This document shows positions 1 through 64,000 of a stretch of DNA of 64,000 nucleotides, piece after piece. The position numbers and the translations under genes were made by a program. The stretch comes from a bacterium. Its GTDB lineage: Bacteria; Hinthialibacterota; Hinthialibacteria; Hinthialibacterales; Hinthialibacteraceae. Numbering within the stretch: position 1 is the stretch's first letter; every line of letters begins with the position of its first letter. The notes below the pieces were generated by a model, which saw only the letters and a list, made by a program, of their open reading frames with translations, did no database searches and was not told the DNA's origin. The DNA lies in the NCBI GenBank assembly GCA_963662285.2, contig CAXXMV010000002.1:512001-576000 (forward strand). The letters run 5' to 3'.

Positions 1-197
1 GGTTTAACAGATGACTATTGATTTGGACGAGAGGATATGATATAAAGGCAATATCGTTATCTATATAAGATTGATATTTTCGGAAGATTTTTTCCCGTTG
101 GATTCAAGAATTGGTCATTTGGAGTGGATGGATTGTTTCATTAAGATAGTGACTTTGTTTGAGCCGATTGGTTGTAATTACATATTGGAGGAGAACG

Positions 198-1427
198 ATG
201 TCAGTCGTCACTTTTTTCTGTGGCTCATATTGTAATGGGAAAGATATCGCTAAGCGCACAGCGCAAGAACTGGGATACGTCTTCACCAAAAAAGAGATTC
301 TTGAGAACGCTTCAGCTCAATACCAGGTTTCCTATGATAAACTGGAGCGAGCGTTGCATGGGGCCACTTCTTTACTGAATAGCGTGACTCAGGAGCGGGA
401 AAAATGCGTGGCTTATATTAAAGCCGCTTTAGCAGAGTATTTAAAAAAAGACGGTTTTGTCTATTGTGGTTACGCCGCCCATCTATTGCCTAAAACGCTT
501 AATCATGTTCTCCGGGTTTGCGTCGTCGCGGACCGCGACTATCGGATCAGGCAGGCCATGGAGATCAGTTCGCTGACTGAAAAACAGGCCGTTCAACAGA
601 TCGAACGCGATGACGAACTGCAGTGTCAATGGACCCAATATCTGTTCGATACCGGTCCGTGGGATCGAAAACTATACGACATCAAGATACCTCTTCATAC
701 CATGAGCGTCGACGACGCCGTTGCGTTGATTTGCGAAAACGTCCGGAAAGAGACGCTTCAAACCACCATTGCTTCGCAGCAGGCCGTCGACGATTTTATC
801 CTCTCCTCGAAAGTGAATATCGCTCTGATCGAAAAAGGTTACATTGTTGATACGAGCTGTGATGCCGGGCAGATTATCATCACGATCAACAAATTCACCT
901 GGCGTTTGGAGCGGATGAAAGCAAAACTCACCGAAATTGCTCATACCGTGCCGGGTGTAACCGATGTAGTAACCCGCATCGGGCCTCATTTCGACCGTCC
1001 CCGGATTTCTCCACTCGACTTCGAAGTTCCTTCTCAGGTGTTGTTAGTTGACGATGAGAAGGAATTTGTTTTGACTCTATCCGAACGCCTTAAGATGAGA
1101 CAAATTCCATCTCAAGTGGTTTACGATGGGGAAGCCGCTCTGTCGTTCGTCAAAGATGAAGAACCGGATGTGATTGTGCTAGACTTGAAGATGCCGGGGA
1201 TACAGGGAATGGACGTTTTACGACAGGTAAAGCGGGATCATCCCAACATCGAAATCATCATTCTAACAGGGCATGGTTCTGAGAAGGACGAAGAACTGAC
1301 CCGCGACCTGGGCGCCTTCGCATACTTACAGAAACCGGTTGATATCGATAAACTGGCCGAAACCATGAAGGCCGCATACGAAAAAATTCAAAAGCAAGCA
1401 ATCTCACAGTCAGATACCGAATCCTGA
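198..1427 (+). CDS. Cytidylate-kinase-like domain + BON-like domain + C-terminal receiver (REC) domain protein
   Basis: ATG at 198 after GGAGGAG. N-terminus resembles the cytidylate kinase-like family but the P-loop is degenerate (FCGSYCNGKDIA). C-terminal REC motifs LLVDDE, VLDLKMPG, LTGHG, QKP. Confidence 0.8.
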   Translation: MSVVTFFCGSYCNGKDIAKRTAQELGYVFTKKEILENASAQYQVSYDKLERALHGATSLLNSVTQEREKCVAYIKAALAEYLKKDGFVYCGYAAHLLPKTLNHVLRVCVVADRDYRIRQAMEISSLTEKQAVQQIERDDELQCQWTQYLFDTGPWDRKLYDIKIPLHTMSVDDAVALICENVRKETLQTTIASQQAVDDFILSSKVNIALIEKGYIVDTSCDAGQIIITINKFTWRLERMKAKLTEIAHTVPGVTDVVTRIGPHFDRPRISPLDFEVPSQVLLVDDEKEFVLTLSERLKMRQIPSQVVYDGEAALSFVKDEEPDVIVLDLKMPGIQGMDVLRQVKRDHPNIEIIILTGHGSEKDEELTRDLGAFAYLQKPVDIDKLAETMKAAYEKIQKQAISQSDTES

Positions 1428-1453
1428 TTCGCATAGGGCTATCATCCAACCTC

Positions 1454-3181
1454 ATGAACATTTGGCAATGGCTGTGGAAAAAAATTATTCTGGATGGAGA
1501 ATTGGAATCTCTCGAAGGTGGAGATCAAGTCGTACGTTACCACCGTCTGTGGCGCCGTTCTGTTCTGATGCTGTCGACATTTTGCCTGCTTCCGTTGTTT
1601 ATCATGACCGCTGCGAATTACTATCAATACCGCCAGGCAATGCATCAGCAAATGATTCAGCCGATTTATCGGCAAACGTCTAATATGAAGCGGTCATTGG
1701 CTTTTCTGTTGGAAGAACGGCGTTTTGCGCTGAATTTCCTCGTCCGGGAAAGATCGTTTCAGGAATTAACCGATCAGAAGAAATTGGGGGAGACGTTGAA
1801 GCATCTCACCCAGACGTTTGGTGGTTTTGTCGATCTGGGCTTGATCGATTCCAAGGGGCATCAGATTTCCTATGCTGGTCCCTATGATCTGATGGGCAAG
1901 AATTACGCCGAACAGGACTGGTTCCATGAACTGGTATTACGGGGGGCCTTGGTCAGCGATATGTTCAAGGGGTATCGGAATTTTCCTCATTTTGTTATCG
2001 CTGTGAAATGCGACGATCATTCCGAATCGTTTTTCGTATTGCGTGCTACTGTGGATATGGATATTTTACACCAGAGAATCCGGGCGCTCTCCCTGCCGCC
2101 ATCCAGCGATGCGTTTTTGATCAATCGTGATGGCGTTTTCCAGACCCCATCGCGCTTTTACGGGAACGTCATGGAGCAATGCCCATTTGAAATCCCTCCT
2201 CTCTCCGAATCGACCGAAATTATCGAAGACGCCTTTCTTGACGATCACCCATACATTTTAGCCTATTCCTATATTCAACAATCGCCATTCATATTCATAG
2301 CCATATCCGATCCTTCAGAGTTGCAAAAAAACTGGTTTGCTTTACGGCGCGAACTGCTTGTTTTCTTGATCATCAGCATAATCATTATTTTGACCTTGAT
2401 TATTGCCACCTCCACTTATCTGGTGTCACGGATTCGCGATGCCGATCAAAAACGGAATCATCTGTTTCACGAAATGGAATACACCAATAAAATGGCGTCT
2501 ATCGGTCGGCTCGCTTCCGGCGTGGCGCACGAAATCAACAACCCACTGGCTATCATCTATGAAAAAACCGGTCTGCTTAAAGACCTGCTTTCTATGGATA
2601 ATGACTTTCCCCATAAAGACCGGATTATTCGTTTCGCCGATTCGATAACGTCTTCCGTCGAAAGGTGCCGGACAATTACCCATCGAATGCTTGGTTTCGC
2701 TAAACATATGGATATACAGATGGAATCTGTCGATTTGACTCTATTAATTCAAGAAGTTCTTGGGTTTTTGGAAAAAGAGGCGCATTATCGTAAAGTTACA
2801 ATTTCTATTAAAACGTCAGATGATTGCCCCATGATCCAAAGCGACCGTGGACAGCTGCAACAGGTTTTCCTCAATATTATCAACAACGCCTTTGCTGCTG
2901 TCGTCGATGGTGGACGAATCGATATCGAGTTGAAATCTGTGGATCAATCCAATGTGTCAATCACGATTATTGATAACGGGTCCGGTATTCCAAAAGAATA
3001 TCTCACACATATCTTCGAGCCGTTTTTTACGACGAAAAAGAATTATGGAACCGGTTTAGGATTGTCTATTACCTATGGAATCGTAGCGAAACTTGGAGGG
3101 CGGATTACGGTTGATAGCATCGTCGGCGAGGGAACGACCTTTACAGTAACCTTGCCTGTAATGAAAACAATTATTGGTTGA
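1454..3181 (+). CDS. Membrane sensor histidine kinase with Cache-type periplasmic domain
   Basis: Two TM helices flank a periplasmic region. H-box VAHEINNPL, N-box NIINNA, G-boxes DNGSGI, FEPFFTTK, GTGLGL. Confidence 0.92.
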   Translation: MNIWQWLWKKIILDGELESLEGGDQVVRYHRLWRRSVLMLSTFCLLPLFIMTAANYYQYRQAMHQQMIQPIYRQTSNMKRSLAFLLEERRFALNFLVRERSFQELTDQKKLGETLKHLTQTFGGFVDLGLIDSKGHQISYAGPYDLMGKNYAEQDWFHELVLRGALVSDMFKGYRNFPHFVIAVKCDDHSESFFVLRATVDMDILHQRIRALSLPPSSDAFLINRDGVFQTPSRFYGNVMEQCPFEIPPLSESTEIIEDAFLDDHPYILAYSYIQQSPFIFIAISDPSELQKNWFALRRELLVFLIISIIIILTLIIATSTYLVSRIRDADQKRNHLFHEMEYTNKMASIGRLASGVAHEINNPLAIIYEKTGLLKDLLSMDNDFPHKDRIIRFADSITSSVERCRTITHRMLGFAKHMDIQMESVDLTLLIQEVLGFLEKEAHYRKVTISIKTSDDCPMIQSDRGQLQQVFLNIINNAFAAVVDGGRIDIELKSVDQSNVSITIIDNGSGIPKEYLTHIFEPFFTTKKNYGTGLGLSITYGIVAKLGGRITVDSIVGEGTTFTVTLPVMKTIIG

Positions 3182-3187
3182 CGAATT

Positions 3188-3562
3188 ATGAAATCTTATA
3201 GCGTCTTACTTGTCGATGACGAAGCGGAACTGGTCTATACCCTGGCCGAACGGCTTGTATTCCGGGGGATTGATACAGCTGCGGTTACAGATGGAAATGC
3301 CGTTTTAAACATCTTGGATCAACGGGAATATGATATCATTGTTTTGGATGTCATTATGCCTGGTTTGAATGGGATTGAATTGATGAAAACGATTAAGCAG
3401 AATCACCCCAAAATCCAGGTTATCCTTCAAAGTGGTCGGGGTACACAAGAAGAGAGTATAGAAGGTTTGCGCGAAGGCGCATTCGATTATCTCGTTAAGC
3501 CTGTCGATATCGACATGTTAATCAAGAAAATGGATCAAGCCATGGAATTATCAAATCGGTGA
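3188..3562 (+). CDS. Single-domain response regulator
   Basis: LLVDDE, VLDVIMPG, SG and KP receiver motifs; 124 aa with no output domain. Confidence 0.92.
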   Translation: MKSYSVLLVDDEAELVYTLAERLVFRGIDTAAVTDGNAVLNILDQREYDIIVLDVIMPGLNGIELMKTIKQNHPKIQVILQSGRGTQEESIEGLREGAFDYLVKPVDIDMLIKKMDQAMELSNR

Positions 3563-3569
3563 CTGTAAT

Positions 3570-4229
3570 ATGGTTTTGAATGATGGGAATATTTATTACG
3601 GCCAGATGACAGCTAGTATTTCGCACGATATTAATAACGTTCTGGCGATAGTGAACGAACTGGCCGGCCTTCAAAGCGATCTGCTTTACGCGCTTGAAGA
3701 CGGAGGTGATATTGATCCTCAACGGTTTGCAAAAGCTGCAGAAGACATTCAAAAACAAGTGCAGCGGGGCAAGGCAATAATCAATCGCTTAAACCGCCTG
3801 GCGCACAGTGTTGATGATCCAATCTCTGAATTTGATCTGATGACCGTTCTCGTAGATACAGTGGAAATCGCCCAACGGCTGGCCGCAATCCGGGGAGTAA
3901 AACTTAATTGCAATCAGGATAATCAGCTTACCGTCAACAGCAATCGTTTTATTGTTCAACAAGGAGTGTTTGCTTGTCTTGCAATAGCTTATTCGTCTTT
4001 AAACGCTGGCAGTGCAGTCAATATTGATAGCGGGATTTACGAAGCGGTGGTTGAGATTCGCATGACCTCCGATTCTCCAGGCAACGCTGAAAACCTAGGT
4101 GACCGTCTTCTAGTCTTGTCCCGCATGATTGATATAATAAAAGGTAAGGTTGAACAGGTTATGCTCGGTGGTGATCAGTTATCCTTGGTGCTTTCCTTTC
4201 CTCATCACATTACTGCATTAACCGGATAG
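3570..4229 (+). CDS. HisKA-domain protein with degenerate ATPase domain (possible phosphotransferase)
   Basis: H-box ISHDINNVL is present; no recognisable N, G1, F or G2 boxes follow. Confidence 0.7.
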   Translation: MVLNDGNIYYGQMTASISHDINNVLAIVNELAGLQSDLLYALEDGGDIDPQRFAKAAEDIQKQVQRGKAIINRLNRLAHSVDDPISEFDLMTVLVDTVEIAQRLAAIRGVKLNCNQDNQLTVNSNRFIVQQGVFACLAIAYSSLNAGSAVNIDSGIYEAVVEIRMTSDSPGNAENLGDRLLVLSRMIDIIKGKVEQVMLGGDQLSLVLSFPHHITALTG

Positions 4230-4278
4230 TCGGGATCAACCGCTTGCATTCGTTCATATATCAAAATGGAGTCTGGCG

Positions 4279-4710
4279 ATGACGCAAACCAAAGTGTTGC
4301 TAGTTGATGACGAAATCGATTTCACAAAAGTGCTCTCTCAACGCCTCGAAGCCAGAGGTCTTGACGTTGATATTGCAGAAAACGGAGTCCGGGCATTGGA
4401 GATGGTCCAGCAGGATAATTATGATATTATTCTTCTCGATTTGCGTATGCCGGAAATGGATGGTTTAGAAACCTTGAAAAGGTTACGGGAAGAACGGCCA
4501 GACTTACATGTGGTTTTGCTAACCGGCCAAGGCGATCTGAAGAGCGGTGTTGAAGCGATGAAACTGGGCGCGACCGATTTTATGGAAAAACCAGCGGATA
4601 TCAAAGAAATTATGGAAAAGATCAATGATGCCAAAACGCAAAAAGCCATCCTGGCCGAAAAGATCGTTGAAGAAAGCATTCAACAAATATTAGGAACAAA
4701 AGGCTGGTAA
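4279..4710 (+). CDS. Single-domain response regulator
   Basis: LLVDDE, LLDLRMPE, LTGQG and EKP motifs; GGAG RBS. Confidence 0.92.
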   Translation: MTQTKVLLVDDEIDFTKVLSQRLEARGLDVDIAENGVRALEMVQQDNYDIILLDLRMPEMDGLETLKRLREERPDLHVVLLTGQGDLKSGVEAMKLGATDFMEKPADIKEIMEKINDAKTQKAILAEKIVEESIQQILGTKGW

Positions 4711-4740
4711 AACAGGCCTTTCTTTGGAAGGATTAAACTG

Positions 4741-5274
4741 ATGGAAACAAAGCGGGCTAAAGACTTGATGATTCCACTGGAAAAATACCCGCATATTCCT
4801 TGCTGGTATACTCTCTTGCAAGCGATGGAGGAGATGGAAAAGCACCAGATTGAATTTCATGGACGAAAATCGTTGCCACGAGCCATGCTGGTTTTCGATC
4901 TGGATTCCAGTCTCAGAGGCATCATTCGTCGACGTGATATTCTTCGCGGTCTCGAGCCGGATTTCCTAACGGCCAATCCCTTTCAATACAGCAAGAAATT
5001 GTTCGACGTTGAGATCGACCCCAATCTGATTAACTTATCCTATGATAATATGATCGATGAATTTAAAAAACGGGCTGAACGACCCGTAACCGACGTAATG
5101 CTGCCTTCTGAAGTAACTGTCAATTACATGGATCACATTATGAAAATCATCTACTTGATCGTTAAGAACAATCGCAGCCTACTCCCGGTTATCAAAGACA
5201 ACCTTGTCGTCGGGGTTGTACGTTCGGTTGAAGTCTATCGTGAGATCACGCATGCATTTATGAAAAACGAGTAA
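4741..5274 (+). CDS. CBS-domain pair protein
   Basis: AKDLMIP...LRGIIRRRDIL and VTDVMLP...LPVIKDNLVVGVV are CBS-type repeats. Confidence 0.82.
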   Translation: METKRAKDLMIPLEKYPHIPCWYTLLQAMEEMEKHQIEFHGRKSLPRAMLVFDLDSSLRGIIRRRDILRGLEPDFLTANPFQYSKKLFDVEIDPNLINLSYDNMIDEFKKRAERPVTDVMLPSEVTVNYMDHIMKIIYLIVKNNRSLLPVIKDNLVVGVVRSVEVYREITHAFMKNE

Positions 5275-5404
5275 CCGCAATCCTAAAGATATATGTATAA
5301 ATATGTTATTATTCAAATCACTTTAATTCAATTAAACAAATGGGATGAATGTCCAATTCATAGGGAACCAATACAGTCATAGTATACGAGAGACCTAAAC
5401 GCCA

Positions 5405-6910
5405 ATGAAGAATAATCATTCTCAAGCAGGTTTTTCCTCTTCCTCCAGGACGTATTTAAGCGTAAAAGTTAAACGTTTTGATTGGAAACGATTGATTTTT
5501 ATATTAACGGGACTTGTTTTGTATTGGATAGTTAGTTGCTGTGATCAATTGCCCGATGCAATCGATCCTCAAGGGGAGGTATTTCAACTTACCAGTGAAG
5601 GACGGGGGGCGTTAGCGCTTTTTTTACTCACCGCGACGTGGTGGGTTTTCGAAGTTATTCCCATTGGCGTTACCAGTATTATGGTTGGAGTAATGCAATC
5701 GCTGTTTGGCATCCGAGACGCTTCGACCGCCTTTAACGATTTCATGGATCCATCGGTCATGTTCATTTTCGCGTCTATCGTGATCGGTCTGGTGTTCACC
5801 AAAACGGGACTGACCAAACGTATGGCTTACAAAATGCTGACCCTGGTCGGGGAACGCACCAGTATGATTTACCTGGGTTGTTTCGTATTAACGGCGTCGC
5901 TTACGTTAATCATGGCTCATACCGCAGTAGCGGCGACAGTCTTCCCTTTGTTAATGGCCATCTACGCGCTGTATAAAGAGGACGATAAACCGACCCGTTT
6001 CGGTAAAGGTTTATTCATAGGTATGGCATTTACCGCCGGAGCAGGTAGTATTATCACCTTGCTGGGCGCGGCGCGAGGAGCGGTCGCCATCGGATTCTAC
6101 CGGCAAATGACAGGTCAGGAAATTTCTTTTTTCGAACTGAGTTATTATATGTTTCCCATTGGTTGGGTAATAGTTCTTCTGCTCTGGGGATTTTTCATGA
6201 TCTTTTACCGGCCCGAACGTAGTACTATTCCAGGACTTCGCAAACGGGCGCAATCCTTATACGCCAGCCTGGGACCAGTTTCGTTTATCGAAATCCTTAC
6301 TTTGGGAATCGTCACTTGCACGGTTTTAACCCTCAGTTTTAGGTCGTTCATCCCCACTTCGTATGAGATCAATAAAACAGCGATTATTCTGGTATCGACG
6401 GTTCTTTTTTTCCTCTGTAAAATATTAACGGTTGAGGATCTAGAACAAATTCCCTGGAATATCATTCTTCTTTTCGGCGGAGCGATGAGTATAGGGTATT
6501 GTCTGGATCAGACCGGAGCAGCCAAGTGGCTGGCCGTCCATTGGCTGGGAATGTTCCAGGAATCGCACTGGTTTATTTTTGTGTTGGGAATCGCCTTCTT
6601 CGTTTTAGTGATGACAAACCTGATTATGAATGTAGCGGCGATAGCCATTACGATTCCCGTCGCCATGGCTATTGCGGAGTATTTGCATGTTGCGCCCGAA
6701 ATCATTTTGTTCGCCTGCCTGGTGACGGCGGGTATGCCGTTTCTATTCCTGATTGGGGCGGCGCCTAACGCCATCGCCTACGAAAGCAAGCAGTTCACTT
6801 CTGGAGAGTTTTTCCTCGCCGGAATTCCCGCCAGCATCTTGTTGATGATTGTTTTGGCGGTTTTTATATGGTTTATTTGGCCGATGATGGGCATGCCGAC
6901 TACGGTATGA
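5405..6910 (+). CDS. SLC13/DASS family Na+-coupled anion (dicarboxylate/sulfate) transporter
   Basis: Polytopic membrane protein with WVFEVIP, IPWNIILLFGGA and GAAPNAIAY motifs typical of DASS transporters. Confidence 0.88.
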   Translation: MKNNHSQAGFSSSSRTYLSVKVKRFDWKRLIFILTGLVLYWIVSCCDQLPDAIDPQGEVFQLTSEGRGALALFLLTATWWVFEVIPIGVTSIMVGVMQSLFGIRDASTAFNDFMDPSVMFIFASIVIGLVFTKTGLTKRMAYKMLTLVGERTSMIYLGCFVLTASLTLIMAHTAVAATVFPLLMAIYALYKEDDKPTRFGKGLFIGMAFTAGAGSIITLLGAARGAVAIGFYRQMTGQEISFFELSYYMFPIGWVIVLLLWGFFMIFYRPERSTIPGLRKRAQSLYASLGPVSFIEILTLGIVTCTVLTLSFRSFIPTSYEINKTAIILVSTVLFFLCKILTVEDLEQIPWNIILLFGGAMSIGYCLDQTGAAKWLAVHWLGMFQESHWFIFVLGIAFFVLVMTNLIMNVAAIAITIPVAMAIAEYLHVAPEIILFACLVTAGMPFLFLIGAAPNAIAYESKQFTSGEFFLAGIPASILLMIVLAVFIWFIWPMMGMPTTV

Positions 6911-7046
6911 CCTTTTAAGATTCGGATCAAACCATAAATATCGTAATAAACACGCTTTCTGGATATTGCGTACTCGCATGGAATTGATCTTTGCCTGATC
7001 ATCTACAATTATTGATGCGGACAATTAAACAATCTGTTGACGCATC

Positions 7047-7166
7047 TCAAACAATTCCCTTATGATCTGATTTTTCTCTCTTTTCTTTCCGCTTCTCTTT
7101 TGGGGTTTGCTTGCTCTTTTTCTGTACTTCTCGTTTGCCTTTATCTCTTTTTCCCTTGTCACCCAT
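7047..7166 (-). CDS. Small Lys/Arg-rich protein (39 aa), absent from the ORF track
   Basis: GAGG RBS 5 nt before the ATG. Translation MGDKGKRDKGKREVQKKSKQTPKEKRKEKREKSDHKGIV*. Upstream TATAAT at 7240-7235. Confidence 0.75.
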   Translation of the reverse strand: MGDKGKRDKGKREVQKKSKQTPKEKRKEKREKSDHKGIV

Positions 7167-7465
7167 TATGGCCTCTTTTCTTTTCTAGAAATTACTTAAG
7201 CTAATAAATATATAGTTCTTATATCCCTATGTTCATTATAGCCGTATATTGAAATTATTACTATTTATATTAGTTTGGGCATTAAGATCAGGGAAAAATC
7301 ACAATTAATGACTACGTAACAAGAGGATTTAATGGATAAATAAACTCTAACAACGATTGATTCCACCTTACGAAATAGAAGGTTTCCCTTATTTTAAAAA
7401 GATAAAGGCAATCTGCTTGGATCGTATATTGGAAGGCTACTACTGTTTTCAAGATGATATACATT

Positions 7466-7924
7466 TCACAAAAGTAGTAGTTCATGCAAAGCAAGTTCTT
7501 TAATGCGGTTGGCTAGCAGGGGGATTTCTTCTTCGACTTTTGGCGAAAATCCTTCACCCAATCCAAAATCCTCTCCGCATATAGCTGAGAGGAATGCTTT
7601 TGGTTGTTTACCATATAGGCTTTGTGATAATGATAGTAAAACTGAGGGATTTATATGATGGGTGAATGCGCTGGAAGTGATGGTCTCGGCTTCCAGTTCT
7701 CTTATGGAAGATGCGCCAGGTTCTCCGCCTTCCTCTGCATCAACGAATATAACAACTCTAGCCCGGCTTAATTCTTCCGCCAAATCGGGAGTTAATTGGT
7801 GATAGGCGTCGGCTTCAATATGGTCATTATACAGATTTTTTTCTATCCACTCCACAATTTCCCAACCGGCGCCATCATCTCTCCTTAGCGGATTGCCATA
7901 CCCTATAATCAAGACGTTCGGCAT
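7466..7924 (-). CDS. hoxW: Hydrogenase maturation protease
   Basis: IIGYGNPLRRDDGAG, FVDA and THH motifs; directly downstream of hoxH. Confidence 0.88.
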   Translation of the reverse strand: MPNVLIIGYGNPLRRDDGAGWEIVEWIEKNLYNDHIEADAYHQLTPDLAEELSRARVVIFVDAEEGGEPGASSIRELEAETITSSAFTHHINPSVLLSLSQSLYGKQPKAFLSAICGEDFGLGEGFSPKVEEEIPLLANRIKELALHELLLL

Positions 7925-9348
7925 TAGTCTCTTTGAACCTGATCGACAATAATTCCATCTCTATCAATCAGTTGAATCTGCATCTGCATTTTTCCAAGTG
8001 AATGAGTTGAACAGCTTAAGCATGGATCGAAGGCGCGAATCACTGCTTCAACGCGATTCAACATTCCTTCTTTAAGTTTATTGCCATCCACAAAGTGCTT
8101 GGCTACTTGCAGGACGCCGCGATTCATAGCCAGGTTATTGTGTCCGGTTGCTATAATCAGGTTGGCATGAGTCATTAAACCATCTTCGTTTACTTTGTAA
8201 TGATGAATCAATGTACCGCGCGGCGCTTCAGATATTCCGACGCCTTCCAAATTATTCGTCCCGGCGAATGCTCTGACGCGCTTGCTTAAGATATCAGGAT
8301 CTTCGAGCAGAATTTGTATTTTTTCCAAGGCGTAAAGAATCTCAATTAATCTCGCATAATGATAATGGAACGAACTAAGCACTACGCCGCGTCCTAAGGC
8401 GCGAAATTCAGCCCATTCCTGGTTGGCTAATGGAGTGCCGCAACTTTCGATTACATTAAGTCTGGCTAATGGTCCAACGCGATAGATTCCTTCTGGATAT
8501 CCGGTTGGTTTATAATAAGGGAATTTCAGGTATGTCCAGGGTTCAACCGCTTCGCCAATATAATCTGAATACTTACTGGCTTTTTTCATATCGGCAACAA
8601 TCCTACCCGATGCATCAACAAAGCGTAGTTTGCCATCGTAGTGCGCCAGTTCGTTTGCCGGATTGACTAATGCCATAAAGAGCGAAGGGAAATTAGCAAA
8701 AGTTCTGGTCTCTTCATGGTAATCATCCAGCGACCGCTTAAACCATTCCAGGGTTTTTTGTATAACGGTTAGCGCATCGGGAATTCCATCAAGAATATGG
8801 TCGCGTAATTCAACCGACAAAGGCTCGTTAACGCCTCCAGGAACCACCCAGGCGGGATGGATTCTTTTGCCGCCCAGCGACTGAATAATTTCTTGTCCGA
8901 ATTTTCTTAAATAAACGCCGTCTTTGGCGATTTCTGGAAATTTATTAAGCAGACCAATGACATTACGGTCTTTGGGATCAGCGTCCATTCCCAAGAGGAA
9001 ATCAGGTGACGACAGATGAAAGAAACTCAAAGCATGGGATTGTACGATCTGAGCGAGATTCATCACTCTTCGTAAATTGGCCGCCGTCTCTGGAATGGAG
9101 ACCGCTAATATTGCGTCGCACGCTTTGGCGGAAGCCATCAAATGACTTACCGGACAGATGCCGCATATTCGAGCCATCAAAGAAGGCATTTCTGCAAATG
9201 GACGCCCTTCGCAAAATTTCTCGAACCCACGAAACTGGGTTACATGAAACATGGCGTCATCAACATGTCCCTCGTCATTGAGATGAATGGTGATTTTGGC
9301 ATGTCCTTCAATGCGTGTTACGGGATCAATTACGAGTTGCTTCCCCAT
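7924..9348 (-). CDS. hoxH: Bidirectional [NiFe]-hydrogenase large subunit (group 3d)
   Basis: RIEGH, L1 motif [11 protein letters not shown]2 motif DPCLSCSTH followed by a cleavable C-terminal extension. Confidence 0.96.
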
Positions 9349-9359
9349 GCTCTCTTCTC

Positions 9360-9893
9360 CTAAAGGCCAAAGCGTGTTATATCGCTCAGGTCGGGAATTC
9401 GTCCTTCAATCAGTTCACATAAAGCGTGATATATAACATCCGCCGGCGGAGGGCATCCTGGTATGAATACATCCACCGGGACAATCTCACGTATTGGGCG
9501 GGCGCGAGGCAGCAATGCGGGAATCAAGGTATTGGGATGCATAGGATTTAGGTCGGCGTTCTCTTCATAGGCTCGTTCCATAATCGCTGGTACGCCGAAT
9601 TGATTCCGCATAGCCGGGACGTTAGCCGTAACAGCGCAGTCGCCCAATGCTACAAGAATTTTGCTCCTCTTGCGTAACTTTTGTATTTTTTTCAAATCAT
9701 CTTCATTACTGACCGCTCCTTCAACAAGGGCCAGATCAAGATTTTTGGGAATGGACTTAAAATCAACCAGTGGACCATAGAGAATATCAATATTTTCGGC
9801 CAAATCAATCAGGCGTTCATCTATATCCAGCAGCGACATGTGGCAGCCGGAGCAGCCATCCAGCCAAGTGGTTGCAACACGCAGTTTTGTCAT
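9360..9893 (-). CDS. hoxY: [NiFe]-hydrogenase small subunit
   Basis: [15 protein letters not shown] and PGCPP cysteine motifs. Confidence 0.95.
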
Positions 9894-10609
9894 TCCTTTT
9901 CCTCCCGCATGATCGTCAAATAGGGCAAAAATTCTTGCTGTTTGGCCATTTCAGACGCCGACTTTCCTTTTTCAACCAATGCGCCGGTCGGACAGACATG
10001 GACGCACTTCCCGCACCCGGTGCAGGTTTCTGACGTGCCCCAGGGCTGATTCAGGTCGCAAATAATTCTGGTATCAACGCCGCGTCCCATCACATCCCGC
10101 GTATGAGCGCCTTCAATCTCAGCGCATACTCTTACGCAACGGGTGCATAAAATGCATCGGTTATGGTCCATGATAAACCGGTCATGCGAGGCGTCCACTT
10201 CCAGATTGGGGAAACGGTATGGGACGTGAATATGGGTCATACCCAGTTTTTGGGTTAGAGACTGTAACTCGCAATGACCATTTGATACGCAAACCGAGCA
10301 GACATGATTCCGTTCTGAAAAAATCAATTCAAGAATAGTGCGTCGATAACGAGTCAGGCGATCTGATTTAGTAATTATCTGAACGCCTTCTTCTACTTTA
10401 GTGACGCATGCCGGATAAAGTTTAGGACGACCGGCAATCTCCACCATGCACAACCGACAGGCGCCGACTGGCGTTAATCCATCGACATGGCACAAAGTAG
10501 GGATAAAAATACCGTTTTCCTTCGCCACAGTGAGAATCGACTCGTCTTCACGAGCGCTCACATCACGGTCATCAATCCGGAATGTAAATATGCGAACCTT
10601 AGAGCTCAT
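9890..10609 (-). CDS. hoxU: Diaphorase Fe-S subunit
   Basis: 2Fe-2S motif (PTLC...GACRLC...PAC), HxCxxCxxxxxC, and two 4Fe-4S motifs CILCTRC and CTGCGKC. Confidence 0.94.
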
Positions 10610-10620
10610 CAATGGTCTCC

Positions 10621-12240
10621 TTAGGCTGTTTTAACCGCTTCGGCTACTTCAACCAATTTAGATTCATATTCCTTGCGGAAAAAGCGCAGCGTACTGATTA
10701 CTGGATTCGGCGCCGTCTGCCCTAATCCACAAAGACTTGTGTTTTTAACGACTTTGCATAATTCTTCTAATAATTCCAGGTCGTTGCGAGATGCCTTGCC
10801 TTGAGAAATCCGGTCAAGAAGGGTGTGCATCTGGTCAGTGCCCACACGGCAGGGGACGCATTTGCCGCACGATTCCGACATACAGAATTCCATGAAATAT
10901 TTAGCTACATCCAGCATGCTGGATGATTTATCCATGATAATCATACCGCCTGAACCCATTATCGATCCAAGTTTAGACAGCGAATCATAATCAACCGGCG
11001 TATCCAAATGTTCTTCAGGGATGCAGCCGCCAGACGGCCCCCCGGTCTGAACCGCCTTAAAGGGCTTATCACCGGGAATGCCTTCGCCAATTTCGAAAAT
11101 TATCTCTCTAAGCGACATGCCCATCGGCACTTCGATTAGGCCGGTATTATTAATACAGCCCGCCAGAGCAAAGACTTTAGTGCCCTTGCTTTTTTCAGAG
11201 CCGATTTCTGAAAACCACTCTGCGCCATTACGGATAATTGGAGCAATATTGGCGAATGTTTCGACATTATTAATTAAAGTTGGTTTGCCCCACACGCCTG
11301 ATTCAGCTGGATAAGGCGGCCTGGGTTTGGGTGAACCACGATGTCCTTCAATTGAGGCAATTAAAGCTGTCTCCTCACCACAAACAAACGCGCCTGCTCC
11401 CAAGCGAACGTCAATATGAAAGCCGAATGGCGTTCCCATAATGTTCTTGCCCAACAAAGCAAGCCGCTCAGCTTGCCTTATGGCTAAACGCAGTCGCTTG
11501 ATGGCGAGGGGGTATTCTGCGCGAATATAAATATATCCATGATCCGCACCCACCGCGTAAGCGGCCAGCGCCATTCCTTCTAAAACCCGGTGCGGATCGC
11601 TCTCGAGAATGCTTCGATCCATAAAAGCGCCCGGATCGCCTTCATCTGCATTACATACAATATATTTTTGGTTGCCGAATGCTTTTGATACGGTGCTCCA
11701 TTTCAATCCGGTGGGGTATCCGGCGCCTCCACGCCCACGAAGACCGCTGGCGAAGATTTCTTCGATCACCTCGCTGGGGCTCATATTAGTCAGCGCTTGT
11801 ATCAACGCATCATAACCGCCAACGGCAATCGCGTCTTCGATCTTTTCTGGATCTATCACGCCGCTATTTTCCAGAACGATCTTCTTCTGCTGTTGGAAGA
11901 AAGGAATCTTCATGGAGCATTTTAAGCGCTTGACTGGCTTGCCGCCTAAATTCTTCACAATATCTTCGGCGTCTTTTTCAGTTACGTTTTGATAAAGCGT
12001 CTTGCCTTCATCAACAGTCAATAAAGGCCCTTTCGAGCATAATCCCAAACATCCGACTCCTTTAACTTCACATGAATCTTGCAGTCCCTTATTTTTGACT
12101 TCTTCCGCTATAGAATTCAGAACTTTATCACTGTTAGCGGATAAGCAAGCGGCGGCGGTGCAAACGCAAATGTGATGTTCTTTCTCTTTATGCGCTTTTT
12201 GGTGTTCCTCGGCAATGCTCTGTATTTCTTCAGGATTCAT
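10621..12240 (-). CDS. hoxF: Diaphorase flavoprotein subunit (NuoF-like)
   Basis: [34 protein letters not shown] and [12 protein letters not shown] motifs; N-terminal thioredoxin-like 2Fe-2S domain. Confidence 0.95.
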
Positions 12241-12736
12241 CGCTCTTCCACCTTTGAACTCGTTTAACTACTTCATCTGGTTTCAAATTGCCTATAACTT
12301 CACCATCAAACACGGCGACAGGAGCGAGTCCGCAAGCTCCGACGCAACGCGCAGTAATCAATGATACCTTGTTATCTGGAGTGGTCTCTCCAGGCTTTAA
12401 CTGAAACTTTTCTTCTATTGCATGCAAAATCTTGGGAACCCCTTTTATATAACAGGCGGTTCCGGTGCACAACACGCAAGTATGTTCGCCGGGTGGCTTC
12501 ATACTGAAATAATGATAAAAAGTAGCAACACCATAAACCTGAGATAGAGGAACTCGTAATGAAGCAGAGATAAACTCAAAGGCCTCTTCATCCAGATACC
12601 CAAACACCTCCTGTACTGTATGCAGCGTCTCGATAAGCGAGCTTGCTTTATGTCCGTGACGTCGCATTGCAGCGCCAACCATTTTCCAGCGCTTATCATC
12701 TGTTGGTGGAGAGGGTTTGGAAAAATTTGTATGCAT
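12230..12736 (-). CDS. hoxE: Diaphorase 2Fe-2S subunit (NuoE-like)
   Basis: [14 protein letters not shown] and CVGAC motifs; first gene of the operon, GGAG RBS. Confidence 0.93.
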
Positions 12737-13109
12737 AGTGTGCTCCTTCCAAATATATTGTTCACAAAAAACTACGTATTACGAGGGCAGACTAAATATT
12801 CAATATTAATAAAACTAGGTTCTTCAGAAAAAACATATTTTAATAGAGTATTTTACATAATTAATGATGTTCACGTTCGTGCTTAAAAAAATGCGGTAAA
12901 AAATAGCTTTTTCTAAAATCAGGCGCGATAATAAACAAAAGTAATTATTTTAGAAATCCGTTCTAGATCGATAAAATAATGATGATCAAGCACTGATAAC
13001 CCTATAATATTATTCTATTTGCTTCTAAAAAAATGCCAAACCCTATGGATAAATAAAATTAAATATAATTTAATCGATTTTCCTGGAGATATGATTAACC
13101 GGAATTTCT

Positions 13110-14219
<1,110 letters not shown>

Positions 14220-14285
14220 TTACCTTTCATCAAGGGGGTAATGGCCTAAAGTCTGGTTGAATTGAATTATGAATTTATTGAGGAT

Positions 14286-15671
14286 TTACAACAAGCCGTA
14301 TTTTTTGCCTTTTTCACGAATTGTCTTTCGACTGGCGCCGGATATCTGAGATGCTTTTGATATATTACCATCCACTTCTTCAAGAAGATCTGCTAAATAG
14401 CGTCGCTCGAAAGTTTCCACCGCCGCGTAAAAGGGCGTTCCCAGGCTGGCCTGGTTTTGGTTTAACAACGCTGGTTTTGGCTCTACATTGGTTGACGAGT
14501 GCCCGATCATCAGATCTCTTACTTCTACTGTATTTCCTTCCGCAAAAACCACAGCCCGGTCTACTACGGTTCTCAGTTCTCGAACGTTGCCCGGCCATGA
14601 ATGCATCATCATCGCATCAATAGCGCCTGAACTGAATGAACCGGGGATTTGGTCATAATGCACTGCGTTCAATTCTAAAAAATTCTGCGCCAGTATAGGA
14701 ATATCCTCCTTACGTTCACGCAAGGGAGGTATCTCGATCACAAAACCGGCAAGACGGTAATAAAGGTCTTCACGAAATTGTCCGGTATCAACCAGTTTTG
14801 ATAGATCGGCGTTAGATGCAGCTAAAACGCGAACATCAATCGAAACCATATTATTTTCTCCCAGGCGGCGGACTTTCTTTTCTTCAATTACCCGAAGCAG
14901 ACGAGACTGAAGGTAATGAGATGAATTACCAACCTCGTCTAAAAGCATTGTTCCACCATGGGCTGTTTCGATCATGCCAATACGGTCAGCGGTTGATCCG
15001 GTAAAAGAACCTTGTTTATGACCGAAGAGTTCACTCTCCAGTAAAGTATCTGAAAGCGCCCCGCAATCGATGGGGACAAAACGTTTGGCGGCGCGGGTAC
15101 TGGAAAAATGTATGGCATTAGCAACAAGTTCCTTGCCGACTCCGCTTTCTCCCTGAATCAATACAGAACTGTGCATCCGGGACATACGGGGTATTAGTTT
15201 GAATATACGCCGCATGGATGTGGATTTCCCGATTAAACCATGAAAAGTATGAGAGTTACGATCCCCATCACGTACAAGAACCCGTTGTCGAATGCGATCA
15301 ATATTAAAGATAATATCCTGTGGTTCCACAGGTTTGATCAGATAATTGAAGGCGCCGCATCGCATTGCTTCAACAGCGCTGTCAACTGTTCCATAGCCAG
15401 TGATAATCATCACTTCGGCGTCCGGTTGGATTGCTTTCGCTTCCCGAAGCAGGTGGACTCCATCCAAGCCGGGCATGGAAAGATCGGTTAGGATCAGATC
15501 ATATGATTGACGTTCTATCGTATCGAGGGCTTCCTCTCCATTATAAGCCACATCGACAGTGTTGCCCTCACCCACCAGCAAATCACTGAGAGTCGATACC
15601 ATATCCGGTTCGTCATCTACAACCAGAACCTTTAGAGCGATGTCATCCAGAACTTCCACCATGAAAACCAA
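14286..15671 (-). CDS. NtrC-family sigma54-dependent response regulator (REC-AAA+-HTH)
   Basis: REC domain; Walker A GESGVGKE; ESELFGH-x2-GSFTGS; LDEV; WPGNVREL; Fis-type HTH. Exact start uncertain. Confidence 0.92.
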   Translation of the reverse strand: MVFMVEVLDDIALKVLVVDDEPDMVSTLSDLLVGEGNTVDVAYNGEEALDTIERQSYDLILTDLSMPGLDGVHLLREAKAIQPDAEVMIITGYGTVDSAVEAMRCGAFNYLIKPVEPQDIIFNIDRIRQRVLVRDGDRNSHTFHGLIGKSTSMRRIFKLIPRMSRMHSSVLIQGESGVGKELVANAIHFSSTRAAKRFVPIDCGALSDTLLESELFGHKQGSFTGSTADRIGMIETAHGGTMLLDEVGNSSHYLQSRLLRVIEEKKVRRLGENNMVSIDVRVLAASNADLSKLVDTGQFREDLYYRLAGFVIEIPPLRERKEDIPILAQNFLELNAVHYDQIPGSFSSGAIDAMMMHSWPGNVRELRTVVDRAVVFAEGNTVEVRDLMIGHSSTNVEPKPALLNQNQASLGTPFYAAVETFERRYLADLLEEVDGNISKASQISGASRKTIREKGKKYGLL

Positions 15672-15775
15672 CCCATTATTACAAATGATATTATCAGATT
15701 TTCAAAATCCAAAATTCAGTGTGAGTTTCGTCTTGTATTAACTTTTTGCCTACTCATCATTCTTTCGTCCGTTTA

Positions 15776-16690
15776 TTAACTTACGGCTCGTTCTCTAATG
15801 GAATGATTTTTATTTTCTAAAACAGAACCCTTCTCTGGACAAGGTTTCAGAGAAGGAAGACACACGCAAAATTGACTCCCTTTACCCACCTGGCTTGTCA
15901 CGGTTATGTCTCCACCCATGTCTTGAGCCAGGCTGCGGGCGATAGTCAAACCCAAACCGGTTCCCTGATCGCTTTTCTTTGATGTATAAAATTGATCAAA
16001 AATCCTGTCAATAAAATTCTTCGGAATGCCGCAGCCAGTATCACTGATGCTTATTTTGATCCCTTTTCCGAAAGGTTCGATCTGTATAGTAATTACTCCA
16101 TCGTCATCAATACTCTGGATTGCATTCAAAATCAGGTTCAACAGACATTCCTGAAGAGAATGACAATCGACAAGAAAAAAGGGTATTGAACTATAGTTTC
16201 GCTCTAATCGTATAGAACGCCATTCTAATTCTTTAGAGAATAATGTGAGAAGATTATCCACTGCTTTATGGATATCCATCGCTTCTTTTTTCCCGCGTGG
16301 AACAGAGGAAAGGTTAAGCAAATTATCAATGAATTCTCTTGCTCGAATAACGCTGCGCGTAATTACTTCAAGATTCTTATTTATATGTTCATCATCTTGT
16401 TTCAGAGCGCGATCAATATTGAATGCGGCCGTGCGGATCATCCCCAAAAGGTTGCGCATTTCATGGGCGACGCTTGAAGAAAGCTGGCCAATAGCCGCCA
16501 TCTTCTCCATCTGGGTTAGATGCAGAGGCAGCGAATTAAGATTTATTGAATCGTTGTTCGCAACTGTTGATGTGTTATATTCTGGTAATTGATCCACTTT
16601 ATTGTTTATAAGAGCCTCTTTCTGAATCAATATATGGTAAAATGATATTGTTCTTATTGAAATGCCGGGGATACTGGCAAATCTCTTCAA
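15776..16690 (-). CDS. Cytoplasmic histidine kinase with no evident sensor domain
   Basis: VAHEMRN H-box, NLILNAIQ, DTGCGI and GTGLGL. The start is uncertain and probably lies downstream of 16690. Confidence 0.85.
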   Translation of the reverse strand: MKRFASIPGISIRTISFYHILIQKEALINNKVDQLPEYNTSTVANNDSINLNSLPLHLTQMEKMAAIGQLSSSVAHEMRNLLGMIRTAAFNIDRALKQDDEHINKNLEVITRSVIRAREFIDNLLNLSSVPRGKKEAMDIHKAVDNLLTLFSKELEWRSIRLERNYSSIPFFLVDCHSLQECLLNLILNAIQSIDDDGVITIQIEPFGKGIKISISDTGCGIPKNFIDRIFDQFYTSKKSDQGTGLGLTIARSLAQDMGGDITVTSQVGKGSQFCVCLPSLKPCPEKGSVLENKNHSIRERAVS

Positions 16691-17486
16691 AATGATAATG
16701 AAATATATGAACTTTACTATTCCGCAAGTTATATAAAAAACAAGTACTGTTAGAAAAAGGGGGATTTTTAATATTTTCCGTCGAATTTATAGCCGCAGAA
16801 AACTTTACATAATTTTGACATTGCAGTCAATATGCTATTTATCCATCCCCATTACCATACATTTGTACTTGCGTTACTTTAGTATATGAATTAATAAGTG
16901 TCAACAGTTTTCTTTTCAATGATTTACAGGCATTAACTTCATATAAATAATCAATACTGGAACAAGCGCTCCATCATAATGGAGCCTTATTGTTCTACAA
17001 TCGACGCAATACATTGTTTTATCAATACTTATATTCGGAACCATATGCCCATTATTTAATGATTGTAATTGCTGTGGGCTATTAAGACCGCTTAACAAGT
17101 ATAGTTAAAATAAAGATTTATCTTTATTGATGGAACGAGTGGGACAGGAACGGAATAAACAGACCACTTGGTGCGTCCAATAACGCAATATCATTTTATT
17201 GGATGTTTTGCTTCCGAAATGCCTTATTATTTTTATGTATTAAATATTTACATGGAATCTCTACGATATTTAGTATTTACATAAATTACAGATTTGTATC
17301 CATGTCTATAATACCGGAAAATATTGGGCTTTTACGTATGCTGAACAGGACGAAATTAGTAATATAGCCGTTATAATGTCTTTCAATTCATTTTGATGGA
17401 CAACCAAGACCATTACTAGAGCTGGTAATAAAATTATATTCGTAGGCTAAGAATGTATTTTTATGCGCCGCTCAAAAGGAGCTATT

Positions 17487-18089
17487 ATGAAACGCTGGAT
17501 GTGGATTCTCCTATTTATTTTAGGATTTTTTCTGTTGGTCGGTTTTTGGACAGTCTCTACTATCATCGGAACCTATAATAATTTGGTAACTTTGGATCAG
17601 GATGTTGATGCGACATGGTCACAGGTAGAGAACCAGTTTCAGCGCCGGGCTGACCTGATTCCTAACCTGGTTCAAACCGTCAAAGCTTATGCAGAAAAAG
17701 AGGAAGCGATATTTACTCAAATTGCCGATGCTCGTTCCAGGATCGGATCGGCGCAATCACGCGTTCAACGTGAACAGGCTGAAAGTGAAATGAGCGGTTT
17801 TCTGTCGCGTTTATTGATGATAACTGAAAACTATCCTCAACTTAAATCCAATCAGAACTTTCTGAGTCTGCAAGCTCAGTTGGAAGGGACAGAGAATCGT
17901 ATATCGACTGAACGCCAGCGCTATATCCAAGCCATCAAACAATACAACCTTGCGGTCAAGATATTCCCAGGACGCCTGATTGCCGGATTCTTAGGATATG
18001 AATCACGCGAGTTTTATGAAGCGTCGCCTGAAGCCCAAACAGTTCCCAAAGTTGATTTTGGAAACACGGATACAACTAAAAAGGAATAA
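17487..18089 (+). CDS. lemA: LemA family protein
   Basis: N-terminal TM; WSQVENQFQRRADLIPNLV; ENYPQLKSNQNFLSLQAQLEGTENRI; AGGAG RBS. Confidence 0.93.
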   Translation: MKRWMWILLFILGFFLLVGFWTVSTIIGTYNNLVTLDQDVDATWSQVENQFQRRADLIPNLVQTVKAYAEKEEAIFTQIADARSRIGSAQSRVQREQAESEMSGFLSRLLMITENYPQLKSNQNFLSLQAQLEGTENRISTERQRYIQAIKQYNLAVKIFPGRLIAGFLGYESREFYEASPEAQTVPKVDFGNTDTTKKE

Positions 18090-18096
18090 ACATAGT

Positions 18097-18137
18097 TCGA
18101 GGGATTTGCATAAAGAATCATTATGCAAATCCCTCGA
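18097..18137. terminator. 17-bp hairpin between convergent lemA and cotH-like genes
   Basis: TCGAGGGATTTGCATAA-N7-TTATGCAAATCCCTCGA. Confidence 0.75.
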
Positions 18138-18195
18138 TAGCGGCTAACAAAAATTATTGGAACTTAAAAGTTTTAACGTATGTTATGTTGAGTAT

Positions 18196-20721
18196 CTAAT
18201 ACAACGACCAATTACTGACTGGCGTTTGCAATACAGTACTTAAATACTCCCGGCGCAAGCGTACGAATGTACGAAGAGTTTCGTAGGATTCATTAATCTG
18301 GCTTCGACGATCATCTCGCTCTCCACCCATTTGCTCTTCGAGCAGCAGCAAATCTGCCAGCAGAAATTGCTCAATCTCATCAATTTTGCTATACATCCGC
18401 TCTTCACTGAACGAATTATTGAATTCATGTGTTAAGCGATCAATATACTCCTGGTGTAAAACATTATTGTTGTGCAATCTACCTGTTACAGGACCAGTGG
18501 AGCGTGAGGCATGAGCGGCCTGTCCATTAAGCGGGAAATTAACCGGCATTTCTGCAAACATATGATTTGAATCAGTGTATCCCCATGTTTTATCTAAATC
18601 CCACGGAATTATCTCCCATTTTTGGGTATCGGGATCGAGGTACATCCAGTTATTGTTATGGAAACCATCCCAGTTGCTTGATAAAACTGAAGCTACGCTA
18701 TATGCCAAAAATTCATCGATCACTAAATTAGTGGTTAATGCTTCATAAAGTTCATCCTGATCTCTAGGTTTAAGCGCTATGGCCAATGCATCAATACTGT
18801 CAGTTCCATTTTCTAGATTGGTATGCGGTTCCCACAGCGGATTGACATAGTTTCGTTTAAATAAATCGGCATCGGGATTTCGGTCATTCATTTCCAAAAA
18901 GCGCTCGTTAATTTGTTGTATTAACAATTGCTGAGTTTGATATCCGTCGGTAATTACGCGGAACCAATCCGTGCGGGGAGACGGGATGCCGAATTCCCAG
19001 AAAAACCAAAATCCGAAATCTTCGCGATGCGGAGTGCTGGGTCCGGCAGTTGTGCTGCCAGATGGACTCTCTGGCAACATATTCAAAGTCCGGTCGCCAC
19101 GGAACTCTTCACCTTTCAGGAATTTAAGTTTATTTCCATTCCTGGAGGGATAGATCAGCGCCCCATCGAACACAAGAGGATGTTCTTCACCAACCGGCAA
19201 AATCACGGCGCCGCTTACATTGCGGCTCATTTCCGTCAATTTGGTTTGCCCCATGTTGTATGGCCAAAGAACCGGTAATAAAGATTGAATTTCTCCATCA
19301 TAAACAAAGTATGATTCGAAAGGTCTGAGAGTTGTTACATACGGTAAAGTCAATGGAGAACCATCATCCAGAGTGACGATAGCATTGAATCGAACCAGCG
19401 TTTGAGAATCCACAGGAGGAATTTGCGCCTCAAATGTAACAGTATCAATATCTTCCGCTAACCAGTTCATTACAATCCGGTTAAGTTTATCCTCCCCGCC
19501 GCTGGTTCTTTCACCTTCTAACAGATAAACGCCAGTACCATATGAACGGCTATCCAAGTCGCTGGTTAATCCGACTAAAGCTATTGTATTTTTGCCATTC
19601 TTCAGCAAACCGCTTGAATTATCAATTTGATACAATTCGGGTGTATTTAAGTCGTGACTTTTGGTTGCGATAGAATCGTGGGTCACTATTTCAGGAACAT
19701 TCTCACGGGCTACTTCAACGCCATTCAAGTAGCACACAAATCCTCCAGAAAAAAATACATACAAATAAGTGTTCGCTAATGTATCCGCATCTGGAATGGT
19801 AAACTCGCGGCGCAGGTAGACAGTTGAGTATTTACTCCTCATATCTATTAGTTGCGTAGATATCATATTGTTACCACCGTAACCATGCATTCCATTTCCC
19901 TGCTGCCAGGAAGAATCATCAAATTCAGGTTTTGTCCAATCTTTTCCTTCCGATGGTTCTTCTAAGCCTTTAGCATACCGGAACCTATCAAATCCAACTA
20001 CATACATCTCGGGTTGATTTGAGTTACCGCCAGTTCCCTGAACGGCTTCTTCCCACTGCAAGGTCACTGAATTAATGATGCTCGCTCCATCGAAATTCAA
20101 ACTAATTGTTACGTTATCCTTTGAAGTTGGATGTTCAGGAGTTATGTCGTGCGCAATGATCATAGGGCGGGGTTTGGCGTTGATTACTGAATTAACTGCT
20201 CCCGGAGTTCCATCACTCATCCATGAAGCCCGCCAACTATGATGGTCATCGGCAGGTAAATCCCATGAAATTCGTTCAAGAGTTGATCCATACCCATCAG
20301 AAGTTCTCGGCCAGGGTGGATTATCGTTATACTTAAGTTCCTCCACCACTGTTCCATCAGGTCGAACCAGGGTTAACCGTTCGCCGCTATTTGATAATAA
20401 ACCCTCATATGGTCCTAGAATGGATGAAGGGTTGCCTCGCCAGGTTCTTTGTTCAGGATCACGCGCCAAGATTAAATATTTCCCTGATTCCAAGACGGTC
20501 GCATCCGGGAAAGTAAAAGTAATGCCTTTGGTGAATTGATACCCCGATAGATCGATTGATTCCGGGCCGGGATTATACAATTCAACAAACTCGCGAAGAG
20601 AACCAGCCGTATATTGTACGTCAGTCGGGTTGTAACTAATTTCGTTAATCACTACATCCGCATATACAGCAAAGAAACTCACGCACATAAATAACGCCAG
20701 GCAAAAAAATCTTTTAATCAT
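18196..20721 (-). CDS. Secreted lamin-tail-domain / CotH-family kinase protein
   Basis: Signal peptide from MIKRFF (GGAG RBS); LTD motif VVINEISYNP...FVELYN; CotH motifs NWDG-HNNWMY and IIPWDLDKTWG; ends TPVSNWSLY. Confidence 0.85.
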   Translation of the reverse strand: MIKRFFCLALFMCVSFFAVYADVVINEISYNPTDVQYTAGSLREFVELYNPGPESIDLSGYQFTKGITFTFPDATVLESGKYLILARDPEQRTWRGNPSSILGPYEGLLSNSGERLTLVRPDGTVVEELKYNDNPPWPRTSDGYGSTLERISWDLPADDHHSWRASWMSDGTPGAVNSVINAKPRPMIIAHDITPEHPTSKDNVTISLNFDGASIINSVTLQWEEAVQGTGGNSNQPEMYVVGFDRFRYAKGLEEPSEGKDWTKPEFDDSSWQQGNGMHGYGGNNMISTQLIDMRSKYSTVYLRREFTIPDADTLANTYLYVFFSGGFVCYLNGVEVARENVPEIVTHDSIATKSHDLNTPELYQIDNSSGLLKNGKNTIALVGLTSDLDSRSYGTGVYLLEGERTSGGEDKLNRIVMNWLAEDIDTVTFEAQIPPVDSQTLVRFNAIVTLDDGSPLTLPYVTTLRPFESYFVYDGEIQSLLPVLWPYNMGQTKLTEMSRNVSGAVILPVGEEHPLVFDGALIYPSRNGNKLKFLKGEEFRGDRTLNMLPESPSGSTTAGPSTPHREDFGFWFFWEFGIPSPRTDWFRVITDGYQTQQLLIQQINERFLEMNDRNPDADLFKRNYVNPLWEPHTNLENGTDSIDALAIALKPRDQDELYEALTTNLVIDEFLAYSVASVLSSNWDGFHNNNWMYLDPDTQKWEIIPWDLDKTWGYTDSNHMFAEMPVNFPLNGQAAHASRSTGPVTGRLHNNNVLHQEYIDRLTHEFNNSFSEERMYSKIDEIEQFLLADLLLLEEQMGGERDDRRSQINESYETLRTFVRLRREYLSTVLQTPVSNWSLY

Positions 20722-20817
20722 CTTATACTCCATCTTGATTTGAGTTATTAGAATAATTCTGGTGGAGAACAATGTAATCATTCTCTGATTACTTAAACGT
20801 GTTTCTTCTCATATATA

Positions 20818-20869
20818 TACGAATATAAACTGTAAATTGTTCAATAAAAAAAATTATTGAACAATTTAC
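20818..20869 (-). promoter_or_regulatory. ECF-type promoter candidate overlapped by a perfect 16-bp inverted repeat
   Basis: Minus strand TGAAC-N17-CGTA (20843-20818). Inverted repeat GTAAATTGTTCAATAA-A6-TTATTGAACAATTTAC at 20832-20869. Confidence 0.45.
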
Positions 20870-20981
20870 CTATATAGTTTGTTGAATGAATTTAAGAAAT
20901 GGATTTGTTCTACTATTGCATGAATATATAATAAAAATAGTATACTAATTCACTTACATGGAAATTTTCATATACGTAATT

Positions 20982-21007
20982 CGGGGCGTGGATTAATCCA
21001 CGCCCCG
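20982..21007 (-). terminator. Palindromic hairpin downstream of sucC
   Basis: CGGGGCGTGGATTAATCCACGCCCCG is a perfect 26-bp palindrome about 30 nt after the sucC stop. Confidence 0.65.
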
Positions 21008-21035
21008 GTTAACAATAATCCTTGTTAAAAACTAA

Positions 21036-22199
21036 CTAATTTGCATTAATCGCCGCGACTACTTTCTCAGCCGCCTCGCCCAATCCACTTGCCACGATGA
21101 ATGGAAAATCAGCTTTATTGAGGATATCACGCGCTTCTTTGGCGTTGGTTCCTTGAAGCCGCGTCACTACGGGCATGTTAACCTCAACCTGCTTCATGGC
21201 TTCTACAATACCACTGGCGACGCGGTCGCAACGGACGATCCCGCCGAATATATTTACTAGCACTGCTTTGACGTCTTTATCTTTCATCAGGATGCGAAAA
21301 GCCGCCGCTACCCGCTCGACGCTGGCCGCTCCCCCTACATCAAGGAAATTGGCCGGCATTGATCCGGCCAGTTTAACCATGTCCATAGTAGCCATTGCCA
21401 AACCGGCGCCGTTGACCATACAGCCTACGTTGCCGTCTAGTTTGATATAGTTTAGGTTATGCATAGACGCTTCTACTTCGAGCGGCTCTTCTTCGGTCAA
21501 GTCGCGCAGCTCATGAAAATCCTGGCGGAACAAAGCGTTGTCATCCAGATTAATTTTGGCGTCTAGCGCGATTACGCGTCCATCGTCTGTTACAATTAAT
21601 GGATTAATCTCCACCAACGAAGCGTCACAAGCAGCGAAGACATTAAACAATTTTACCAGAAAATTCATGCATTCCTTAGCTTCTTTACCTCTTAATCCAA
21701 TACCGTAGGCCAGATTCTTGGCCTGAAATGGTAAAAGGCGTCCCAGGCATGAAATATGCGCTTTAAGGATTTTCTCAGGAGATAGAGCGGCAACTTCCTC
21801 AATCTCCATGCCGCCTTCGGATGAAGCCATAACAACTGGGCTCTCCGTCGTACGGTCGATAACAATACCGAGATAGAGTTCTTTGGCGATAGGTAGACCT
21901 TCTTCAACCAAAACCTTTTTAACTTTTTTGCCTTCTGGTCCGGTCTGATGGGTAATTAGCGTCATTCCTAGAATATTATTGGCGATTTGACCAGCTTCTC
22001 TTGGGGAGTTGGCTATTTTTACTCCACCGCCTTTGCCTCGTCCACCTGCGTGGATCTGTGCTTTAACCACCACTTTGTCTGATCCCAATAGATAAGCTAT
22101 GCGCTCAGCTCCATCAGCCGTCGATACAATCTGACCTCGAGGTATAGGAACATCGTATTTGCGCAGAATCTCCTTGGCTTGATATTCATGAATTTTCAT
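21036..22199 (-). CDS. sucC: Succinyl-CoA synthetase beta subunit
   Basis: MKIHEYQAK, KAQIHAGGRGKGGGV, NGAGLAMATMD, ANFLDVGG and NIFGGIVRCD motifs. Confidence 0.96.
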   Translation of the reverse strand: MKIHEYQAKEILRKYDVPIPRGQIVSTADGAERIAYLLGSDKVVVKAQIHAGGRGKGGGVKIANSPREAGQIANNILGMTLITHQTGPEGKKVKKVLVEEGLPIAKELYLGIVIDRTTESPVVMASSEGGMEIEEVAALSPEKILKAHISCLGRLLPFQAKNLAYGIGLRGKEAKECMNFLVKLFNVFAACDASLVEINPLIVTDDGRVIALDAKINLDDNALFRQDFHELRDLTEEEPLEVEASMHNLNYIKLDGNVGCMVNGAGLAMATMDMVKLAGSMPANFLDVGGAASVERVAAAFRILMKDKDVKAVLVNIFGGIVRCDRVASGIVEAMKQVEVNMPVVTRLQGTNAKEARDILNKADFPFIVASGLGEAAEKVVAAINAN

Positions 22200-22303
22200 T
22201 CCAGAACTCCTTTCACCAACCGTCAGCGTGTTATGCAAAATGATGTTCATATTTATGATATAAAACGAACATCATTTTGTTAACCGCTCTTGCCAACACC
22301 GGA

Positions 22304-24976
22304 TTATTTTGAATCCGGTTTTTCGTTCTCATTTATTGTATCATTACTATCTTTTGTAATTTCTTTGAGTTTCGACTCAATTTCTATTAGTTGATCTTCT
22401 AATTCTTGATTTTTATCTTGTAGTTTATCTATTAGCCCGGCGTTTTTGCCAGATAAATCGCTCTCGTGGTCACGGCGAATTTCAGAAATAGCTCGTTTCG
22501 CCTCGTTGCGAATGTTTTCCTTACCATCATTACTCTCGATCCATTGCAATTGAGAGATGGCGTCTTCATGGCCTAATGATTGTAAACCGGAAACTGCTGC
22601 GCTTCGGATAGATGGTGAAGATGATTTCAAGTAGTTCAAAAGCAGATTCAAGGCGCTTGATTGATTTTTCTTGGTTTCACCCGCCAATCGACCTAATCCC
22701 CTGATAGCGGTTGTGCGTAAGTCTCTATGATAAGGGTCTTTAGAGAAACTTTCCAGGTCGCTGAATACTTGTGGTTCTTTGAGGTCTACCAGCGTATTCA
22801 AAATTGAGGATTGCATCTGATGTCTCCATGAATTGCGTTTTAATCCTGATTTTAATACTGAATAGACCTTCTCCGGTTTTAAGCGGGCCAGCGTTCGCAC
22901 GGCGCTGGATGCCACGCTATTGCTGGGATCATTTTTTATTATATCGATCAACACATTAATTACTTCTTTATCTTTATAAAACCCCCGCAGGGAATTTACA
23001 ACCTTACCCCTCACTTTTGGCTCATTATCTTTTAGTAGAGACAACAGGGCTTCTTTGGCTTCGGCGTCTCTTTCTTTGCCCAAAACATCGATGGCTTCGA
23101 GCCGCACGCGGAGGTATGGATCGTTTTTAGCAGTTTTCAGCAGCGCCTCCCGGACGGTTTTATTCCTGCGGTCGGTCAATTTTTGAACCGCACGGATACG
23201 GATAATAATGGTTGAACCGTTTTCCAGGTCATAGAGCAGCATATCCTGTGATTTTTCATGCTCTTGTTCCATCAATGCCCGTAGGCGGTGGTTTAGATTG
23301 ATGCTTTTAGGGGCATTAGGGCAATCGATGAAGATGCTCTCGTCTTTTTTGGTGATTTCAATCTTCTTCTCAATGGTTTGGTCTTCAGTGCGGATTTCAA
23401 TTTCCAATGGAAATGCGAAAGCTGGTTTTCCTTCTTCCATCTTCTGGGTCTGTTTCAGCGTCAATTTGACCTGCTTGCTTTCTGGCAGCCATTGGTGTTC
23501 GATTTTCAAAACAGGGTGTCCGGGGCCATAGACCCATTGCTCAAAAAAGCGGTCCATTGACCGTCCTGTAACTGTTTCAAACGATTCCATTAGATCATCG
23601 CTATCCACCAGACCGGGCGCGTTTTGATTGAGGTAATGGTTCAAACTCTTGCGGAACAGATCGTCGCCCAGCTGATGCCTTAGGATATGCAGGACGCTGG
23701 CGCCTTTAGGGTATGAATGACTGTCGAACATCTCTCCGGCGTCTTCAAACTGGTTAGATACTATAGGGCGCGTGTAACTCCGCGCTTCGCCGAAATAACT
23801 GCTCATTTTGTTCATCATAGCTTCCAGGTAAGCGTCTTCTCCCTTGGTATGCTCAACCCAAAGAGCATCTGAAAGTGTGGCGAATCCCTCGTTGAGCCAT
23901 AATTCGGGCCATGACTGGCAGGTGACCAGATCGCCGAACCATTGGTGAGCCAGTTCGTGCATGATCAGCCCTTCCATGTCATTATCCTGCCGGGCGTTCT
24001 GATCCATTACAATCCATTCATGCATGGTGGTGGCCGTGGTATGCTCCATGCCTCCAGCGTGAAAATAACGCACGGATGACTGGGCGTATTTTTCGTAGGG
24101 ATATGGATAATCCAGGTAGTTGCTGAAAAACTCGATCATATCCGGCGTCATGCCCATGCTGGGGCGGGCATCCTTTGCTTGACCTTTGGCTACGTAATAT
24201 TCAACTGGTTTGCCGCGCCATTCGTCGCGTACAATATCAAAATGCCCTACCACCAGACTGATCAGGTAGGTCACATGGGGTATTTTCTGTTTCCAATGAT
24301 CGGTGCGCCAGCCGCCTTCAGTTTTAGAATCGATCATCAGGCCGTTGGAGAGGGTGACGAAATCCTTGGGGACGCTGACAAAGACTTCGGTAGTCATGCG
24401 GTCGTTGGGGTAGTCGCCGCATGGGAACCACGATGAAGCGCCGAATGGTTCTGACAGGGTGTACATCTGGTCGGCTGTTTTGGGGGCTGATTGTTTTTCA
24501 TTGGAAAAGAACATGCCTCCACCGAAGCGGCCGCCGACATTCAGTACATTGGCTTCATAGGATACTGATAAGGTTATGTCCTCACCCATCGCCAAAGGCT
24601 TGTCGAAATTTATATAGATGGAATTATCCGAATATGTCCAATCAAGTTTCTCCGCTAATGAACTGTTGACCTCATTGATAGTCATGTCATAAGCGTCGAG
24701 CCGAACTGAGGTTACATTCTCATGAATGGGTTGCAACTGGTAATGAGCCGTTCCTTCGACTGATTGTTGATCCATCAGTATCTTGATCTCAAGTTTAAGA
24801 TGCTCAAAATCAACCGTACGGTCAGGACGATAGTGGCGTGGATATGCGCCATCGGTCATCTTGGCTGGAAACAAGGCGTGATTGTGCGCCATGTCTCCCG
24901 CATGAGCCGCAACTACTCCACCAAAAGCCAACAAAGCAAGCAATAAACCAGCGATACAACGAGATAGTCGAGACAT
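22304..24976 (-). CDS. Exported M1-family aminopeptidase with HEAT repeats and coiled-coil tail
   Basis: Signal peptide; GGMEH; HELAHQWFG-x-WLNEGFA zinc motif; YPKGA; C-terminal HEAT-like repeats. Confidence 0.9.
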   Translation of the reverse strand: MSRLSRCIAGLLLALLAFGGVVAAHAGDMAHNHALFPAKMTDGAYPRHYRPDRTVDFEHLKLEIKILMDQQSVEGTAHYQLQPIHENVTSVRLDAYDMTINEVNSSLAEKLDWTYSDNSIYINFDKPLAMGEDITLSVSYEANVLNVGGRFGGGMFFSNEKQSAPKTADQMYTLSEPFGASSWFPCGDYPNDRMTTEVFVSVPKDFVTLSNGLMIDSKTEGGWRTDHWKQKIPHVTYLISLVVGHFDIVRDEWRGKPVEYYVAKGQAKDARPSMGMTPDMIEFFSNYLDYPYPYEKYAQSSVRYFHAGGMEHTTATTMHEWIVMDQNARQDNDMEGLIMHELAHQWFGDLVTCQSWPELWLNEGFATLSDALWVEHTKGEDAYLEAMMNKMSSYFGEARSYTRPIVSNQFEDAGEMFDSHSYPKGASVLHILRHQLGDDLFRKSLNHYLNQNAPGLVDSDDLMESFETVTGRSMDRFFEQWVYGPGHPVLKIEHQWLPESKQVKLTLKQTQKMEEGKPAFAFPLEIEIRTEDQTIEKKIEITKKDESIFIDCPNAPKSINLNHRLRALMEQEHEKSQDMLLYDLENGSTIIIRIRAVQKLTDRRNKTVREALLKTAKNDPYLRVRLEAIDVLGKERDAEAKEALLSLLKDNEPKVRGKVVNSLRGFYKDKEVINVLIDIIKNDPSNSVASSAVRTLARLKPEKVYSVLKSGLKRNSWRHQMQSSILNTLVDLKEPQVFSDLESFSKDPYHRDLRTTAIRGLGRLAGETKKNQSSALNLLLNYLKSSSPSIRSAAVSGLQSLGHEDAISQLQWIESNDGKENIRNEAKRAISEIRRDHESDLSGKNAGLIDKLQDKNQELEDQLIEIESKLKEITKDSNDTINENEKPDSK

Positions 24977-25131
24977 GAACCATACCCTCCAAGTATAAAG
25001 TGATGCAAGGATTATAAACCTCAAAGGCTAAGGCGGGAGGGCGGATGGCTTTGTGTTGTTGATATTTGGATTAACCGGGGTGGTGGATAAAAGGAGAAAG
25101 TGGTTTTTTACGCTCATTAAGTCAATATAAT

Positions 25132-25169
25132 GCAAAAGGGGTGCGTGAAAAATCACGCGCCCCTTTTGC
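25132..25169 (-). terminator. Intrinsic terminator of the VIT-vWA gene
   Basis: GCAAAAGGGGTGCGTGA-AAAA-TCACGCGCCCCTTTTGC. Confidence 0.7.
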
Positions 25170-25178
25170 TATGGGAAC

Positions 25179-27590
25179 TTATTGCCAAATGCCAATCTTG
25201 GCAGTTTGAGCCGATTCTTGCGCGGATTTAAATTCTTCTAGATAGGTCGTATCTTTCGATGACTGGATATAAACCGCGTATCCTAGTTCAACCAGTTTTA
25301 CATTGATATTGCGCTGATTGATGAAAAGATATACCTGTTTATTGTTGATCGATTTATCCGTATCAACAAATTCTACATATATTTCTTTCCCTTGAAGCCA
25401 TTTTTGCAGGAATTTGATCAATTCGCTATAAACGGCTTTGTTTTCAACCGGGAATTCTATATCTACCAGGCGAACGGTTTCTTCTTTTCCATTAATGATA
25501 ATCTTTATTAAACCATCCTCCATTACATTAAGTATTGTGCATTTGATGGATGATGGAATTATTCCCGGACCGGGTATTAATACATCGCCTGTATTTTCAT
25601 GGATAGACCAGTCATTAACGGGAACAGACATGCCAGGATCATTATCCTGATTCTGGGGCGGTTCGCCAACGGCATAATCAGATACTCCATCAGGCAATGG
25701 AACTGGTTGTTTGATCGTTTCTCCTTCTCCTCCTTCATTGCGTATGATGTAATCTACGGCGATAAAAGAAGTGTAGTTGGTTAACATGTTGTATTTTAAT
25801 CCAAGTTCGATTACCGCGCTGGCATTGTCGGGAAAACCCATAGCCCCATAGTCGTAATTGGTTTTGGCATCATAATCAGACAGCGTTTTTATGCGATGTC
25901 TGGCCCACAAATAGCGCAGGGCTTTATTGGATTCGTTCTCTAACTCAGGGCTTAGTTCATAGGTTTGTTCAAAAGGTCCATTACCGGTAAAACCTGATAC
26001 GGTGATTGATCCGGTTGGCTCGCCAATATATTTTCCAAACGCAATGATTGGCCGTTGAGTGAAAAGATCGGGAATAGCAGGCGGTTCGATATCATAGACC
26101 TCTAAGTCGCTGAAATTGATTTCTATTTGAGAAAGAACCGGATTTTGGATGTATTTTTGGAATTTAGTTATATTCTCATCAACTTCACCGGGATTGGTAA
26201 TAAAGAATGGTTCGCCTCTTCCAGCATAGGCCATGCCTTCAATGATGAAACGGTTGACGGATGTTCCGATTCCCAATGCGAATAAATTTGATAGGTTCAG
26301 TTTGTTACGGATCAGGTCGAAGGCCTCGTATTCAACTGTGACATAACCATCAGTGATGACAACAGTGGATCGTGCGATATCCTCAGATTGATGGGGGAGG
26401 TTGAAGGTTCTCTCCAAGGCTGGCAACAATCGCGTACCTCCCCCGCCGTACAAATTTCCTATACGTGTGATTGCATCATTAATGTTTGCCGGAGTGGCCG
26501 GGACTGAGGAATCGTACAATACCATGCTTCCGCCGGCGAATGTCAGCACATTGAAATAATCTGTAGGGCGTAACTCTTCAAGTAGTCCGAATATCAGTTG
26601 TTTGGCAGTATTCAGAGGGTATCCACTCATCGAACCGGAAACATCCAGCACGAAATTGTAATCCCGTGGTGGAATGATTGATTCAGTGATTTGATCCGGG
26701 GGTTCGACCATAACAAGAAAGAAATTCTCGTCTTCATGGCGATAAAGCAGAACGCCGGATTGAATGACGTCATCCTGTAAGTTGTAGCGCAGGATATAAT
26801 CCTTGGTTCCTGCTTTTTCTGTTGCATTGAGAATTATATCGGCCTGATACGGCGTCTCGTATTGGACATTGATGTCATGCATAACGGATGTGACGCTTTT
26901 GATGGGAATGCCGGATGAAATCGAAGCCGTAATGTTGTAATCGAATAAACTGTCTTCGCCCTCATGGGTGTATGGCGTTTCGATATATCCCTCTGAATCG
27001 TGAGAGCCTTCCGCAGGCGTTTCTGAATAACGCGGCCCGACCACGGTGGGATAAACGAATTCATACGTTCCATCTTCTGGAACCAGTAGTTCAACATAAT
27101 GAAGTTCGACGACGATCACATCGCCGGGCATGATATTGGCAACGCTCATCTGGAATACATTGGGACGTTGCTGTTCGAGAAGAGTGACGCTTTTTCCTTC
27201 GTCTTTGGCTTCATCGTATTCCTTTTGAGCCTGCTTTTTCTCGCGGATTTCCGCTTCGATCAGCCGGTCGCCGATTCGCATACTCATGGCGTGGACTGCG
27301 GCGCGGGTGGATGCCGGGAACACATAAATAGCCTCAATGGGGCGCGTTCCTTCGTTGGCGTAGGTCTGCTTGACGCTGACCGCCGCCATCACCCCGGCGA
27401 TTTGTGAATCTACCTCACAACTCTTAAGCGGAAGCTGATCCAGGGTTGGATCATCACTTTGAACATAGAAAAAAGGCGATAGGGTTTTATCTTCGTTTTG
27501 AACTTCCTGGGCGCTGGTATTCATTGCGGTGAGACCAGAAACTAAACAGGCGAGCAAAGTAATCAGGCAGATTGAACGGTTGGATTTCAT
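25179..27590 (-). CDS. Secreted VIT + vWA domain protein with C-terminal thermonuclease(SNase)-like domain
   Basis: Signal peptide; VIT motifs (QTYAN...IEAIYVFP...NVFQMSVANI); MIDAS DVSGSM, GGT and ITDG; C-terminal VRL...NINVKLVELGYA...AQESAQTAKIGIW. Confidence 0.85.
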   Translation of the reverse strand: MKSNRSICLITLLACLVSGLTAMNTSAQEVQNEDKTLSPFFYVQSDDPTLDQLPLKSCEVDSQIAGVMAAVSVKQTYANEGTRPIEAIYVFPASTRAAVHAMSMRIGDRLIEAEIREKKQAQKEYDEAKDEGKSVTLLEQQRPNVFQMSVANIMPGDVIVVELHYVELLVPEDGTYEFVYPTVVGPRYSETPAEGSHDSEGYIETPYTHEGEDSLFDYNITASISSGIPIKSVTSVMHDINVQYETPYQADIILNATEKAGTKDYILRYNLQDDVIQSGVLLYRHEDENFFLVMVEPPDQITESIIPPRDYNFVLDVSGSMSGYPLNTAKQLIFGLLEELRPTDYFNVLTFAGGSMVLYDSSVPATPANINDAITRIGNLYGGGGTRLLPALERTFNLPHQSEDIARSTVVITDGYVTVEYEAFDLIRNKLNLSNLFALGIGTSVNRFIIEGMAYAGRGEPFFITNPGEVDENITKFQKYIQNPVLSQIEINFSDLEVYDIEPPAIPDLFTQRPIIAFGKYIGEPTGSITVSGFTGNGPFEQTYELSPELENESNKALRYLWARHRIKTLSDYDAKTNYDYGAMGFPDNASAVIELGLKYNMLTNYTSFIAVDYIIRNEGGEGETIKQPVPLPDGVSDYAVGEPPQNQDNDPGMSVPVNDWSIHENTGDVLIPGPGIIPSSIKCTILNVMEDGLIKIIINGKEETVRLVDIEFPVENKAVYSELIKFLQKWLQGKEIYVEFVDTDKSINNKQVYLFINQRNINVKLVELGYAVYIQSSKDTTYLEEFKSAQESAQTAKIGIWQ

Positions 27591-27933
27591 GACAGCATTC
27601 CCTCTCTTGTTTTAGAGTGCTTTTCATAAACATAATTTTATAAATAGCTCTATGCACGTCACTTTTTCAACGGTTGGTTTTGGCAATTTATTACAGGTAC
27701 GGATCAAACAATTTCAATACTGATAAACTCCGGCTTTACCATTAAAACAATATCACGGGAAATTAAATTCATCTGCAATAATAGTAATATATATTAAAAA
27801 TATGCACCATGTATTTTGTATTTATTTGTAAATAGTGCGTTGATTTGTGTTGGATGGAAGGCAGACAGGAATAATTTCCTTCTTTGCGTCTCGACCGATT
27901 GATTTTACGCCGGACGTGCTTTATTTTAGAAGC

Positions 27934-29214
27934 ATGAGACATCAATGGAGTATGCTTCTTCTGCTTGCAGTCATGACATGCTGCATTGCCGCTGTGCAAT
28001 GCCAGGCTCAACCGACGTCTGCAACCGCCGCAACCGTCGACGTCGTAACTCCCGCACCGACTATTACTTATACGCCGACTGTAATCCCTGAACCGAGTCT
28101 TACGCCCAGCGCTATCTCTGATGCATATCCAGCATTAAAGGTGGAAATAGCCGGGCAGGTGGTTGAGGTGACTCCGGTCTCCGCCCAACAAATCCTTCAA
28201 TTTCAACAATGGGAAAAGCAGAACGCCGATGCTTCTTGTAGATCCAAACTTGCGTGGTGTGGTTTTGCGGGCGCCATAGTAGCGCTTGGAATAGCTTTAT
28301 CACGGTCGATTAGCCACTACAATCAAGTTCACGAGCAGATGATGACATCTTTCCGCGAGCGGCTCTTCTCCAAAGACCCCGGAGCAGTAATAGCCGCCGC
28401 CATGAGTTTGTCCGCTTATCCCCGCGAGGCCATCTGGCTGGTCATGCGCTTTGCTGAAGAGCATAAGCGGGAGAAACTTGAAGGCATTTTTTATAAAGAC
28501 CCGCACCAGATTAAACAGGCCATCCAGGATGCCATGTCCAATATGTCAAAACGGTATACATGGTACTGGAAACCGCCATTCAAAATCCGGGGCGCCCGCT
28601 TGGATGGTAAGACCATTTCCATTGATATTGGCCCGATAAATTTAAATAACGCATACATGGTTGGCGGTGATTTCAGTGGAATTGGCCTAGAAGGAGCCAA
28701 ACTTAATTCCGCCAATCTGCAGGACGCCAAACTTAGGAGTGCCAAGCTACAGGACGCCTACCTTGCTTTCGCCAAGTTGCAGAAAGCTTACCTTGGTTTC
28801 GCGAAGTTGCAGAAAGCCTACCTTTGTGAAGCCAATCTGCAGAAAGCCAACCTTAATTTCGCCATTCTGCAGAAAGCCAACCTTTGCAAAGCCAATCTGC
28901 AGGAAGCCTACCTTAGTGATGCCGAACTTGGTTCCGCCAACCTAAATGGCGCAAATCTAAGAAAAATAAAACTCCAAAATGCAGAATTGGAGGATGATTA
29001 CCTTAGTTATGCTAAAAACATGGGCGCCATTTTGGATGATGAACAGAAACAAAAGGTATTAGAATGGGAAAATGACCATACCGATGCCCCTTGGTTGAAT
29101 ACGATCCCTTGTTGGTGGGTATATCGGCGTGATGAAAATAGGAGAAGTAAATTACAAAACGACTGGGCTGAAGAGATGGGGGAATATATTGATAAGATCC
29201 GAGAAGAAAAATGA
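27934..29214 (+). CDS. Membrane-anchored pentapeptide-repeat protein
   Basis: Signal peptide, Thr/Pro-rich linker, TM helix and A(N/K/Y)Lxx pentapeptide repeats. Start inferred. Confidence 0.8.
   Translation: MRHQWSMLLLLAVMTCCIAAVQCQAQPTSATAATVDVVTPAPTITYTPTVIPEPSLTPSAISDAYPALKVEIAGQVVEVTPVSAQQILQFQQWEKQNADASCRSKLAWCGFAGAIVALGIALSRSISHYNQVHEQMMTSFRERLFSKDPGAVIAAAMSLSAYPREAIWLVMRFAEEHKREKLEGIFYKDPHQIKQAIQDAMSNMSKRYTWYWKPPFKIRGARLDGKTISIDIGPINLNNAYMVGGDFSGIGLEGAKLNSANLQDAKLRSAKLQDAYLAFAKLQKAYLGFAKLQKAYLCEANLQKANLNFAILQKANLCKANLQEAYLSDAELGSANLNGANLRKIKLQNAELEDDYLSYAKNMGAILDDEQKQKVLEWENDHTDAPWLNTIPCWWVYRRDENRRSKLQNDWAEEMGEYIDKIREEK
28711..28920 (+). repeat. Seven tandem 30-bp units encoding the pentapeptide repeats
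   Basis: Units approximate GCCAA(T/G)CTGCAG(A/G)AAGCC(A/T)ACCTTnnnnnn. Confidence 0.9.
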
Positions 29215-29229
29215 CAGCGTAGGTGCTCG

Positions 29230-29360
29230 TTATCAACCCTCACCTAACCTCTCCCAATCTTGGGAGAGGGATGCTTGAGCCACAGTTTTATTTTACAACT
29301 AGTGATATCCCAAAAGCCCCTCTCCCCCAAGCCTGGGGGAGAATTCAAGAGGGGGTTGAT
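29230..29360. repeat. Inverted doublet of REP-like CCCTCTCCC...GGGAGAGG elements
   Basis: Copy A at 29230-29273 and inverted copy B at 29317-29360; each has an internal hairpin. Confidence 0.7.
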
Positions 29361-29425
29361 TTCGATAACCTTATCCGTTTCATCCCGAAAGTTTATACAT
29401 ATTGATTAACGCAGAAGAAAAAAAC

Positions 29426-29466
29426 TGTCTGAATCATGATACCCAGGATGAAAAGATGCACATGAT
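29426..29466 (+). repeat. TGTCTGAATC-headed GAT-periodic repeat element, copy 1
   Basis: 31/41 identical to the reverse complement of 37192-37232; GAT recurs every 8-9 bp. Confidence 0.6.
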
Positions 29467-29902
29467 GGGCACCCTGGATAATCAGATTATCCAAATAGAA
29501 AACAAGAAAAAACAGATTACTATCTATTCTCTGTTTTTTTTGCTTTCTAAATCCTTATATTGTTCATAAACATTGACATATTCACCCTTTTTCCATTCAG
29601 GCCATTTATCAACTTGATCTGCGACTTTTTTGATATGATCAAGAAAATCTGATGATTTTGTTTTAGTTTGACCGTGATTTGGGTTATTAGTATCATTTAC
29701 CATTTTTAAAATCCTCCATATTTTTCAGTAATACTTTTACTGCAAATTCTTCTCTATTCTAACGCCAAAACAAATAGTCATAAAAAATAAGTCAAAGAAA
29801 AAAATTTAAACTTAAAAACCTTCATTCTATAAACCATCAATAAAACCACTCCTGCCTGTTAGGTTCGATGCTTTGAAGTGATAGAATCTCAAGCATACAA
29901 TT

Positions 29903-31729
29903 ATGAGTTACTTAGACCAGAATATAAAATTTCTTAAGCTGTGTGATGAGGTATTGGCGCAACGGGTGGCCAGTGATGAAAATGACGCCCCCATCGCATT
30001 GCAGGCAACCGAAGCGGGGCCGCCCACTCTGGTCGTGCAGAATGCTGACCAGGCCTATGCCCTGCATCACCCCGAAGACCCTATTTTGCAGAGCCGCGAT
30101 TTTCTCGATGCGATAGAGAATTGGAAGAAATCGCGCAATATCGCCATAATCGGCGGGGGGCTGTGTTATATTCCATTCTTGATCTATCAGGCCCAGAAAC
30201 GGCTGCGTAATTTGATCGTACTCGAACCGTCGATCAGCGTTTTCCGTGCGGCGATGCATGCGGTTGATATGACTCCGCTGCTACGCGATTCGCGGGTCCG
30301 TTTTGTAGTCGGTTCCCAGCCGGGGCTGGTTTATAATTCCCTGCTGCCTATGGTGGTCGAGTTGACCGCTAATCCACTGACCGCCATTGAGGTTCCATCC
30401 ATCAGCGCCGTATTTCCCGACTGGACCAAGTCGGTCAAGCAGCAGTTGATGGAAGTGATGCAGTTTGGTCAAAGCGGTTTGCAGACCAAGTTTAAGGACG
30501 GGCCGCTGACCCTGAGCAACCTTTTCCAAAACCTGCCGCTCATCGCCGAGTCTGCGGGATTAAGCGATTTGGGTGAGTCCCTCAAGGGAGTTCCCGCCAT
30601 CATCGTGGCCGCCGGACCTTCGCTGCAAAAGAATATTGAACAACTGCGCGAGGTGAACGATGATTTCCTGGTCATCTGCACCGATACCGCCTTCGAGACA
30701 TTACGCCGCAAAGGAATTAAGCCACACGCGGTCATCACGGTTGATCCGACTGAACTGAATCTCAAGCATTTCCCCGATGCGTGTTATGATGAGACGGTTT
30801 TGTTGTTTGATCCTGAAGCGCGTCCCGAAATCGCCCGGAAATTCAGTCGCCGCATGACCTTCATGACCGACAAACATCCATTTTTCGAGCATATAGATAA
30901 GAAACTGGGGGGCAAGGGCATTGCTCCCAAAGCCAGTATGGTATCGCAGGCTGGATTGTACGCCGCGCACTTCCTGGGCTGCGACCCGGTAATTCTGATC
31001 GGTCAGGACTTGGCGCTCGATCCACAGAGCGGCCATACCCATAATCCCGAAACCGCCTATTGCCGCACGGCGCAATTTGTGGAGGACGACCGCGACCATA
31101 TCGATATCCCTATCCCCTCCGGCGACCAAAGCATTTCGCGCGAAAACCTGTTTTGGGTGGAGGGCGTCGATGGCAAACCAGTTCCGACCATGCAGAACTT
31201 CATGGTCTATATCAGGTTGTTGGAAAAAGACGCGCATAATCTTCCCCTTCAAATCGTTGACGCCACCGAGGGAGGCGCCAAGATTAAGGGAACCGAGATT
31301 ACGACTCTGGCTGAAGCCATGAAGACCTACCGGAAATCCGGCGCCAAGGTTTCAGAGGCCTTTCAAACAGCTCACATTTCCGGTGATGACGCCCAGTCGC
31401 GTGCGCAAGATTTAATCAATTCATTAAAGAAAATCCTTATATCACGGGTGGATATCGCGCGTGATGCATTGAAGCAGCTGGAAGATTCGCCCGATATGTC
31501 TTTGCCAGTAATCAACAAAGCCATAGAGAGTTATCAGGAAAAAATATTCGCTGATCCAGTAGCCGAATACCTGATAGAATACGGCGCTCCACGGGAATTA
31601 TTCGAATTTATGAAGATGGGACCAGCCCGCGCAACTGACGATGAAGAACAAAAAAGGTCGCTGGAACGCTGCAGAATCTTGCTGGAAGCAGTAAAACAAG
31701 CGGCGGATCGTTTGCTTGAATATATGTAA
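29903..31729 (+). CDS. Motility-associated factor (Maf)/DUF115 family glycosyltransferase-like protein
   Basis: PAIIVAAGPSLQKN, GIKPHAVITVDP, GCDPVILIGQDLA and VDATEGGAKIKG motifs. Confidence 0.85.
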   Translation: MSYLDQNIKFLKLCDEVLAQRVASDENDAPIALQATEAGPPTLVVQNADQAYALHHPEDPILQSRDFLDAIENWKKSRNIAIIGGGLCYIPFLIYQAQKRLRNLIVLEPSISVFRAAMHAVDMTPLLRDSRVRFVVGSQPGLVYNSLLPMVVELTANPLTAIEVPSISAVFPDWTKSVKQQLMEVMQFGQSGLQTKFKDGPLTLSNLFQNLPLIAESAGLSDLGESLKGVPAIIVAAGPSLQKNIEQLREVNDDFLVICTDTAFETLRRKGIKPHAVITVDPTELNLKHFPDACYDETVLLFDPEARPEIARKFSRRMTFMTDKHPFFEHIDKKLGGKGIAPKASMVSQAGLYAAHFLGCDPVILIGQDLALDPQSGHTHNPETAYCRTAQFVEDDRDHIDIPIPSGDQSISRENLFWVEGVDGKPVPTMQNFMVYIRLLEKDAHNLPLQIVDATEGGAKIKGTEITTLAEAMKTYRKSGAKVSEAFQTAHISGDDAQSRAQDLINSLKKILISRVDIARDALKQLEDSPDMSLPVINKAIESYQEKIFADPVAEYLIEYGAPRELFEFMKMGPARATDDEEQKRSLERCRILLEAVKQAADRLLEYM

Positions 31730-31772
31730 ATCCTTTATTTTGCATGATTTATGTATTTATATTGATTCATTG

Positions 31773-31835
31773 CAAAAAAAAGTTAAAAAAAAATAAAAAA
31801 AACTCTTGACATGCGTCACATTTATCAGTTAAAAT
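31773..31835 (+). promoter_or_regulatory. Strong sigma70 promoter with A-tract UP element
   Basis: A-tracts, then TTGACA (31806-31811), N18, TAAAAT (31830-31835). Confidence 0.75.
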
Positions 31836-31841
31836 ATGTAT

Positions 31842-31925
31842 ACCATTGTGAGTACAGATTTTACCTGGTAGATTTTCTCGACCAAGAAAAATTTGCAGGA
31901 AAAGGCCGCGAGAGCGGCCTTTTCC
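31842..31925 (+). ncRNA. Candidate ~85-nt small RNA
   Basis: Lies between the strong promoter and the hairpin GGAAAAGGCCGC-GAGA-GCGGCCTTTTCC (31898-31925). Contains a second imperfect stem and no convincing ORF. Confidence 0.55.
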
Positions 31926-32127
31926 ATGTCTGGAGTTATTTTAAGTTATCTTTTATCTGAGCATTAATTATGCTAGGATGTTTATATAATGTTGTTATAA
32001 ATAAATGGCCCGAGGTTAATCCACGGGCTTCTTTCACGAAGAGAGGCTTTTTTTTAATTCATCTATATTCAAGTGATAATAAAAAAGTGGACGTATTTTA
32101 TCTGGTTTGAGGAAGGAATCCCATCTA

Positions 32128-33153
32128 ATGCAGCGTTTATTGATTACAGGCGGAGCGGGTTTTATCGGCGCTAATTTCATTCAATACATGCTTAAGAAAT
32201 ACGAAGAGATTGAAATCGTCAATCTGGATAAACTGACATATGCAGGAAATCTTGAAAACCTGTGTGGAGTTGAACGGGACGCTAGATATAGTTTCTTTCA
32301 GGGAGATATCGCCGACCGTCATCTGGTCAACGAAATCCTATCCTGCAAGGAATTTGATACTATAGTCAATTTCGCAGCCGAAACCCATGTTGACCGCTCG
32401 ATCAGCCGACCAGACGATTTTCTGAAGACGGATATCTTCGGAACCTTCGCCCTGCTCGAAGCGACTCGCCAATGCAAAGTAAAACGGTATTTACAGATAA
32501 GCACCGATGAGGTTTACGGCTCGATATCCAAAGGTGAATTCACTGAAAGCAGTCCTTTGACGCCATCATCTCCCTATTCAGCCAGTAAAGGCGGCGGTGA
32601 CCTGCTCTGCATGGCTTATCATAAAACATACGGTCTTCCCGCTATCGTAACCCGCGCGGCCAATAATTATGGAGCGTTTCAACACCCCGAAAAATTCATT
32701 CCCCTATTTGTAACCAATGCTATCGAAGACCAACCGCTTCCATTGTACGGCGATGGCAGCCAGGTTCGCGAATGGCTTTTTGTCGAAGACCACTGCCGCG
32801 CTATTGAAACAGTGCTGCGTGAAGGCAAACCGGGCGAGATATATAATGTCGGCGGCCATTGTGAAGAACAAAACCGGGTCATCGCTGAATCTATCGTCGA
32901 TCAACTGAAAAAATCTCGCGACCTGATTACCTATGTCGATGACCGACCCGGACACGATATCCGCTACGCCCTGGATGATTCAAAACTCAGAAACCTGGGC
33001 TGGAAACCGCAAGTCGCCTTGGACGAAGGTCTGGCCCGAACGGTTAACTGGTATAAAAAGAACAAGGACTGGTGGAAAAAAACCAAAGAAGCCGACTACA
33101 AAACCTACTACAAAAACCAATACGAAAAACGTTTCGCCAACGCCAAGGCGTAG
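32128..33153 (+). CDS. rfbB: dTDP-glucose 4,6-dehydratase
   Basis: ITGGAGFIG, LDKLTYAGN, NFAAETHVDRSI, STDEVYG, YSASK and DRPGHD motifs. Confidence 0.96.
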   Translation: MQRLLITGGAGFIGANFIQYMLKKYEEIEIVNLDKLTYAGNLENLCGVERDARYSFFQGDIADRHLVNEILSCKEFDTIVNFAAETHVDRSISRPDDFLKTDIFGTFALLEATRQCKVKRYLQISTDEVYGSISKGEFTESSPLTPSSPYSASKGGGDLLCMAYHKTYGLPAIVTRAANNYGAFQHPEKFIPLFVTNAIEDQPLPLYGDGSQVREWLFVEDHCRAIETVLREGKPGEIYNVGGHCEEQNRVIAESIVDQLKKSRDLITYVDDRPGHDIRYALDDSKLRNLGWKPQVALDEGLARTVNWYKKNKDWWKKTKEADYKTYYKNQYEKRFANAKA

Positions 33154-33197
33154 TAGATATTTGGCTTTTAATACAATCCGGGGTGTAGGATTAGAAA

Positions 33198-33241
33198 CAT
33201 CCCTCTCCCAAGACTGGGATAGGGATATTGAGGGTTGATAA
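33198..33241 (-). repeat. REP-like element, third copy
   Basis: 37/44 identical to the reverse complement of 29230-29273; lies between convergent genes. Confidence 0.75.
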
Positions 33242-33253
33242 TGACCACATGTG

Positions 33254-34530
33254 CTACTGATAAATTTCCCAATTATTAACCTGGCTGTCATAAATAATGG
33301 TTGTGTTTTCGTCCTGGAATATGGCTAGGCCGTCTTCGCCGGATTCTATGTCTTTTAATGGATCACCTACACCGCCCTTGCCGCCTATAGCTTTGACGTT
33401 GGATAGGGTAATGCTTGAGTTGGTGATGTAAATTCCGCAACCGCCATCAGCGGAATCAACAGGCAATTTGGGATTCTCATCAATATTAAGCCCTAGTTGT
33501 CCACTGACGCCATTGCCTCCGATGCACTCGCCGCCCAGAATGGTTATGGCGTGGGAATTCATGATTTCGATTCCCGGTCCGGCTGGTATCATCTTTCTGG
33601 CATTCTTATCAATGTTATATACCTCACCGCCCCAGTTGTTGCGCTTCCGTGCATATCAAATACAACATTAGAGCAGTCTACAATGAATACGCCCGCTAAT
33701 CCCTTATTCCTATCAGGCGCTATCCAATATGATTCTGATGGGATATTATAACTATTATGAGTTCCTGAATTTATGTAAGAGCGTTCAATGTGAATATTTG
33801 CATTACGTATCTTCTCAAATGTAATGGCTCTGGCGCCAATGTCGGTATTACACCTGATTTCCGAATCGGTGATTCGAATATAGGAGGAATCGGTCTGATA
33901 TATATAGATCGCGGGAGTTGCAATTTTAGATGAATTGACATGATAATCAGATGAACCAATGTTGCTTTTACCAATTATTATGGAATTGATAACTTCTACA
34001 TCGCTTTGTATTTTGAAGATACCAGTGATATCTACGTTATCCAAAGTAAGTTTCCCCGATATTACTTGAATGGGATTTGGATAATGCGTATATCCACTAA
34101 CTATAAATGGACTATTTAGCATTAGGTTTTTAATTACAACATTAGAGTTTTGCACTATTAAGGCATTGTCTTTGCTGGTAGGTTCGATGTTGGAATACGA
34201 ACTAGTAAGAAAAATGAAATAATTGCTGTGAATAATCTTCACTCTTTCATTTGGAATAGTACCGATAATAGTAAGGTTTTTATCCTTGATTAGAATCCCG
34301 TTTCTTTGACTTGCCATTGTTGTATCTGGATTTTCTTTTAAAAAATAAACATCATGTTGATTAATCTGAATAACATCGCCGCTAGAGGCTGCTTCAACTG
34401 CTTCCTGGATGGAAGCATAATCTTCTGGTAGGTTAATGATTCTGGCGTGGGCTGAATGAAAGTGAGTGGTGATAATGCATAATGCTATCGAATAAGCAAT
34501 GCGATGGATGAGTGATTTTAGGATAAACAT
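33254..34530 (-). pseudogene. Secreted beta-helix (pectin-lyase-like) protein split by a single-base frameshift
   Basis: Signal peptide and LPEDYASIQEAVEAASSGDVI. Adding one G to the G4 run (33630-33633) joins the two ORFs as ...TTGGGEVYNIDKNARKMIPAGPG...; ends SQVNNWEIYQ. Confidence 0.7.
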
Positions 34531-34555
34531 TATTTCCACCTTATGTTAAAAATCA

Positions 34556-34579
34556 GGAGGGTATGCTTCCATACCCTCC
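34556..34579. terminator. Hairpin between the WD40 and beta-helix genes
   Basis: GGAGGGTATG-CTTC-CATACCCTCC. Confidence 0.6.
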
Positions 34580-34609
34580 CTTGTTTGAATCTATCATGAT
34601 TTATCTGAA

Positions 34610-35521
34610 TTAACCATTAAAATCCCAAATGTTCACTTGGGCGCCATTTACGGTTAAGTACCGTTTACCATCAGGAAAGAACTTGATCATTTCATCGTTA
34701 TAATTCTGGTTAAAGTTACGAATAGCATTATTAAAGAAACGAATAGAATCTTTACTAACCAACGTAGAATTTTTTTCATCGTCACTATGCAGGATTTTTG
34801 ATATTTCCGATTCAACCCCGTATAGTTCGCGATCATATAACCGATTTTCTTTGTGATCGTAGTTGGCTACTTTGCCAAGAATTATCTTTTCTCCAGATGG
34901 ATCGACAGCCACGCATTTCATGGTTTGATACATGTCAGTTTCGTATTGTTTGGTCTCCTGTAATTCAAGTCCTTCTACTAAAAACATACGAACCAAGTTA
35001 CCTTGATTGCTTACTAACATTTCACCATCCCTGGCAAAACTGACGCTCTTAGACCAGATATGTTCAGACTGTTTTCCGGTTTTCAGGTCAAGAAGATAAA
35101 AATTAGATGCCTTTTGTACTATAAGAGTGATTTGATTGGGCATCAGTTGAATTGATCGGATATCTCCCAGGTTTTCGAAACGTTTCAACTCCTTTAATGT
35201 TTGCAAATCCCATATCTGAACAACGCCAAGGTTATTGGCAGTAATGGCGCGTTCGCCCGATTCCATGAAGCAGACGCCGTTAACAAAAGGATGATCAACG
35301 TATGCCCGTTCCATATTTCCTGAAGTCTCTAGAGACGCCAGTTCAATGTTGGTATTAATATCCCACAATTTGGCTGTAAGACCATGAGCGCCTGATAGAA
35401 CCTTTTGTCCATCGGGTGAAACAGCGATGCTTTTTATCCAGTTTTTTTCACCATGAATTTTATTCAGGGCGATTCTTTCACCTGTTTGGGTATCCCAAAC
35501 AATCAAATTTCTGGCGCCAGT
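34610..35521 (-). pseudogene. 5'-truncated WD40-repeat protein
   Basis: WD motifs (IVWD, SIAVSPDGQKVLSG...AKLWD, VQIWD, FFPDGKR...VNIWD). The frame starts mid-repeat right after an in-frame TAA, with no RBS or signal peptide. Confidence 0.65.
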
Positions 35522-35751
35522 TTATAATACGCTTTATTTAGAGAAACGCTCGAAAACCAAAAGTCAATTAACACAGCCTAGGAGTATAGAAAAAAGCAGC
35601 ACGCTAAGCAATAAACATGCCAATAAAACAGCATTCCGAATTTCCCCTAAAAAAAATTCCTTTTTGCTCTATCTTTTTATTGGATCATTTGGTATAATGT
35701 CAGTATGATTAATAATTATATGATTTGTAAATTGATGTATTCATGTTCTAT

Positions 35752-35846
35752 GCAGAGAACCTGGATGGTTTGGGAAGCCTCCCGCAAACCATTCTCTCAT
35801 GCACATTCCTTATGAGCGTTCCTTACGCTCACCCCATCATCTCTGC
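35752..35846 (+). promoter_or_regulatory. Structured 5' leader of the KamA-family gene
   Basis: Closing stem GCAGAGA/TCTCTGC encloses two hairpins; extended -10 TGGTATAAT at 35690-35698. Confidence 0.5.
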
Positions 35847-35883
35847 TCTCTTATAATGCAATGAAATGAAAGGAGTAATTTTT

Positions 35884-36993
35884 GTGTTTACAAAAACTAA
35901 ACGAGTTCGTTATATTCGCGATCTACAACTAATTCCACAACTATCATCCGAGGAAAGGGAGAAGTTAAAAGCAGTCTCGAAGAAATATGCTTTTCGCGCT
36001 AATGATTACTACCTTGGCCTGATTGACTGGTCCGATAAGAATGATCCGATTCGTCATTTGATTATCCCTCATGAAACTGAAATGACTGACTGGGGTCATC
36101 TTGACGCCAGCAACGAGGCGGCATATACCAAAGCGCGCGGCGTTCAGCATAAATATAAAGATACTGTAATTTTGCTTTGCAACGAAGTTTGTGGATCATA
36201 TTGTAGATATTGTTTCCGTAAAAGACTTTTTATGAATGAAAATCATGAAGTTACAATCAATATTAATGAAGGCTTGAAATATATAACTGAAAATCCTGGA
36301 GTTACGAATGTTCTTTTAACTGGGGGCGATCCTCTGCTGCTATCCACTAACCGCCTCACTATGATATTGGATGAGTTGCGTAGAATCCCTCATGTTCAGA
36401 TTATCCGTATAGGAACCAAAATGCCCGCCTTTGATCCCTGGCGCATTCTGGATGATGAAGAATTATTGGATACCTTCGAGCGGGTTAGCCGTTCAGATAA
36501 ACGGTTATATTTGATGATGCACTTTGATCATCCCCGTGAACTGACCGAGCCGGCTATCGCCGGGATCGACCGCCTCATCAAAAAAGGCGTTATATGCTGC
36601 AACCAATGCCCCATCATAAAAGGAGTAAATGACAACTCCGACACGCTGACTGAACTGTTCCGCTTGCTTTCTTACGCCGGTTGCCCGCCATATTACATAT
36701 TCCAGGGACGACCAACCAAAGGCAATGAACCCTATGAAGTACCCATTGCCCGTGGATACCAGTTGATTCAAAACGCAATCAAACGATCTTCCGGCCTGGC
36801 CGCTCGGGGACGCTTCGTCATGTCTCATGCATCCGGGAAAATTGAAATATCCGGACTCGATGAAAAATACATCTATTTGAAATATCTTCGCGCTCATCAC
36901 CCGGTGAATATCGGCAAAACCATGCGCTTCCATCGCGATGACTCAGCCTATTGGCTGGATCAACTAAAACCCGCCGACGTGAATGATGGCTGA
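35884..36993 (+). CDS. KamA-family radical SAM protein (lysine 2,3-aminomutase-like)
   Basis: HKY, CGSYCRYCFRKR, LLTGGDPL, IRIGTK, HFDHPRE and GVND motifs; GTG start 8 nt after AGGAG. Confidence 0.9.
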   Translation: MFTKTKRVRYIRDLQLIPQLSSEEREKLKAVSKKYAFRANDYYLGLIDWSDKNDPIRHLIIPHETEMTDWGHLDASNEAAYTKARGVQHKYKDTVILLCNEVCGSYCRYCFRKRLFMNENHEVTININEGLKYITENPGVTNVLLTGGDPLLLSTNRLTMILDELRRIPHVQIIRIGTKMPAFDPWRILDDEELLDTFERVSRSDKRLYLMMHFDHPRELTEPAIAGIDRLIKKGVICCNQCPIIKGVNDNSDTLTELFRLLSYAGCPPYYIFQGRPTKGNEPYEVPIARGYQLIQNAIKRSSGLAARGRFVMSHASGKIEISGLDEKYIYLKYLRAHHPVNIGKTMRFHRDDSAYWLDQLKPADVNDG

Positions 36994-37031
36994 TAAATTA
37001 ATATTAAACTGACGTTTTAGAAGATTTTTTG

Positions 37032-37069
37032 AAAAAGCCGCGTTGTTTGAAAAAACAACGCGGCTTTTT
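37032..37069 (+). terminator. Intrinsic terminator
   Basis: AAAAAGCCGCGTTGTTT-GAAA-AAACAACGCGGCTTTTT. Confidence 0.85.
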
Positions 37070-37191
37070 GATATTTAGCGCCTTATCTCTATATATCAGA
37101 CATACAATCCACAGTATTTTGTATCTCGAATACGATATCGAATCCAATATGTCAAACTACCCAGGATAGCCCTACCACCTAATCGAAACAA

Positions 37192-37232
37192 ATCCTGAGT
37201 ATCCTTAAATCCTGCATATCCAGATTCAGACA
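37192..37232 (-). repeat. TGTCTGAATC-headed GAT-periodic repeat element, copy 2
   Basis: Reverse complement TGTCTGAATCTGGATATGCAGGATTTAAGGATACTCAGGAT. Confidence 0.6.
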
Positions 37233-37365
37233 AAAACACTATGACACATTAAATATCAAATTTCTGAATGAAATTTAGAGTGGTTATTAAGGTAATGTGC
37301 ATTAAAGCGATGGTTTATAATCGCGCATATATGGATATTTAAATAAAATATTAGTGAAGTAATCT

Positions 37366-37773
37366 CTATAACAGGAGAAAAGAAGCTGTTTCGAGGATAT
37401 CGTTTTTACGGAAAGGTTTAGATAGATAATAACGAATCCCGGCTTCAAGACTTTTCTTCCGGGATTCTTCATTGGGGTAAGCGGTGATCAGAATGATTTT
37501 GGAGGTTGGTTTTTGCGTTCTGATTCGTATGGCGAATTCTACGCCATCCAGTTTGGGCATATTCTTATCGACGATCATCAAATCAAAATCCTGCGAGAGA
37601 GCGCAGCCCATAGCGGTGATTGGATCGCATATACGCGTAACTTTGCATCCCTGTAAAGAAAAAACTTCATCCAAGGCTTCTGCGTAATCATCATCATCAT
37701 CGACTATCAAAATTTTTTTACCAGTCAGAAGTTCACGCATTATCCGATTATTGTTTTCCTGAGGTTTAGACAT
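37366..37773 (-). CDS. Single-domain response regulator
   Basis: ILIVDDD, IVDKNMP, ITAY and SKPF motifs; the start may be 37740. Confidence 0.9.
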   Translation of the reverse strand: MSKPQENNNRIMRELLTGKKILIVDDDDDYAEALDEVFSLQGCKVTRICDPITAMGCALSQDFDLMIVDKNMPKLDGVEFAIRIRTQKPTSKIILITAYPNEESRKKSLEAGIRYYLSKPFRKNDILETASFLLL

Positions 37774-37798
37774 TATTTAATAACCGTTGTTTCTTATA

Positions 37799-37815
37799 AG
37801 CATCTTATGTGCCAA
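37799..37815 (-). promoter_or_regulatory. sigma54 (-24/-12) promoter for the single-domain response regulator
   Basis: TTGGCACATAAGATGCT, with exact GG-N10-GC spacing. Confidence 0.7.
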
Positions 37816-37855
37816 AATCTAGTTAATACTGTTTCTTTTTGAAATAAGTCAATTT

Positions 37856-39253
37856 CTACTCTTCACGTTGGTTTAATTTTGGCAGCCTTCGGTACAGGGA
37901 ACTTCTCGAAAGACCTAAAATTCTCGCGGTTTCTTCCTTATTGCCTCCTGTGGATTTTAAGGTCTTGCGGATAATCTCAAGTTCCGCGTCTTCCAGAGTG
38001 GAGCCTAATGGAATCAATATGTTATTCGATAGATAGGATGTGTTTTCGGAGTCTTGAGTAATGCTTTCCGCTGGTTTATCCAAGATTTCTTCAGGGAGGT
38101 CTTTGATCTCAACCCGCGAATTGGTAGCAAAAATAGCAGCGTGTTCCACTGAATGTTGTAATTCGCGTACATTACCCGGCCAGGAATGCAATAAAAATTG
38201 TCTAATTACCGCTGGATCAAAATCTTTAAGCTCTTTGCCAGTCTCTTCACTGTATCGTTTTAGGAATGCCTGCGCCAAAATTGGGATATCATCTTTTCTT
38301 TCATATAGCGGAGGTATATGGATTTGGATTACTCTTAACCGGTAATAAAGGTCTTCGCGAAATTTCTTTTCAGCAATGCTGGCTTGCAGGTTCTTATTTG
38401 TAGCGGCAATCACGCGAACATCTACGTGAATAGTGGTGCTGCTTCCAACTTTTTCCAATTCAGAATCCTGCAGGATGCGAAGCAGGCGCTGTTGAGCGCT
38501 GGCGGACATTTCGCCAATCTCATTGAGAAAGATTGTTCCGCCGTCAGCCAGTTCGAAGCGACCCTTGCGGTCTTTGATGGCGCCAGTGAACGAACCCTTT
38601 ACATGCCCGAATAACTCAGATTCGAGCAGAGATTCTGGAAGGGAAGCGCAATCCACCTTGATCATCGGTTTGTTATTACGGCGGCTTTGTTCGTGAATCT
38701 CTTGAGCTACCTGATCTTTGCCGGTGCCGGTCTCGCCAGTTATTAAGACTGTGCTTCTGGTTGGCGCAACTTGCTCAATAATATGTAATATCCGCTTCAT
38801 GCCCTGGGATTTACCAAGCAATCGACCTGAATGGCGGGCTGCTTGCCTGCGCCATTCGTCTCTTTCTTCTATCAGTTGTTTCTGTTCTATGGCCCGTTCG
38901 ACGACTAATCGTAGTTCTTTGAATAATGAGCGCGAGCCTTTAATCAGATAATCCATGGCGCCCAGGCGCATGGCTTCAACAGCAGTATCCACATCTCCGA
39001 CGCCAGTTACCATCACAACCTGGATTTCCTGTTTCATCTCTTTTATATGGCGCAGTACATCAAGACCGTCAGCGCCGGGCAGCATGATGTCACAGATAAC
39101 CACATCAATGTCGTGCATGTGGATCAGTTCGATGGCTTTCTCGCCAGTTACGGCTTCGAGAAAGCACCTTTCATTTCCTTCGAGCGTTTCGCGGAGGCTC
39201 TCGCGGAAATCGGCGTCATCTTCTATTATTAATATGGTTCGTTGTATGGCCAC
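37856..39253 (-). CDS. NtrC/ZraR-family sigma54-dependent response regulator
   Basis: REC domain; GETGTGKD; [15 protein letters not shown]; WPGNVREL; [16 protein letters not shown]. Confidence 0.93.
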
Positions 39254-40443
39254 TAGTCTAAATTATCCTCTATTGGTATTAAGATATGGATGGAGGTTCC
39301 TTTACCTGATTCAGATTCAATCGATATAGTACCCTTATGATTCTCAACAATCTCACATGCAAGATAAAGACCCAGTCCTGTACCAATACTTTTAGTGGTG
39401 GTGAATGGATCAAAAACGGTCTCTTTAATTTCGTCTGGCATGCCTGGGCCATTGTCAATAATGCAAAATTCAATGTAGTCATCCATGCGTTGAGCGGTTA
39501 ATTCAATTTCGCCATATTCTATTGGAGAGAACTGGATTGCTTCGTAGGAGTTTTTTACCAGATTGGCGAATACTCGATGAAATTGTTGTGGATCAAAATA
39601 TGCAGAGCCAATATCGTCATTAATGGATGCTTTGACCGAGAATCTATCAGAATGATACTGTTCTTTGAGTTCCAAGACCAAATCATCCAAAAATTGTTTA
39701 ATATCTATATCCTGTTGCTCCATCGTTCTACTTTTTGATAAATGGAGATAATTGTTGGCGATTTCTTCTAATCTCGATATCTGGCGTTGAATATCGGATG
39801 AACATTTATCAAGTGATTGGCGATGACGGTCAGGGTCGCCTTTACCCCATTCTTCAAATGTCATGTCCAGGCGTTCAAGCAGCAGGTCTGATTTCAAAAA
39901 AAGCACTCCCAGAGGAGTACGAATCTCATGCGCCACCTTGGCTGCAACTCGAGCCATGGCGTTATTTCGTTCTAATTTTTCAACTTTTTTGATTAATTGT
40001 TTGTGTTCGCTTTTAAGTTGTTTTCTCTCTTTTTGCAGTTTTTGATTTTCTGATATATCTTTAAAGATAACCAGGAAGGCCACTGTTTCACCCGATGAGT
40101 TTTTTAAGGGTATCCTGGTAAGTTGTACATTTACGTGTTGTCCATCACGATTAAGGCGAACGGTGTCTATATGTACTACTCCCACATCGCCCTTAACCTG
40201 GTTTCGCATAGCTTGACGGACTTCGTTTCTCAATTCGGGAGGAATGACTATATCTACTGATTTGCCGATAATTTCCTCACGTCTATATCCAAGCAGACGT
40301 TCGGCTCCCTTGGTCCATGAAATGACTTGCCCGTCGACATCCATCTGAATTATGCCATCGGTTGATCCTTCCACAATAGCCGAAAGAATAGCATCTTCGG
40401 AAATGCAGGCTTTAACCTCATTGTTACTCATTTGTTCATCCAT
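39253..40443 (-). CDS. Cytoplasmic PAS-domain histidine kinase
   Basis: PAS domain (WTKGAERLLGY), coiled coil, VAHEIRTPL, DNGPGM and GTGLGL; its stop overlaps the regulator start. Confidence 0.92.
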   Translation of the reverse strand: MDEQMSNNEVKACISEDAILSAIVEGSTDGIIQMDVDGQVISWTKGAERLLGYRREEIIGKSVDIVIPPELRNEVRQAMRNQVKGDVGVVHIDTVRLNRDGQHVNVQLTRIPLKNSSGETVAFLVIFKDISENQKLQKERKQLKSEHKQLIKKVEKLERNNAMARVAAKVAHEIRTPLGVLFLKSDLLLERLDMTFEEWGKGDPDRHRQSLDKCSSDIQRQISRLEEIANNYLHLSKSRTMEQQDIDIKQFLDDLVLELKEQYHSDRFSVKASINDDIGSAYFDPQQFHRVFANLVKNSYEAIQFSPIEYGEIELTAQRMDDYIEFCIIDNGPGMPDEIKETVFDPFTTTKSIGTGLGLYLACEIVENHKGTISIESESGKGTSIHILIPIEDNLD

Positions 40444-40811
40444 AATTTATACAACGTTGACTCTTTATTAACGTAATTATTTATAAAATTATACGCTTCT
40501 CTATGCAAAGTATATTAAACTAATAACTATTACTAAATGACTAATAGAGCAATTGTCAATCCAAAGTATTTAAGCGGTTGTTAAAGTTGCCAATTCAAGG
40601 AACTTAAAATAAGTTTTATATTTTATTAAAAAATATATTTTCAGTGACTATACGAAGATAACTTAATATTTTATTGCTTTATATATTAAAATATTAACTA
40701 ACGCCCAATAATACTTATTTGATTTAACTCCTTTTTTTATGTATATGTCATTAACTTATTATTGTCATAACAAAAAATGAACATTTGTTATGTATCAATA
40801 TTAACACTAAT

Positions 40812-40848
40812 TCCCAAAATCGGGACGGCTCTAGTGTCATTAATGAGA
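40812..40848. promoter_or_regulatory. Tandem imperfect palindromes, candidate bEBP upstream activating sites
   Basis: TCCCA-AAAT-CGGGA (40812-40825) and TGTCA-TTAA-TGAGA (40835-40848), 155-190 bp upstream of a sigma54 promoter. Confidence 0.45.
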
Positions 40849-41001
40849 ATATAGGTGTTGTAATATTATTTTTCATCCAAAATCAAAAAATAGAATATTC
40901 TTATTGAAGATAATTATCTTGTTTACTTAAATCACATATAATCAGATACTAACAAGATTACGCGGAAACATGTGAGTATTTTATTGAGTTTTGTCTATGG
41001 A

Positions 41002-41017
41002 TTGGCATGATTACTGC
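41002..41017 (+). promoter_or_regulatory. sigma54 promoter with no downstream protein gene
   Basis: TTGGCATGATTACTGC, with exact GG-N10-GC spacing. Confidence 0.68.
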
Positions 41018-41028
41018 GATATTAAATA

Positions 41029-41101
41029 AGTATAATAAACATCCCATTCTCCCCATTTCGCTGCCTGCCATCCTCCCCAAATTATGGCAGGCACTTTTTT
41101 T
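41029..41101 (+). ncRNA. Candidate sigma54-dependent ~70-nt small RNA
   Basis: C-rich 5' segment, then TGCCTGCCAT-CCTCCCCAAATT-ATGGCAGGCA and a T8 tract. The terminator polarity is +, opposite to the flanking genes. Confidence 0.58.
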
Positions 41102-41103
41102 GC

Positions 41104-43974
41104 CTATTCATATAGTGAGATGACATCTAACCATTCTAATTTTCTTGATTCCCAACCAGGTATTTTATAACCAGCGTCTGTTTGAATAATAGATGTCGTT
41201 TTGGTTAAAGATTTATTATTATCAAAATGTAGATCAAAGACTTTAACATAGGCTAATGGGTTTTTTGTATTTTCGACGATGCCTACACACACTTCCTGTG
41301 CGGGATCAAGGTCGAAATTACCACAGAACAGCCGTATGGAATGAAGGGGGGGCTTTTGGGGATTATGTTCACTTAAACTAATACTGCATAGAAGCGATGG
41401 TTCAGTCATAACCGGGGAATCATTATTGAATTTCCATATATATATAATGTCAGGGATAGCATCTGTATTATCAGCAGGATTCATGGCAGCAGTCAGTAGT
41501 TCGGGGATTCCATCTCCATCAATATCGCCGGTAGTTTGAATTACTCCACTCACATGGTTTATCTCAGATTTACTAAAGGCAGGAAACATAAGAGGCGAAT
41601 TTTGAATATCATGTAATCCATTTTCGGCGATTTCATTAAAAGCAACGATTTGCATGGTTATATTATTGGCGCTATTGGTTGGACCCAGTACTAATTCGTC
41701 TATTCCATCACCATTGAAATCCCCGGAACTCAAAGTTACTCCGCCGCCCTTGTTATCTTTTCTCTTGGCTTCATCGAAAGCGATAAATTGACTAACAACC
41801 CTAAATCCATGCGGCGGTTCTTTCCCGGTATATTCGAATAGCCGAATTATCTGGTTCCCTCCTCTACCCTGGGCGCAGGCTATCTGGCTGGAATCACGAC
41901 CGGGAATAAAGCGGCCTACAGCTGTAAAAACTTCACCTGAGGTATTCCGGATAGGCCGTTTGTCGTAGCGGGGGAAAGGCGAAAAGGGATGCCCGACCAT
42001 AGATTTCATGGAATTATTCCATGCTATTACTAATCCCGGATGACTAGGTTTTAAGGAATCCGTCGGACCTAATGTGAAAACCAGATCATCTTGGTCATCT
42101 CCATCGACGTCGCCCTTGGATAGATGCAGCCCACGACGTGGATCAATGCTTCCATCCTTTTGCAACCCTTCCGGAACGGCGATATGAATATCTCCCGGAT
42201 AATCTAACGCCTTTTTGAGTTGAATCCTTTCTATAAAGCCATCACCGCCGCTCCCTTGGGCAATAACAATATCTTCGATTGGTTTTGACGCCGGGATTAA
42301 TTTGCCTTGGTCATAGGATAGTAGAAGAACCGGCCATGGGATTGGTGATATTTCTATCCTGGCTTTGCGTAACGGAAAATCCGTTGGATCATTAAGTAAC
42401 TGTATGCCTGGATGCGCTGTTGGAAAGGGAAATCTGAACAATCCTCCCTCAACGCTATGCTCTATTATGTTGCCATCCCAAATAGTTTTGGTTCGGCTGT
42501 ACTCTAATGGTGGATTCACGTCTAAATGCAGAATCGGCGTCATCAAGCGAAAGCGTTTTCCCTGGGCTATTTTTTTGTTATTGAAATATCTTTCAAAACC
42601 TGTGTTGATAATATATTTTCCCTCATATAGGTTTGGAATTGAGATTATGCAGAAACTCTCATCCAAGGGACGTTCCTGATCGAGTTTTTCGATCTGTTCA
42701 ATGATCGATCTCGATTCGGCGCCTGCTATACGCCATTGTGAAACGTATTTCCAATTCAGTGGGATCGCGGCGGCCAACCATACCGCCAATATTCCCCATA
42801 TTGCGTAGGATATAAATTTATGAATCCTTGCAGCACGATAAAGAACATCCGCCATAATCAGCGCAACGCCTATTGATGGAATATAGATATACCGCTCAGA
42901 TAGGGTGGTGTACATTTCGGTTAGTTGAGTTAAAACAGGAACGGCGCTTATAAACCAGATGCTTAATCCCAAACTCCACAAAAGCCGACCTTTATATATG
43001 GAAAATAGCAATCCCACAGATGCCAACGCAATAAATGACCAGCCGTACATACCCGGAGAGAGAATAAATCGTTCTGCCAGACGATGAAATATGGATTCGA
43101 ATGGTAAAACCAGAACAGTGGAAAGTTTGCAAATCGATAAAAGATATATTTTGGTTGTTGTAAACGGAGTTATATACGATGATTTCCCAAATATATATCC
43201 ACTTAACGCCCATGTCCGTAAAATTCCGAAAATGATAATAAATAGCGCCCAATGGAATCCGGCGGCTTTGAGGTAAGAATAGATGCGGGGCCTTTTGGAA
43301 CTGGTTAAACGCTCGCGGCGATACCGGGTGATTTCGTAAATTATTAATATTACCGGTAGAGAGATTGCCATCTCTTTTGATAAAAGAGCCAGCGCGAATG
43401 AAACCAAAGATCCGATTAACGCTAAACGGTTTCCATTCCGTCTCCAGGCTACATAGGTTGCCAGCGAGCCTAAATAGAAGAGTGCGCAAAGGCTGTCAGT
43501 GCGACCATTGATCATACAGACCGATTCTGTGTGCCGTGGATGCATGGCGAATATGAATCCAGCAGCCCATATAAGACAAAAACTCTTTTTTATTCCTGAT
43601 TCGGATAACAATAATCCTGTAAGTACTACGATAAGGAGAGAATTAACGATATGAATGATCAGTAAATCAAGATGATAACCCCATGCGTTGTCTCCCCATA
43701 AAACATATTGTTCGATATAAGTCATCAGGATTTGCATGGGGCGGTAAAAACGAGCGCCGATAAATGCCGGATCACGCCAGAACCAATCGCTGGTGAATGA
43801 TTCTGTAACTTTTGAGAATGTGTCGCTGGCGTCGAGGAAGTAATAATCATCCCCTATAAAACCTACGCACAACGAGCCAGTGAATAGGAAGAAAACCATG
43901 CCGGTCAGCATGATTGAAGCGAGAAAATGAAATCCCCAAATTTTTATAAAGGAGTCGCCAGTATTATTATTCAT
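41104..43974 (-). CDS. GT-C (PMT/TMTC-like) membrane glycosyltransferase fused to a C-terminal FG-GAP-like repeat domain
   Basis: DD motif in the first loop (IGDDY), FYRP, FAMHPRHTESV..I.GR, ALLSKE and ERYIYIP. The C-terminus has GD[VFI]xGDxxx[DE]L repeats. Confidence 0.75.
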   Translation of the reverse strand: MNNNTGDSFIKIWGFHFLASIMLTGMVFFLFTGSLCVGFIGDDYYFLDASDTFSKVTESFTSDWFWRDPAFIGARFYRPMQILMTYIEQYVLWGDNAWGYHLDLLIIHIVNSLLIVVLTGLLLSESGIKKSFCLIWAAGFIFAMHPRHTESVCMINGRTDSLCALFYLGSLATYVAWRRNGNRLALIGSLVSFALALLSKEMAISLPVILIIYEITRYRRERLTSSKRPRIYSYLKAAGFHWALFIIIFGILRTWALSGYIFGKSSYITPFTTTKIYLLSICKLSTVLVLPFESIFHRLAERFILSPGMYGWSFIALASVGLLFSIYKGRLLWSLGLSIWFISAVPVLTQLTEMYTTLSERYIYIPSIGVALIMADVLYRAARIHKFISYAIWGILAVWLAAAIPLNWKYVSQWRIAGAESRSIIEQIEKLDQERPLDESFCIISIPNLYEGKYIINTGFERYFNNKKIAQGKRFRLMTPILHLDVNPPLEYSRTKTIWDGNIIEHSVEGGLFRFPFPTAHPGIQLLNDPTDFPLRKARIEISPIPWPVLLLSYDQGKLIPASKPIEDIVIAQGSGGDGFIERIQLKKALDYPGDIHIAVPEGLQKDGSIDPRRGLHLSKGDVDGDDQDDLVFTLGPTDSLKPSHPGLVIAWNNSMKSMVGHPFSPFPRYDKRPIRNTSGEVFTAVGRFIPGRDSSQIACAQGRGGNQIIRLFEYTGKEPPHGFRVVSQFIAFDEAKRKDNKGGGVTLSSGDFNGDGIDELVLGPTNSANNITMQIVAFNEIAENGLHDIQNSPLMFPAFSKSEINHVSGVIQTTGDIDGDGIPELLTAAMNPADNTDAIPDIIYIWKFNNDSPVMTEPSLLCSISLSEHNPQKPPLHSIRLFCGNFDLDPAQEVCVGIVENTKNPLAYVKVFDLHFDNNKSLTKTTSIIQTDAGYKIPGWESRKLEWLDVISLYE

Positions 43975-44173
43975 GGATTATTATGGCTGCTGATAATCTT
44001 TTCAGATTATTTACGTCAGAATTATTGCAAATCTGATAATATATTCAGGATAATCTACAATCCGTTTTGGGTTAAGCCTGTCGTAACTGTTTAGCCAAAG
44101 ACAAGTATCCTGGATGGTGGGCAATCTCTTGACGGTAGGGAAAAAAGAGATATAAATACACGTGCTGCATTAA

Positions 44174-44249
44174 TGGGGCGTGGTCGAATTGGCAAGACGT
44201 CTGACTCTGGATCAGAAGGCTGGAGGTTCGAACCCTCCCGCCCCAGCCA
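44174..44249 (+). tRNA. tRNA-Gln (anticodon CTG)
   Basis: Acceptor stem TGGGGCG/CGCCCCA, anticodon arm TCTGA-CTCTGGA-TCAGA, T-loop GGTTCGAAC, encoded CCA; 76 nt. Confidence 0.97.
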
Positions 44250-44539
44250 CTTAAAACACAAGACTTACGGAATCCTCTATCTTTATCCTTCAACATCTGC
44301 ATCAATACCGTAAATCGAAAAACATTGTTTTAGCGCTTTATATGTATGACTGTTCGGTCATAGCAAAGGTAATTGTTCGTATTTACGGGGCAGTTGGTTA
44401 ACTATAGAGAATTTAATCGAGGTGAATAAATTATATTATTATCTTAAAACGGCGGTTATATTATTGTTTTGATTGGTTTCGGGGATTGCCGCATCCCGTC
44501 TTGAAGATAGGTCAAAGGGTACTTGGTTCGCTTTGTATG

Positions 44540-46075
44540 TTACTGCTTCTTGCCAAACAGGAACAAGACTCCGGTTAACACGGCTATAGCGGCAGCCGTT
44601 AGTAATAGGACATGCATTCCCTGATAGGGGATCAGGAACAAACAAACCAAAGAAACTACGCCGACCAGTATTGCATAAGGCAGTTGGGTGTTGACGTGCG
44701 CGGTGACTTCGCAGCCGCTGGCGCCCGATGAAAGAATTGTGGTATCCGATAATGGCGAACAATGGTCGCCGAAGATCGATCCGCCTAAGACGCTTCCAAC
44801 TACTCCACTAATAATTTCCGGGCTATCCAATCCGATTGTCAACGCAATCGGCAATGCAATCGGCATAAGGATAGACATTGTGCCATAACTGGTTCCAGTC
44901 GAGAAACTGATCAAGGCGGCGAAAATGAATGTCAGCAATGGAAGATAGGCTGGATTAAAATCTTGTCCCAACAATGAAGCCACATACGCTCCAGTATCCA
45001 ATTTCGAGCATACGCCGCCTATGCTCCACGCCAGGGTTAAAATCACGCAGACGATGAACATCCCCTTACAGCCTTCAAACCAATTTTTATTGACTTCGCT
45101 GAAACTCTCGCACAAAGGTCCTAAGTGAATCACCCATGATGAAACATTAGCGATCAAAGTCGCCCACAGCAGGCATCGAAATGGATCGGCATTTGAAAAC
45201 AACGATATTAATGTTTGCAGAGGTTGCTTAACATCGACGACTGCTCCATTGGAGTATCCATGAGATATTAGTAATACGATGGCTGAACTTAGAAAAATCA
45301 ACAACGGAAGCAAAACGAGATAAGACCAACCATCCACCAAAGGCATCTCTTCAGAATCAAGATTGTGATCTACATCACTTCCAACCATATTTTGCTCCGC
45401 CTTCCGCATCGGACCAAAATCACGTCCCGTCCAGGCGACCAGGAAGCAAAAGACCAAGGCCAAAACAGGATAAAAGCGGTAGGGGATCGAAGCGATGAAC
45501 AATCCATAACCAGTGTATTCCGTAACCCCTTGGGCAGCCAGAGAATCGTTGATAAGCGATATCTCGATGCCGATCCAGGTTGAAACCAATGCCAGTGAGG
45601 CGATCGGCGCGGATGTCGTATCGACGATATAGGCTAATTTCTCCCGGGATATTTTTAAGCGGTCGCAAATCCCACGATACGCATTGCCGATTATTAAACA
45701 GTTGGCGTAATCGTCTATAAAAATCAGGATACCGGAAAACCATATAGTGAGCATTGTTTTGCTGCGGCTATGCAGCCGGGCGGCGAGATGAGCTATAAGC
45801 GATTTTGCGGTTATGCTCCCGCTTAATATTCCCGTTACTCCGCCGGTTAAGACCGTAAAGATCAGTACTATCGCATTATCGGTCTTGGTAAAATTGTCCA
45901 GAATAATTTCATCAAACGCCCGGAAGAACGCATTCGTAATCGAAAAATCGTAAATCAGAAATGCGCCGACAATGACGCCTAATAAAAGAGATACGATTGC
46001 CTCGCGTAAAATAATACACAATACAATGGCCACCAGCGGCGGAATAATAGAGAGAAACGTGCCTTCAACAATCAT
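44540..46075 (-). CDS. Na+/H+ antiporter NhaC-family transporter
   Basis: IFIDDYAN, KISREKLAYIVDTTSAP, GTSYGT, GDHCSPLSDTTILSS and HVNTQLPY motifs. Confidence 0.92.
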   Translation of the reverse strand: MIVEGTFLSIIPPLVAIVLCIILREAIVSLLLGVIVGAFLIYDFSITNAFFRAFDEIILDNFTKTDNAIVLIFTVLTGGVTGILSGSITAKSLIAHLAARLHSRSKTMLTIWFSGILIFIDDYANCLIIGNAYRGICDRLKISREKLAYIVDTTSAPIASLALVSTWIGIEISLINDSLAAQGVTEYTGYGLFIASIPYRFYPVLALVFCFLVAWTGRDFGPMRKAEQNMVGSDVDHNLDSEEMPLVDGWSYLVLLPLLIFLSSAIVLLISHGYSNGAVVDVKQPLQTLISLFSNADPFRCLLWATLIANVSSWVIHLGPLCESFSEVNKNWFEGCKGMFIVCVILTLAWSIGGVCSKLDTGAYVASLLGQDFNPAYLPLLTFIFAALISFSTGTSYGTMSILMPIALPIALTIGLDSPEIISGVVGSVLGGSIFGDHCSPLSDTTILSSGASGCEVTAHVNTQLPYAILVGVVSLVCLFLIPYQGMHVLLLTAAAIAVLTGVLFLFGKKQ

Positions 46076-46088
46076 GATATTTTTTAGT

Positions 46089-46126
46089 TTTATCAGAATT
46101 TAATTGATTTATCAGAATCTAATTGA
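46089..46126. repeat. 19-bp tandem duplication
   Basis: TTTATCAGAAT(T/C)TAATTGA twice, in the gap upstream of the NhaC gene. Confidence 0.8.
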
Positions 46127-46129
46127 TAA

Positions 46130-47869
46130 TTATTTTTTTACAAACTCAATGATTCCCCAATATGCTGCTTCGAATTTCCATTCATCTGCGGCGTTTTCCA
46201 ATTGAAGCGTGATCTCCTGACCTGCATAAGCGGAAAGATCATAACGCAGGTCATACCATTTTATCTTCCCGTTTTCCACTCCAATAGTCTCTTCTTTCAG
46301 AAGATCGCCATTGACGCGCACCCGTAGTATCCAATCCGCTTCGGGGTCTTGAATGGAATGAGACGCCACAATATGAAGCACCGGTTTTTCTGCTTCAAGG
46401 ATGCCTTTAAAGGTAAGGACGCAAGGCGTTTCCTGATCTTTGGGATGGGTAACGAAAACATCATAGTGGCCTGCATAAGTCTTGCGCAGACCTGGGCTCA
46501 TCTCATCCCCGCAATTCTCCATTACCCAACCTGTTTTCCAGGTAGAAAAGGATTCTTTTACCTGATTACGGAAGCGCGCCTTTCTTTCCGTTTCCATAAC
46601 TGACCAATTATCCTGATATTGGAGGCGCATTTCATCAGTGAATTGTTCAAGTTTTTTGGGAGTTTCTGGCGTCTGAACCGGAATCTGGAAATATTCACGT
46701 TCTCCAAGACGCTTAATATTTCCACCATATTGTTTAATGAGATTGGTTGTTAAAGTTCTACAGGTTTGAATCAAGGTAGTGAAATTATATTGAGTATGCA
46801 GAAAACGGCGATTGCTTATCAATGGTATGCCAACCTTATATTGGTGGGGGATCCTACTGTATCCATTAAGCACGCCGAGAATTCCGGCGGCGGTGGAAAC
46901 ATTGCAATCATTATCCTGACCGCATCGGGTGGTAATTTCCATTGTCTTGGCAAAATCGCCCTCACCATACAATAATCCCAGAACAACATACCCGCCATTC
47001 AATTTGGCGTCGATATTGAAAGGCTTGCCATAACCATCAGGGCAAAGATCCGTCTCTCCCCATTTATCTTGCAACATCTTCCAACATCCCTGCCAATCAG
47101 TGGGATTAGCGCCGAAATAATTCAATACATCTCTTATCACCTGAGCATATTGGCTTTGTTTCGGGATGCATTTTAATCCTTGTTCGATCACTCCAACTCG
47201 GGTGTTCTCAAAATAGGCTGTGGAATACATTGCTGCGACGAAAAGACCGCCATAAAGACCATCGCCATAGTTCATCATCCGTCCAAATGGTTCCGCCATT
47301 TTTACTGCGCTGCGCGGCATTCCGGGACATAATATGCCAAATACATCCGCTTCAATCTGAAAATCAATGTCATTGGCATGGGGATTATAACGCGGGTGTC
47401 CCGAATCGGGGGGAAAAATCCCAGCGCGGATATTTTGACGACCTATGTCATTGGCATGCCATAGCGGATATTCGGTTTTGGCAAAATAATCCGCTGCTTC
47501 ACGGCCTGAAATCTGAAAACCTTTCTCATCAATTACCTGCAGGAAGGTCATTTGCACATATAAATCATCCTGCTCAAGCGAATTCATTACAAACTCTGGA
47601 GACCATTCCCGGATCAGTCCTTCGTCCATCATCTGGCCCAGGTATTTGAACTCATAGGGGGCGCTGTAACTAACGCCTATCATTTTGCCCGCCCAAGCGC
47701 CCATCAGTTTGTCTTCATACTCAAAAAAAGAAAGGCGACTTGTTTCCAGACTTTTGGGAGTATCATCTCCGATCCAGCCCGCGATCTTGTCTTTGACCTG
47801 TTTTACTCCACAAGATGAAAGTAATAAAAAAATCATTAAAACAAACGGAATGACCGCTTTAATTCGCAT
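46130..47869 (-). CDS. ADP-ribosylglycohydrolase-family lipoprotein with C-terminal beta-sandwich domain
   Basis: Lipobox LSSC; GAWAGKMIG, QDDLY, IDFQIEAD and GQDNDCN motifs. Confidence 0.82.
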   Translation of the reverse strand: MRIKAVIPFVLMIFLLLSSCGVKQVKDKIAGWIGDDTPKSLETSRLSFFEYEDKLMGAWAGKMIGVSYSAPYEFKYLGQMMDEGLIREWSPEFVMNSLEQDDLYVQMTFLQVIDEKGFQISGREAADYFAKTEYPLWHANDIGRQNIRAGIFPPDSGHPRYNPHANDIDFQIEADVFGILCPGMPRSAVKMAEPFGRMMNYGDGLYGGLFVAAMYSTAYFENTRVGVIEQGLKCIPKQSQYAQVIRDVLNYFGANPTDWQGCWKMLQDKWGETDLCPDGYGKPFNIDAKLNGGYVVLGLLYGEGDFAKTMEITTRCGQDNDCNVSTAAGILGVLNGYSRIPHQYKVGIPLISNRRFLHTQYNFTTLIQTCRTLTTNLIKQYGGNIKRLGEREYFQIPVQTPETPKKLEQFTDEMRLQYQDNWSVMETERKARFRNQVKESFSTWKTGWVMENCGDEMSPGLRKTYAGHYDVFVTHPKDQETPCVLTFKGILEAEKPVLHIVASHSIQDPEADWILRVRVNGDLLKEETIGVENGKIKWYDLRYDLSAYAGQEITLQLENAADEWKFEAAYWGIIEFVKK

Positions 47870-48030
47870 AATTAGACTCCTTAATCCGAACTCTCTGATG
47901 TACAGGGCTATATGGAACAACCCGGTAAATTTAATTTTATCTTACACTTATACCACATTATTTAATGCAAATTAACCTACAAAAATCAATCCTGTCAACT
48001 CATAAGTCATATCAACTTCATAGACAAGAG

Positions 48031-48197
48031 TATCGAGATTATGCTGGATGCGATAGGGTTGATAAAGGTCTGGAGTGGTTGACGGGAATTTATTCGCATT
48101 AAACGTATCTAAAGTGATTCGCTCAACTCTACGTGCGCCTTAAAGGTCGTAAAGTCCTCCAAAGATGGGATTTTATATAGATTCAGCGTTTTCAATA
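48031..48197 (+). ncRNA. 6S-RNA-like long imperfect hairpin
   Basis: Closing stems 48031-49/48181-97, asymmetric central bubble with a 3' hairpin, and apical stem 48065-89/48117-41. G-U pairs favour the + strand. Confidence 0.45.
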
Positions 48198-48318
48198 TGC
48201 ATAAAATTTTGTTAACCGTGATATCCGCCTTCTCAGAAGGCGCCTCTTGCCCTTACAATATGGCACTTGAAATATCTGGCTTTGGGATAACTTTGATCGG
48301 ATGTGGAGGAAACTATCG

Positions 48319-50163
48319 ATGATTCTGAAGAAATTAGTACTGTTTTGTTTAATTGGAGCAACCATTGGACTGCCGGCCTTCGGCCAGGCAACAGATACAG
48401 CAAAAGATACTGTGGTAAATGCGACGAGCTCTTTTGACGCCCCCTTGGTAAAATACGGGGACATGGAATTAAATCTGGGGTATTTTTTCGCCTATTGCCG
48501 CGTGTCAAATGATAAACTGAGAATGCTTCCCAAACTTGAAGCGGAAGACAAGGCGAAAACCCTCGACCAAGCCCTGAATGAAGTACTTTTTGAGCACCTG
48601 GTCATGAAAGAAGCCGAAAAAGGCGGTTTCATGGACGAAGTCGAATATTTCACCCATCATCGCGATATGAATAACGATTGGCTCACAAAGTTATATGATT
48701 ATCATAACTTTTATAAAGATTACACGCCCAATGAAGAAATACTGAAAAAAATCTATGAATCAAAGAAGGAAGATTACTTTCAGAAGCAGCAATACTCTTT
48801 CCGTCATATCTTTTGCCAAACCATTGATAAATCAGATTCTGAACAGAAAGAGGCCAAAGAACAAATCGAAAAAGCAATGGCTTTGATTAAATCTGGCTCG
48901 GATTTCGTGAAAGTCGCCGAGATTTATTCTCAGTCCGCCAAAAAGGGAACTCTGGTCGGGCCAATTACTCCTGCAAAATATAATCCCGAAAAACCGCTTA
49001 ATCCGATTCTGGAAAACAAAATGCTTTCCATGAAGCAAGGCGACATCAGTGATATTATCAAAACCAAGTACGGTTATGAAATCATCAAAATGGAATCGAT
49101 GACTCCCGAAGGATATAAAACGCTTGATGCAGTCAAAAAAACCTTGGTCACCGAAGCTCGCAACATTGAATACGAACAGATGCAAAAGGACCTTATCGCC
49201 CAATATTGGGATCAAGCAATAACCAATTACAACCAGGAAGCCATTTTCAAGGCTGACGCCGATCCTAAAGACGTGATCTTCGAAGCCTTCGGCGAAAAAT
49301 TCACCATAGAAAATTACCAGTGGCTCAAAGGGCGCAACGCCGAAAAAACTCCTGAAGAGACTGAAGAAGCTTTTCGCGAGCGTCGCATCGATTTTCTGAA
49401 ATACAACCTGATTTATCGATATATTGTCGGTAAAATCGCCCGCGATGCGCGATATGACGAGATTCCCTATTTCAAAGTATGGACCAAGGCCTTACGCACT
49501 AATCGTATGTTCCAGGCATGGTATTTCCGCTTATACACAGAATACATGGATAACCACCCTGCAAACGATGAAGAAAAACTGGCTTTCTACGAGGCCAATA
49601 AAACAAGGTTCAAGGATAGTCCATCAGCTCACGTTGGCGAGATGATGTTCAAAATGCCGCCGCATGACAAGAATGTTCTTTACGAAGTCAATGTAGCCCA
49701 GAAAGCCGCTGAAGCAAAAGCTCAAAAAGCCTTGGATAGACTCAATAATGGCGAAGATTTCGCTACGGTAGCCAAGGAACTTTCAGAAAGCGACAGCGCT
49801 GCCAATGGCGGCGACATTGGATTCATTTCCGCAGAGACCGATAAACTGCCCCGGACGGTAGCTACCCAGGCCATTCGATTGGCTGATGGGAAAATAAGCC
49901 AAAAGCCTATTACCAGCGAAGATAAGTACTATATCGTAATCTGTTATGAGAAAGCAGAAGACAAATATCTTCCCTACGATAATCCAAAAGTTACTGCGAG
50001 CGTCGAAAAAGGTTTATTAGGGAAAAAGAAACAAGATTTCAAAACGGAAATCATGGCCAAACTGTTAGATCAAGACAAAATTGAAATGCTCTATCCGGAT
50101 TTCCACACTTTCAATCCTATGCTAATACAAAGACCCAGTCTTGATATTCCTGAGAAGAAATAA
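48319..50163 (+). CDS. Exported PpiC-type peptidyl-prolyl isomerase (two rotamase domains; SurA/PrsA-like)
   Basis: Signal peptide; FRHIF...DFVKVAEIYS...TKYGYEII and GEDFATVAKELSE...NGGDIG motifs. Confidence 0.88.
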   Translation: MILKKLVLFCLIGATIGLPAFGQATDTAKDTVVNATSSFDAPLVKYGDMELNLGYFFAYCRVSNDKLRMLPKLEAEDKAKTLDQALNEVLFEHLVMKEAEKGGFMDEVEYFTHHRDMNNDWLTKLYDYHNFYKDYTPNEEILKKIYESKKEDYFQKQQYSFRHIFCQTIDKSDSEQKEAKEQIEKAMALIKSGSDFVKVAEIYSQSAKKGTLVGPITPAKYNPEKPLNPILENKMLSMKQGDISDIIKTKYGYEIIKMESMTPEGYKTLDAVKKTLVTEARNIEYEQMQKDLIAQYWDQAITNYNQEAIFKADADPKDVIFEAFGEKFTIENYQWLKGRNAEKTPEETEEAFRERRIDFLKYNLIYRYIVGKIARDARYDEIPYFKVWTKALRTNRMFQAWYFRLYTEYMDNHPANDEEKLAFYEANKTRFKDSPSAHVGEMMFKMPPHDKNVLYEVNVAQKAAEAKAQKALDRLNNGEDFATVAKELSESDSAANGGDIGFISAETDKLPRTVATQAIRLADGKISQKPITSEDKYYIVICYEKAEDKYLPYDNPKVTASVEKGLLGKKKQDFKTEIMAKLLDQDKIEMLYPDFHTFNPMLIQRPSLDIPEKK

Positions 50164-50188
50164 CCAGTAAAACGATTCTTAAACAACT

Positions 50189-50216
50189 ATCAGGCGCGCC
50201 GAATGGCGCGCCTGAT
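50189..50216. terminator. Hairpin between convergent genes
   Basis: ATCAGGCGCGCC-GAAT-GGCGCGCCTGAT. Confidence 0.75.
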
Positions 50217-50217
50217 C

Positions 50218-51030
50218 TTATTTTAAACCAATAACTTTATTCTTTATCGTATTGAATCCACCGATTATTTCCAAACTGGAAGCGCGTTTGTCGCCAAAGG
50301 ATTGCACCAGCGACTTGACCTGACTAATACGATCAACAGTGTCGGGATGAGATGCAAATAAACTCATGCCAATTGATCCGCCGCCACCCTCGCGGCGCTC
50401 GATTTCCAGCAGTTTCTCAAAGAATGTAACCATGGCGTTAGGATCATATCCGGAACGGTTGAGCAGATAGACGGCAATGGAATCGGCTTCGTTTTCAGCG
50501 CTCCGGCTATAAGCGGAGATGCCGCCATTGGCTAGAAGATTAGCGGCGGCGCTTTGCATCTGTCCCGGTTCTTTGCCCAGAACCATATCAGAAATCATTT
50601 GCATGCCCATAGCGCGTGACATGCTTTTGGTAGGGTGCCGGCTTTCGGCATGTCCCAACTCATGGGCCATGACAGCCGCCAGTTCCGCTTCACTATCAGC
50701 TGCGGCTATCAGCCCGGTATGGACATACAAATGTCCTCCGGGAATGGCAAAAGCGTTAACGCTCTTATCATCAACCACGTTGAACGTATATTCATCACCA
50801 GGCTTCATCGACGCCGCAACCAGTTTATTTCCAATCGCCTGGATATAATTATTTATCTCGCCGTCCTGAAGCACATGGCTTTCTTTTGATATCTGATCGG
50901 ACAGTTGAACTCCCAGTTGTTGTTCCTCGGTCGGCGAAATCAGGTTGAAATCGCCCAGCATATCCATTGTTCTACAACCGGAAACCATACCTATCAACAA
51001 GATGGGGAAAATCAGATTACATTTGCGCAT
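50218..51030 (-). CDS. M48-family zinc metalloprotease lipoprotein
   Basis: Lipobox VSGC; VNAFAIPGG; HELGH; ENEAD; SHP. Confidence 0.92.
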   Translation of the reverse strand: MRKCNLIFPILLIGMVSGCRTMDMLGDFNLISPTEEQQLGVQLSDQISKESHVLQDGEINNYIQAIGNKLVAASMKPGDEYTFNVVDDKSVNAFAIPGGHLYVHTGLIAAADSEAELAAVMAHELGHAESRHPTKSMSRAMGMQMISDMVLGKEPGQMQSAAANLLANGGISAYSRSAENEADSIAVYLLNRSGYDPNAMVTFFEKLLEIERREGGGGSIGMSLFASHPDTVDRISQVKSLVQSFGDKRASSLEIIGGFNTIKNKVIGLK

Positions 51031-51119
51031 AGTCGCTACCCTCCTATTTGAGCAATTCTCAATATTATAGTCAGATAACTTTAATCCTCCCCATCTTTTT
51101 CATCCAGTGAAGACGAAAA

Positions 51120-51743
51120 TTACTCTTCATCCGGAGTTAATTTGATAGGCAGTATTATGGCCAGGACGATATAAGCTACCGCGCCCAGTAAATAGAAAAA
51201 TGACGATAGAACAAATAGCACCCGCACAATACTGCTGTCAATATGGAAATACTCAGCGATGCCTCCACAAACGCCGGTAAGCATTTTATCGTATTCCACC
51301 CGGTATAGTTTCTTCTCTAAATAAGGCTGGGATTGCGTTGCATCCTGCTTTTTTTCATATGTTTTTTGATCGCCCGTGGTTTTTTGATCATCGCTGGCTT
51401 TCTCTTCATCCACCGGCTTACTCTTGGGAGTCTCTTCTTCAGAGGCGCCATAGGTGTTCAGGTATCTTTGCACCGAACGGGCAACGCTTTCATCCAGTTT
51501 ATTCCTGGATGTTTGTTTAATAGCATTGATCAACTCACCCGGCATATTGGTTCGCTGAGCCAACAAATTGGCGGCGTTATTCGCCACTTGGAAGCGATCC
51601 CAGTTTTTCTTCAAATCATCCGCCAAAAGATCAACTGCCGGGTCATACACCGGCGGCTCTGGTGCAGGTGAATCAGATGCAGGTGGATCAAAAGGCGGTG
51701 GAGTGGGCGGCTGTCCGTTGAACTGCATATTTTCGGTATTCAT
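51120..51743 (-). CDS. PspC-domain protein
   Basis: C-terminal KKLYR...KMLTGVCGGIAEYF.ID...VRVLF PspC motif. Confidence 0.88.
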   Translation of the reverse strand: MNTENMQFNGQPPTPPPFDPPASDSPAPEPPVYDPAVDLLADDLKKNWDRFQVANNAANLLAQRTNMPGELINAIKQTSRNKLDESVARSVQRYLNTYGASEEETPKSKPVDEEKASDDQKTTGDQKTYEKKQDATQSQPYLEKKLYRVEYDKMLTGVCGGIAEYFHIDSSIVRVLFVLSSFFYLLGAVAYIVLAIILPIKLTPDEE

Positions 51744-51780
51744 GATAAACCTCCAGAGGTAAAAAATATTTTTGCGATTA

Positions 51781-52758
51781 TTAGTTTTTCTTACGATCAG
51801 TTAAATCTAGAAGCACGAATAAAGCGCCAACGCCAAACAAGATAAACATCCAAAGTTCTTCAATAAGTTCGATAACGTCAAAACCAGTCCACTTATCCAA
51901 CATAAAGGCGCACCCAACAGCGGTGAAGATGCTGCCCAACACAAACTGTCCCCGGTCGCGATCCCTTTGATATTCACGCAGCAGACGAAGCCCGAAGGCT
52001 AGTGGTATCAGCGGCCACAGGTGATCCCAAGTATCGAATGACCAGATATTTATGCCTGCATATTCATCCAGAATAACCATCCCGCCGATAGCCATAAAGA
52101 TAACGCCCAGGAAGAACTTGCCCGATACTCCACGGGAGCGTCTTTTTTTAGGTTCTTGAGCGACAGTATTTTCTGTTGCAGTATTCTGTTGAGTATTAGT
52201 CTGTTGAGTATTCATTGTTTCCTCCGGTGAAGACTTAAAAGTACCAGATGCGGCTGATGCGCTTGCGGTTCTACTCATTTTTTGCTGAGCCTCCGTTCTT
52301 AAATGCTCCTGTTCATTTTCAGCATTTACGGCATCCCCTGGAGGGGGCGACGGGGGCGGCGAAGCAGGAGATGGCGCATGGGCGAAACCAAGATTAATGC
52401 GCCGGGCGTTTTGCATAGCGTCTGCTATTGAAAATACGACTAAAAAAGGAAGCATGACTATGAACCAAAGTAATGGATATACCCGAGATATACCATTATG
52501 AAAAAAGGGGTTAAAACGAAAAGAACCAACCATTTCAAGATCAAATCCCAAAAAGTTACCAATTGAAGAACCATTATGAACCGGAACAAAAGCAAAAGGT
52601 GACAGACGCAACACAAAAAATAGAAATGTTCCGACAAAAAGAATAAACAGCAAAAGACCTTTGCCCGTCTGTTCGTTATATATCTGCCCTAATCCGGGTA
52701 CTATAGATAAAATTCCCGCTACCAGGGGACTTTTTTTAGAGGTATAAACTCTACTCAT
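51781..52758 (-). CDS. Membrane protein with LiaF/LiaI-like TM segments
   Basis: N-terminal KSPLVAGILSIVPGLGQIYN, a Pro-rich linker, and C-terminal TM pairs with LWPLIPL. Confidence 0.65.
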   Translation of the reverse strand: MSRVYTSKKSPLVAGILSIVPGLGQIYNEQTGKGLLLFILFVGTFLFFVLRLSPFAFVPVHNGSSIGNFLGFDLEMVGSFRFNPFFHNGISRVYPLLWFIVMLPFLVVFSIADAMQNARRINLGFAHAPSPASPPPSPPPGDAVNAENEQEHLRTEAQQKMSRTASASAASGTFKSSPEETMNTQQTNTQQNTATENTVAQEPKKRRSRGVSGKFFLGVIFMAIGGMVILDEYAGINIWSFDTWDHLWPLIPLAFGLRLLREYQRDRDRGQFVLGSIFTAVGCAFMLDKWTGFDVIELIEELWMFILFGVGALFVLLDLTDRKKN

Positions 52759-52823
52759 TTTGATTCTCCACAAACTTACTTTATCGCGCTTAAACGCATG
52801 TTTATTTGACAACCACGCAAATC

Positions 52824-53486
52824 TTAATTGCTGTTTTTGATCTCTTCTTTATTATCGATCTTGGCATCATTACTATACGAAGACTGATTGCCGTTTATGT
52901 CATTAATAGCTGGTGAACCGGAAATTTCAGCTGATTTGGCGTCTTTCATTTGTAGAGCTGTCGTAACGCGATTGATCAAACCGCTGGCTTTGCTATCAAC
53001 ATAGGTATAGATGCGGTCACTCTCTTCGACCATCCAACCGGCGTAAGTGGAAACCTGTTCTACTATTATAAAATCTTTGATATCTTTACCAGCCTCGACC
53101 TGTGGGCTGATGAATATTCCAAATAGCACTATACAAAACGTTACGAACGCAGGCACGCCCTCCCGTTTCAGGATTATGGGGATGCCAACATCAGGAACAA
53201 TATCCAAACAGGCGTTCCATATATCCAGCCAAATCGATTGGCGTGGTTTGACCATCTGCGCCTGTGCGTTGTCTCGCTCTTTGATATAGCCCATAACAAT
53301 ATCGGCCAAATCGTCGGGCGGTTCGGGAATACTCAGCGAATCAAGCGCGTAAACCACGCTTTCCAGAGCATTCTTGTACGCAAGGCATTCAGGGGTATTT
53401 TCGATATACTGCTCCACATCAGCAGGAATATCTTCCCCATCCAGCATGCGCTCGATCCATTCATTTGCTTTTTCTTGATCAATCAT
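52824..53486 (-). CDS. Putative transmembrane anti-sigma factor
   Basis: Directly downstream of the ECF sigma gene; degenerate ZAS-like N-terminus (MLDGE...YIENTPEC...PPDDL) and one TM helix. Confidence 0.7.
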   Translation of the reverse strand: MIDQEKANEWIERMLDGEDIPADVEQYIENTPECLAYKNALESVVYALDSLSIPEPPDDLADIVMGYIKERDNAQAQMVKPRQSIWLDIWNACLDIVPDVGIPIILKREGVPAFVTFCIVLFGIFISPQVEAGKDIKDFIIVEQVSTYAGWMVEESDRIYTYVDSKASGLINRVTTALQMKDAKSAEISGSPAINDINGNQSSYSNDAKIDNKEEIKNSN

Positions 53487-53557
53487 AATGAGTCTCCTGC
53501 GTTATAGCGGTTAACAAAAATATATGCGCATTTCCGCACGTTATTTTGAGAATCGCG

Positions 53558-54130
53558 CTAAGAGAGCAATTCGCTCTGCATTGGCCGCAGAATCTCCGAT
53601 AGTTTTACCCTGGCCCGGTGAATATGCGTCATAACGGTTCCCAAGGGAAGCGACAGGGTTTGGGCGATTTCTTCATAACTCAATTCTTCAATATGCCGCA
53701 ATAAAATAACCATTTGATATTTATCGGGCAACTGATGAATCGCTTTAAGCACAAGTTCTTCTCGGTTAAAACTCTCCTGTTCATCATGCGGATTATAAGT
53801 TTCATCCGGTATGTTCAGGACATGATCGTCTTCCATTGTCAAGGAACATGCCTTGACGCGCTTTTTTTTGCGCTGATCCAAAATATAATTAACCGTTATC
53901 CGGTTGATCCAGGCTTTGAACGGTCGTTCCGGATTATAGGTATTTAAAGCTTTATAAGCCCTGAAAAACACTTCTTGCACAACATCTTGCGCTCCATCAG
54001 CTCTTCCAACCATACTGTACGCAATGTGATAGACAATGCCGCTGTAGGATTCAACCAGCATGCGAAACGCATCCCGGTTCCCCGACAGAACCTCTTCAAC
54101 AATCGCGGCGTCATCCATCAGTTGATCCAT
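53558..54130 (-). CDS. ECF sigma-70 factor (SigW-like)
   Basis: AQDVVQEVF, FKAWINRITVN and LSYEEIAQTLSLPLGTVMTHIHRAR motifs. Confidence 0.93.
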   Translation of the reverse strand: MDQLMDDAAIVEEVLSGNRDAFRMLVESYSGIVYHIAYSMVGRADGAQDVVQEVFFRAYKALNTYNPERPFKAWINRITVNYILDQRKKKRVKACSLTMEDDHVLNIPDETYNPHDEQESFNREELVLKAIHQLPDKYQMVILLRHIEELSYEEIAQTLSLPLGTVMTHIHRARVKLSEILRPMQSELLS

Positions 54131-54174
54131 GCTCTGTCCAAATCCGAAATAAATGTTTATCCTGCATATATTAT

Positions 54175-54200
54175 TACGAAAAGATTATTCTTATATTTCA
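54175..54200 (-). promoter_or_regulatory. Autoregulatory ECF promoter
   Basis: TGAAAT-N16-CGTA, one mismatch from the B. subtilis sigmaW consensus TGAAAC-N16-CGTA. Confidence 0.65.
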
Positions 54201-54394
54201 CTAACATGAAATTAATGGCATTTATAACGGTTTATCAAAGTTTATGTTATAGTATACTCAACCCAACAATCCATCACTCCGGTAATCTGCATTTATTTTG
54301 TATAATAAAATCTTTATAATCTACAAGATTTGAATAAATAATATGATATAACGCTCTAATAATCCTTAAACTTAATTTTCATCGAGATTAAACC

Positions 54395-56014
54395 ATGATA
54401 TCAAAGCAGTTTCCATTAAAAAAACTATTCATTATTATAGGCATTGTTTTATTGGTTGGCGCGTCTTTTTCAGTTCATGATGCTAATGCGCTTGCTCAAG
54501 CAGACAATATTAATTCTGCCACTACTCAAGCAGCCACCGCAGCTATTGCGCCTGCCACGATAACTTCATCAACCGAAGATGAGATAATTCTCAAAGTTGT
54601 AGACAAACTCACCGAAGCGATGAAAGGCATCGCCGCAACCCAATCTGCCACCGCCGCCGCACAGATTGCTCCCGCCACAATTGATAAAGTTACCAAGGAA
54701 CCGGCTATTCTTAGTGGTATCGATAAAAGCGTTGATACCATGATGGATGGCATCTCAACCTCAATAACCAGGACGCGGCATTGGATTTCCCGCGCTTTAG
54801 GCGGCGAAGATTCAAATATTGCCTATTTGGTCGATGTGATGCTATCTTTTATTTCTTATGATTTGATGGGCTGGGAAATATGGGAATATCTGCTCTCTTT
54901 CTTCATCATATTTTTCTCGTTATGCCTGAGACAATGGATCGCCCTACGGCTTTTTAATACATTTAAACGTTTCTCTTCAACTACCAAGACGCGTATTGAT
55001 GACGAATTGGCGGTGCTTTTTGAACAACTATTACCTCCCTTCAGGATGGCGATAGTATTATTCGGCGTTTATCTTAGTGTAATGGTTTTTTTTCATGGCA
55101 AACCGCCTTCAGGGTCTACTATTCTTACGCAGTTTTTTCATCTCTTCAGGGCCGTCAGTTTTCTATCGTTATTAAGCATCATCGCCTGGGCTTTATGTCG
55201 CGTGGCAGATGTAACAATCCAGTGGATGTCCCGCATGACGCGCGACCAGGAAACATTGCTGGATCACACCTTCATTCCCATAGCCCGGAGAACCGCCAAG
55301 ATTTTCATCATCATTGTCACCGTTCTCCAGGGACTCGACTATTTTAATCTCGATGCCATCGTTAATAGTTTACTGGCGGCTGCTGGCGTATCCGGTTTGG
55401 CTATCGGTCTGGCCGCGCAGGATACTATCAAGAACTTTTTCGGCTCAATCGTACTGCTGGTCGATCGGCCATTTTCAATCGGCGACTGGATTGTCGCCGG
55501 AGATACCGAAGGAATCGTCGAATCAGTTGGTTTCCGCAGCACCAAAATCCGCACCTTCGGCAAAACGCTGATCACCATCCCCAATTCATCTATCGTTGAC
55601 CGCGATATCGATAATATCACCAGACGAAAAGTGCGCCGCATTAAATTCAACCTCGGCGTATCCTACGAGACCAAACCGGAACAGATGGAAGAACTGCTTG
55701 GCCGCATCCGTACTTTGCTGCGCACCGATGATGCTGTCTGGCCTCATCTTATCTTGGTGCGTTTTACCGAGTTTGGTGAAAGTTCCCTCAACATTTTCAT
55801 TTACTATTTCTCCAAAACAATTGACTGGGATGAACATCTCGCCGTTCGCGAACGTATGAACCTGGAAATCATGAAAATCATCAATGAGATGGGTCTGGAA
55901 ATCGCATTTCCCACTCGAACGCTCTACTTGCGGCAGGATGATCCATCCGGCATTGAATCGTCCAATGACTCAACCGAGGTTGATTCACCTCCCGATGAAC
56001 CTTATATGGCTTGA
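54395..56014 (+). CDS. MscS-family mechanosensitive channel with exported N-terminal extension
   Basis: GLAIGLAAQDTIKNFFG, RPFSIGDWI, VGFRST and IAFPT motifs; signal peptide and Ala/Thr repeats. Confidence 0.92.
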   Translation: MISKQFPLKKLFIIIGIVLLVGASFSVHDANALAQADNINSATTQAATAAIAPATITSSTEDEIILKVVDKLTEAMKGIAATQSATAAAQIAPATIDKVTKEPAILSGIDKSVDTMMDGISTSITRTRHWISRALGGEDSNIAYLVDVMLSFISYDLMGWEIWEYLLSFFIIFFSLCLRQWIALRLFNTFKRFSSTTKTRIDDELAVLFEQLLPPFRMAIVLFGVYLSVMVFFHGKPPSGSTILTQFFHLFRAVSFLSLLSIIAWALCRVADVTIQWMSRMTRDQETLLDHTFIPIARRTAKIFIIIVTVLQGLDYFNLDAIVNSLLAAAGVSGLAIGLAAQDTIKNFFGSIVLLVDRPFSIGDWIVAGDTEGIVESVGFRSTKIRTFGKTLITIPNSSIVDRDIDNITRRKVRRIKFNLGVSYETKPEQMEELLGRIRTLLRTDDAVWPHLILVRFTEFGESSLNIFIYYFSKTIDWDEHLAVRERMNLEIMKIINEMGLEIAFPTRTLYLRQDDPSGIESSNDSTEVDSPPDEPYMA

Positions 56015-56132
56015 TTGATAGATCAAAAACCAATTGCTCTTTACTGCTTAAATCCTATCTACGACTGGAAGCCTTTGCTTCCATCTGTTAGACTGTTTTC
56101 CGAATCTCAGATTTTAATAATGGGAGAGTAAT

Positions 56133-57527
56133 ATGTCCGACGAGAGAATACAGTCTATTATTGATGATGATATATATGTGAAAAAGCCGTTTTACTGCTG
56201 GCTGGCATTAATTGCCGGATTATTGGCCTGGACTTTTGACGGCGTAGAGCAAGGCGTTTACGCTATCATGTCCCGCGCCGCCTTAAAAGAACTCGTCCCC
56301 GGCATCCCAGAAATGATGCAGAAAGCCGTTGATTTAAGCGCCAATGGCATGGCGGCTCAAGCGACGGATCTCATATCCCAGGTTGATAAGTCAGTCGGTT
56401 TTTATTTCAGTTTGGCAGTGGCCATGTGGTTATGGGGCGCCGCAGCTGGAGGCGTACTTTTTGGCCGCTGGGGCGACAAATACGGACGGGTCAGGACGTT
56501 GATTTTCGCCGTTATCACTTATTCCGCATTTACCGGTCTAACCGCGCTTTCAACCCATTGGTCTCACTTCGCCATTTGCCGGTTCATAGGCGCAATGGGT
56601 CTGGGTGGCGCCTGGCCTCTGAGTCTTGCGCTAATCGTTGAAACCTGGCCGGAAAAATATCGTGCAGTTTTGGCTGGATTGATGGGCGCCGGGGCCAATG
56701 TCGGCTTTTTAATTGCTTCCCTCTACTCGCGTCAAATGCTCGCTCTCGGCTATAACTGGCGCTGGGTAATTGGAATGGGCTGCGCTATCGGTTTCAGTAG
56801 TCTATTCATAATTGTCTTTGTGCCCGAACCGACTAAATGGGTCATCTCTAAAGCCAAAAAACATAAATCAAAATTGCGCGACCTCTTCGTCCCCCGCTAT
56901 CGCAGGTCTGCTATCGTTGGAAGTCTGTTGTCCACCGTGGCTTTACTTGGGACTTGGGGATCATTCCTCTGGATGTCGACTTACGTCGACCAGATCGCCG
57001 AGGGAACCGAGTACCAAGGCACGGCTAAAGCCACCATCGCGTTATGGCAATCCTACGGACAGATCATCGGCGGTTTCATGGGCGGCGTTTTAGCGGGAAT
57101 TATGGGCGGCAACAAACGCTCCTGGTGTTTCCTGTGCATCGCCGCTTGGGCGTCAGTCTTCGCTATGCTTTATTGCAATACCGTATTCGGAATGCAGATG
57201 CTATGGATGGGCGCTTTCGCCGGGCTTTTCGTCACCGCCTATTTCGGATGGCTGCCCAAGTATCTGTCCGAACTGTTCCCCACCCGCATCCGGGGATTGG
57301 GACAGGGCTTTTCATTCAATGTTGGCCGTATATTAACCGGATTCGGCGTACTTGGAGCGGGAACATTAACCGACAAGGTATTCGACGGTGATTACCGCAA
57401 AACCATGATGGTTATGTGTTCCATATATTTGACTGGTTTGATTGTTATTATCTTTGCCCCCAACACTGGCGGGCAGATGGTTTCTGACGAAGAAGATGAA
57501 GCCGCCATGCAAGAACATAACGGATAA
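56133..57527 (+). CDS. MFS transporter
   Basis: GRWGDKYGR motif A, ETWP..YR, and ELFPTRIRG. Confidence 0.92.
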   Translation: MSDERIQSIIDDDIYVKKPFYCWLALIAGLLAWTFDGVEQGVYAIMSRAALKELVPGIPEMMQKAVDLSANGMAAQATDLISQVDKSVGFYFSLAVAMWLWGAAAGGVLFGRWGDKYGRVRTLIFAVITYSAFTGLTALSTHWSHFAICRFIGAMGLGGAWPLSLALIVETWPEKYRAVLAGLMGAGANVGFLIASLYSRQMLALGYNWRWVIGMGCAIGFSSLFIIVFVPEPTKWVISKAKKHKSKLRDLFVPRYRRSAIVGSLLSTVALLGTWGSFLWMSTYVDQIAEGTEYQGTAKATIALWQSYGQIIGGFMGGVLAGIMGGNKRSWCFLCIAAWASVFAMLYCNTVFGMQMLWMGAFAGLFVTAYFGWLPKYLSELFPTRIRGLGQGFSFNVGRILTGFGVLGAGTLTDKVFDGDYRKTMMVMCSIYLTGLIVIIFAPNTGGQMVSDEEDEAAMQEHNG

Positions 57528-57547
57528 ATTTATCTCATGAAACACTT

Positions 57548-57586
57548 AAAAACGGCCTGACTGGCGACAGTCAGGCCGTTTTTTTT
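57548..57586 (+). terminator. Intrinsic terminator (copy 1 of a duplicated element)
   Basis: AAAAACGGCCTGACTG-GCGA-CAGTCAGGCCG followed by T8. Confidence 0.85.
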
Positions 57587-57695
57587 ACAATAAACTTTGA
57601 ACACCCTGGAGATTCAATTACCGATTATTTTAAATTATCTCATGAAAAACGGATATTATATTATATATTAAACAATTATATCCTTTGGTTTGATC

Positions 57696-59138
57696 ATGAA
57701 AAAACATAGATTATCGCTTAATATAATGTTGTTTTCAGCAATCTTGATTTTGTTATTTGCCCAGAAAACCTATTCAGTCGATTTTTCCTCTGACGAGCAA
57801 AAGTGGATCGATCAGGAACATCGATTGCGTTTTAGCGAAGTCGAGTGGCAACCGCTTTCCTATACGGCTGAATTTCCTGTTTACAAAGGGATTATTGCTG
57901 AGTACTTAGAAATTATTGCTACCCGCGCTGGTATTAAAATGGACTATGTTAAAAGTAGGACATGGCAGGAAGTGCTGGATAAATTTTGCAACAATGAGAT
58001 TGACCTGATACCAGCATTGTCAAAAGAGGATGATATCGGTACAGAGGTCTTATTTACTGATTCTTATATATCCTTTCCTTTAGTTATCGCTACCAGAAAT
58101 GACATCGATTTTATTAGTTATACTCATGAATTAAAAGGTAAAAAAGTTGGTGTAGGCAAAGGCTATACCAGTTACTACTTTCTTAAAAAAAATCATCCTG
58201 AAATTGAACTTATAACTACAGATGATGTCTTGCAAGGATTAAAATTGTTAGACAAAGGCGAGATTGATGCCTTTGTCGGTCATTTGGCTGTTATTATTTA
58301 TACGATTACTAACTCTAACCTTGATGTTAAGATCGCAGGTAAAACTGAGTTTATTTTTGAACATAGAATGGGGTTATCTCCCAAACATGCACCAGCTGTA
58401 TCAATTTTCAATAAAATATTTGCTGAAATGACCAAGGACGAACATAATCATATTTATAACAAGTGGGTTAAAATTGGTGTAAATAGAAACGACTATTCAT
58501 TAGTTTGGAAAATTTTAATTGGAACAGGATTAGTAATTTTTGGATTCTTCTATTGGAATCGAAAATTATCAATAGAAAAAAAACGGGCTAAGCAAGCGCT
58601 TAATGATTTAAACATTCTCAAAGATCAATTGGAAGAAAAAAACGATGCATTGAATCATTTAGCAGTCACTGATCAACTGACGGGTCTTTATAACCGCCTT
58701 AAACTGGATAGTACTCTTAAAAACGAATTAGACCGCTCTGAAAGGTTCAATCATATTTTCGGGATAATACTCTTGGATATAGATAACTTTAAGGAGGTTA
58801 ATGATACTCATGGCCACCAGACTGGTGATAAAATTCTAATCAGTATTGCAGAGTTACTGAATAACCATACACGTAAAACTGATGTCGTAGGTCGATGGGG
58901 TGGAGAGGAATTTTTAATTATTTGCCCTGAAACCTGCGAAAAAGGGATTATGAAACTGGCTGAAAATTTACGGAGAATTATTGAAAATTATAAATTTCCT
59001 GTTATTTTCTCAAAGACTGCCAGTTTCGGCGTGACATTATATCGACGCGATGACAGCATTCAAACAATAATCAAAAGATCTGATAAGGCGCTTTACAATG
59101 CAAAAGAAAGCGGTAAAAACTGCATAGCATTTAATTGA
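57696..59138 (+). CDS. Diguanylate cyclase with periplasmic solute-binding (PBPb) sensor domain
   Basis: PBP domain, TM helix, TDQLTGLYNR, DIDNFKEVND, I-site RKTD and GGEEF. Confidence 0.92.
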   Translation: MKKHRLSLNIMLFSAILILLFAQKTYSVDFSSDEQKWIDQEHRLRFSEVEWQPLSYTAEFPVYKGIIAEYLEIIATRAGIKMDYVKSRTWQEVLDKFCNNEIDLIPALSKEDDIGTEVLFTDSYISFPLVIATRNDIDFISYTHELKGKKVGVGKGYTSYYFLKKNHPEIELITTDDVLQGLKLLDKGEIDAFVGHLAVIIYTITNSNLDVKIAGKTEFIFEHRMGLSPKHAPAVSIFNKIFAEMTKDEHNHIYNKWVKIGVNRNDYSLVWKILIGTGLVIFGFFYWNRKLSIEKKRAKQALNDLNILKDQLEEKNDALNHLAVTDQLTGLYNRLKLDSTLKNELDRSERFNHIFGIILLDIDNFKEVNDTHGHQTGDKILISIAELLNNHTRKTDVVGRWGGEEFLIICPETCEKGIMKLAENLRRIIENYKFPVIFSKTASFGVTLYRRDDSIQTIIKRSDKALYNAKESGKNCIAFN

Positions 59139-59285
59139 TAATCTCTTGATAATGTATATATTAAATCAAACTCCTTCTCAAACAATAAAAAAATCCACAA
59201 AATTTATCGAATTTTACATATTTGCTGGTAATCAGGACGCCAAGGGTATAACGGAAAAAGATACCCTCATTTTGAGAAGCGCTCT

Positions 59286-59319
59286 AAATGGCTTGGTTGG
59301 CGCAGTCAGGCCGTTTTTT
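59286..59319 (+). terminator. Intrinsic terminator (copy 2, G-U-substituted)
   Basis: AAATGGCTTGGTTG-GCG-CAGTCAGGCCG followed by T6. Confidence 0.65.
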
Positions 59320-59614
59320 ATTCCCGTCTGCAAGCGCAATTTTTTTCAGGCAGCAATATTGCGCCTATAACTGCTCCAATTGCGGCAATGGCGCCGATGC
59401 CTTGCAGCTGGTTAAGTAAGGTGTAGGGCATATTTTCGCTGAAGCTAATGAAGCAATACAACAGAATAACTGTTGCAATCAGCATGCAAAGGGCATAGAA
59501 GACTCCTCCAATAATAATAATCCACTGCAGAGGATAACGCATGGAAATTTGAGCCGAAGGCGGCGCAACTTTTCGCTTAACTCCGTTTTGTTTGGCCATA
59601 TTGTTTTTTTTCAT
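59318..59614 (-). CDS. Small two-TM membrane protein
   Basis: Basic N-terminus and two hydrophobic helices; 5 nt downstream of the GT-C gene. Confidence 0.6.
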   Translation of the reverse strand: MKKNNMAKQNGVKRKVAPPSAQISMRYPLQWIIIIGGVFYALCMLIATVILLYCFISFSENMPYTLLNQLQGIGAIAAIGAVIGAILLPEKNCACRRE

Positions 59615-59619
59615 AATGA

Positions 59620-61491
59620 TCAGAACGATGATTTCAGTTCAATCTGATCCGAATACTTTTTATTCACTTTTATTGATTCTATTCTCTTTTTGAATTCACT
59701 GGAGTCGTTGCCGGTCGCATCATATAACTGAACCAACTCCTCTAATACCATAGTGTTGTCCGGCGCATATTTCAGAGCGTACTGTAAACAAGCGTTAGCT
59801 TCTTTATAAAAACGGCCTAACCGGAAAAGGATCGCTTTATTCACTATAGTATCGATATGCCGGGGATTAATTTTTAAGGTTTGATTTATAACTTCCAATG
59901 CCTTGGCGATTTTATTGGTTCGCATTAATCCAAGTTGATAGGTATGAAGAAAAAGAACATTGCCCGGAAATTTTTCTACATTTTTTTCCGCCAAGAGCGT
60001 AGCATACTCTATTTCAATATGATTATGCAGCATGATCCGAATCAGGAAATCAAGACTGTTCCCATCAATAAACTCATTTTGATTCTTTATCTGCTCCCAA
60101 TTCAATTTAGATAGGATGATTTTAATTTTTCCCTCTTGGCTATCTTCGGCTAATCGATATAAATAATTATGAAGAGTCTCTAAATTGTTCGGCGCCAGAA
60201 CATGCTCTTTATGCCAAAATTTGACGGGAGATTGATATTCAAAATTACGCCGTAAGGTAAGAGTTGAGAATAATACCAGGATCAATAAAGATAAAGCTAT
60301 GGTGATCTTCTTTAATTTCAAATCTTTAGATTTTACTAAAGCAAAAATGATCGATTCTACAATTATGGCCAGACCGATAGACGGCAGATAAATCCTTCTC
60401 TCCGCAATCAGGTCCCAAATGGGGATAATGGATGACGTCGGCGCCAGAGTAATAAAAAACCATAATATGCCAAAAGAAATTTCCGGTTTTCTGCGAAATT
60501 TGAGTATGGCGACGACCACGGCAGTTATTATGGCGGCAAAAGAAAAAATGAATCTTGGATTAAAAATGGATTCTGCCAGAGTAAAGGTCGGTCGAAATAA
60601 CAGGTTCAATGGCGCTGCAATCCTGGGGATGTAATAAAACACTATTATGCAGGCCTGCGTATATAGATTGGTCAGTGGAGTTCTGGCTTCCATATCAGGA
60701 ATACTTAAAAAGGCGCCCAGCGTATACTTGCGATAAGCGAAATATGCGCCGAATACCAGCAGCACTGGTAAACAGGCCAGCGATATCTTAAGACAAAGTC
60801 GGCGCGTCTTCTCTTCACGCATCGAGTAAACCAATAGCAATGCAAAGACGAGTGGAAGCGTAATGATTATCTCTTTAGAACTTAAACCCAAAGCAAGACA
60901 ACCACCCATCGCCGGGATTATCGATATAATCAGCAACAACCATTTAGATATAGATTTTGGCTTGGGTGAGAAGAGGTATATTATCTTTAATGAGAGCAGC
61001 ATTCCTAATACAAAAAAGATCGTCGCAAATATATTGGCGCGTGAAATGATATAGGTTACCGGTTGAGTGTTGATTGGATGCAACGCAAAAAAACAGGCCG
61101 CAATCAAACCGTAATACGGCCAATACTTTTGCTGTTCGATTTGTGGATATAAAAATTTCCAGATCGCCCGGACGCTGAAATATACCAATATAGTCGCCAA
61201 TAAATGATACAGAATATTGAAGAAATGCATGGCTCTAATCGCATCGGAAAAACAACGCCATTCCAAAGCGAATGATAATTGAACAAGGCCGCGGTTAAAG
61301 AAAAAATGGTCGAATATTTGAGGCAGATTCGCTATGTTGGTTACCCTTGGGTTATTAATTATGGCCGAGTAATCATCTAAATATGCAGGAACGCTTAAAG
61401 CAGGGATATATACGATAAAGACCAATCCAAGCAGCAAAAACAATAAAATCCGGGGGGATGCAATAATTCCGATCAAACCTTTAGTTTTCAT
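59620..61491 (-). CDS. TMTC-like GT-C glycosyltransferase with C-terminal TPR repeats
   Basis: YLDDY, FALHPINTQPV.YI..R, LSSKE, LAPTSSIIP and ERRIYLPS motifs; TPR-like tail. Confidence 0.82.
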   Translation of the reverse strand: MKTKGLIGIIASPRILLFLLLGLVFIVYIPALSVPAYLDDYSAIINNPRVTNIANLPQIFDHFFFNRGLVQLSFALEWRCFSDAIRAMHFFNILYHLLATILVYFSVRAIWKFLYPQIEQQKYWPYYGLIAACFFALHPINTQPVTYIISRANIFATIFFVLGMLLSLKIIYLFSPKPKSISKWLLLIISIIPAMGGCLALGLSSKEIIITLPLVFALLLVYSMREEKTRRLCLKISLACLPVLLVFGAYFAYRKYTLGAFLSIPDMEARTPLTNLYTQACIIVFYYIPRIAAPLNLLFRPTFTLAESIFNPRFIFSFAAIITAVVVAILKFRRKPEISFGILWFFITLAPTSSIIPIWDLIAERRIYLPSIGLAIIVESIIFALVKSKDLKLKKITIALSLLILVLFSTLTLRRNFEYQSPVKFWHKEHVLAPNNLETLHNYLYRLAEDSQEGKIKIILSKLNWEQIKNQNEFIDGNSLDFLIRIMLHNHIEIEYATLLAEKNVEKFPGNVLFLHTYQLGLMRTNKIAKALEVINQTLKINPRHIDTIVNKAILFRLGRFYKEANACLQYALKYAPDNTMVLEELVQLYDATGNDSSEFKKRIESIKVNKKYSDQIELKSSF

Positions 61492-61540
61492 ATTCTCTGT
61501 TTTTACTTCAATATTTCTGTTGCTCAATTTGTAGTCCTTC

Positions 61541-63523
61541 TTATTCAGGCAACGCAGTTTCCCCATCAATATCTAAATAAAATAATAGAGCATTATCTTT
61601 ATTATCAACGCTACTCAATAATTGTCCATTCTCTCGTCGAGATAAGTATTGGTATTCATCATCTCCCGCCATATCTACAAAAAAACCGAATGTTGGCCAT
61701 AACCCACGCAATGTTTGATTTAACTCGTTCTGCGCTGCGCCTGCGCCAAGGCCATTATCCACTTTATAGTTATCATTTCCAGTCTGATCAACAAATAGAG
61801 CGAAAGAATTCGAGAAACTGCATCCCAGCGAGGCATTTAATGCATGATACTGATCATTTCCAGCTAAATCGGCGAAAAACCCCAATGAGAAATCTGTCCC
61901 GCTGCCGCCCATCATATAATGCGAGGTCTTATATATATCATCACCCGATTTATCAATCAAGAAGCCGCAGCCCTGATGCGCCGCTGATCCCATGGCATAC
62001 CAGAGAGCCGAGTAGATATCGTCTCCTTCCAGATCAGCTAGAATCCCTATGCCAAAACCTATACCGGCGCCTTGCGCGAAAACGCTTGCTTTATAGAGAT
62101 CATCACCCTTCTGATCAAGCAGAATACCGACGCCCCCGGAAAGAGAATGTCCATCTGCGTTAGGACCGAATCGCCCTGTACCAAAGCCCTGAGAGGCGGA
62201 TGAATTGCGATCCTTTAATTGTGCAGAAGGATTGATGACCGGCGTACAGCTCACGATATACTGGTCGTTTCCGCTGGCGTCATGAATCAGACCTGCGCCG
62301 CCTATTCCTCCATAGGCCTGTGAATTAAAAACCGAATGATAGGTATCATTTCCATCAAAGTCCAATAACACCGATATCCCCATTTCTGATGCGCCCAGGC
62401 TTAAGGATTCCGTATTGTATTGCGAGTCGCCTGCTGCGTCGTATAATATTGAAACGCCGCAAAACGAGTATCCAAAACACCGCCTTATTCCACTAAAGCA
62501 ATCCGCTTCTGAACCAAGGTCGAAGAGACCGGCGAAGCCCAGCAATCCGCAAACCGGGCCAAAATCCACGGCATCGCTTTTATATGCGTCTGATCCTCCC
62601 AGGTCGAAAACTACCGAATAGGGCAGCGCCGCATCGCTCCTGGCGTAAGCCCCGCTATAAACGTCATTGCCGCCGCAATCCATCAACAATAATGGCGCAT
62701 TAGCATAATTATGAGCGTCATCCGCCATGCTGGATACGATTATTTCTCCCAAGGGAGTTTGCAACACCAATGTTTGATTAAGATCATTCTCTTTATTCCA
62801 TTCATAATTATTCATGAAATAATTGAACATGGAGCACATTTGAGCGCTGGCGCGAAAGATCGATTTCCGGTCGCTCTCTGTAATCAATCGTTCAAAATAA
62901 ACGATTTCTGAAGGTTCAAAGTCATTCTTCTGCGCTAGATTCTTAAGCAGATTCAAATCGCAGATTTCTGCAAGAGAATTACGTCCCAACTGCATCCACG
63001 GATATGATTGCTGCAATTGCCAGACAAAATGATATATAAACAGCGCGACATCCTGAGGAAGAGATTGAAAGAATAATCTGGCCGCCTCACTCTTGTCTGA
63101 TGAAAATGATTGGCCTGTATAATTATAAAGAACCTCCAGAACATCAAGAAAATCATCCGGTTTAGGTTCAGTGGTTCTATATTCAAATGCCGGTATCAAG
63201 CCAATTCGTTGGTTAATTAAAATAGATGCATTATTGACGTAATACTCAAAATGATGAGTAGAAGCCGATAGATTGGTCGCCAATCGATAAATCAAATCTC
63301 CTGATTGGAGAGGGGATTTAACCAGGATTTCATGCAAAGGCAGTAAAGCGGTGCTGGACGATAAGCGCATTTTGGATGAATCTATAGAAATATCTTCAAC
63401 AGACAGGCCGGTCTCGCTAACTATGATCTCTTTCACCCTATCGGGTAAAACAAGAGTTTCATCGCTATAGCAACCAAAAGCAGATATAAAGAACAAAAAG
63501 CATAAGATTATTAAGTGTAACAT
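61541..63523 (-). CDS. Secreted protein with about 12 DxxG[ND]DxY Gly-rich repeats
   Basis: Signal peptide from MLHLII; repeats such as MDCGGNDVY, LDFDGNDTY, LDQKGDDLY and VDMAGDDEY. Confidence 0.72.
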   Translation of the reverse strand: MLHLIILCFLFFISAFGCYSDETLVLPDRVKEIIVSETGLSVEDISIDSSKMRLSSSTALLPLHEILVKSPLQSGDLIYRLATNLSASTHHFEYYVNNASILINQRIGLIPAFEYRTTEPKPDDFLDVLEVLYNYTGQSFSSDKSEAARLFFQSLPQDVALFIYHFVWQLQQSYPWMQLGRNSLAEICDLNLLKNLAQKNDFEPSEIVYFERLITESDRKSIFRASAQMCSMFNYFMNNYEWNKENDLNQTLVLQTPLGEIIVSSMADDAHNYANAPLLLMDCGGNDVYSGAYARSDAALPYSVVFDLGGSDAYKSDAVDFGPVCGLLGFAGLFDLGSEADCFSGIRRCFGYSFCGVSILYDAAGDSQYNTESLSLGASEMGISVLLDFDGNDTYHSVFNSQAYGGIGGAGLIHDASGNDQYIVSCTPVINPSAQLKDRNSSASQGFGTGRFGPNADGHSLSGGVGILLDQKGDDLYKASVFAQGAGIGFGIGILADLEGDDIYSALWYAMGSAAHQGCGFLIDKSGDDIYKTSHYMMGGSGTDFSLGFFADLAGNDQYHALNASLGCSFSNSFALFVDQTGNDNYKVDNGLGAGAAQNELNQTLRGLWPTFGFFVDMAGDDEYQYLSRRENGQLLSSVDNKDNALLFYLDIDGETALPE

Positions 63524-63732
63524 ACACTTCCCCGATATATGAACCACAAATAGCTTGCATGCAGCAAATCTAAGTGATAAATTTAACTCGCAATATTTCA
63601 TGATTTTACATCATATTTATTAATCAATCTGTAAGTAAGGACTGTTTATATCCGGATACTCCAATATTATGTAGTCTCTTCTTCGAGGTTTTTTTTCTTA
63701 ATAGGCTTTTTTTTCTAGCAAGGAGATCATTT

Positions 63733-64000
63733 ATGCGTGCTGTGATTCTAGCCGGTGGATTCGGGAAACGCTTATTTCCATATACATTAGTTCTGCCTAA
63801 ACCTTTGATCCCCATTGGCGATAAACCGATTATCGAAGTAGTAATCCGGCAACTAGTCTCACGCGGCTTCGACCATATCACAATCGCTGTGGGATATCAT
63901 GCTGAACTGATCATGGCCATCGTTGGAGATGGATCAAAATACGGCGTTGCCATCGATTTCTCAATGGAAGATAAACCATTAAACACCATTGGACCATTGA
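63733..64000 (+). CDS. Sugar-phosphate nucleotidyltransferase (partial; runs off the window end)
   Basis: MRAVILAGGFGKRLFPYTLVLPKPLIPIGDKPI; AGGAG RBS. Confidence 0.9.
   Translation, partial: MRAVILAGGFGKRLFPYTLVLPKPLIPIGDKPIIEVVIRQLVSRGFDHITIAVGYHAELIMAIVGDGSKYGVAIDFSMEDKPLNTIGPL

Follow-up and report, generated by a model that had tools for sequence, protein, structure and literature searches.

The window analysed here, a stretch of 64,000 nucleotides from the genome of an uncultivated bacterium of the Hinthialibacterota (polysaccharide degraders from lakes, bioreactors and the subsurface), raises the question of whether a short motif shared by three exported proteins acts as a C-terminal protein-sorting signal. 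An earlier note had read the pattern V-x-[ND]-W-x-[LI]-[YH] in a CotH-kinase, a beta-helix and a VIT-vWA protein and had taken it for a lineage-specific secretion or surface-anchoring tag. Translation of the minus strand recovered all three strings where they had been placed (Table 1). As examples of a C-terminal signal, the CotH and beta-helix proteins held up, their motif being terminal, whereas that of the VIT-vWA protein is internal.

Table 1. Coding features of the window in which the motif occurs
Feature	Position in window	Strand	Basis and remarks
LTD + CotH-kinase-family exported protein, tail carrier	18196..20781	-	861-aa ORF; Pfam LTD 40-152, CotH 586-847
Tail T-P-V-S-N-W-S-L-Y of the CotH protein	18199..18225	-	Translation; stop codon 18196-18198 adjoins
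VIT-vWA exported protein fused to SNase domain	25179..27590	-	Pfam VIT 55-165, VWA 313-464, SNase 705-803
Internal motif V-P-V-N-D-W-S-I-H-E of the VIT-vWA protein	25596..25625	-	After low-complexity linker; 139 residues before end
Beta-helix gene, 3' piece, ending S-Q-V-N-N-W-E-I-Y-Q	33254..33592	-	112-aa ORF; translation; tail codons 33257-33286
Beta-helix gene, 5' piece, signal-peptide-like N-terminus	33589..34539	-	316-aa ORF; translation

The CotH gene probably starts near 20721, because the database form of the protein (P0001) has 841 residues and the ORF 861. The two pieces of the beta-helix gene lie in different frames and meet around 33590. Since its homologs are single frames of 349-476 residues, as is a 79%-identical paralog, the copy in the window was attributed to a frameshift or an assembly error; the three complete homolog frames that were read all have the tail, or a sequence close to it, at their end. 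The tail of the window's copy is the motif plus one extra residue. In the VIT-vWA protein, the motif is followed by the SNase domain (Pfam), and in its ortholog L180 (genome G012, another genus, 44% identical) V-N-D-W-F-L-H stands 115 residues before the end, the downstream domain being kept. VIT-vWA relatives had been said to carry sorting tags at about this place. Residues 58-638 aligned with positions 3-594 of the 629 positions of the NCBIfam profile TIGR03788 ("marine proteobacterial sortase target"), which puts the motif roughly where the C-terminal part of that family would be. The position therefore roughly agrees, but the match (409 bits) stays below the cut-off of 551.65.

In the genome of the window, the motif is far more frequent than expected by chance. 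The strict pattern gave 42 matches in 20,691 six-frame ORFs, 35 of them exactly C-terminal, 4 followed by one or two residues and 3 internal. The tail T-x-[VI]-x-[DNE]-W-x-[LIM]-[YFH] ends 147 of 5,815 gene-like ORFs vs 5 of 14,876 shadow ORFs, and Thr occupies W-5 in 94 of these 147 carriers although that position stood outside the search. The tag is found on approximately 2.5% of ORFs. The motif is exactly C-terminal in 125 carriers, followed by one residue in 21, mostly an acidic one (E10, D4, N3, Q2, K2), and by two in 1. Its last residue is Y in 92 carriers, F in 32, H in 22 and W in 1, with a second aromatic residue three positions upstream, and the conserved hydrophobic positions are 0, -1, -3 and -6. 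Neither a hydrophobic helix nor a basic cluster lies downstream; the motif itself ends the protein, in accordance with the initial description of a signal devoid of both. At the nucleotide level, the third positions of the tail codons hold roughly 0-0.25 bit, Thr is encoded by each of its four codons (30/20/17/17), and the 40 nt 3' of the tail genes show an average conservation of 0.09 bit. Such free codon variation and non-conserved downstream DNA imply protein-level selection and no DNA repeat. Conservation of the tail hence sits at the protein level, not at the DNA level.

A signal-peptide-like N-terminus was assigned to 132/147 carriers vs 1,760/4,443 in the background by a self-made, loose heuristic, which tries alternative starts and has a background rate of 40%; this proteome-wide check bore out the enrichment foreseen at the C-termini of such proteins. 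No carrier has two or more transmembrane segments (0/147 vs 561/4,443), 5 have an RR motif and 4 a lipobox-like motif. With the tail removed, the carriers formed 75 BLAST clusters, or 98 if similarity near the C-terminus was required, and 47 of the 147 fell in one loose cluster. Among 60 random carriers, 37 had Pfam matches spanning more than 20 families, including CotH+LTD, CBM9, Beta_helix, Laminin_G_3, FG-GAP, Peptidase_C1, S8, Beta-lactamase, Y_phosphatase3, GDSL, GH42 and BNR, which confirms that unrelated exported proteins have the motif in common. In many carriers, the C-terminal domain is of the lectin or beta-helix type. In large exported families, the tail was present in none of 42 sulfatase paralogs and none of 81 TAT-signal oxidoreductase-like members, and it was likewise found in 0/118 pilin-like proteins. 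The proteins that bear the tag as a flexible extension are thus a selected part of the Sec-exported proteome, being soluble and for the most part multidomain.

The independence of the tail from the domains that precede it is illustrated by 120 CotH homologs. Of these, 91 carry the tail and about 8 stop at the very point where it would start, whereas in 3 (P0115, P0117 and P0118) the T9SS domain PF18962 takes its place. PF18962 also stands at the end of P0195 and P0206, two distant relatives of a beta-helix carrier. In the AlphaFold2 model of the CotH protein (mean pLDDT 88.6), the last helix extends to residue 830 of 841, and pLDDT is 59 for residues 831-840 and 36 for residue 841. According to this high-confidence model, the tail is predicted to be disordered. 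As the earlier note had supposed, the motif is thus no integral part of the domains. Retention of the tail is not uniform across homologs: 9 of 39 close homologs of the beta-helix family pass the full pattern, and 34 of 39 keep a Trp within the last 8 residues.

The tag is restricted to the phylum. It is enriched in about 30 of 35 Hinthialibacterota genomes and other phyla remain at control level, in line with the lineage specificity first proposed. Counts of the DNA pattern were 82 vs 4 for the control in the genome of the window (G000), between 20 and 82 in the genomes of family f1, and between 7 and 41 in those of f2 and f3. Outside the phylum, they were 0-3 in 10 genomes of other lineages and at most 9, near the respective controls, in 151 Planctomycetota genomes. 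A full-text keyword search of the literature on C-terminal sorting or secretion signals found no description of the tail, and the main text of the study defining the Hinthialibacterota (PMC9324843) contains 0 occurrences of "C-terminal", "secretion" or "sorting". Three 40-residue tails compared with curated Pfam/NCBIfam models matched 0 families at E up to 10. With 51 tails, the sole recurrent match was "choice-of-anchor Q" (NCBIfam, 2/51), which falls just upstream of the tag and corresponds to upstream domain sequence, not to the tag. Hence, no Pfam or NCBIfam sorting model matches the tail, and its novelty as a candidate sorting signal was upheld.

The C-terminal sorting signals known from bacteria fall into two classes, one made up of a motif, helix and basic tail cut by membrane peptidases, the other of folded domains such as that of T9SS. 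A nine-residue disordered terminal tail fits neither, which implies an undescribed receptor and probably an undescribed pathway. Like the tail, the T9SS C-terminal domain (PF18962/TIGR04183) is a C-terminal mark on large, diverse signal-peptide-bearing, mostly extracellular enzymes or adhesin-like proteins, and in CotH and beta-helix relatives it stands where the tail would be. However, it is folded and has a 75-position Pfam model, whereas the tail has nine residues, is predicted to be disordered and shows no sequence match; the tail was rightly called far shorter. The Por_Secre_tail profile matched 0/60 carriers and 0/51 tails and was above cut-off in only 3 assemblies of the phylum, all fragmented, while SprA_N was found in 0/35 phylum genomes but likewise in 0/14 control genomes. 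With the reservation of these blank controls, T9SS is not supported as the machinery. A search directed at exosortase (PF09721) and sortase (PF04203) gave 0 matches for each in the 92.5% complete G000.

The WxL domain of Gram-positive bacteria, with well over 100 residues, two Trp-x-Leu motifs and non-covalent surface attachment, resembles the tail in that a Trp-x-Leu signature lies near the C-terminal end of surface proteins, but it was absent among 60 carriers and 51 tails (Pfam), and the bacterium studied here possesses an outer membrane. Peroxisomal targeting signal 1, the C-terminal tripeptide that PEX5 recognizes through its TPR domain, is likewise a very short free C-terminal tag addressing folded, unrelated proteins to a translocon. 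It is nevertheless eukaryotic, cytosolic and three residues long, and has no sequence in common with the tail; a TPR-type reader of the tail is only a guess. The tripartite signals (LPXTG/sortase, PEP-CTERM/exosortase, GlyGly-CTERM/rhombosortase and MYXO-CTERM/myxosortase) share with the tail a short C-terminal signature, many paralogous and unrelated exported proteins and a restriction to lineages, and the VIT-vWA protein resembles a sortase-target family. According to 10.1101/2023.06.07.544157, they are built of a motif followed in turn by a transmembrane helix and an Arg-rich cluster, and an endopeptidase cuts them. Measured against that description, the tail differs in that its motif ends the protein, with neither helix nor basic cluster. 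Because this architecture is unlike that of both the T9SS domain and the tripartite signals, the machinery must differ despite the proposed functional parallel.

We propose that the tail is a real C-terminal tag, some nine residues long and limited to this phylum, and that it serves as a sorting label read by a receptor, with a secretin-based route as the leading candidate, a reading to which we assign a probability of roughly 0.65. The signal peptide would carry the protein over the inner membrane, after which the protein would fold; a periplasmic or outer-membrane receptor would bind the exposed tail at or near its free end, and would move the protein across the outer membrane or fix it there. 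The candidate route would be one of the many secretin-based (T2SS or type IV pilus-like) systems of the genome, and the pseudopilin-like proteins may be partners. Internal copies, which account for 3 of the 42 strict matches, would be invisible to a strictly end-reading receptor. The existence of the tag, its placement, its carriers, its lineage range and its independence of the domains are shown by the data, whereas its role as a secretion or anchoring signal rather than another C-terminal ligand, as well as its route, is inferred; the earlier interpretation as a sorting tag is supported. In a more specific and distinctly tentative version, the tail may be the address label of a so far undescribed diderm export or surface-display pathway, in which a linear free-end tag of about nine residues would be recognized by a periplasmic reader handing folded proteins to a dedicated, phylum-specific secretin machine, with the expanded set of about 118 pseudopilin-like proteins, whose genes often adjoin those of tagged proteins, as adaptors or display stalks.

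With the tail, the secreted or surface proteome of Hinthialibacterota could be predicted by a simple rule from sequence, and its peptide could serve as a bait handle for finding the machinery. Substrate choice by secretin-type systems is a long-standing question. Type II secretion is characterized by dependence on the T2SS, and to our knowledge no linear signal has been described for it; the tail would be the first, should it be read by a secretin system.

That the tail has no function of its own, and is instead the closing strand of a shared domain, a DNA repeat hitch-hiking at gene ends or an artefact of ORF calling, is scarcely credible. The lectin-type and beta-helix ends of many carriers and the single loose cluster of 47 would fit it, but the carriers are dispersed over 75 clusters (98 under the stricter requirement) and more than 20 Pfam families, homologs stop cleanly before the tail, which is disordered in the model, synonymous codons vary freely, the downstream DNA is not conserved, and shadow ORFs hardly ever have the motif. 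It is also very unlikely that the tail mimics the C-terminal signal of outer-membrane beta-barrels and engages BAM or a SurA-type chaperone as an aid to folding or hand-over. In this signal, as in DegS-activating ends, a terminal aromatic residue is read at the free end in the periplasm; the tail has such a residue and a second aromatic one three positions before it, and one Omp85/BamA gene is present, indicating that the cell has an outer membrane. Yet the residue spacing is another one, the beta-signal alternating at 0, -2, -4 and -6 instead of the hydrophobic positions of the tail given above. Moreover, the carriers are soluble enzymes, lectin-like and repeat proteins, with no barrels, and BAM is universal whereas the tag is confined to one phylum.

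The same confinement weighs against a reading that we consider improbable, in which the tail would be the ligand of a C-terminus-reading protease or stress sensor (the PDZ domain of an HtrA/DegS-like protease, the S41 C-terminal processing protease or a degron reader of the cytoplasm) and would serve in quality control, in the timing of processing or in signalling envelope stress rather than in addressing, since such proteases are near-universal in bacteria. The genome does encode four HtrA-family PDZ proteases, one S41 protease (CtpA-like) with PDZ, RseP and a beta-helix protein with a C-terminal PDZ, and a hydrophobic or aromatic, usually exactly terminal end is of the type bound by PDZ domains and DegS. 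However, it is difficult to see why a degron would occur on this share of ORFs, distributed by protein class and missing from all 42 sulfatases and all 81 TAT oxidoreductase-like proteins. Moreover, homologs from other lineages bear secretion domains, not degrons, at the tail position, and nine conserved positions exceed what a PDZ pocket usually reads.

Regarding the proposed secretin-based route, the genome of the window has 8 secretin matches in 7 loci, with at least 3 T2SS-type operons. A GspC-type PDZ reader encoded beside a secretin was rejected, 0 of 8 PDZ_2 matches being in secretin loci; the 8 matches correspond to HtrA (4 proteins), CtpA, RseP and the beta-helix-PDZ protein. G001 is the one tag-poor genome (pattern 1 vs control 1; tail on 1/301 ORFs in 400 kb), being 84% complete and of 65% G+C, at which ORF picking is unreliable. 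In these 400 kb and 301 ORFs, and with the same reservation, the search for a variant tail gave no recurring ending and one canonical-like tail; W-x-x-L-R is the ending of both of two weak CotH-like frames from G001. Orthologs of two secretins, a TPR-fused one and a multi-N-domain one, are lacking in G001, which retains two other T2SS-type secretins, its secretin matches totalling 7. The multi-N-domain secretin is also missing from G027 and G029, which have some tags. The case for this route is weak, as the contrast comes from a single lineage (G001) and both missing secretins fit it equally well. In its TPR part, the fused secretin is similar to PilW/Tgl-type assembly factors, though below cut-off, which would be a mundane reason for the fusion. 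One complex prediction of its residues 40-440 (33-row alignment) with a 32-residue tail (51-row), made without controls, scored 0.00 and counts neither for nor against binding.

Around the carrier genes, the pilin-like family alone stood out in a screen of neighbour families, with a pilin-like immediate neighbour at 22/147 carriers vs 6.2 +/- 2.4 in 1,000 permutations (maximum 13). Most recurrent neighbours, among them histidine kinases, oxidoreductases and small heat-shock proteins, were near background or belonged to local paralog clusters. Pseudopilin-like proteins number about 118 in the genome of the window. Against a role in the route, no genome of the phylum is poor in pseudopilin genes, G001 included with 47 matches, and no more than 22 of the 147 carriers lie beside one. 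Among the pairs of carrier and pilin-like genes, 20/23 are co-directional, 16 of those 20 with a gap of at most 200 nt, an arrangement that is operon-like.

The strict pattern of the earlier note, V-x-[ND]-W-x-[LI]-[YH], occurred 42 times among the 20,691 six-frame ORFs of at least 60 aa of the window's own genome (G000; 7.29 Mb, 8 contigs): 35 times at the exact C-terminus, three times with one and once with two residues following, and three times internally. A looser pattern, [VIL]-x-x-W-x-[LIMV]-[YFHW] plus 0-2 further residues, ended 147 of 5,815 ORFs in a greedily chosen non-overlapping, gene-like set (125 exact, 21 with one and 1 with two extra residues), versus 5 of the 14,876 remaining, shadow ORFs. 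The extra residue, where present, was mostly acidic (E10, D4). The consensus of these 147 carriers, T-x-[V111/I30]-x-[D48/N30/E24]-W-x-[L91/I33]-[Y92/F32/H22], included a column that lay outside the search pattern, five residues before the Trp, where Thr (94/147), Val (29/147) and Ser (13/147) prevailed. Two proteins contained the motif twice (table), one with an internal copy 141 residues before the terminal copy and the other with copies 25 residues apart, which suggests that C-terminal modules were duplicated along with their tails.

The carriers were mostly exported proteins. According to our own crude signal-peptide rule, with alternative starts allowed, 132/147 were positive versus 1,760 of the 4,443 other ORFs of at least 150 aa, and several of the 15 negative carriers look like missed signal peptides. 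Hence, the enrichment anticipated in the earlier note was observed both at gene-like C-termini and on signal-peptide-positive proteins. Beyond residue 60, no carrier had more than one hydrophobic helix, whereas 561/4,443 other ORFs had at least two; twin-arginine and lipobox-like N-termini were found in five and four of them, respectively. Once stripped of their tails, they formed 75 single-linkage BLAST clusters (largest, 47), or 98 when similarity had to extend into the last 40 residues. Pfam matched 37 of 60 randomly drawn carriers (none in 23), with more than 20 unrelated families: CotH with LTD (8), CBM9 (7), Beta_helix, Laminin_G_3, DUF1349, FG-GAP, BNR, WD40/LRR, CAP, DUF3160 and more, together with enzymes such as papain and subtilisin proteases, Beta-lactamase-family proteins, Y_phosphatase3, GDSL lipase and GH42. 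The tail is selective within the proteome of G000: it was found in 0/42 sulfatase paralogs, 0/81 members of a TAT-signal oxidoreductase-like family and 0/118 pseudopilin-like (pilin-like) proteins.

Translation recovered the three motif strings from which the proposal started, all on the minus strand of the window (table). Two of them are C-terminal, in the CotH and beta-helix proteins, but the copy of the VIT-vWA protein is internal, 139 residues before the end. An ortholog from another genus, 44% identical, has retained this internal motif as V-N-D-W-F-L-H, at a distance of 115 residues from its end. The earlier note describes the beta-helix protein as a single exported protein, but the window copy is broken across two frames. 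Its relatives are unbroken: one open frame of 349-476 aa encodes each of them, whether the 79%-identical paralog or the homologs from four other genomes, and the tail or a near variant ends all three complete homologous frames that were translated and read. The split at 33254-34539 (-) is thus a frameshift, due to a pseudogene or to an assembly error.

Features discussed in the text, in positions of the window unless a stretch (L) or genome and contig (G:C) is named
Feature	Position	Strand	Remarks
LTD+CotH protein	18196-20781	-	Pfam; ends T-P-V-S-N-W-S-L-Y
VIT-vWA protein	25179-27590	-	Pfam; internal V-P-V-N-D-W-S-I-H-E, then SNase domain
Beta-helix gene, tail-bearing piece	33254-33592	-	112-aa ORF; ends S-Q-V-N-N-W-E-I-Y-Q
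Beta-helix gene, signal-peptide-bearing piece	33589-34539	-	316-aa ORF; other frame than the tail piece, overlapping it
Double-motif protein	G000:C1:1156453-1158240 (L103)	-
Double-motif protein	G000:C2:1810512-1812314	+
TPR-fused secretin	L091:9423-12596 (G000:C8:420422-423595)	-	1,057 aa; TPR ~66-314, STN/N0-like domain
Operon-head paralog	L091:16706-18568	-	signal peptide
Operon-head paralog	G000:C8:430061-431653	-	signal peptide
T2SS secretin in two consecutive ORFs	L085:7549-10265	+	N0 + Secretin_N (485 aa), then secretin domain (414 aa)
Giant secretin frames of family f6	G028:C6:182299-192411; G031:C48; G032:C11; G034:C9		many secretin N-domain repeats
Split Glx-tRNA synthetase	L090:14450-16163	-	two overlapping ORFs (438 + 152 aa)
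Part of G001 read directly	G001:C1:1-400000 (L159-L178)

The tail is not part of the domains that carry it, and the concern that it might be integral to each domain family was dispelled by the homologs and by a structural model. The 120 best homologs of the CotH half include 91 that terminate with the tail, about eight that stop exactly at the last CotH helix, several with decayed versions and three (P0115, P0117 and P0118; 39-43% identical) that bear the T9SS sorting domain PF18962 after CotH. In the AlphaFold2 model of the window CotH protein (51-row alignment, mean pLDDT 88.6), the last helix ends at residue 830 of 841 and confidence over the tail falls to 59, then 36. The beta-helix proteins are less uniform in this respect. 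Of 39 close homologs of one beta-helix carrier, 34 have a Trp within the last eight residues and 23 show [TS]-x-[VIL]-x-x-W; only nine pass the full pattern, hence the last three tail residues drift in this family. Two distant relatives (P0195, P0206) end in the T9SS domain. The name 'choice-of-anchor' is given to domains preceding different anchors in different lineages, and the NCBIfam model 'choice-of-anchor Q' matched 2/51 tail regions, in the residues preceding the tag. As for the VIT-vWA protein, whose relatives had been said to carry sorting tags at the same place, it aligned with positions 3-594 of 629 of the NCBIfam 'marine proteobacterial sortase target' profile, so that its motif lies roughly at the C-terminal part of that family, but the score of 409 bits is below the cut-off (551.65).

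To follow the distribution of the tail, every one of the 35 phylum genomes was searched at the DNA level with a degenerate pattern encoding T-x-[VI]-x-x-W-x-Φ-[YFH]-stop, the reversed pattern serving as control. Matches numbered 82 in G000 (control, 4), 20-77 in the 19 other genomes of its family f1 (0-5), 7-41 in families f2 and f3 (0-2), 8 in the f5 genome G027 (2), 4-27 in f6 (0-6) and 1 in G001, the f4 genome (1). Counts were low in the genera g25 and g26. A direct reading of 400 kb of G001 (65% G+C) gave one canonical-like tail in 301 ORFs; G000, of the same class, has 44% G+C. Ten genomes outside the phylum (Calditrichaceae, Fermentibacteria, two Planctomycetota, Verrucomicrobia, Rokubacteria, Rhodothermales, Holophagales, Gemmatimonadota and Chloroflexota) gave 0-3 matches each, and 151 Planctomycetota genomes at most nine, close to their own controls. 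Across the genomes tested, from Hinthialibacterota and the groups just named, the tail is thus confined to one phylum. The names that homologs bear assign the window's genome to Candidatus Hinthialibacterota (OLB16): Candidatus Hinthialibacter antarcticus is the label of homologs with 63% (CotH) and 51% identity; others are labelled Omnitrophota/Omnitrophica or plain 'bacterium', and several Omnitrophota-labelled ones bear the tail.

Comparison with curated sorting signals left the novelty of the tail intact, no Pfam or NCBIfam model matching it. A full-text keyword search of the literature found no description of it, and 'C-terminal', 'secretion' and 'sorting' do not occur in the main text of the paper naming the phylum (PMC9324843). 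Curated small C-terminal sorting domains are defined by a motif, a transmembrane helix and an Arg cluster (10.1101/2023.06.07.544157), whereas the tail has the motif only. Neither exosortase nor sortase was found in G000. SprA was found in 0/35 phylum genomes, but the control genomes were equally blank, and the T9SS domain exceeded its cut-off in three fragmented phylum assemblies only.

Taken together, the tail is real, under selection, and forms the free end of a selected class of soluble exported proteins. Indeed, its third codon positions are almost free, with all four Thr codons in use (30/20/17/17), and the 40 bases 3' of the stop hold 0.09 bit per position; it is therefore conserved as a peptide and not as a DNA repeat, and a tail devoid of function is scarcely conceivable. 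Because the corresponding position is occupied by recognised sorting signals in relatives from other lineages, and because the tail is selected, phylum-confined as far as tested and borne by exported proteins, we take it to be a post-Sec address or docking tag of a new kind (probability about 0.65). That it is instead a ligand for a protease or a PDZ domain is unlikely. An outer membrane is indicated in G000 by the presence of one Omp85; that the tail mimics the end signal of barrel proteins is nevertheless very improbable for ends of soluble proteins.

For an address or docking tag, the best lead, still a tentative one, points to a route linked to secretins or pseudopilins. G000 is unusually rich in secretin systems, with eight secretin matches at seven loci, including no fewer than three T2SS-type operons, one MSH/type IV-like and one Tad locus, two small secretins forming a pair, and a TPR-fused secretin. 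It also encodes about 118 small proteins (~200 aa) with a prepilin N-terminus, whose likeness to GspG/PilA is confined to the first 60-70 residues. Such a gene adjoins 22/147 carriers, versus 6.2 +/- 2.4 from 1,000 randomizations of position, none of which exceeded 13; 20 of 23 carrier/pilin-like pairs are co-directional (genome average, 67%), 16 of these 20 with a gap of at most 200 nt. Prepilin-motif matches were fewest in G001 (47).

For the TPR-fused secretin, strong orthologs of the N-terminal 765 residues were found in 34/35 genomes, the exception being the tag-poor G001 (best E 9e-5), a contrast resting on this single lineage, whose genome is 84% complete. Among the best 8,000 candidates from a 5.8-billion-protein collection, its N-terminal ~720-765 residues had 33 strong relatives (next E 4.5e-4), seemingly all from Hinthialibacterota. 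The absence from G001 is not specific, since the multi-N-domain T2SS secretin encoded at L087:9288-12215 is also missing there, as it is from G027 and G029 (both incomplete, with some tags); G001 retains two other T2SS-type secretins, with seven secretin matches in all. Besides, a likeness of the TPR part to secretin assembly factors of the PilW/Tgl type, although below cut-off, provides an ordinary reason for the fusion.

The TPR-secretin operon is headed by two paralogous proteins (620 and 530 aa), one with a cohesin-domain match (E 6.9e-8), whose C-terminal strings are similar (V-R-P-T-T-A-[FY]-L); a FliG-like and a pilin-like gene follow downstream. The f6 counterpart of the multi-N-domain secretin consists of giant open frames of 1,636-3,966 aa. 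The T2SS secretin found as two ORFs is split in the same way in G001 (505 + 437 aa), and may thus be a genuine secretin made of two genes rather than an error. The catalytic domain of a class I Glx-tRNA synthetase, adjoined by an intact paralog, is possibly split by a frameshift.
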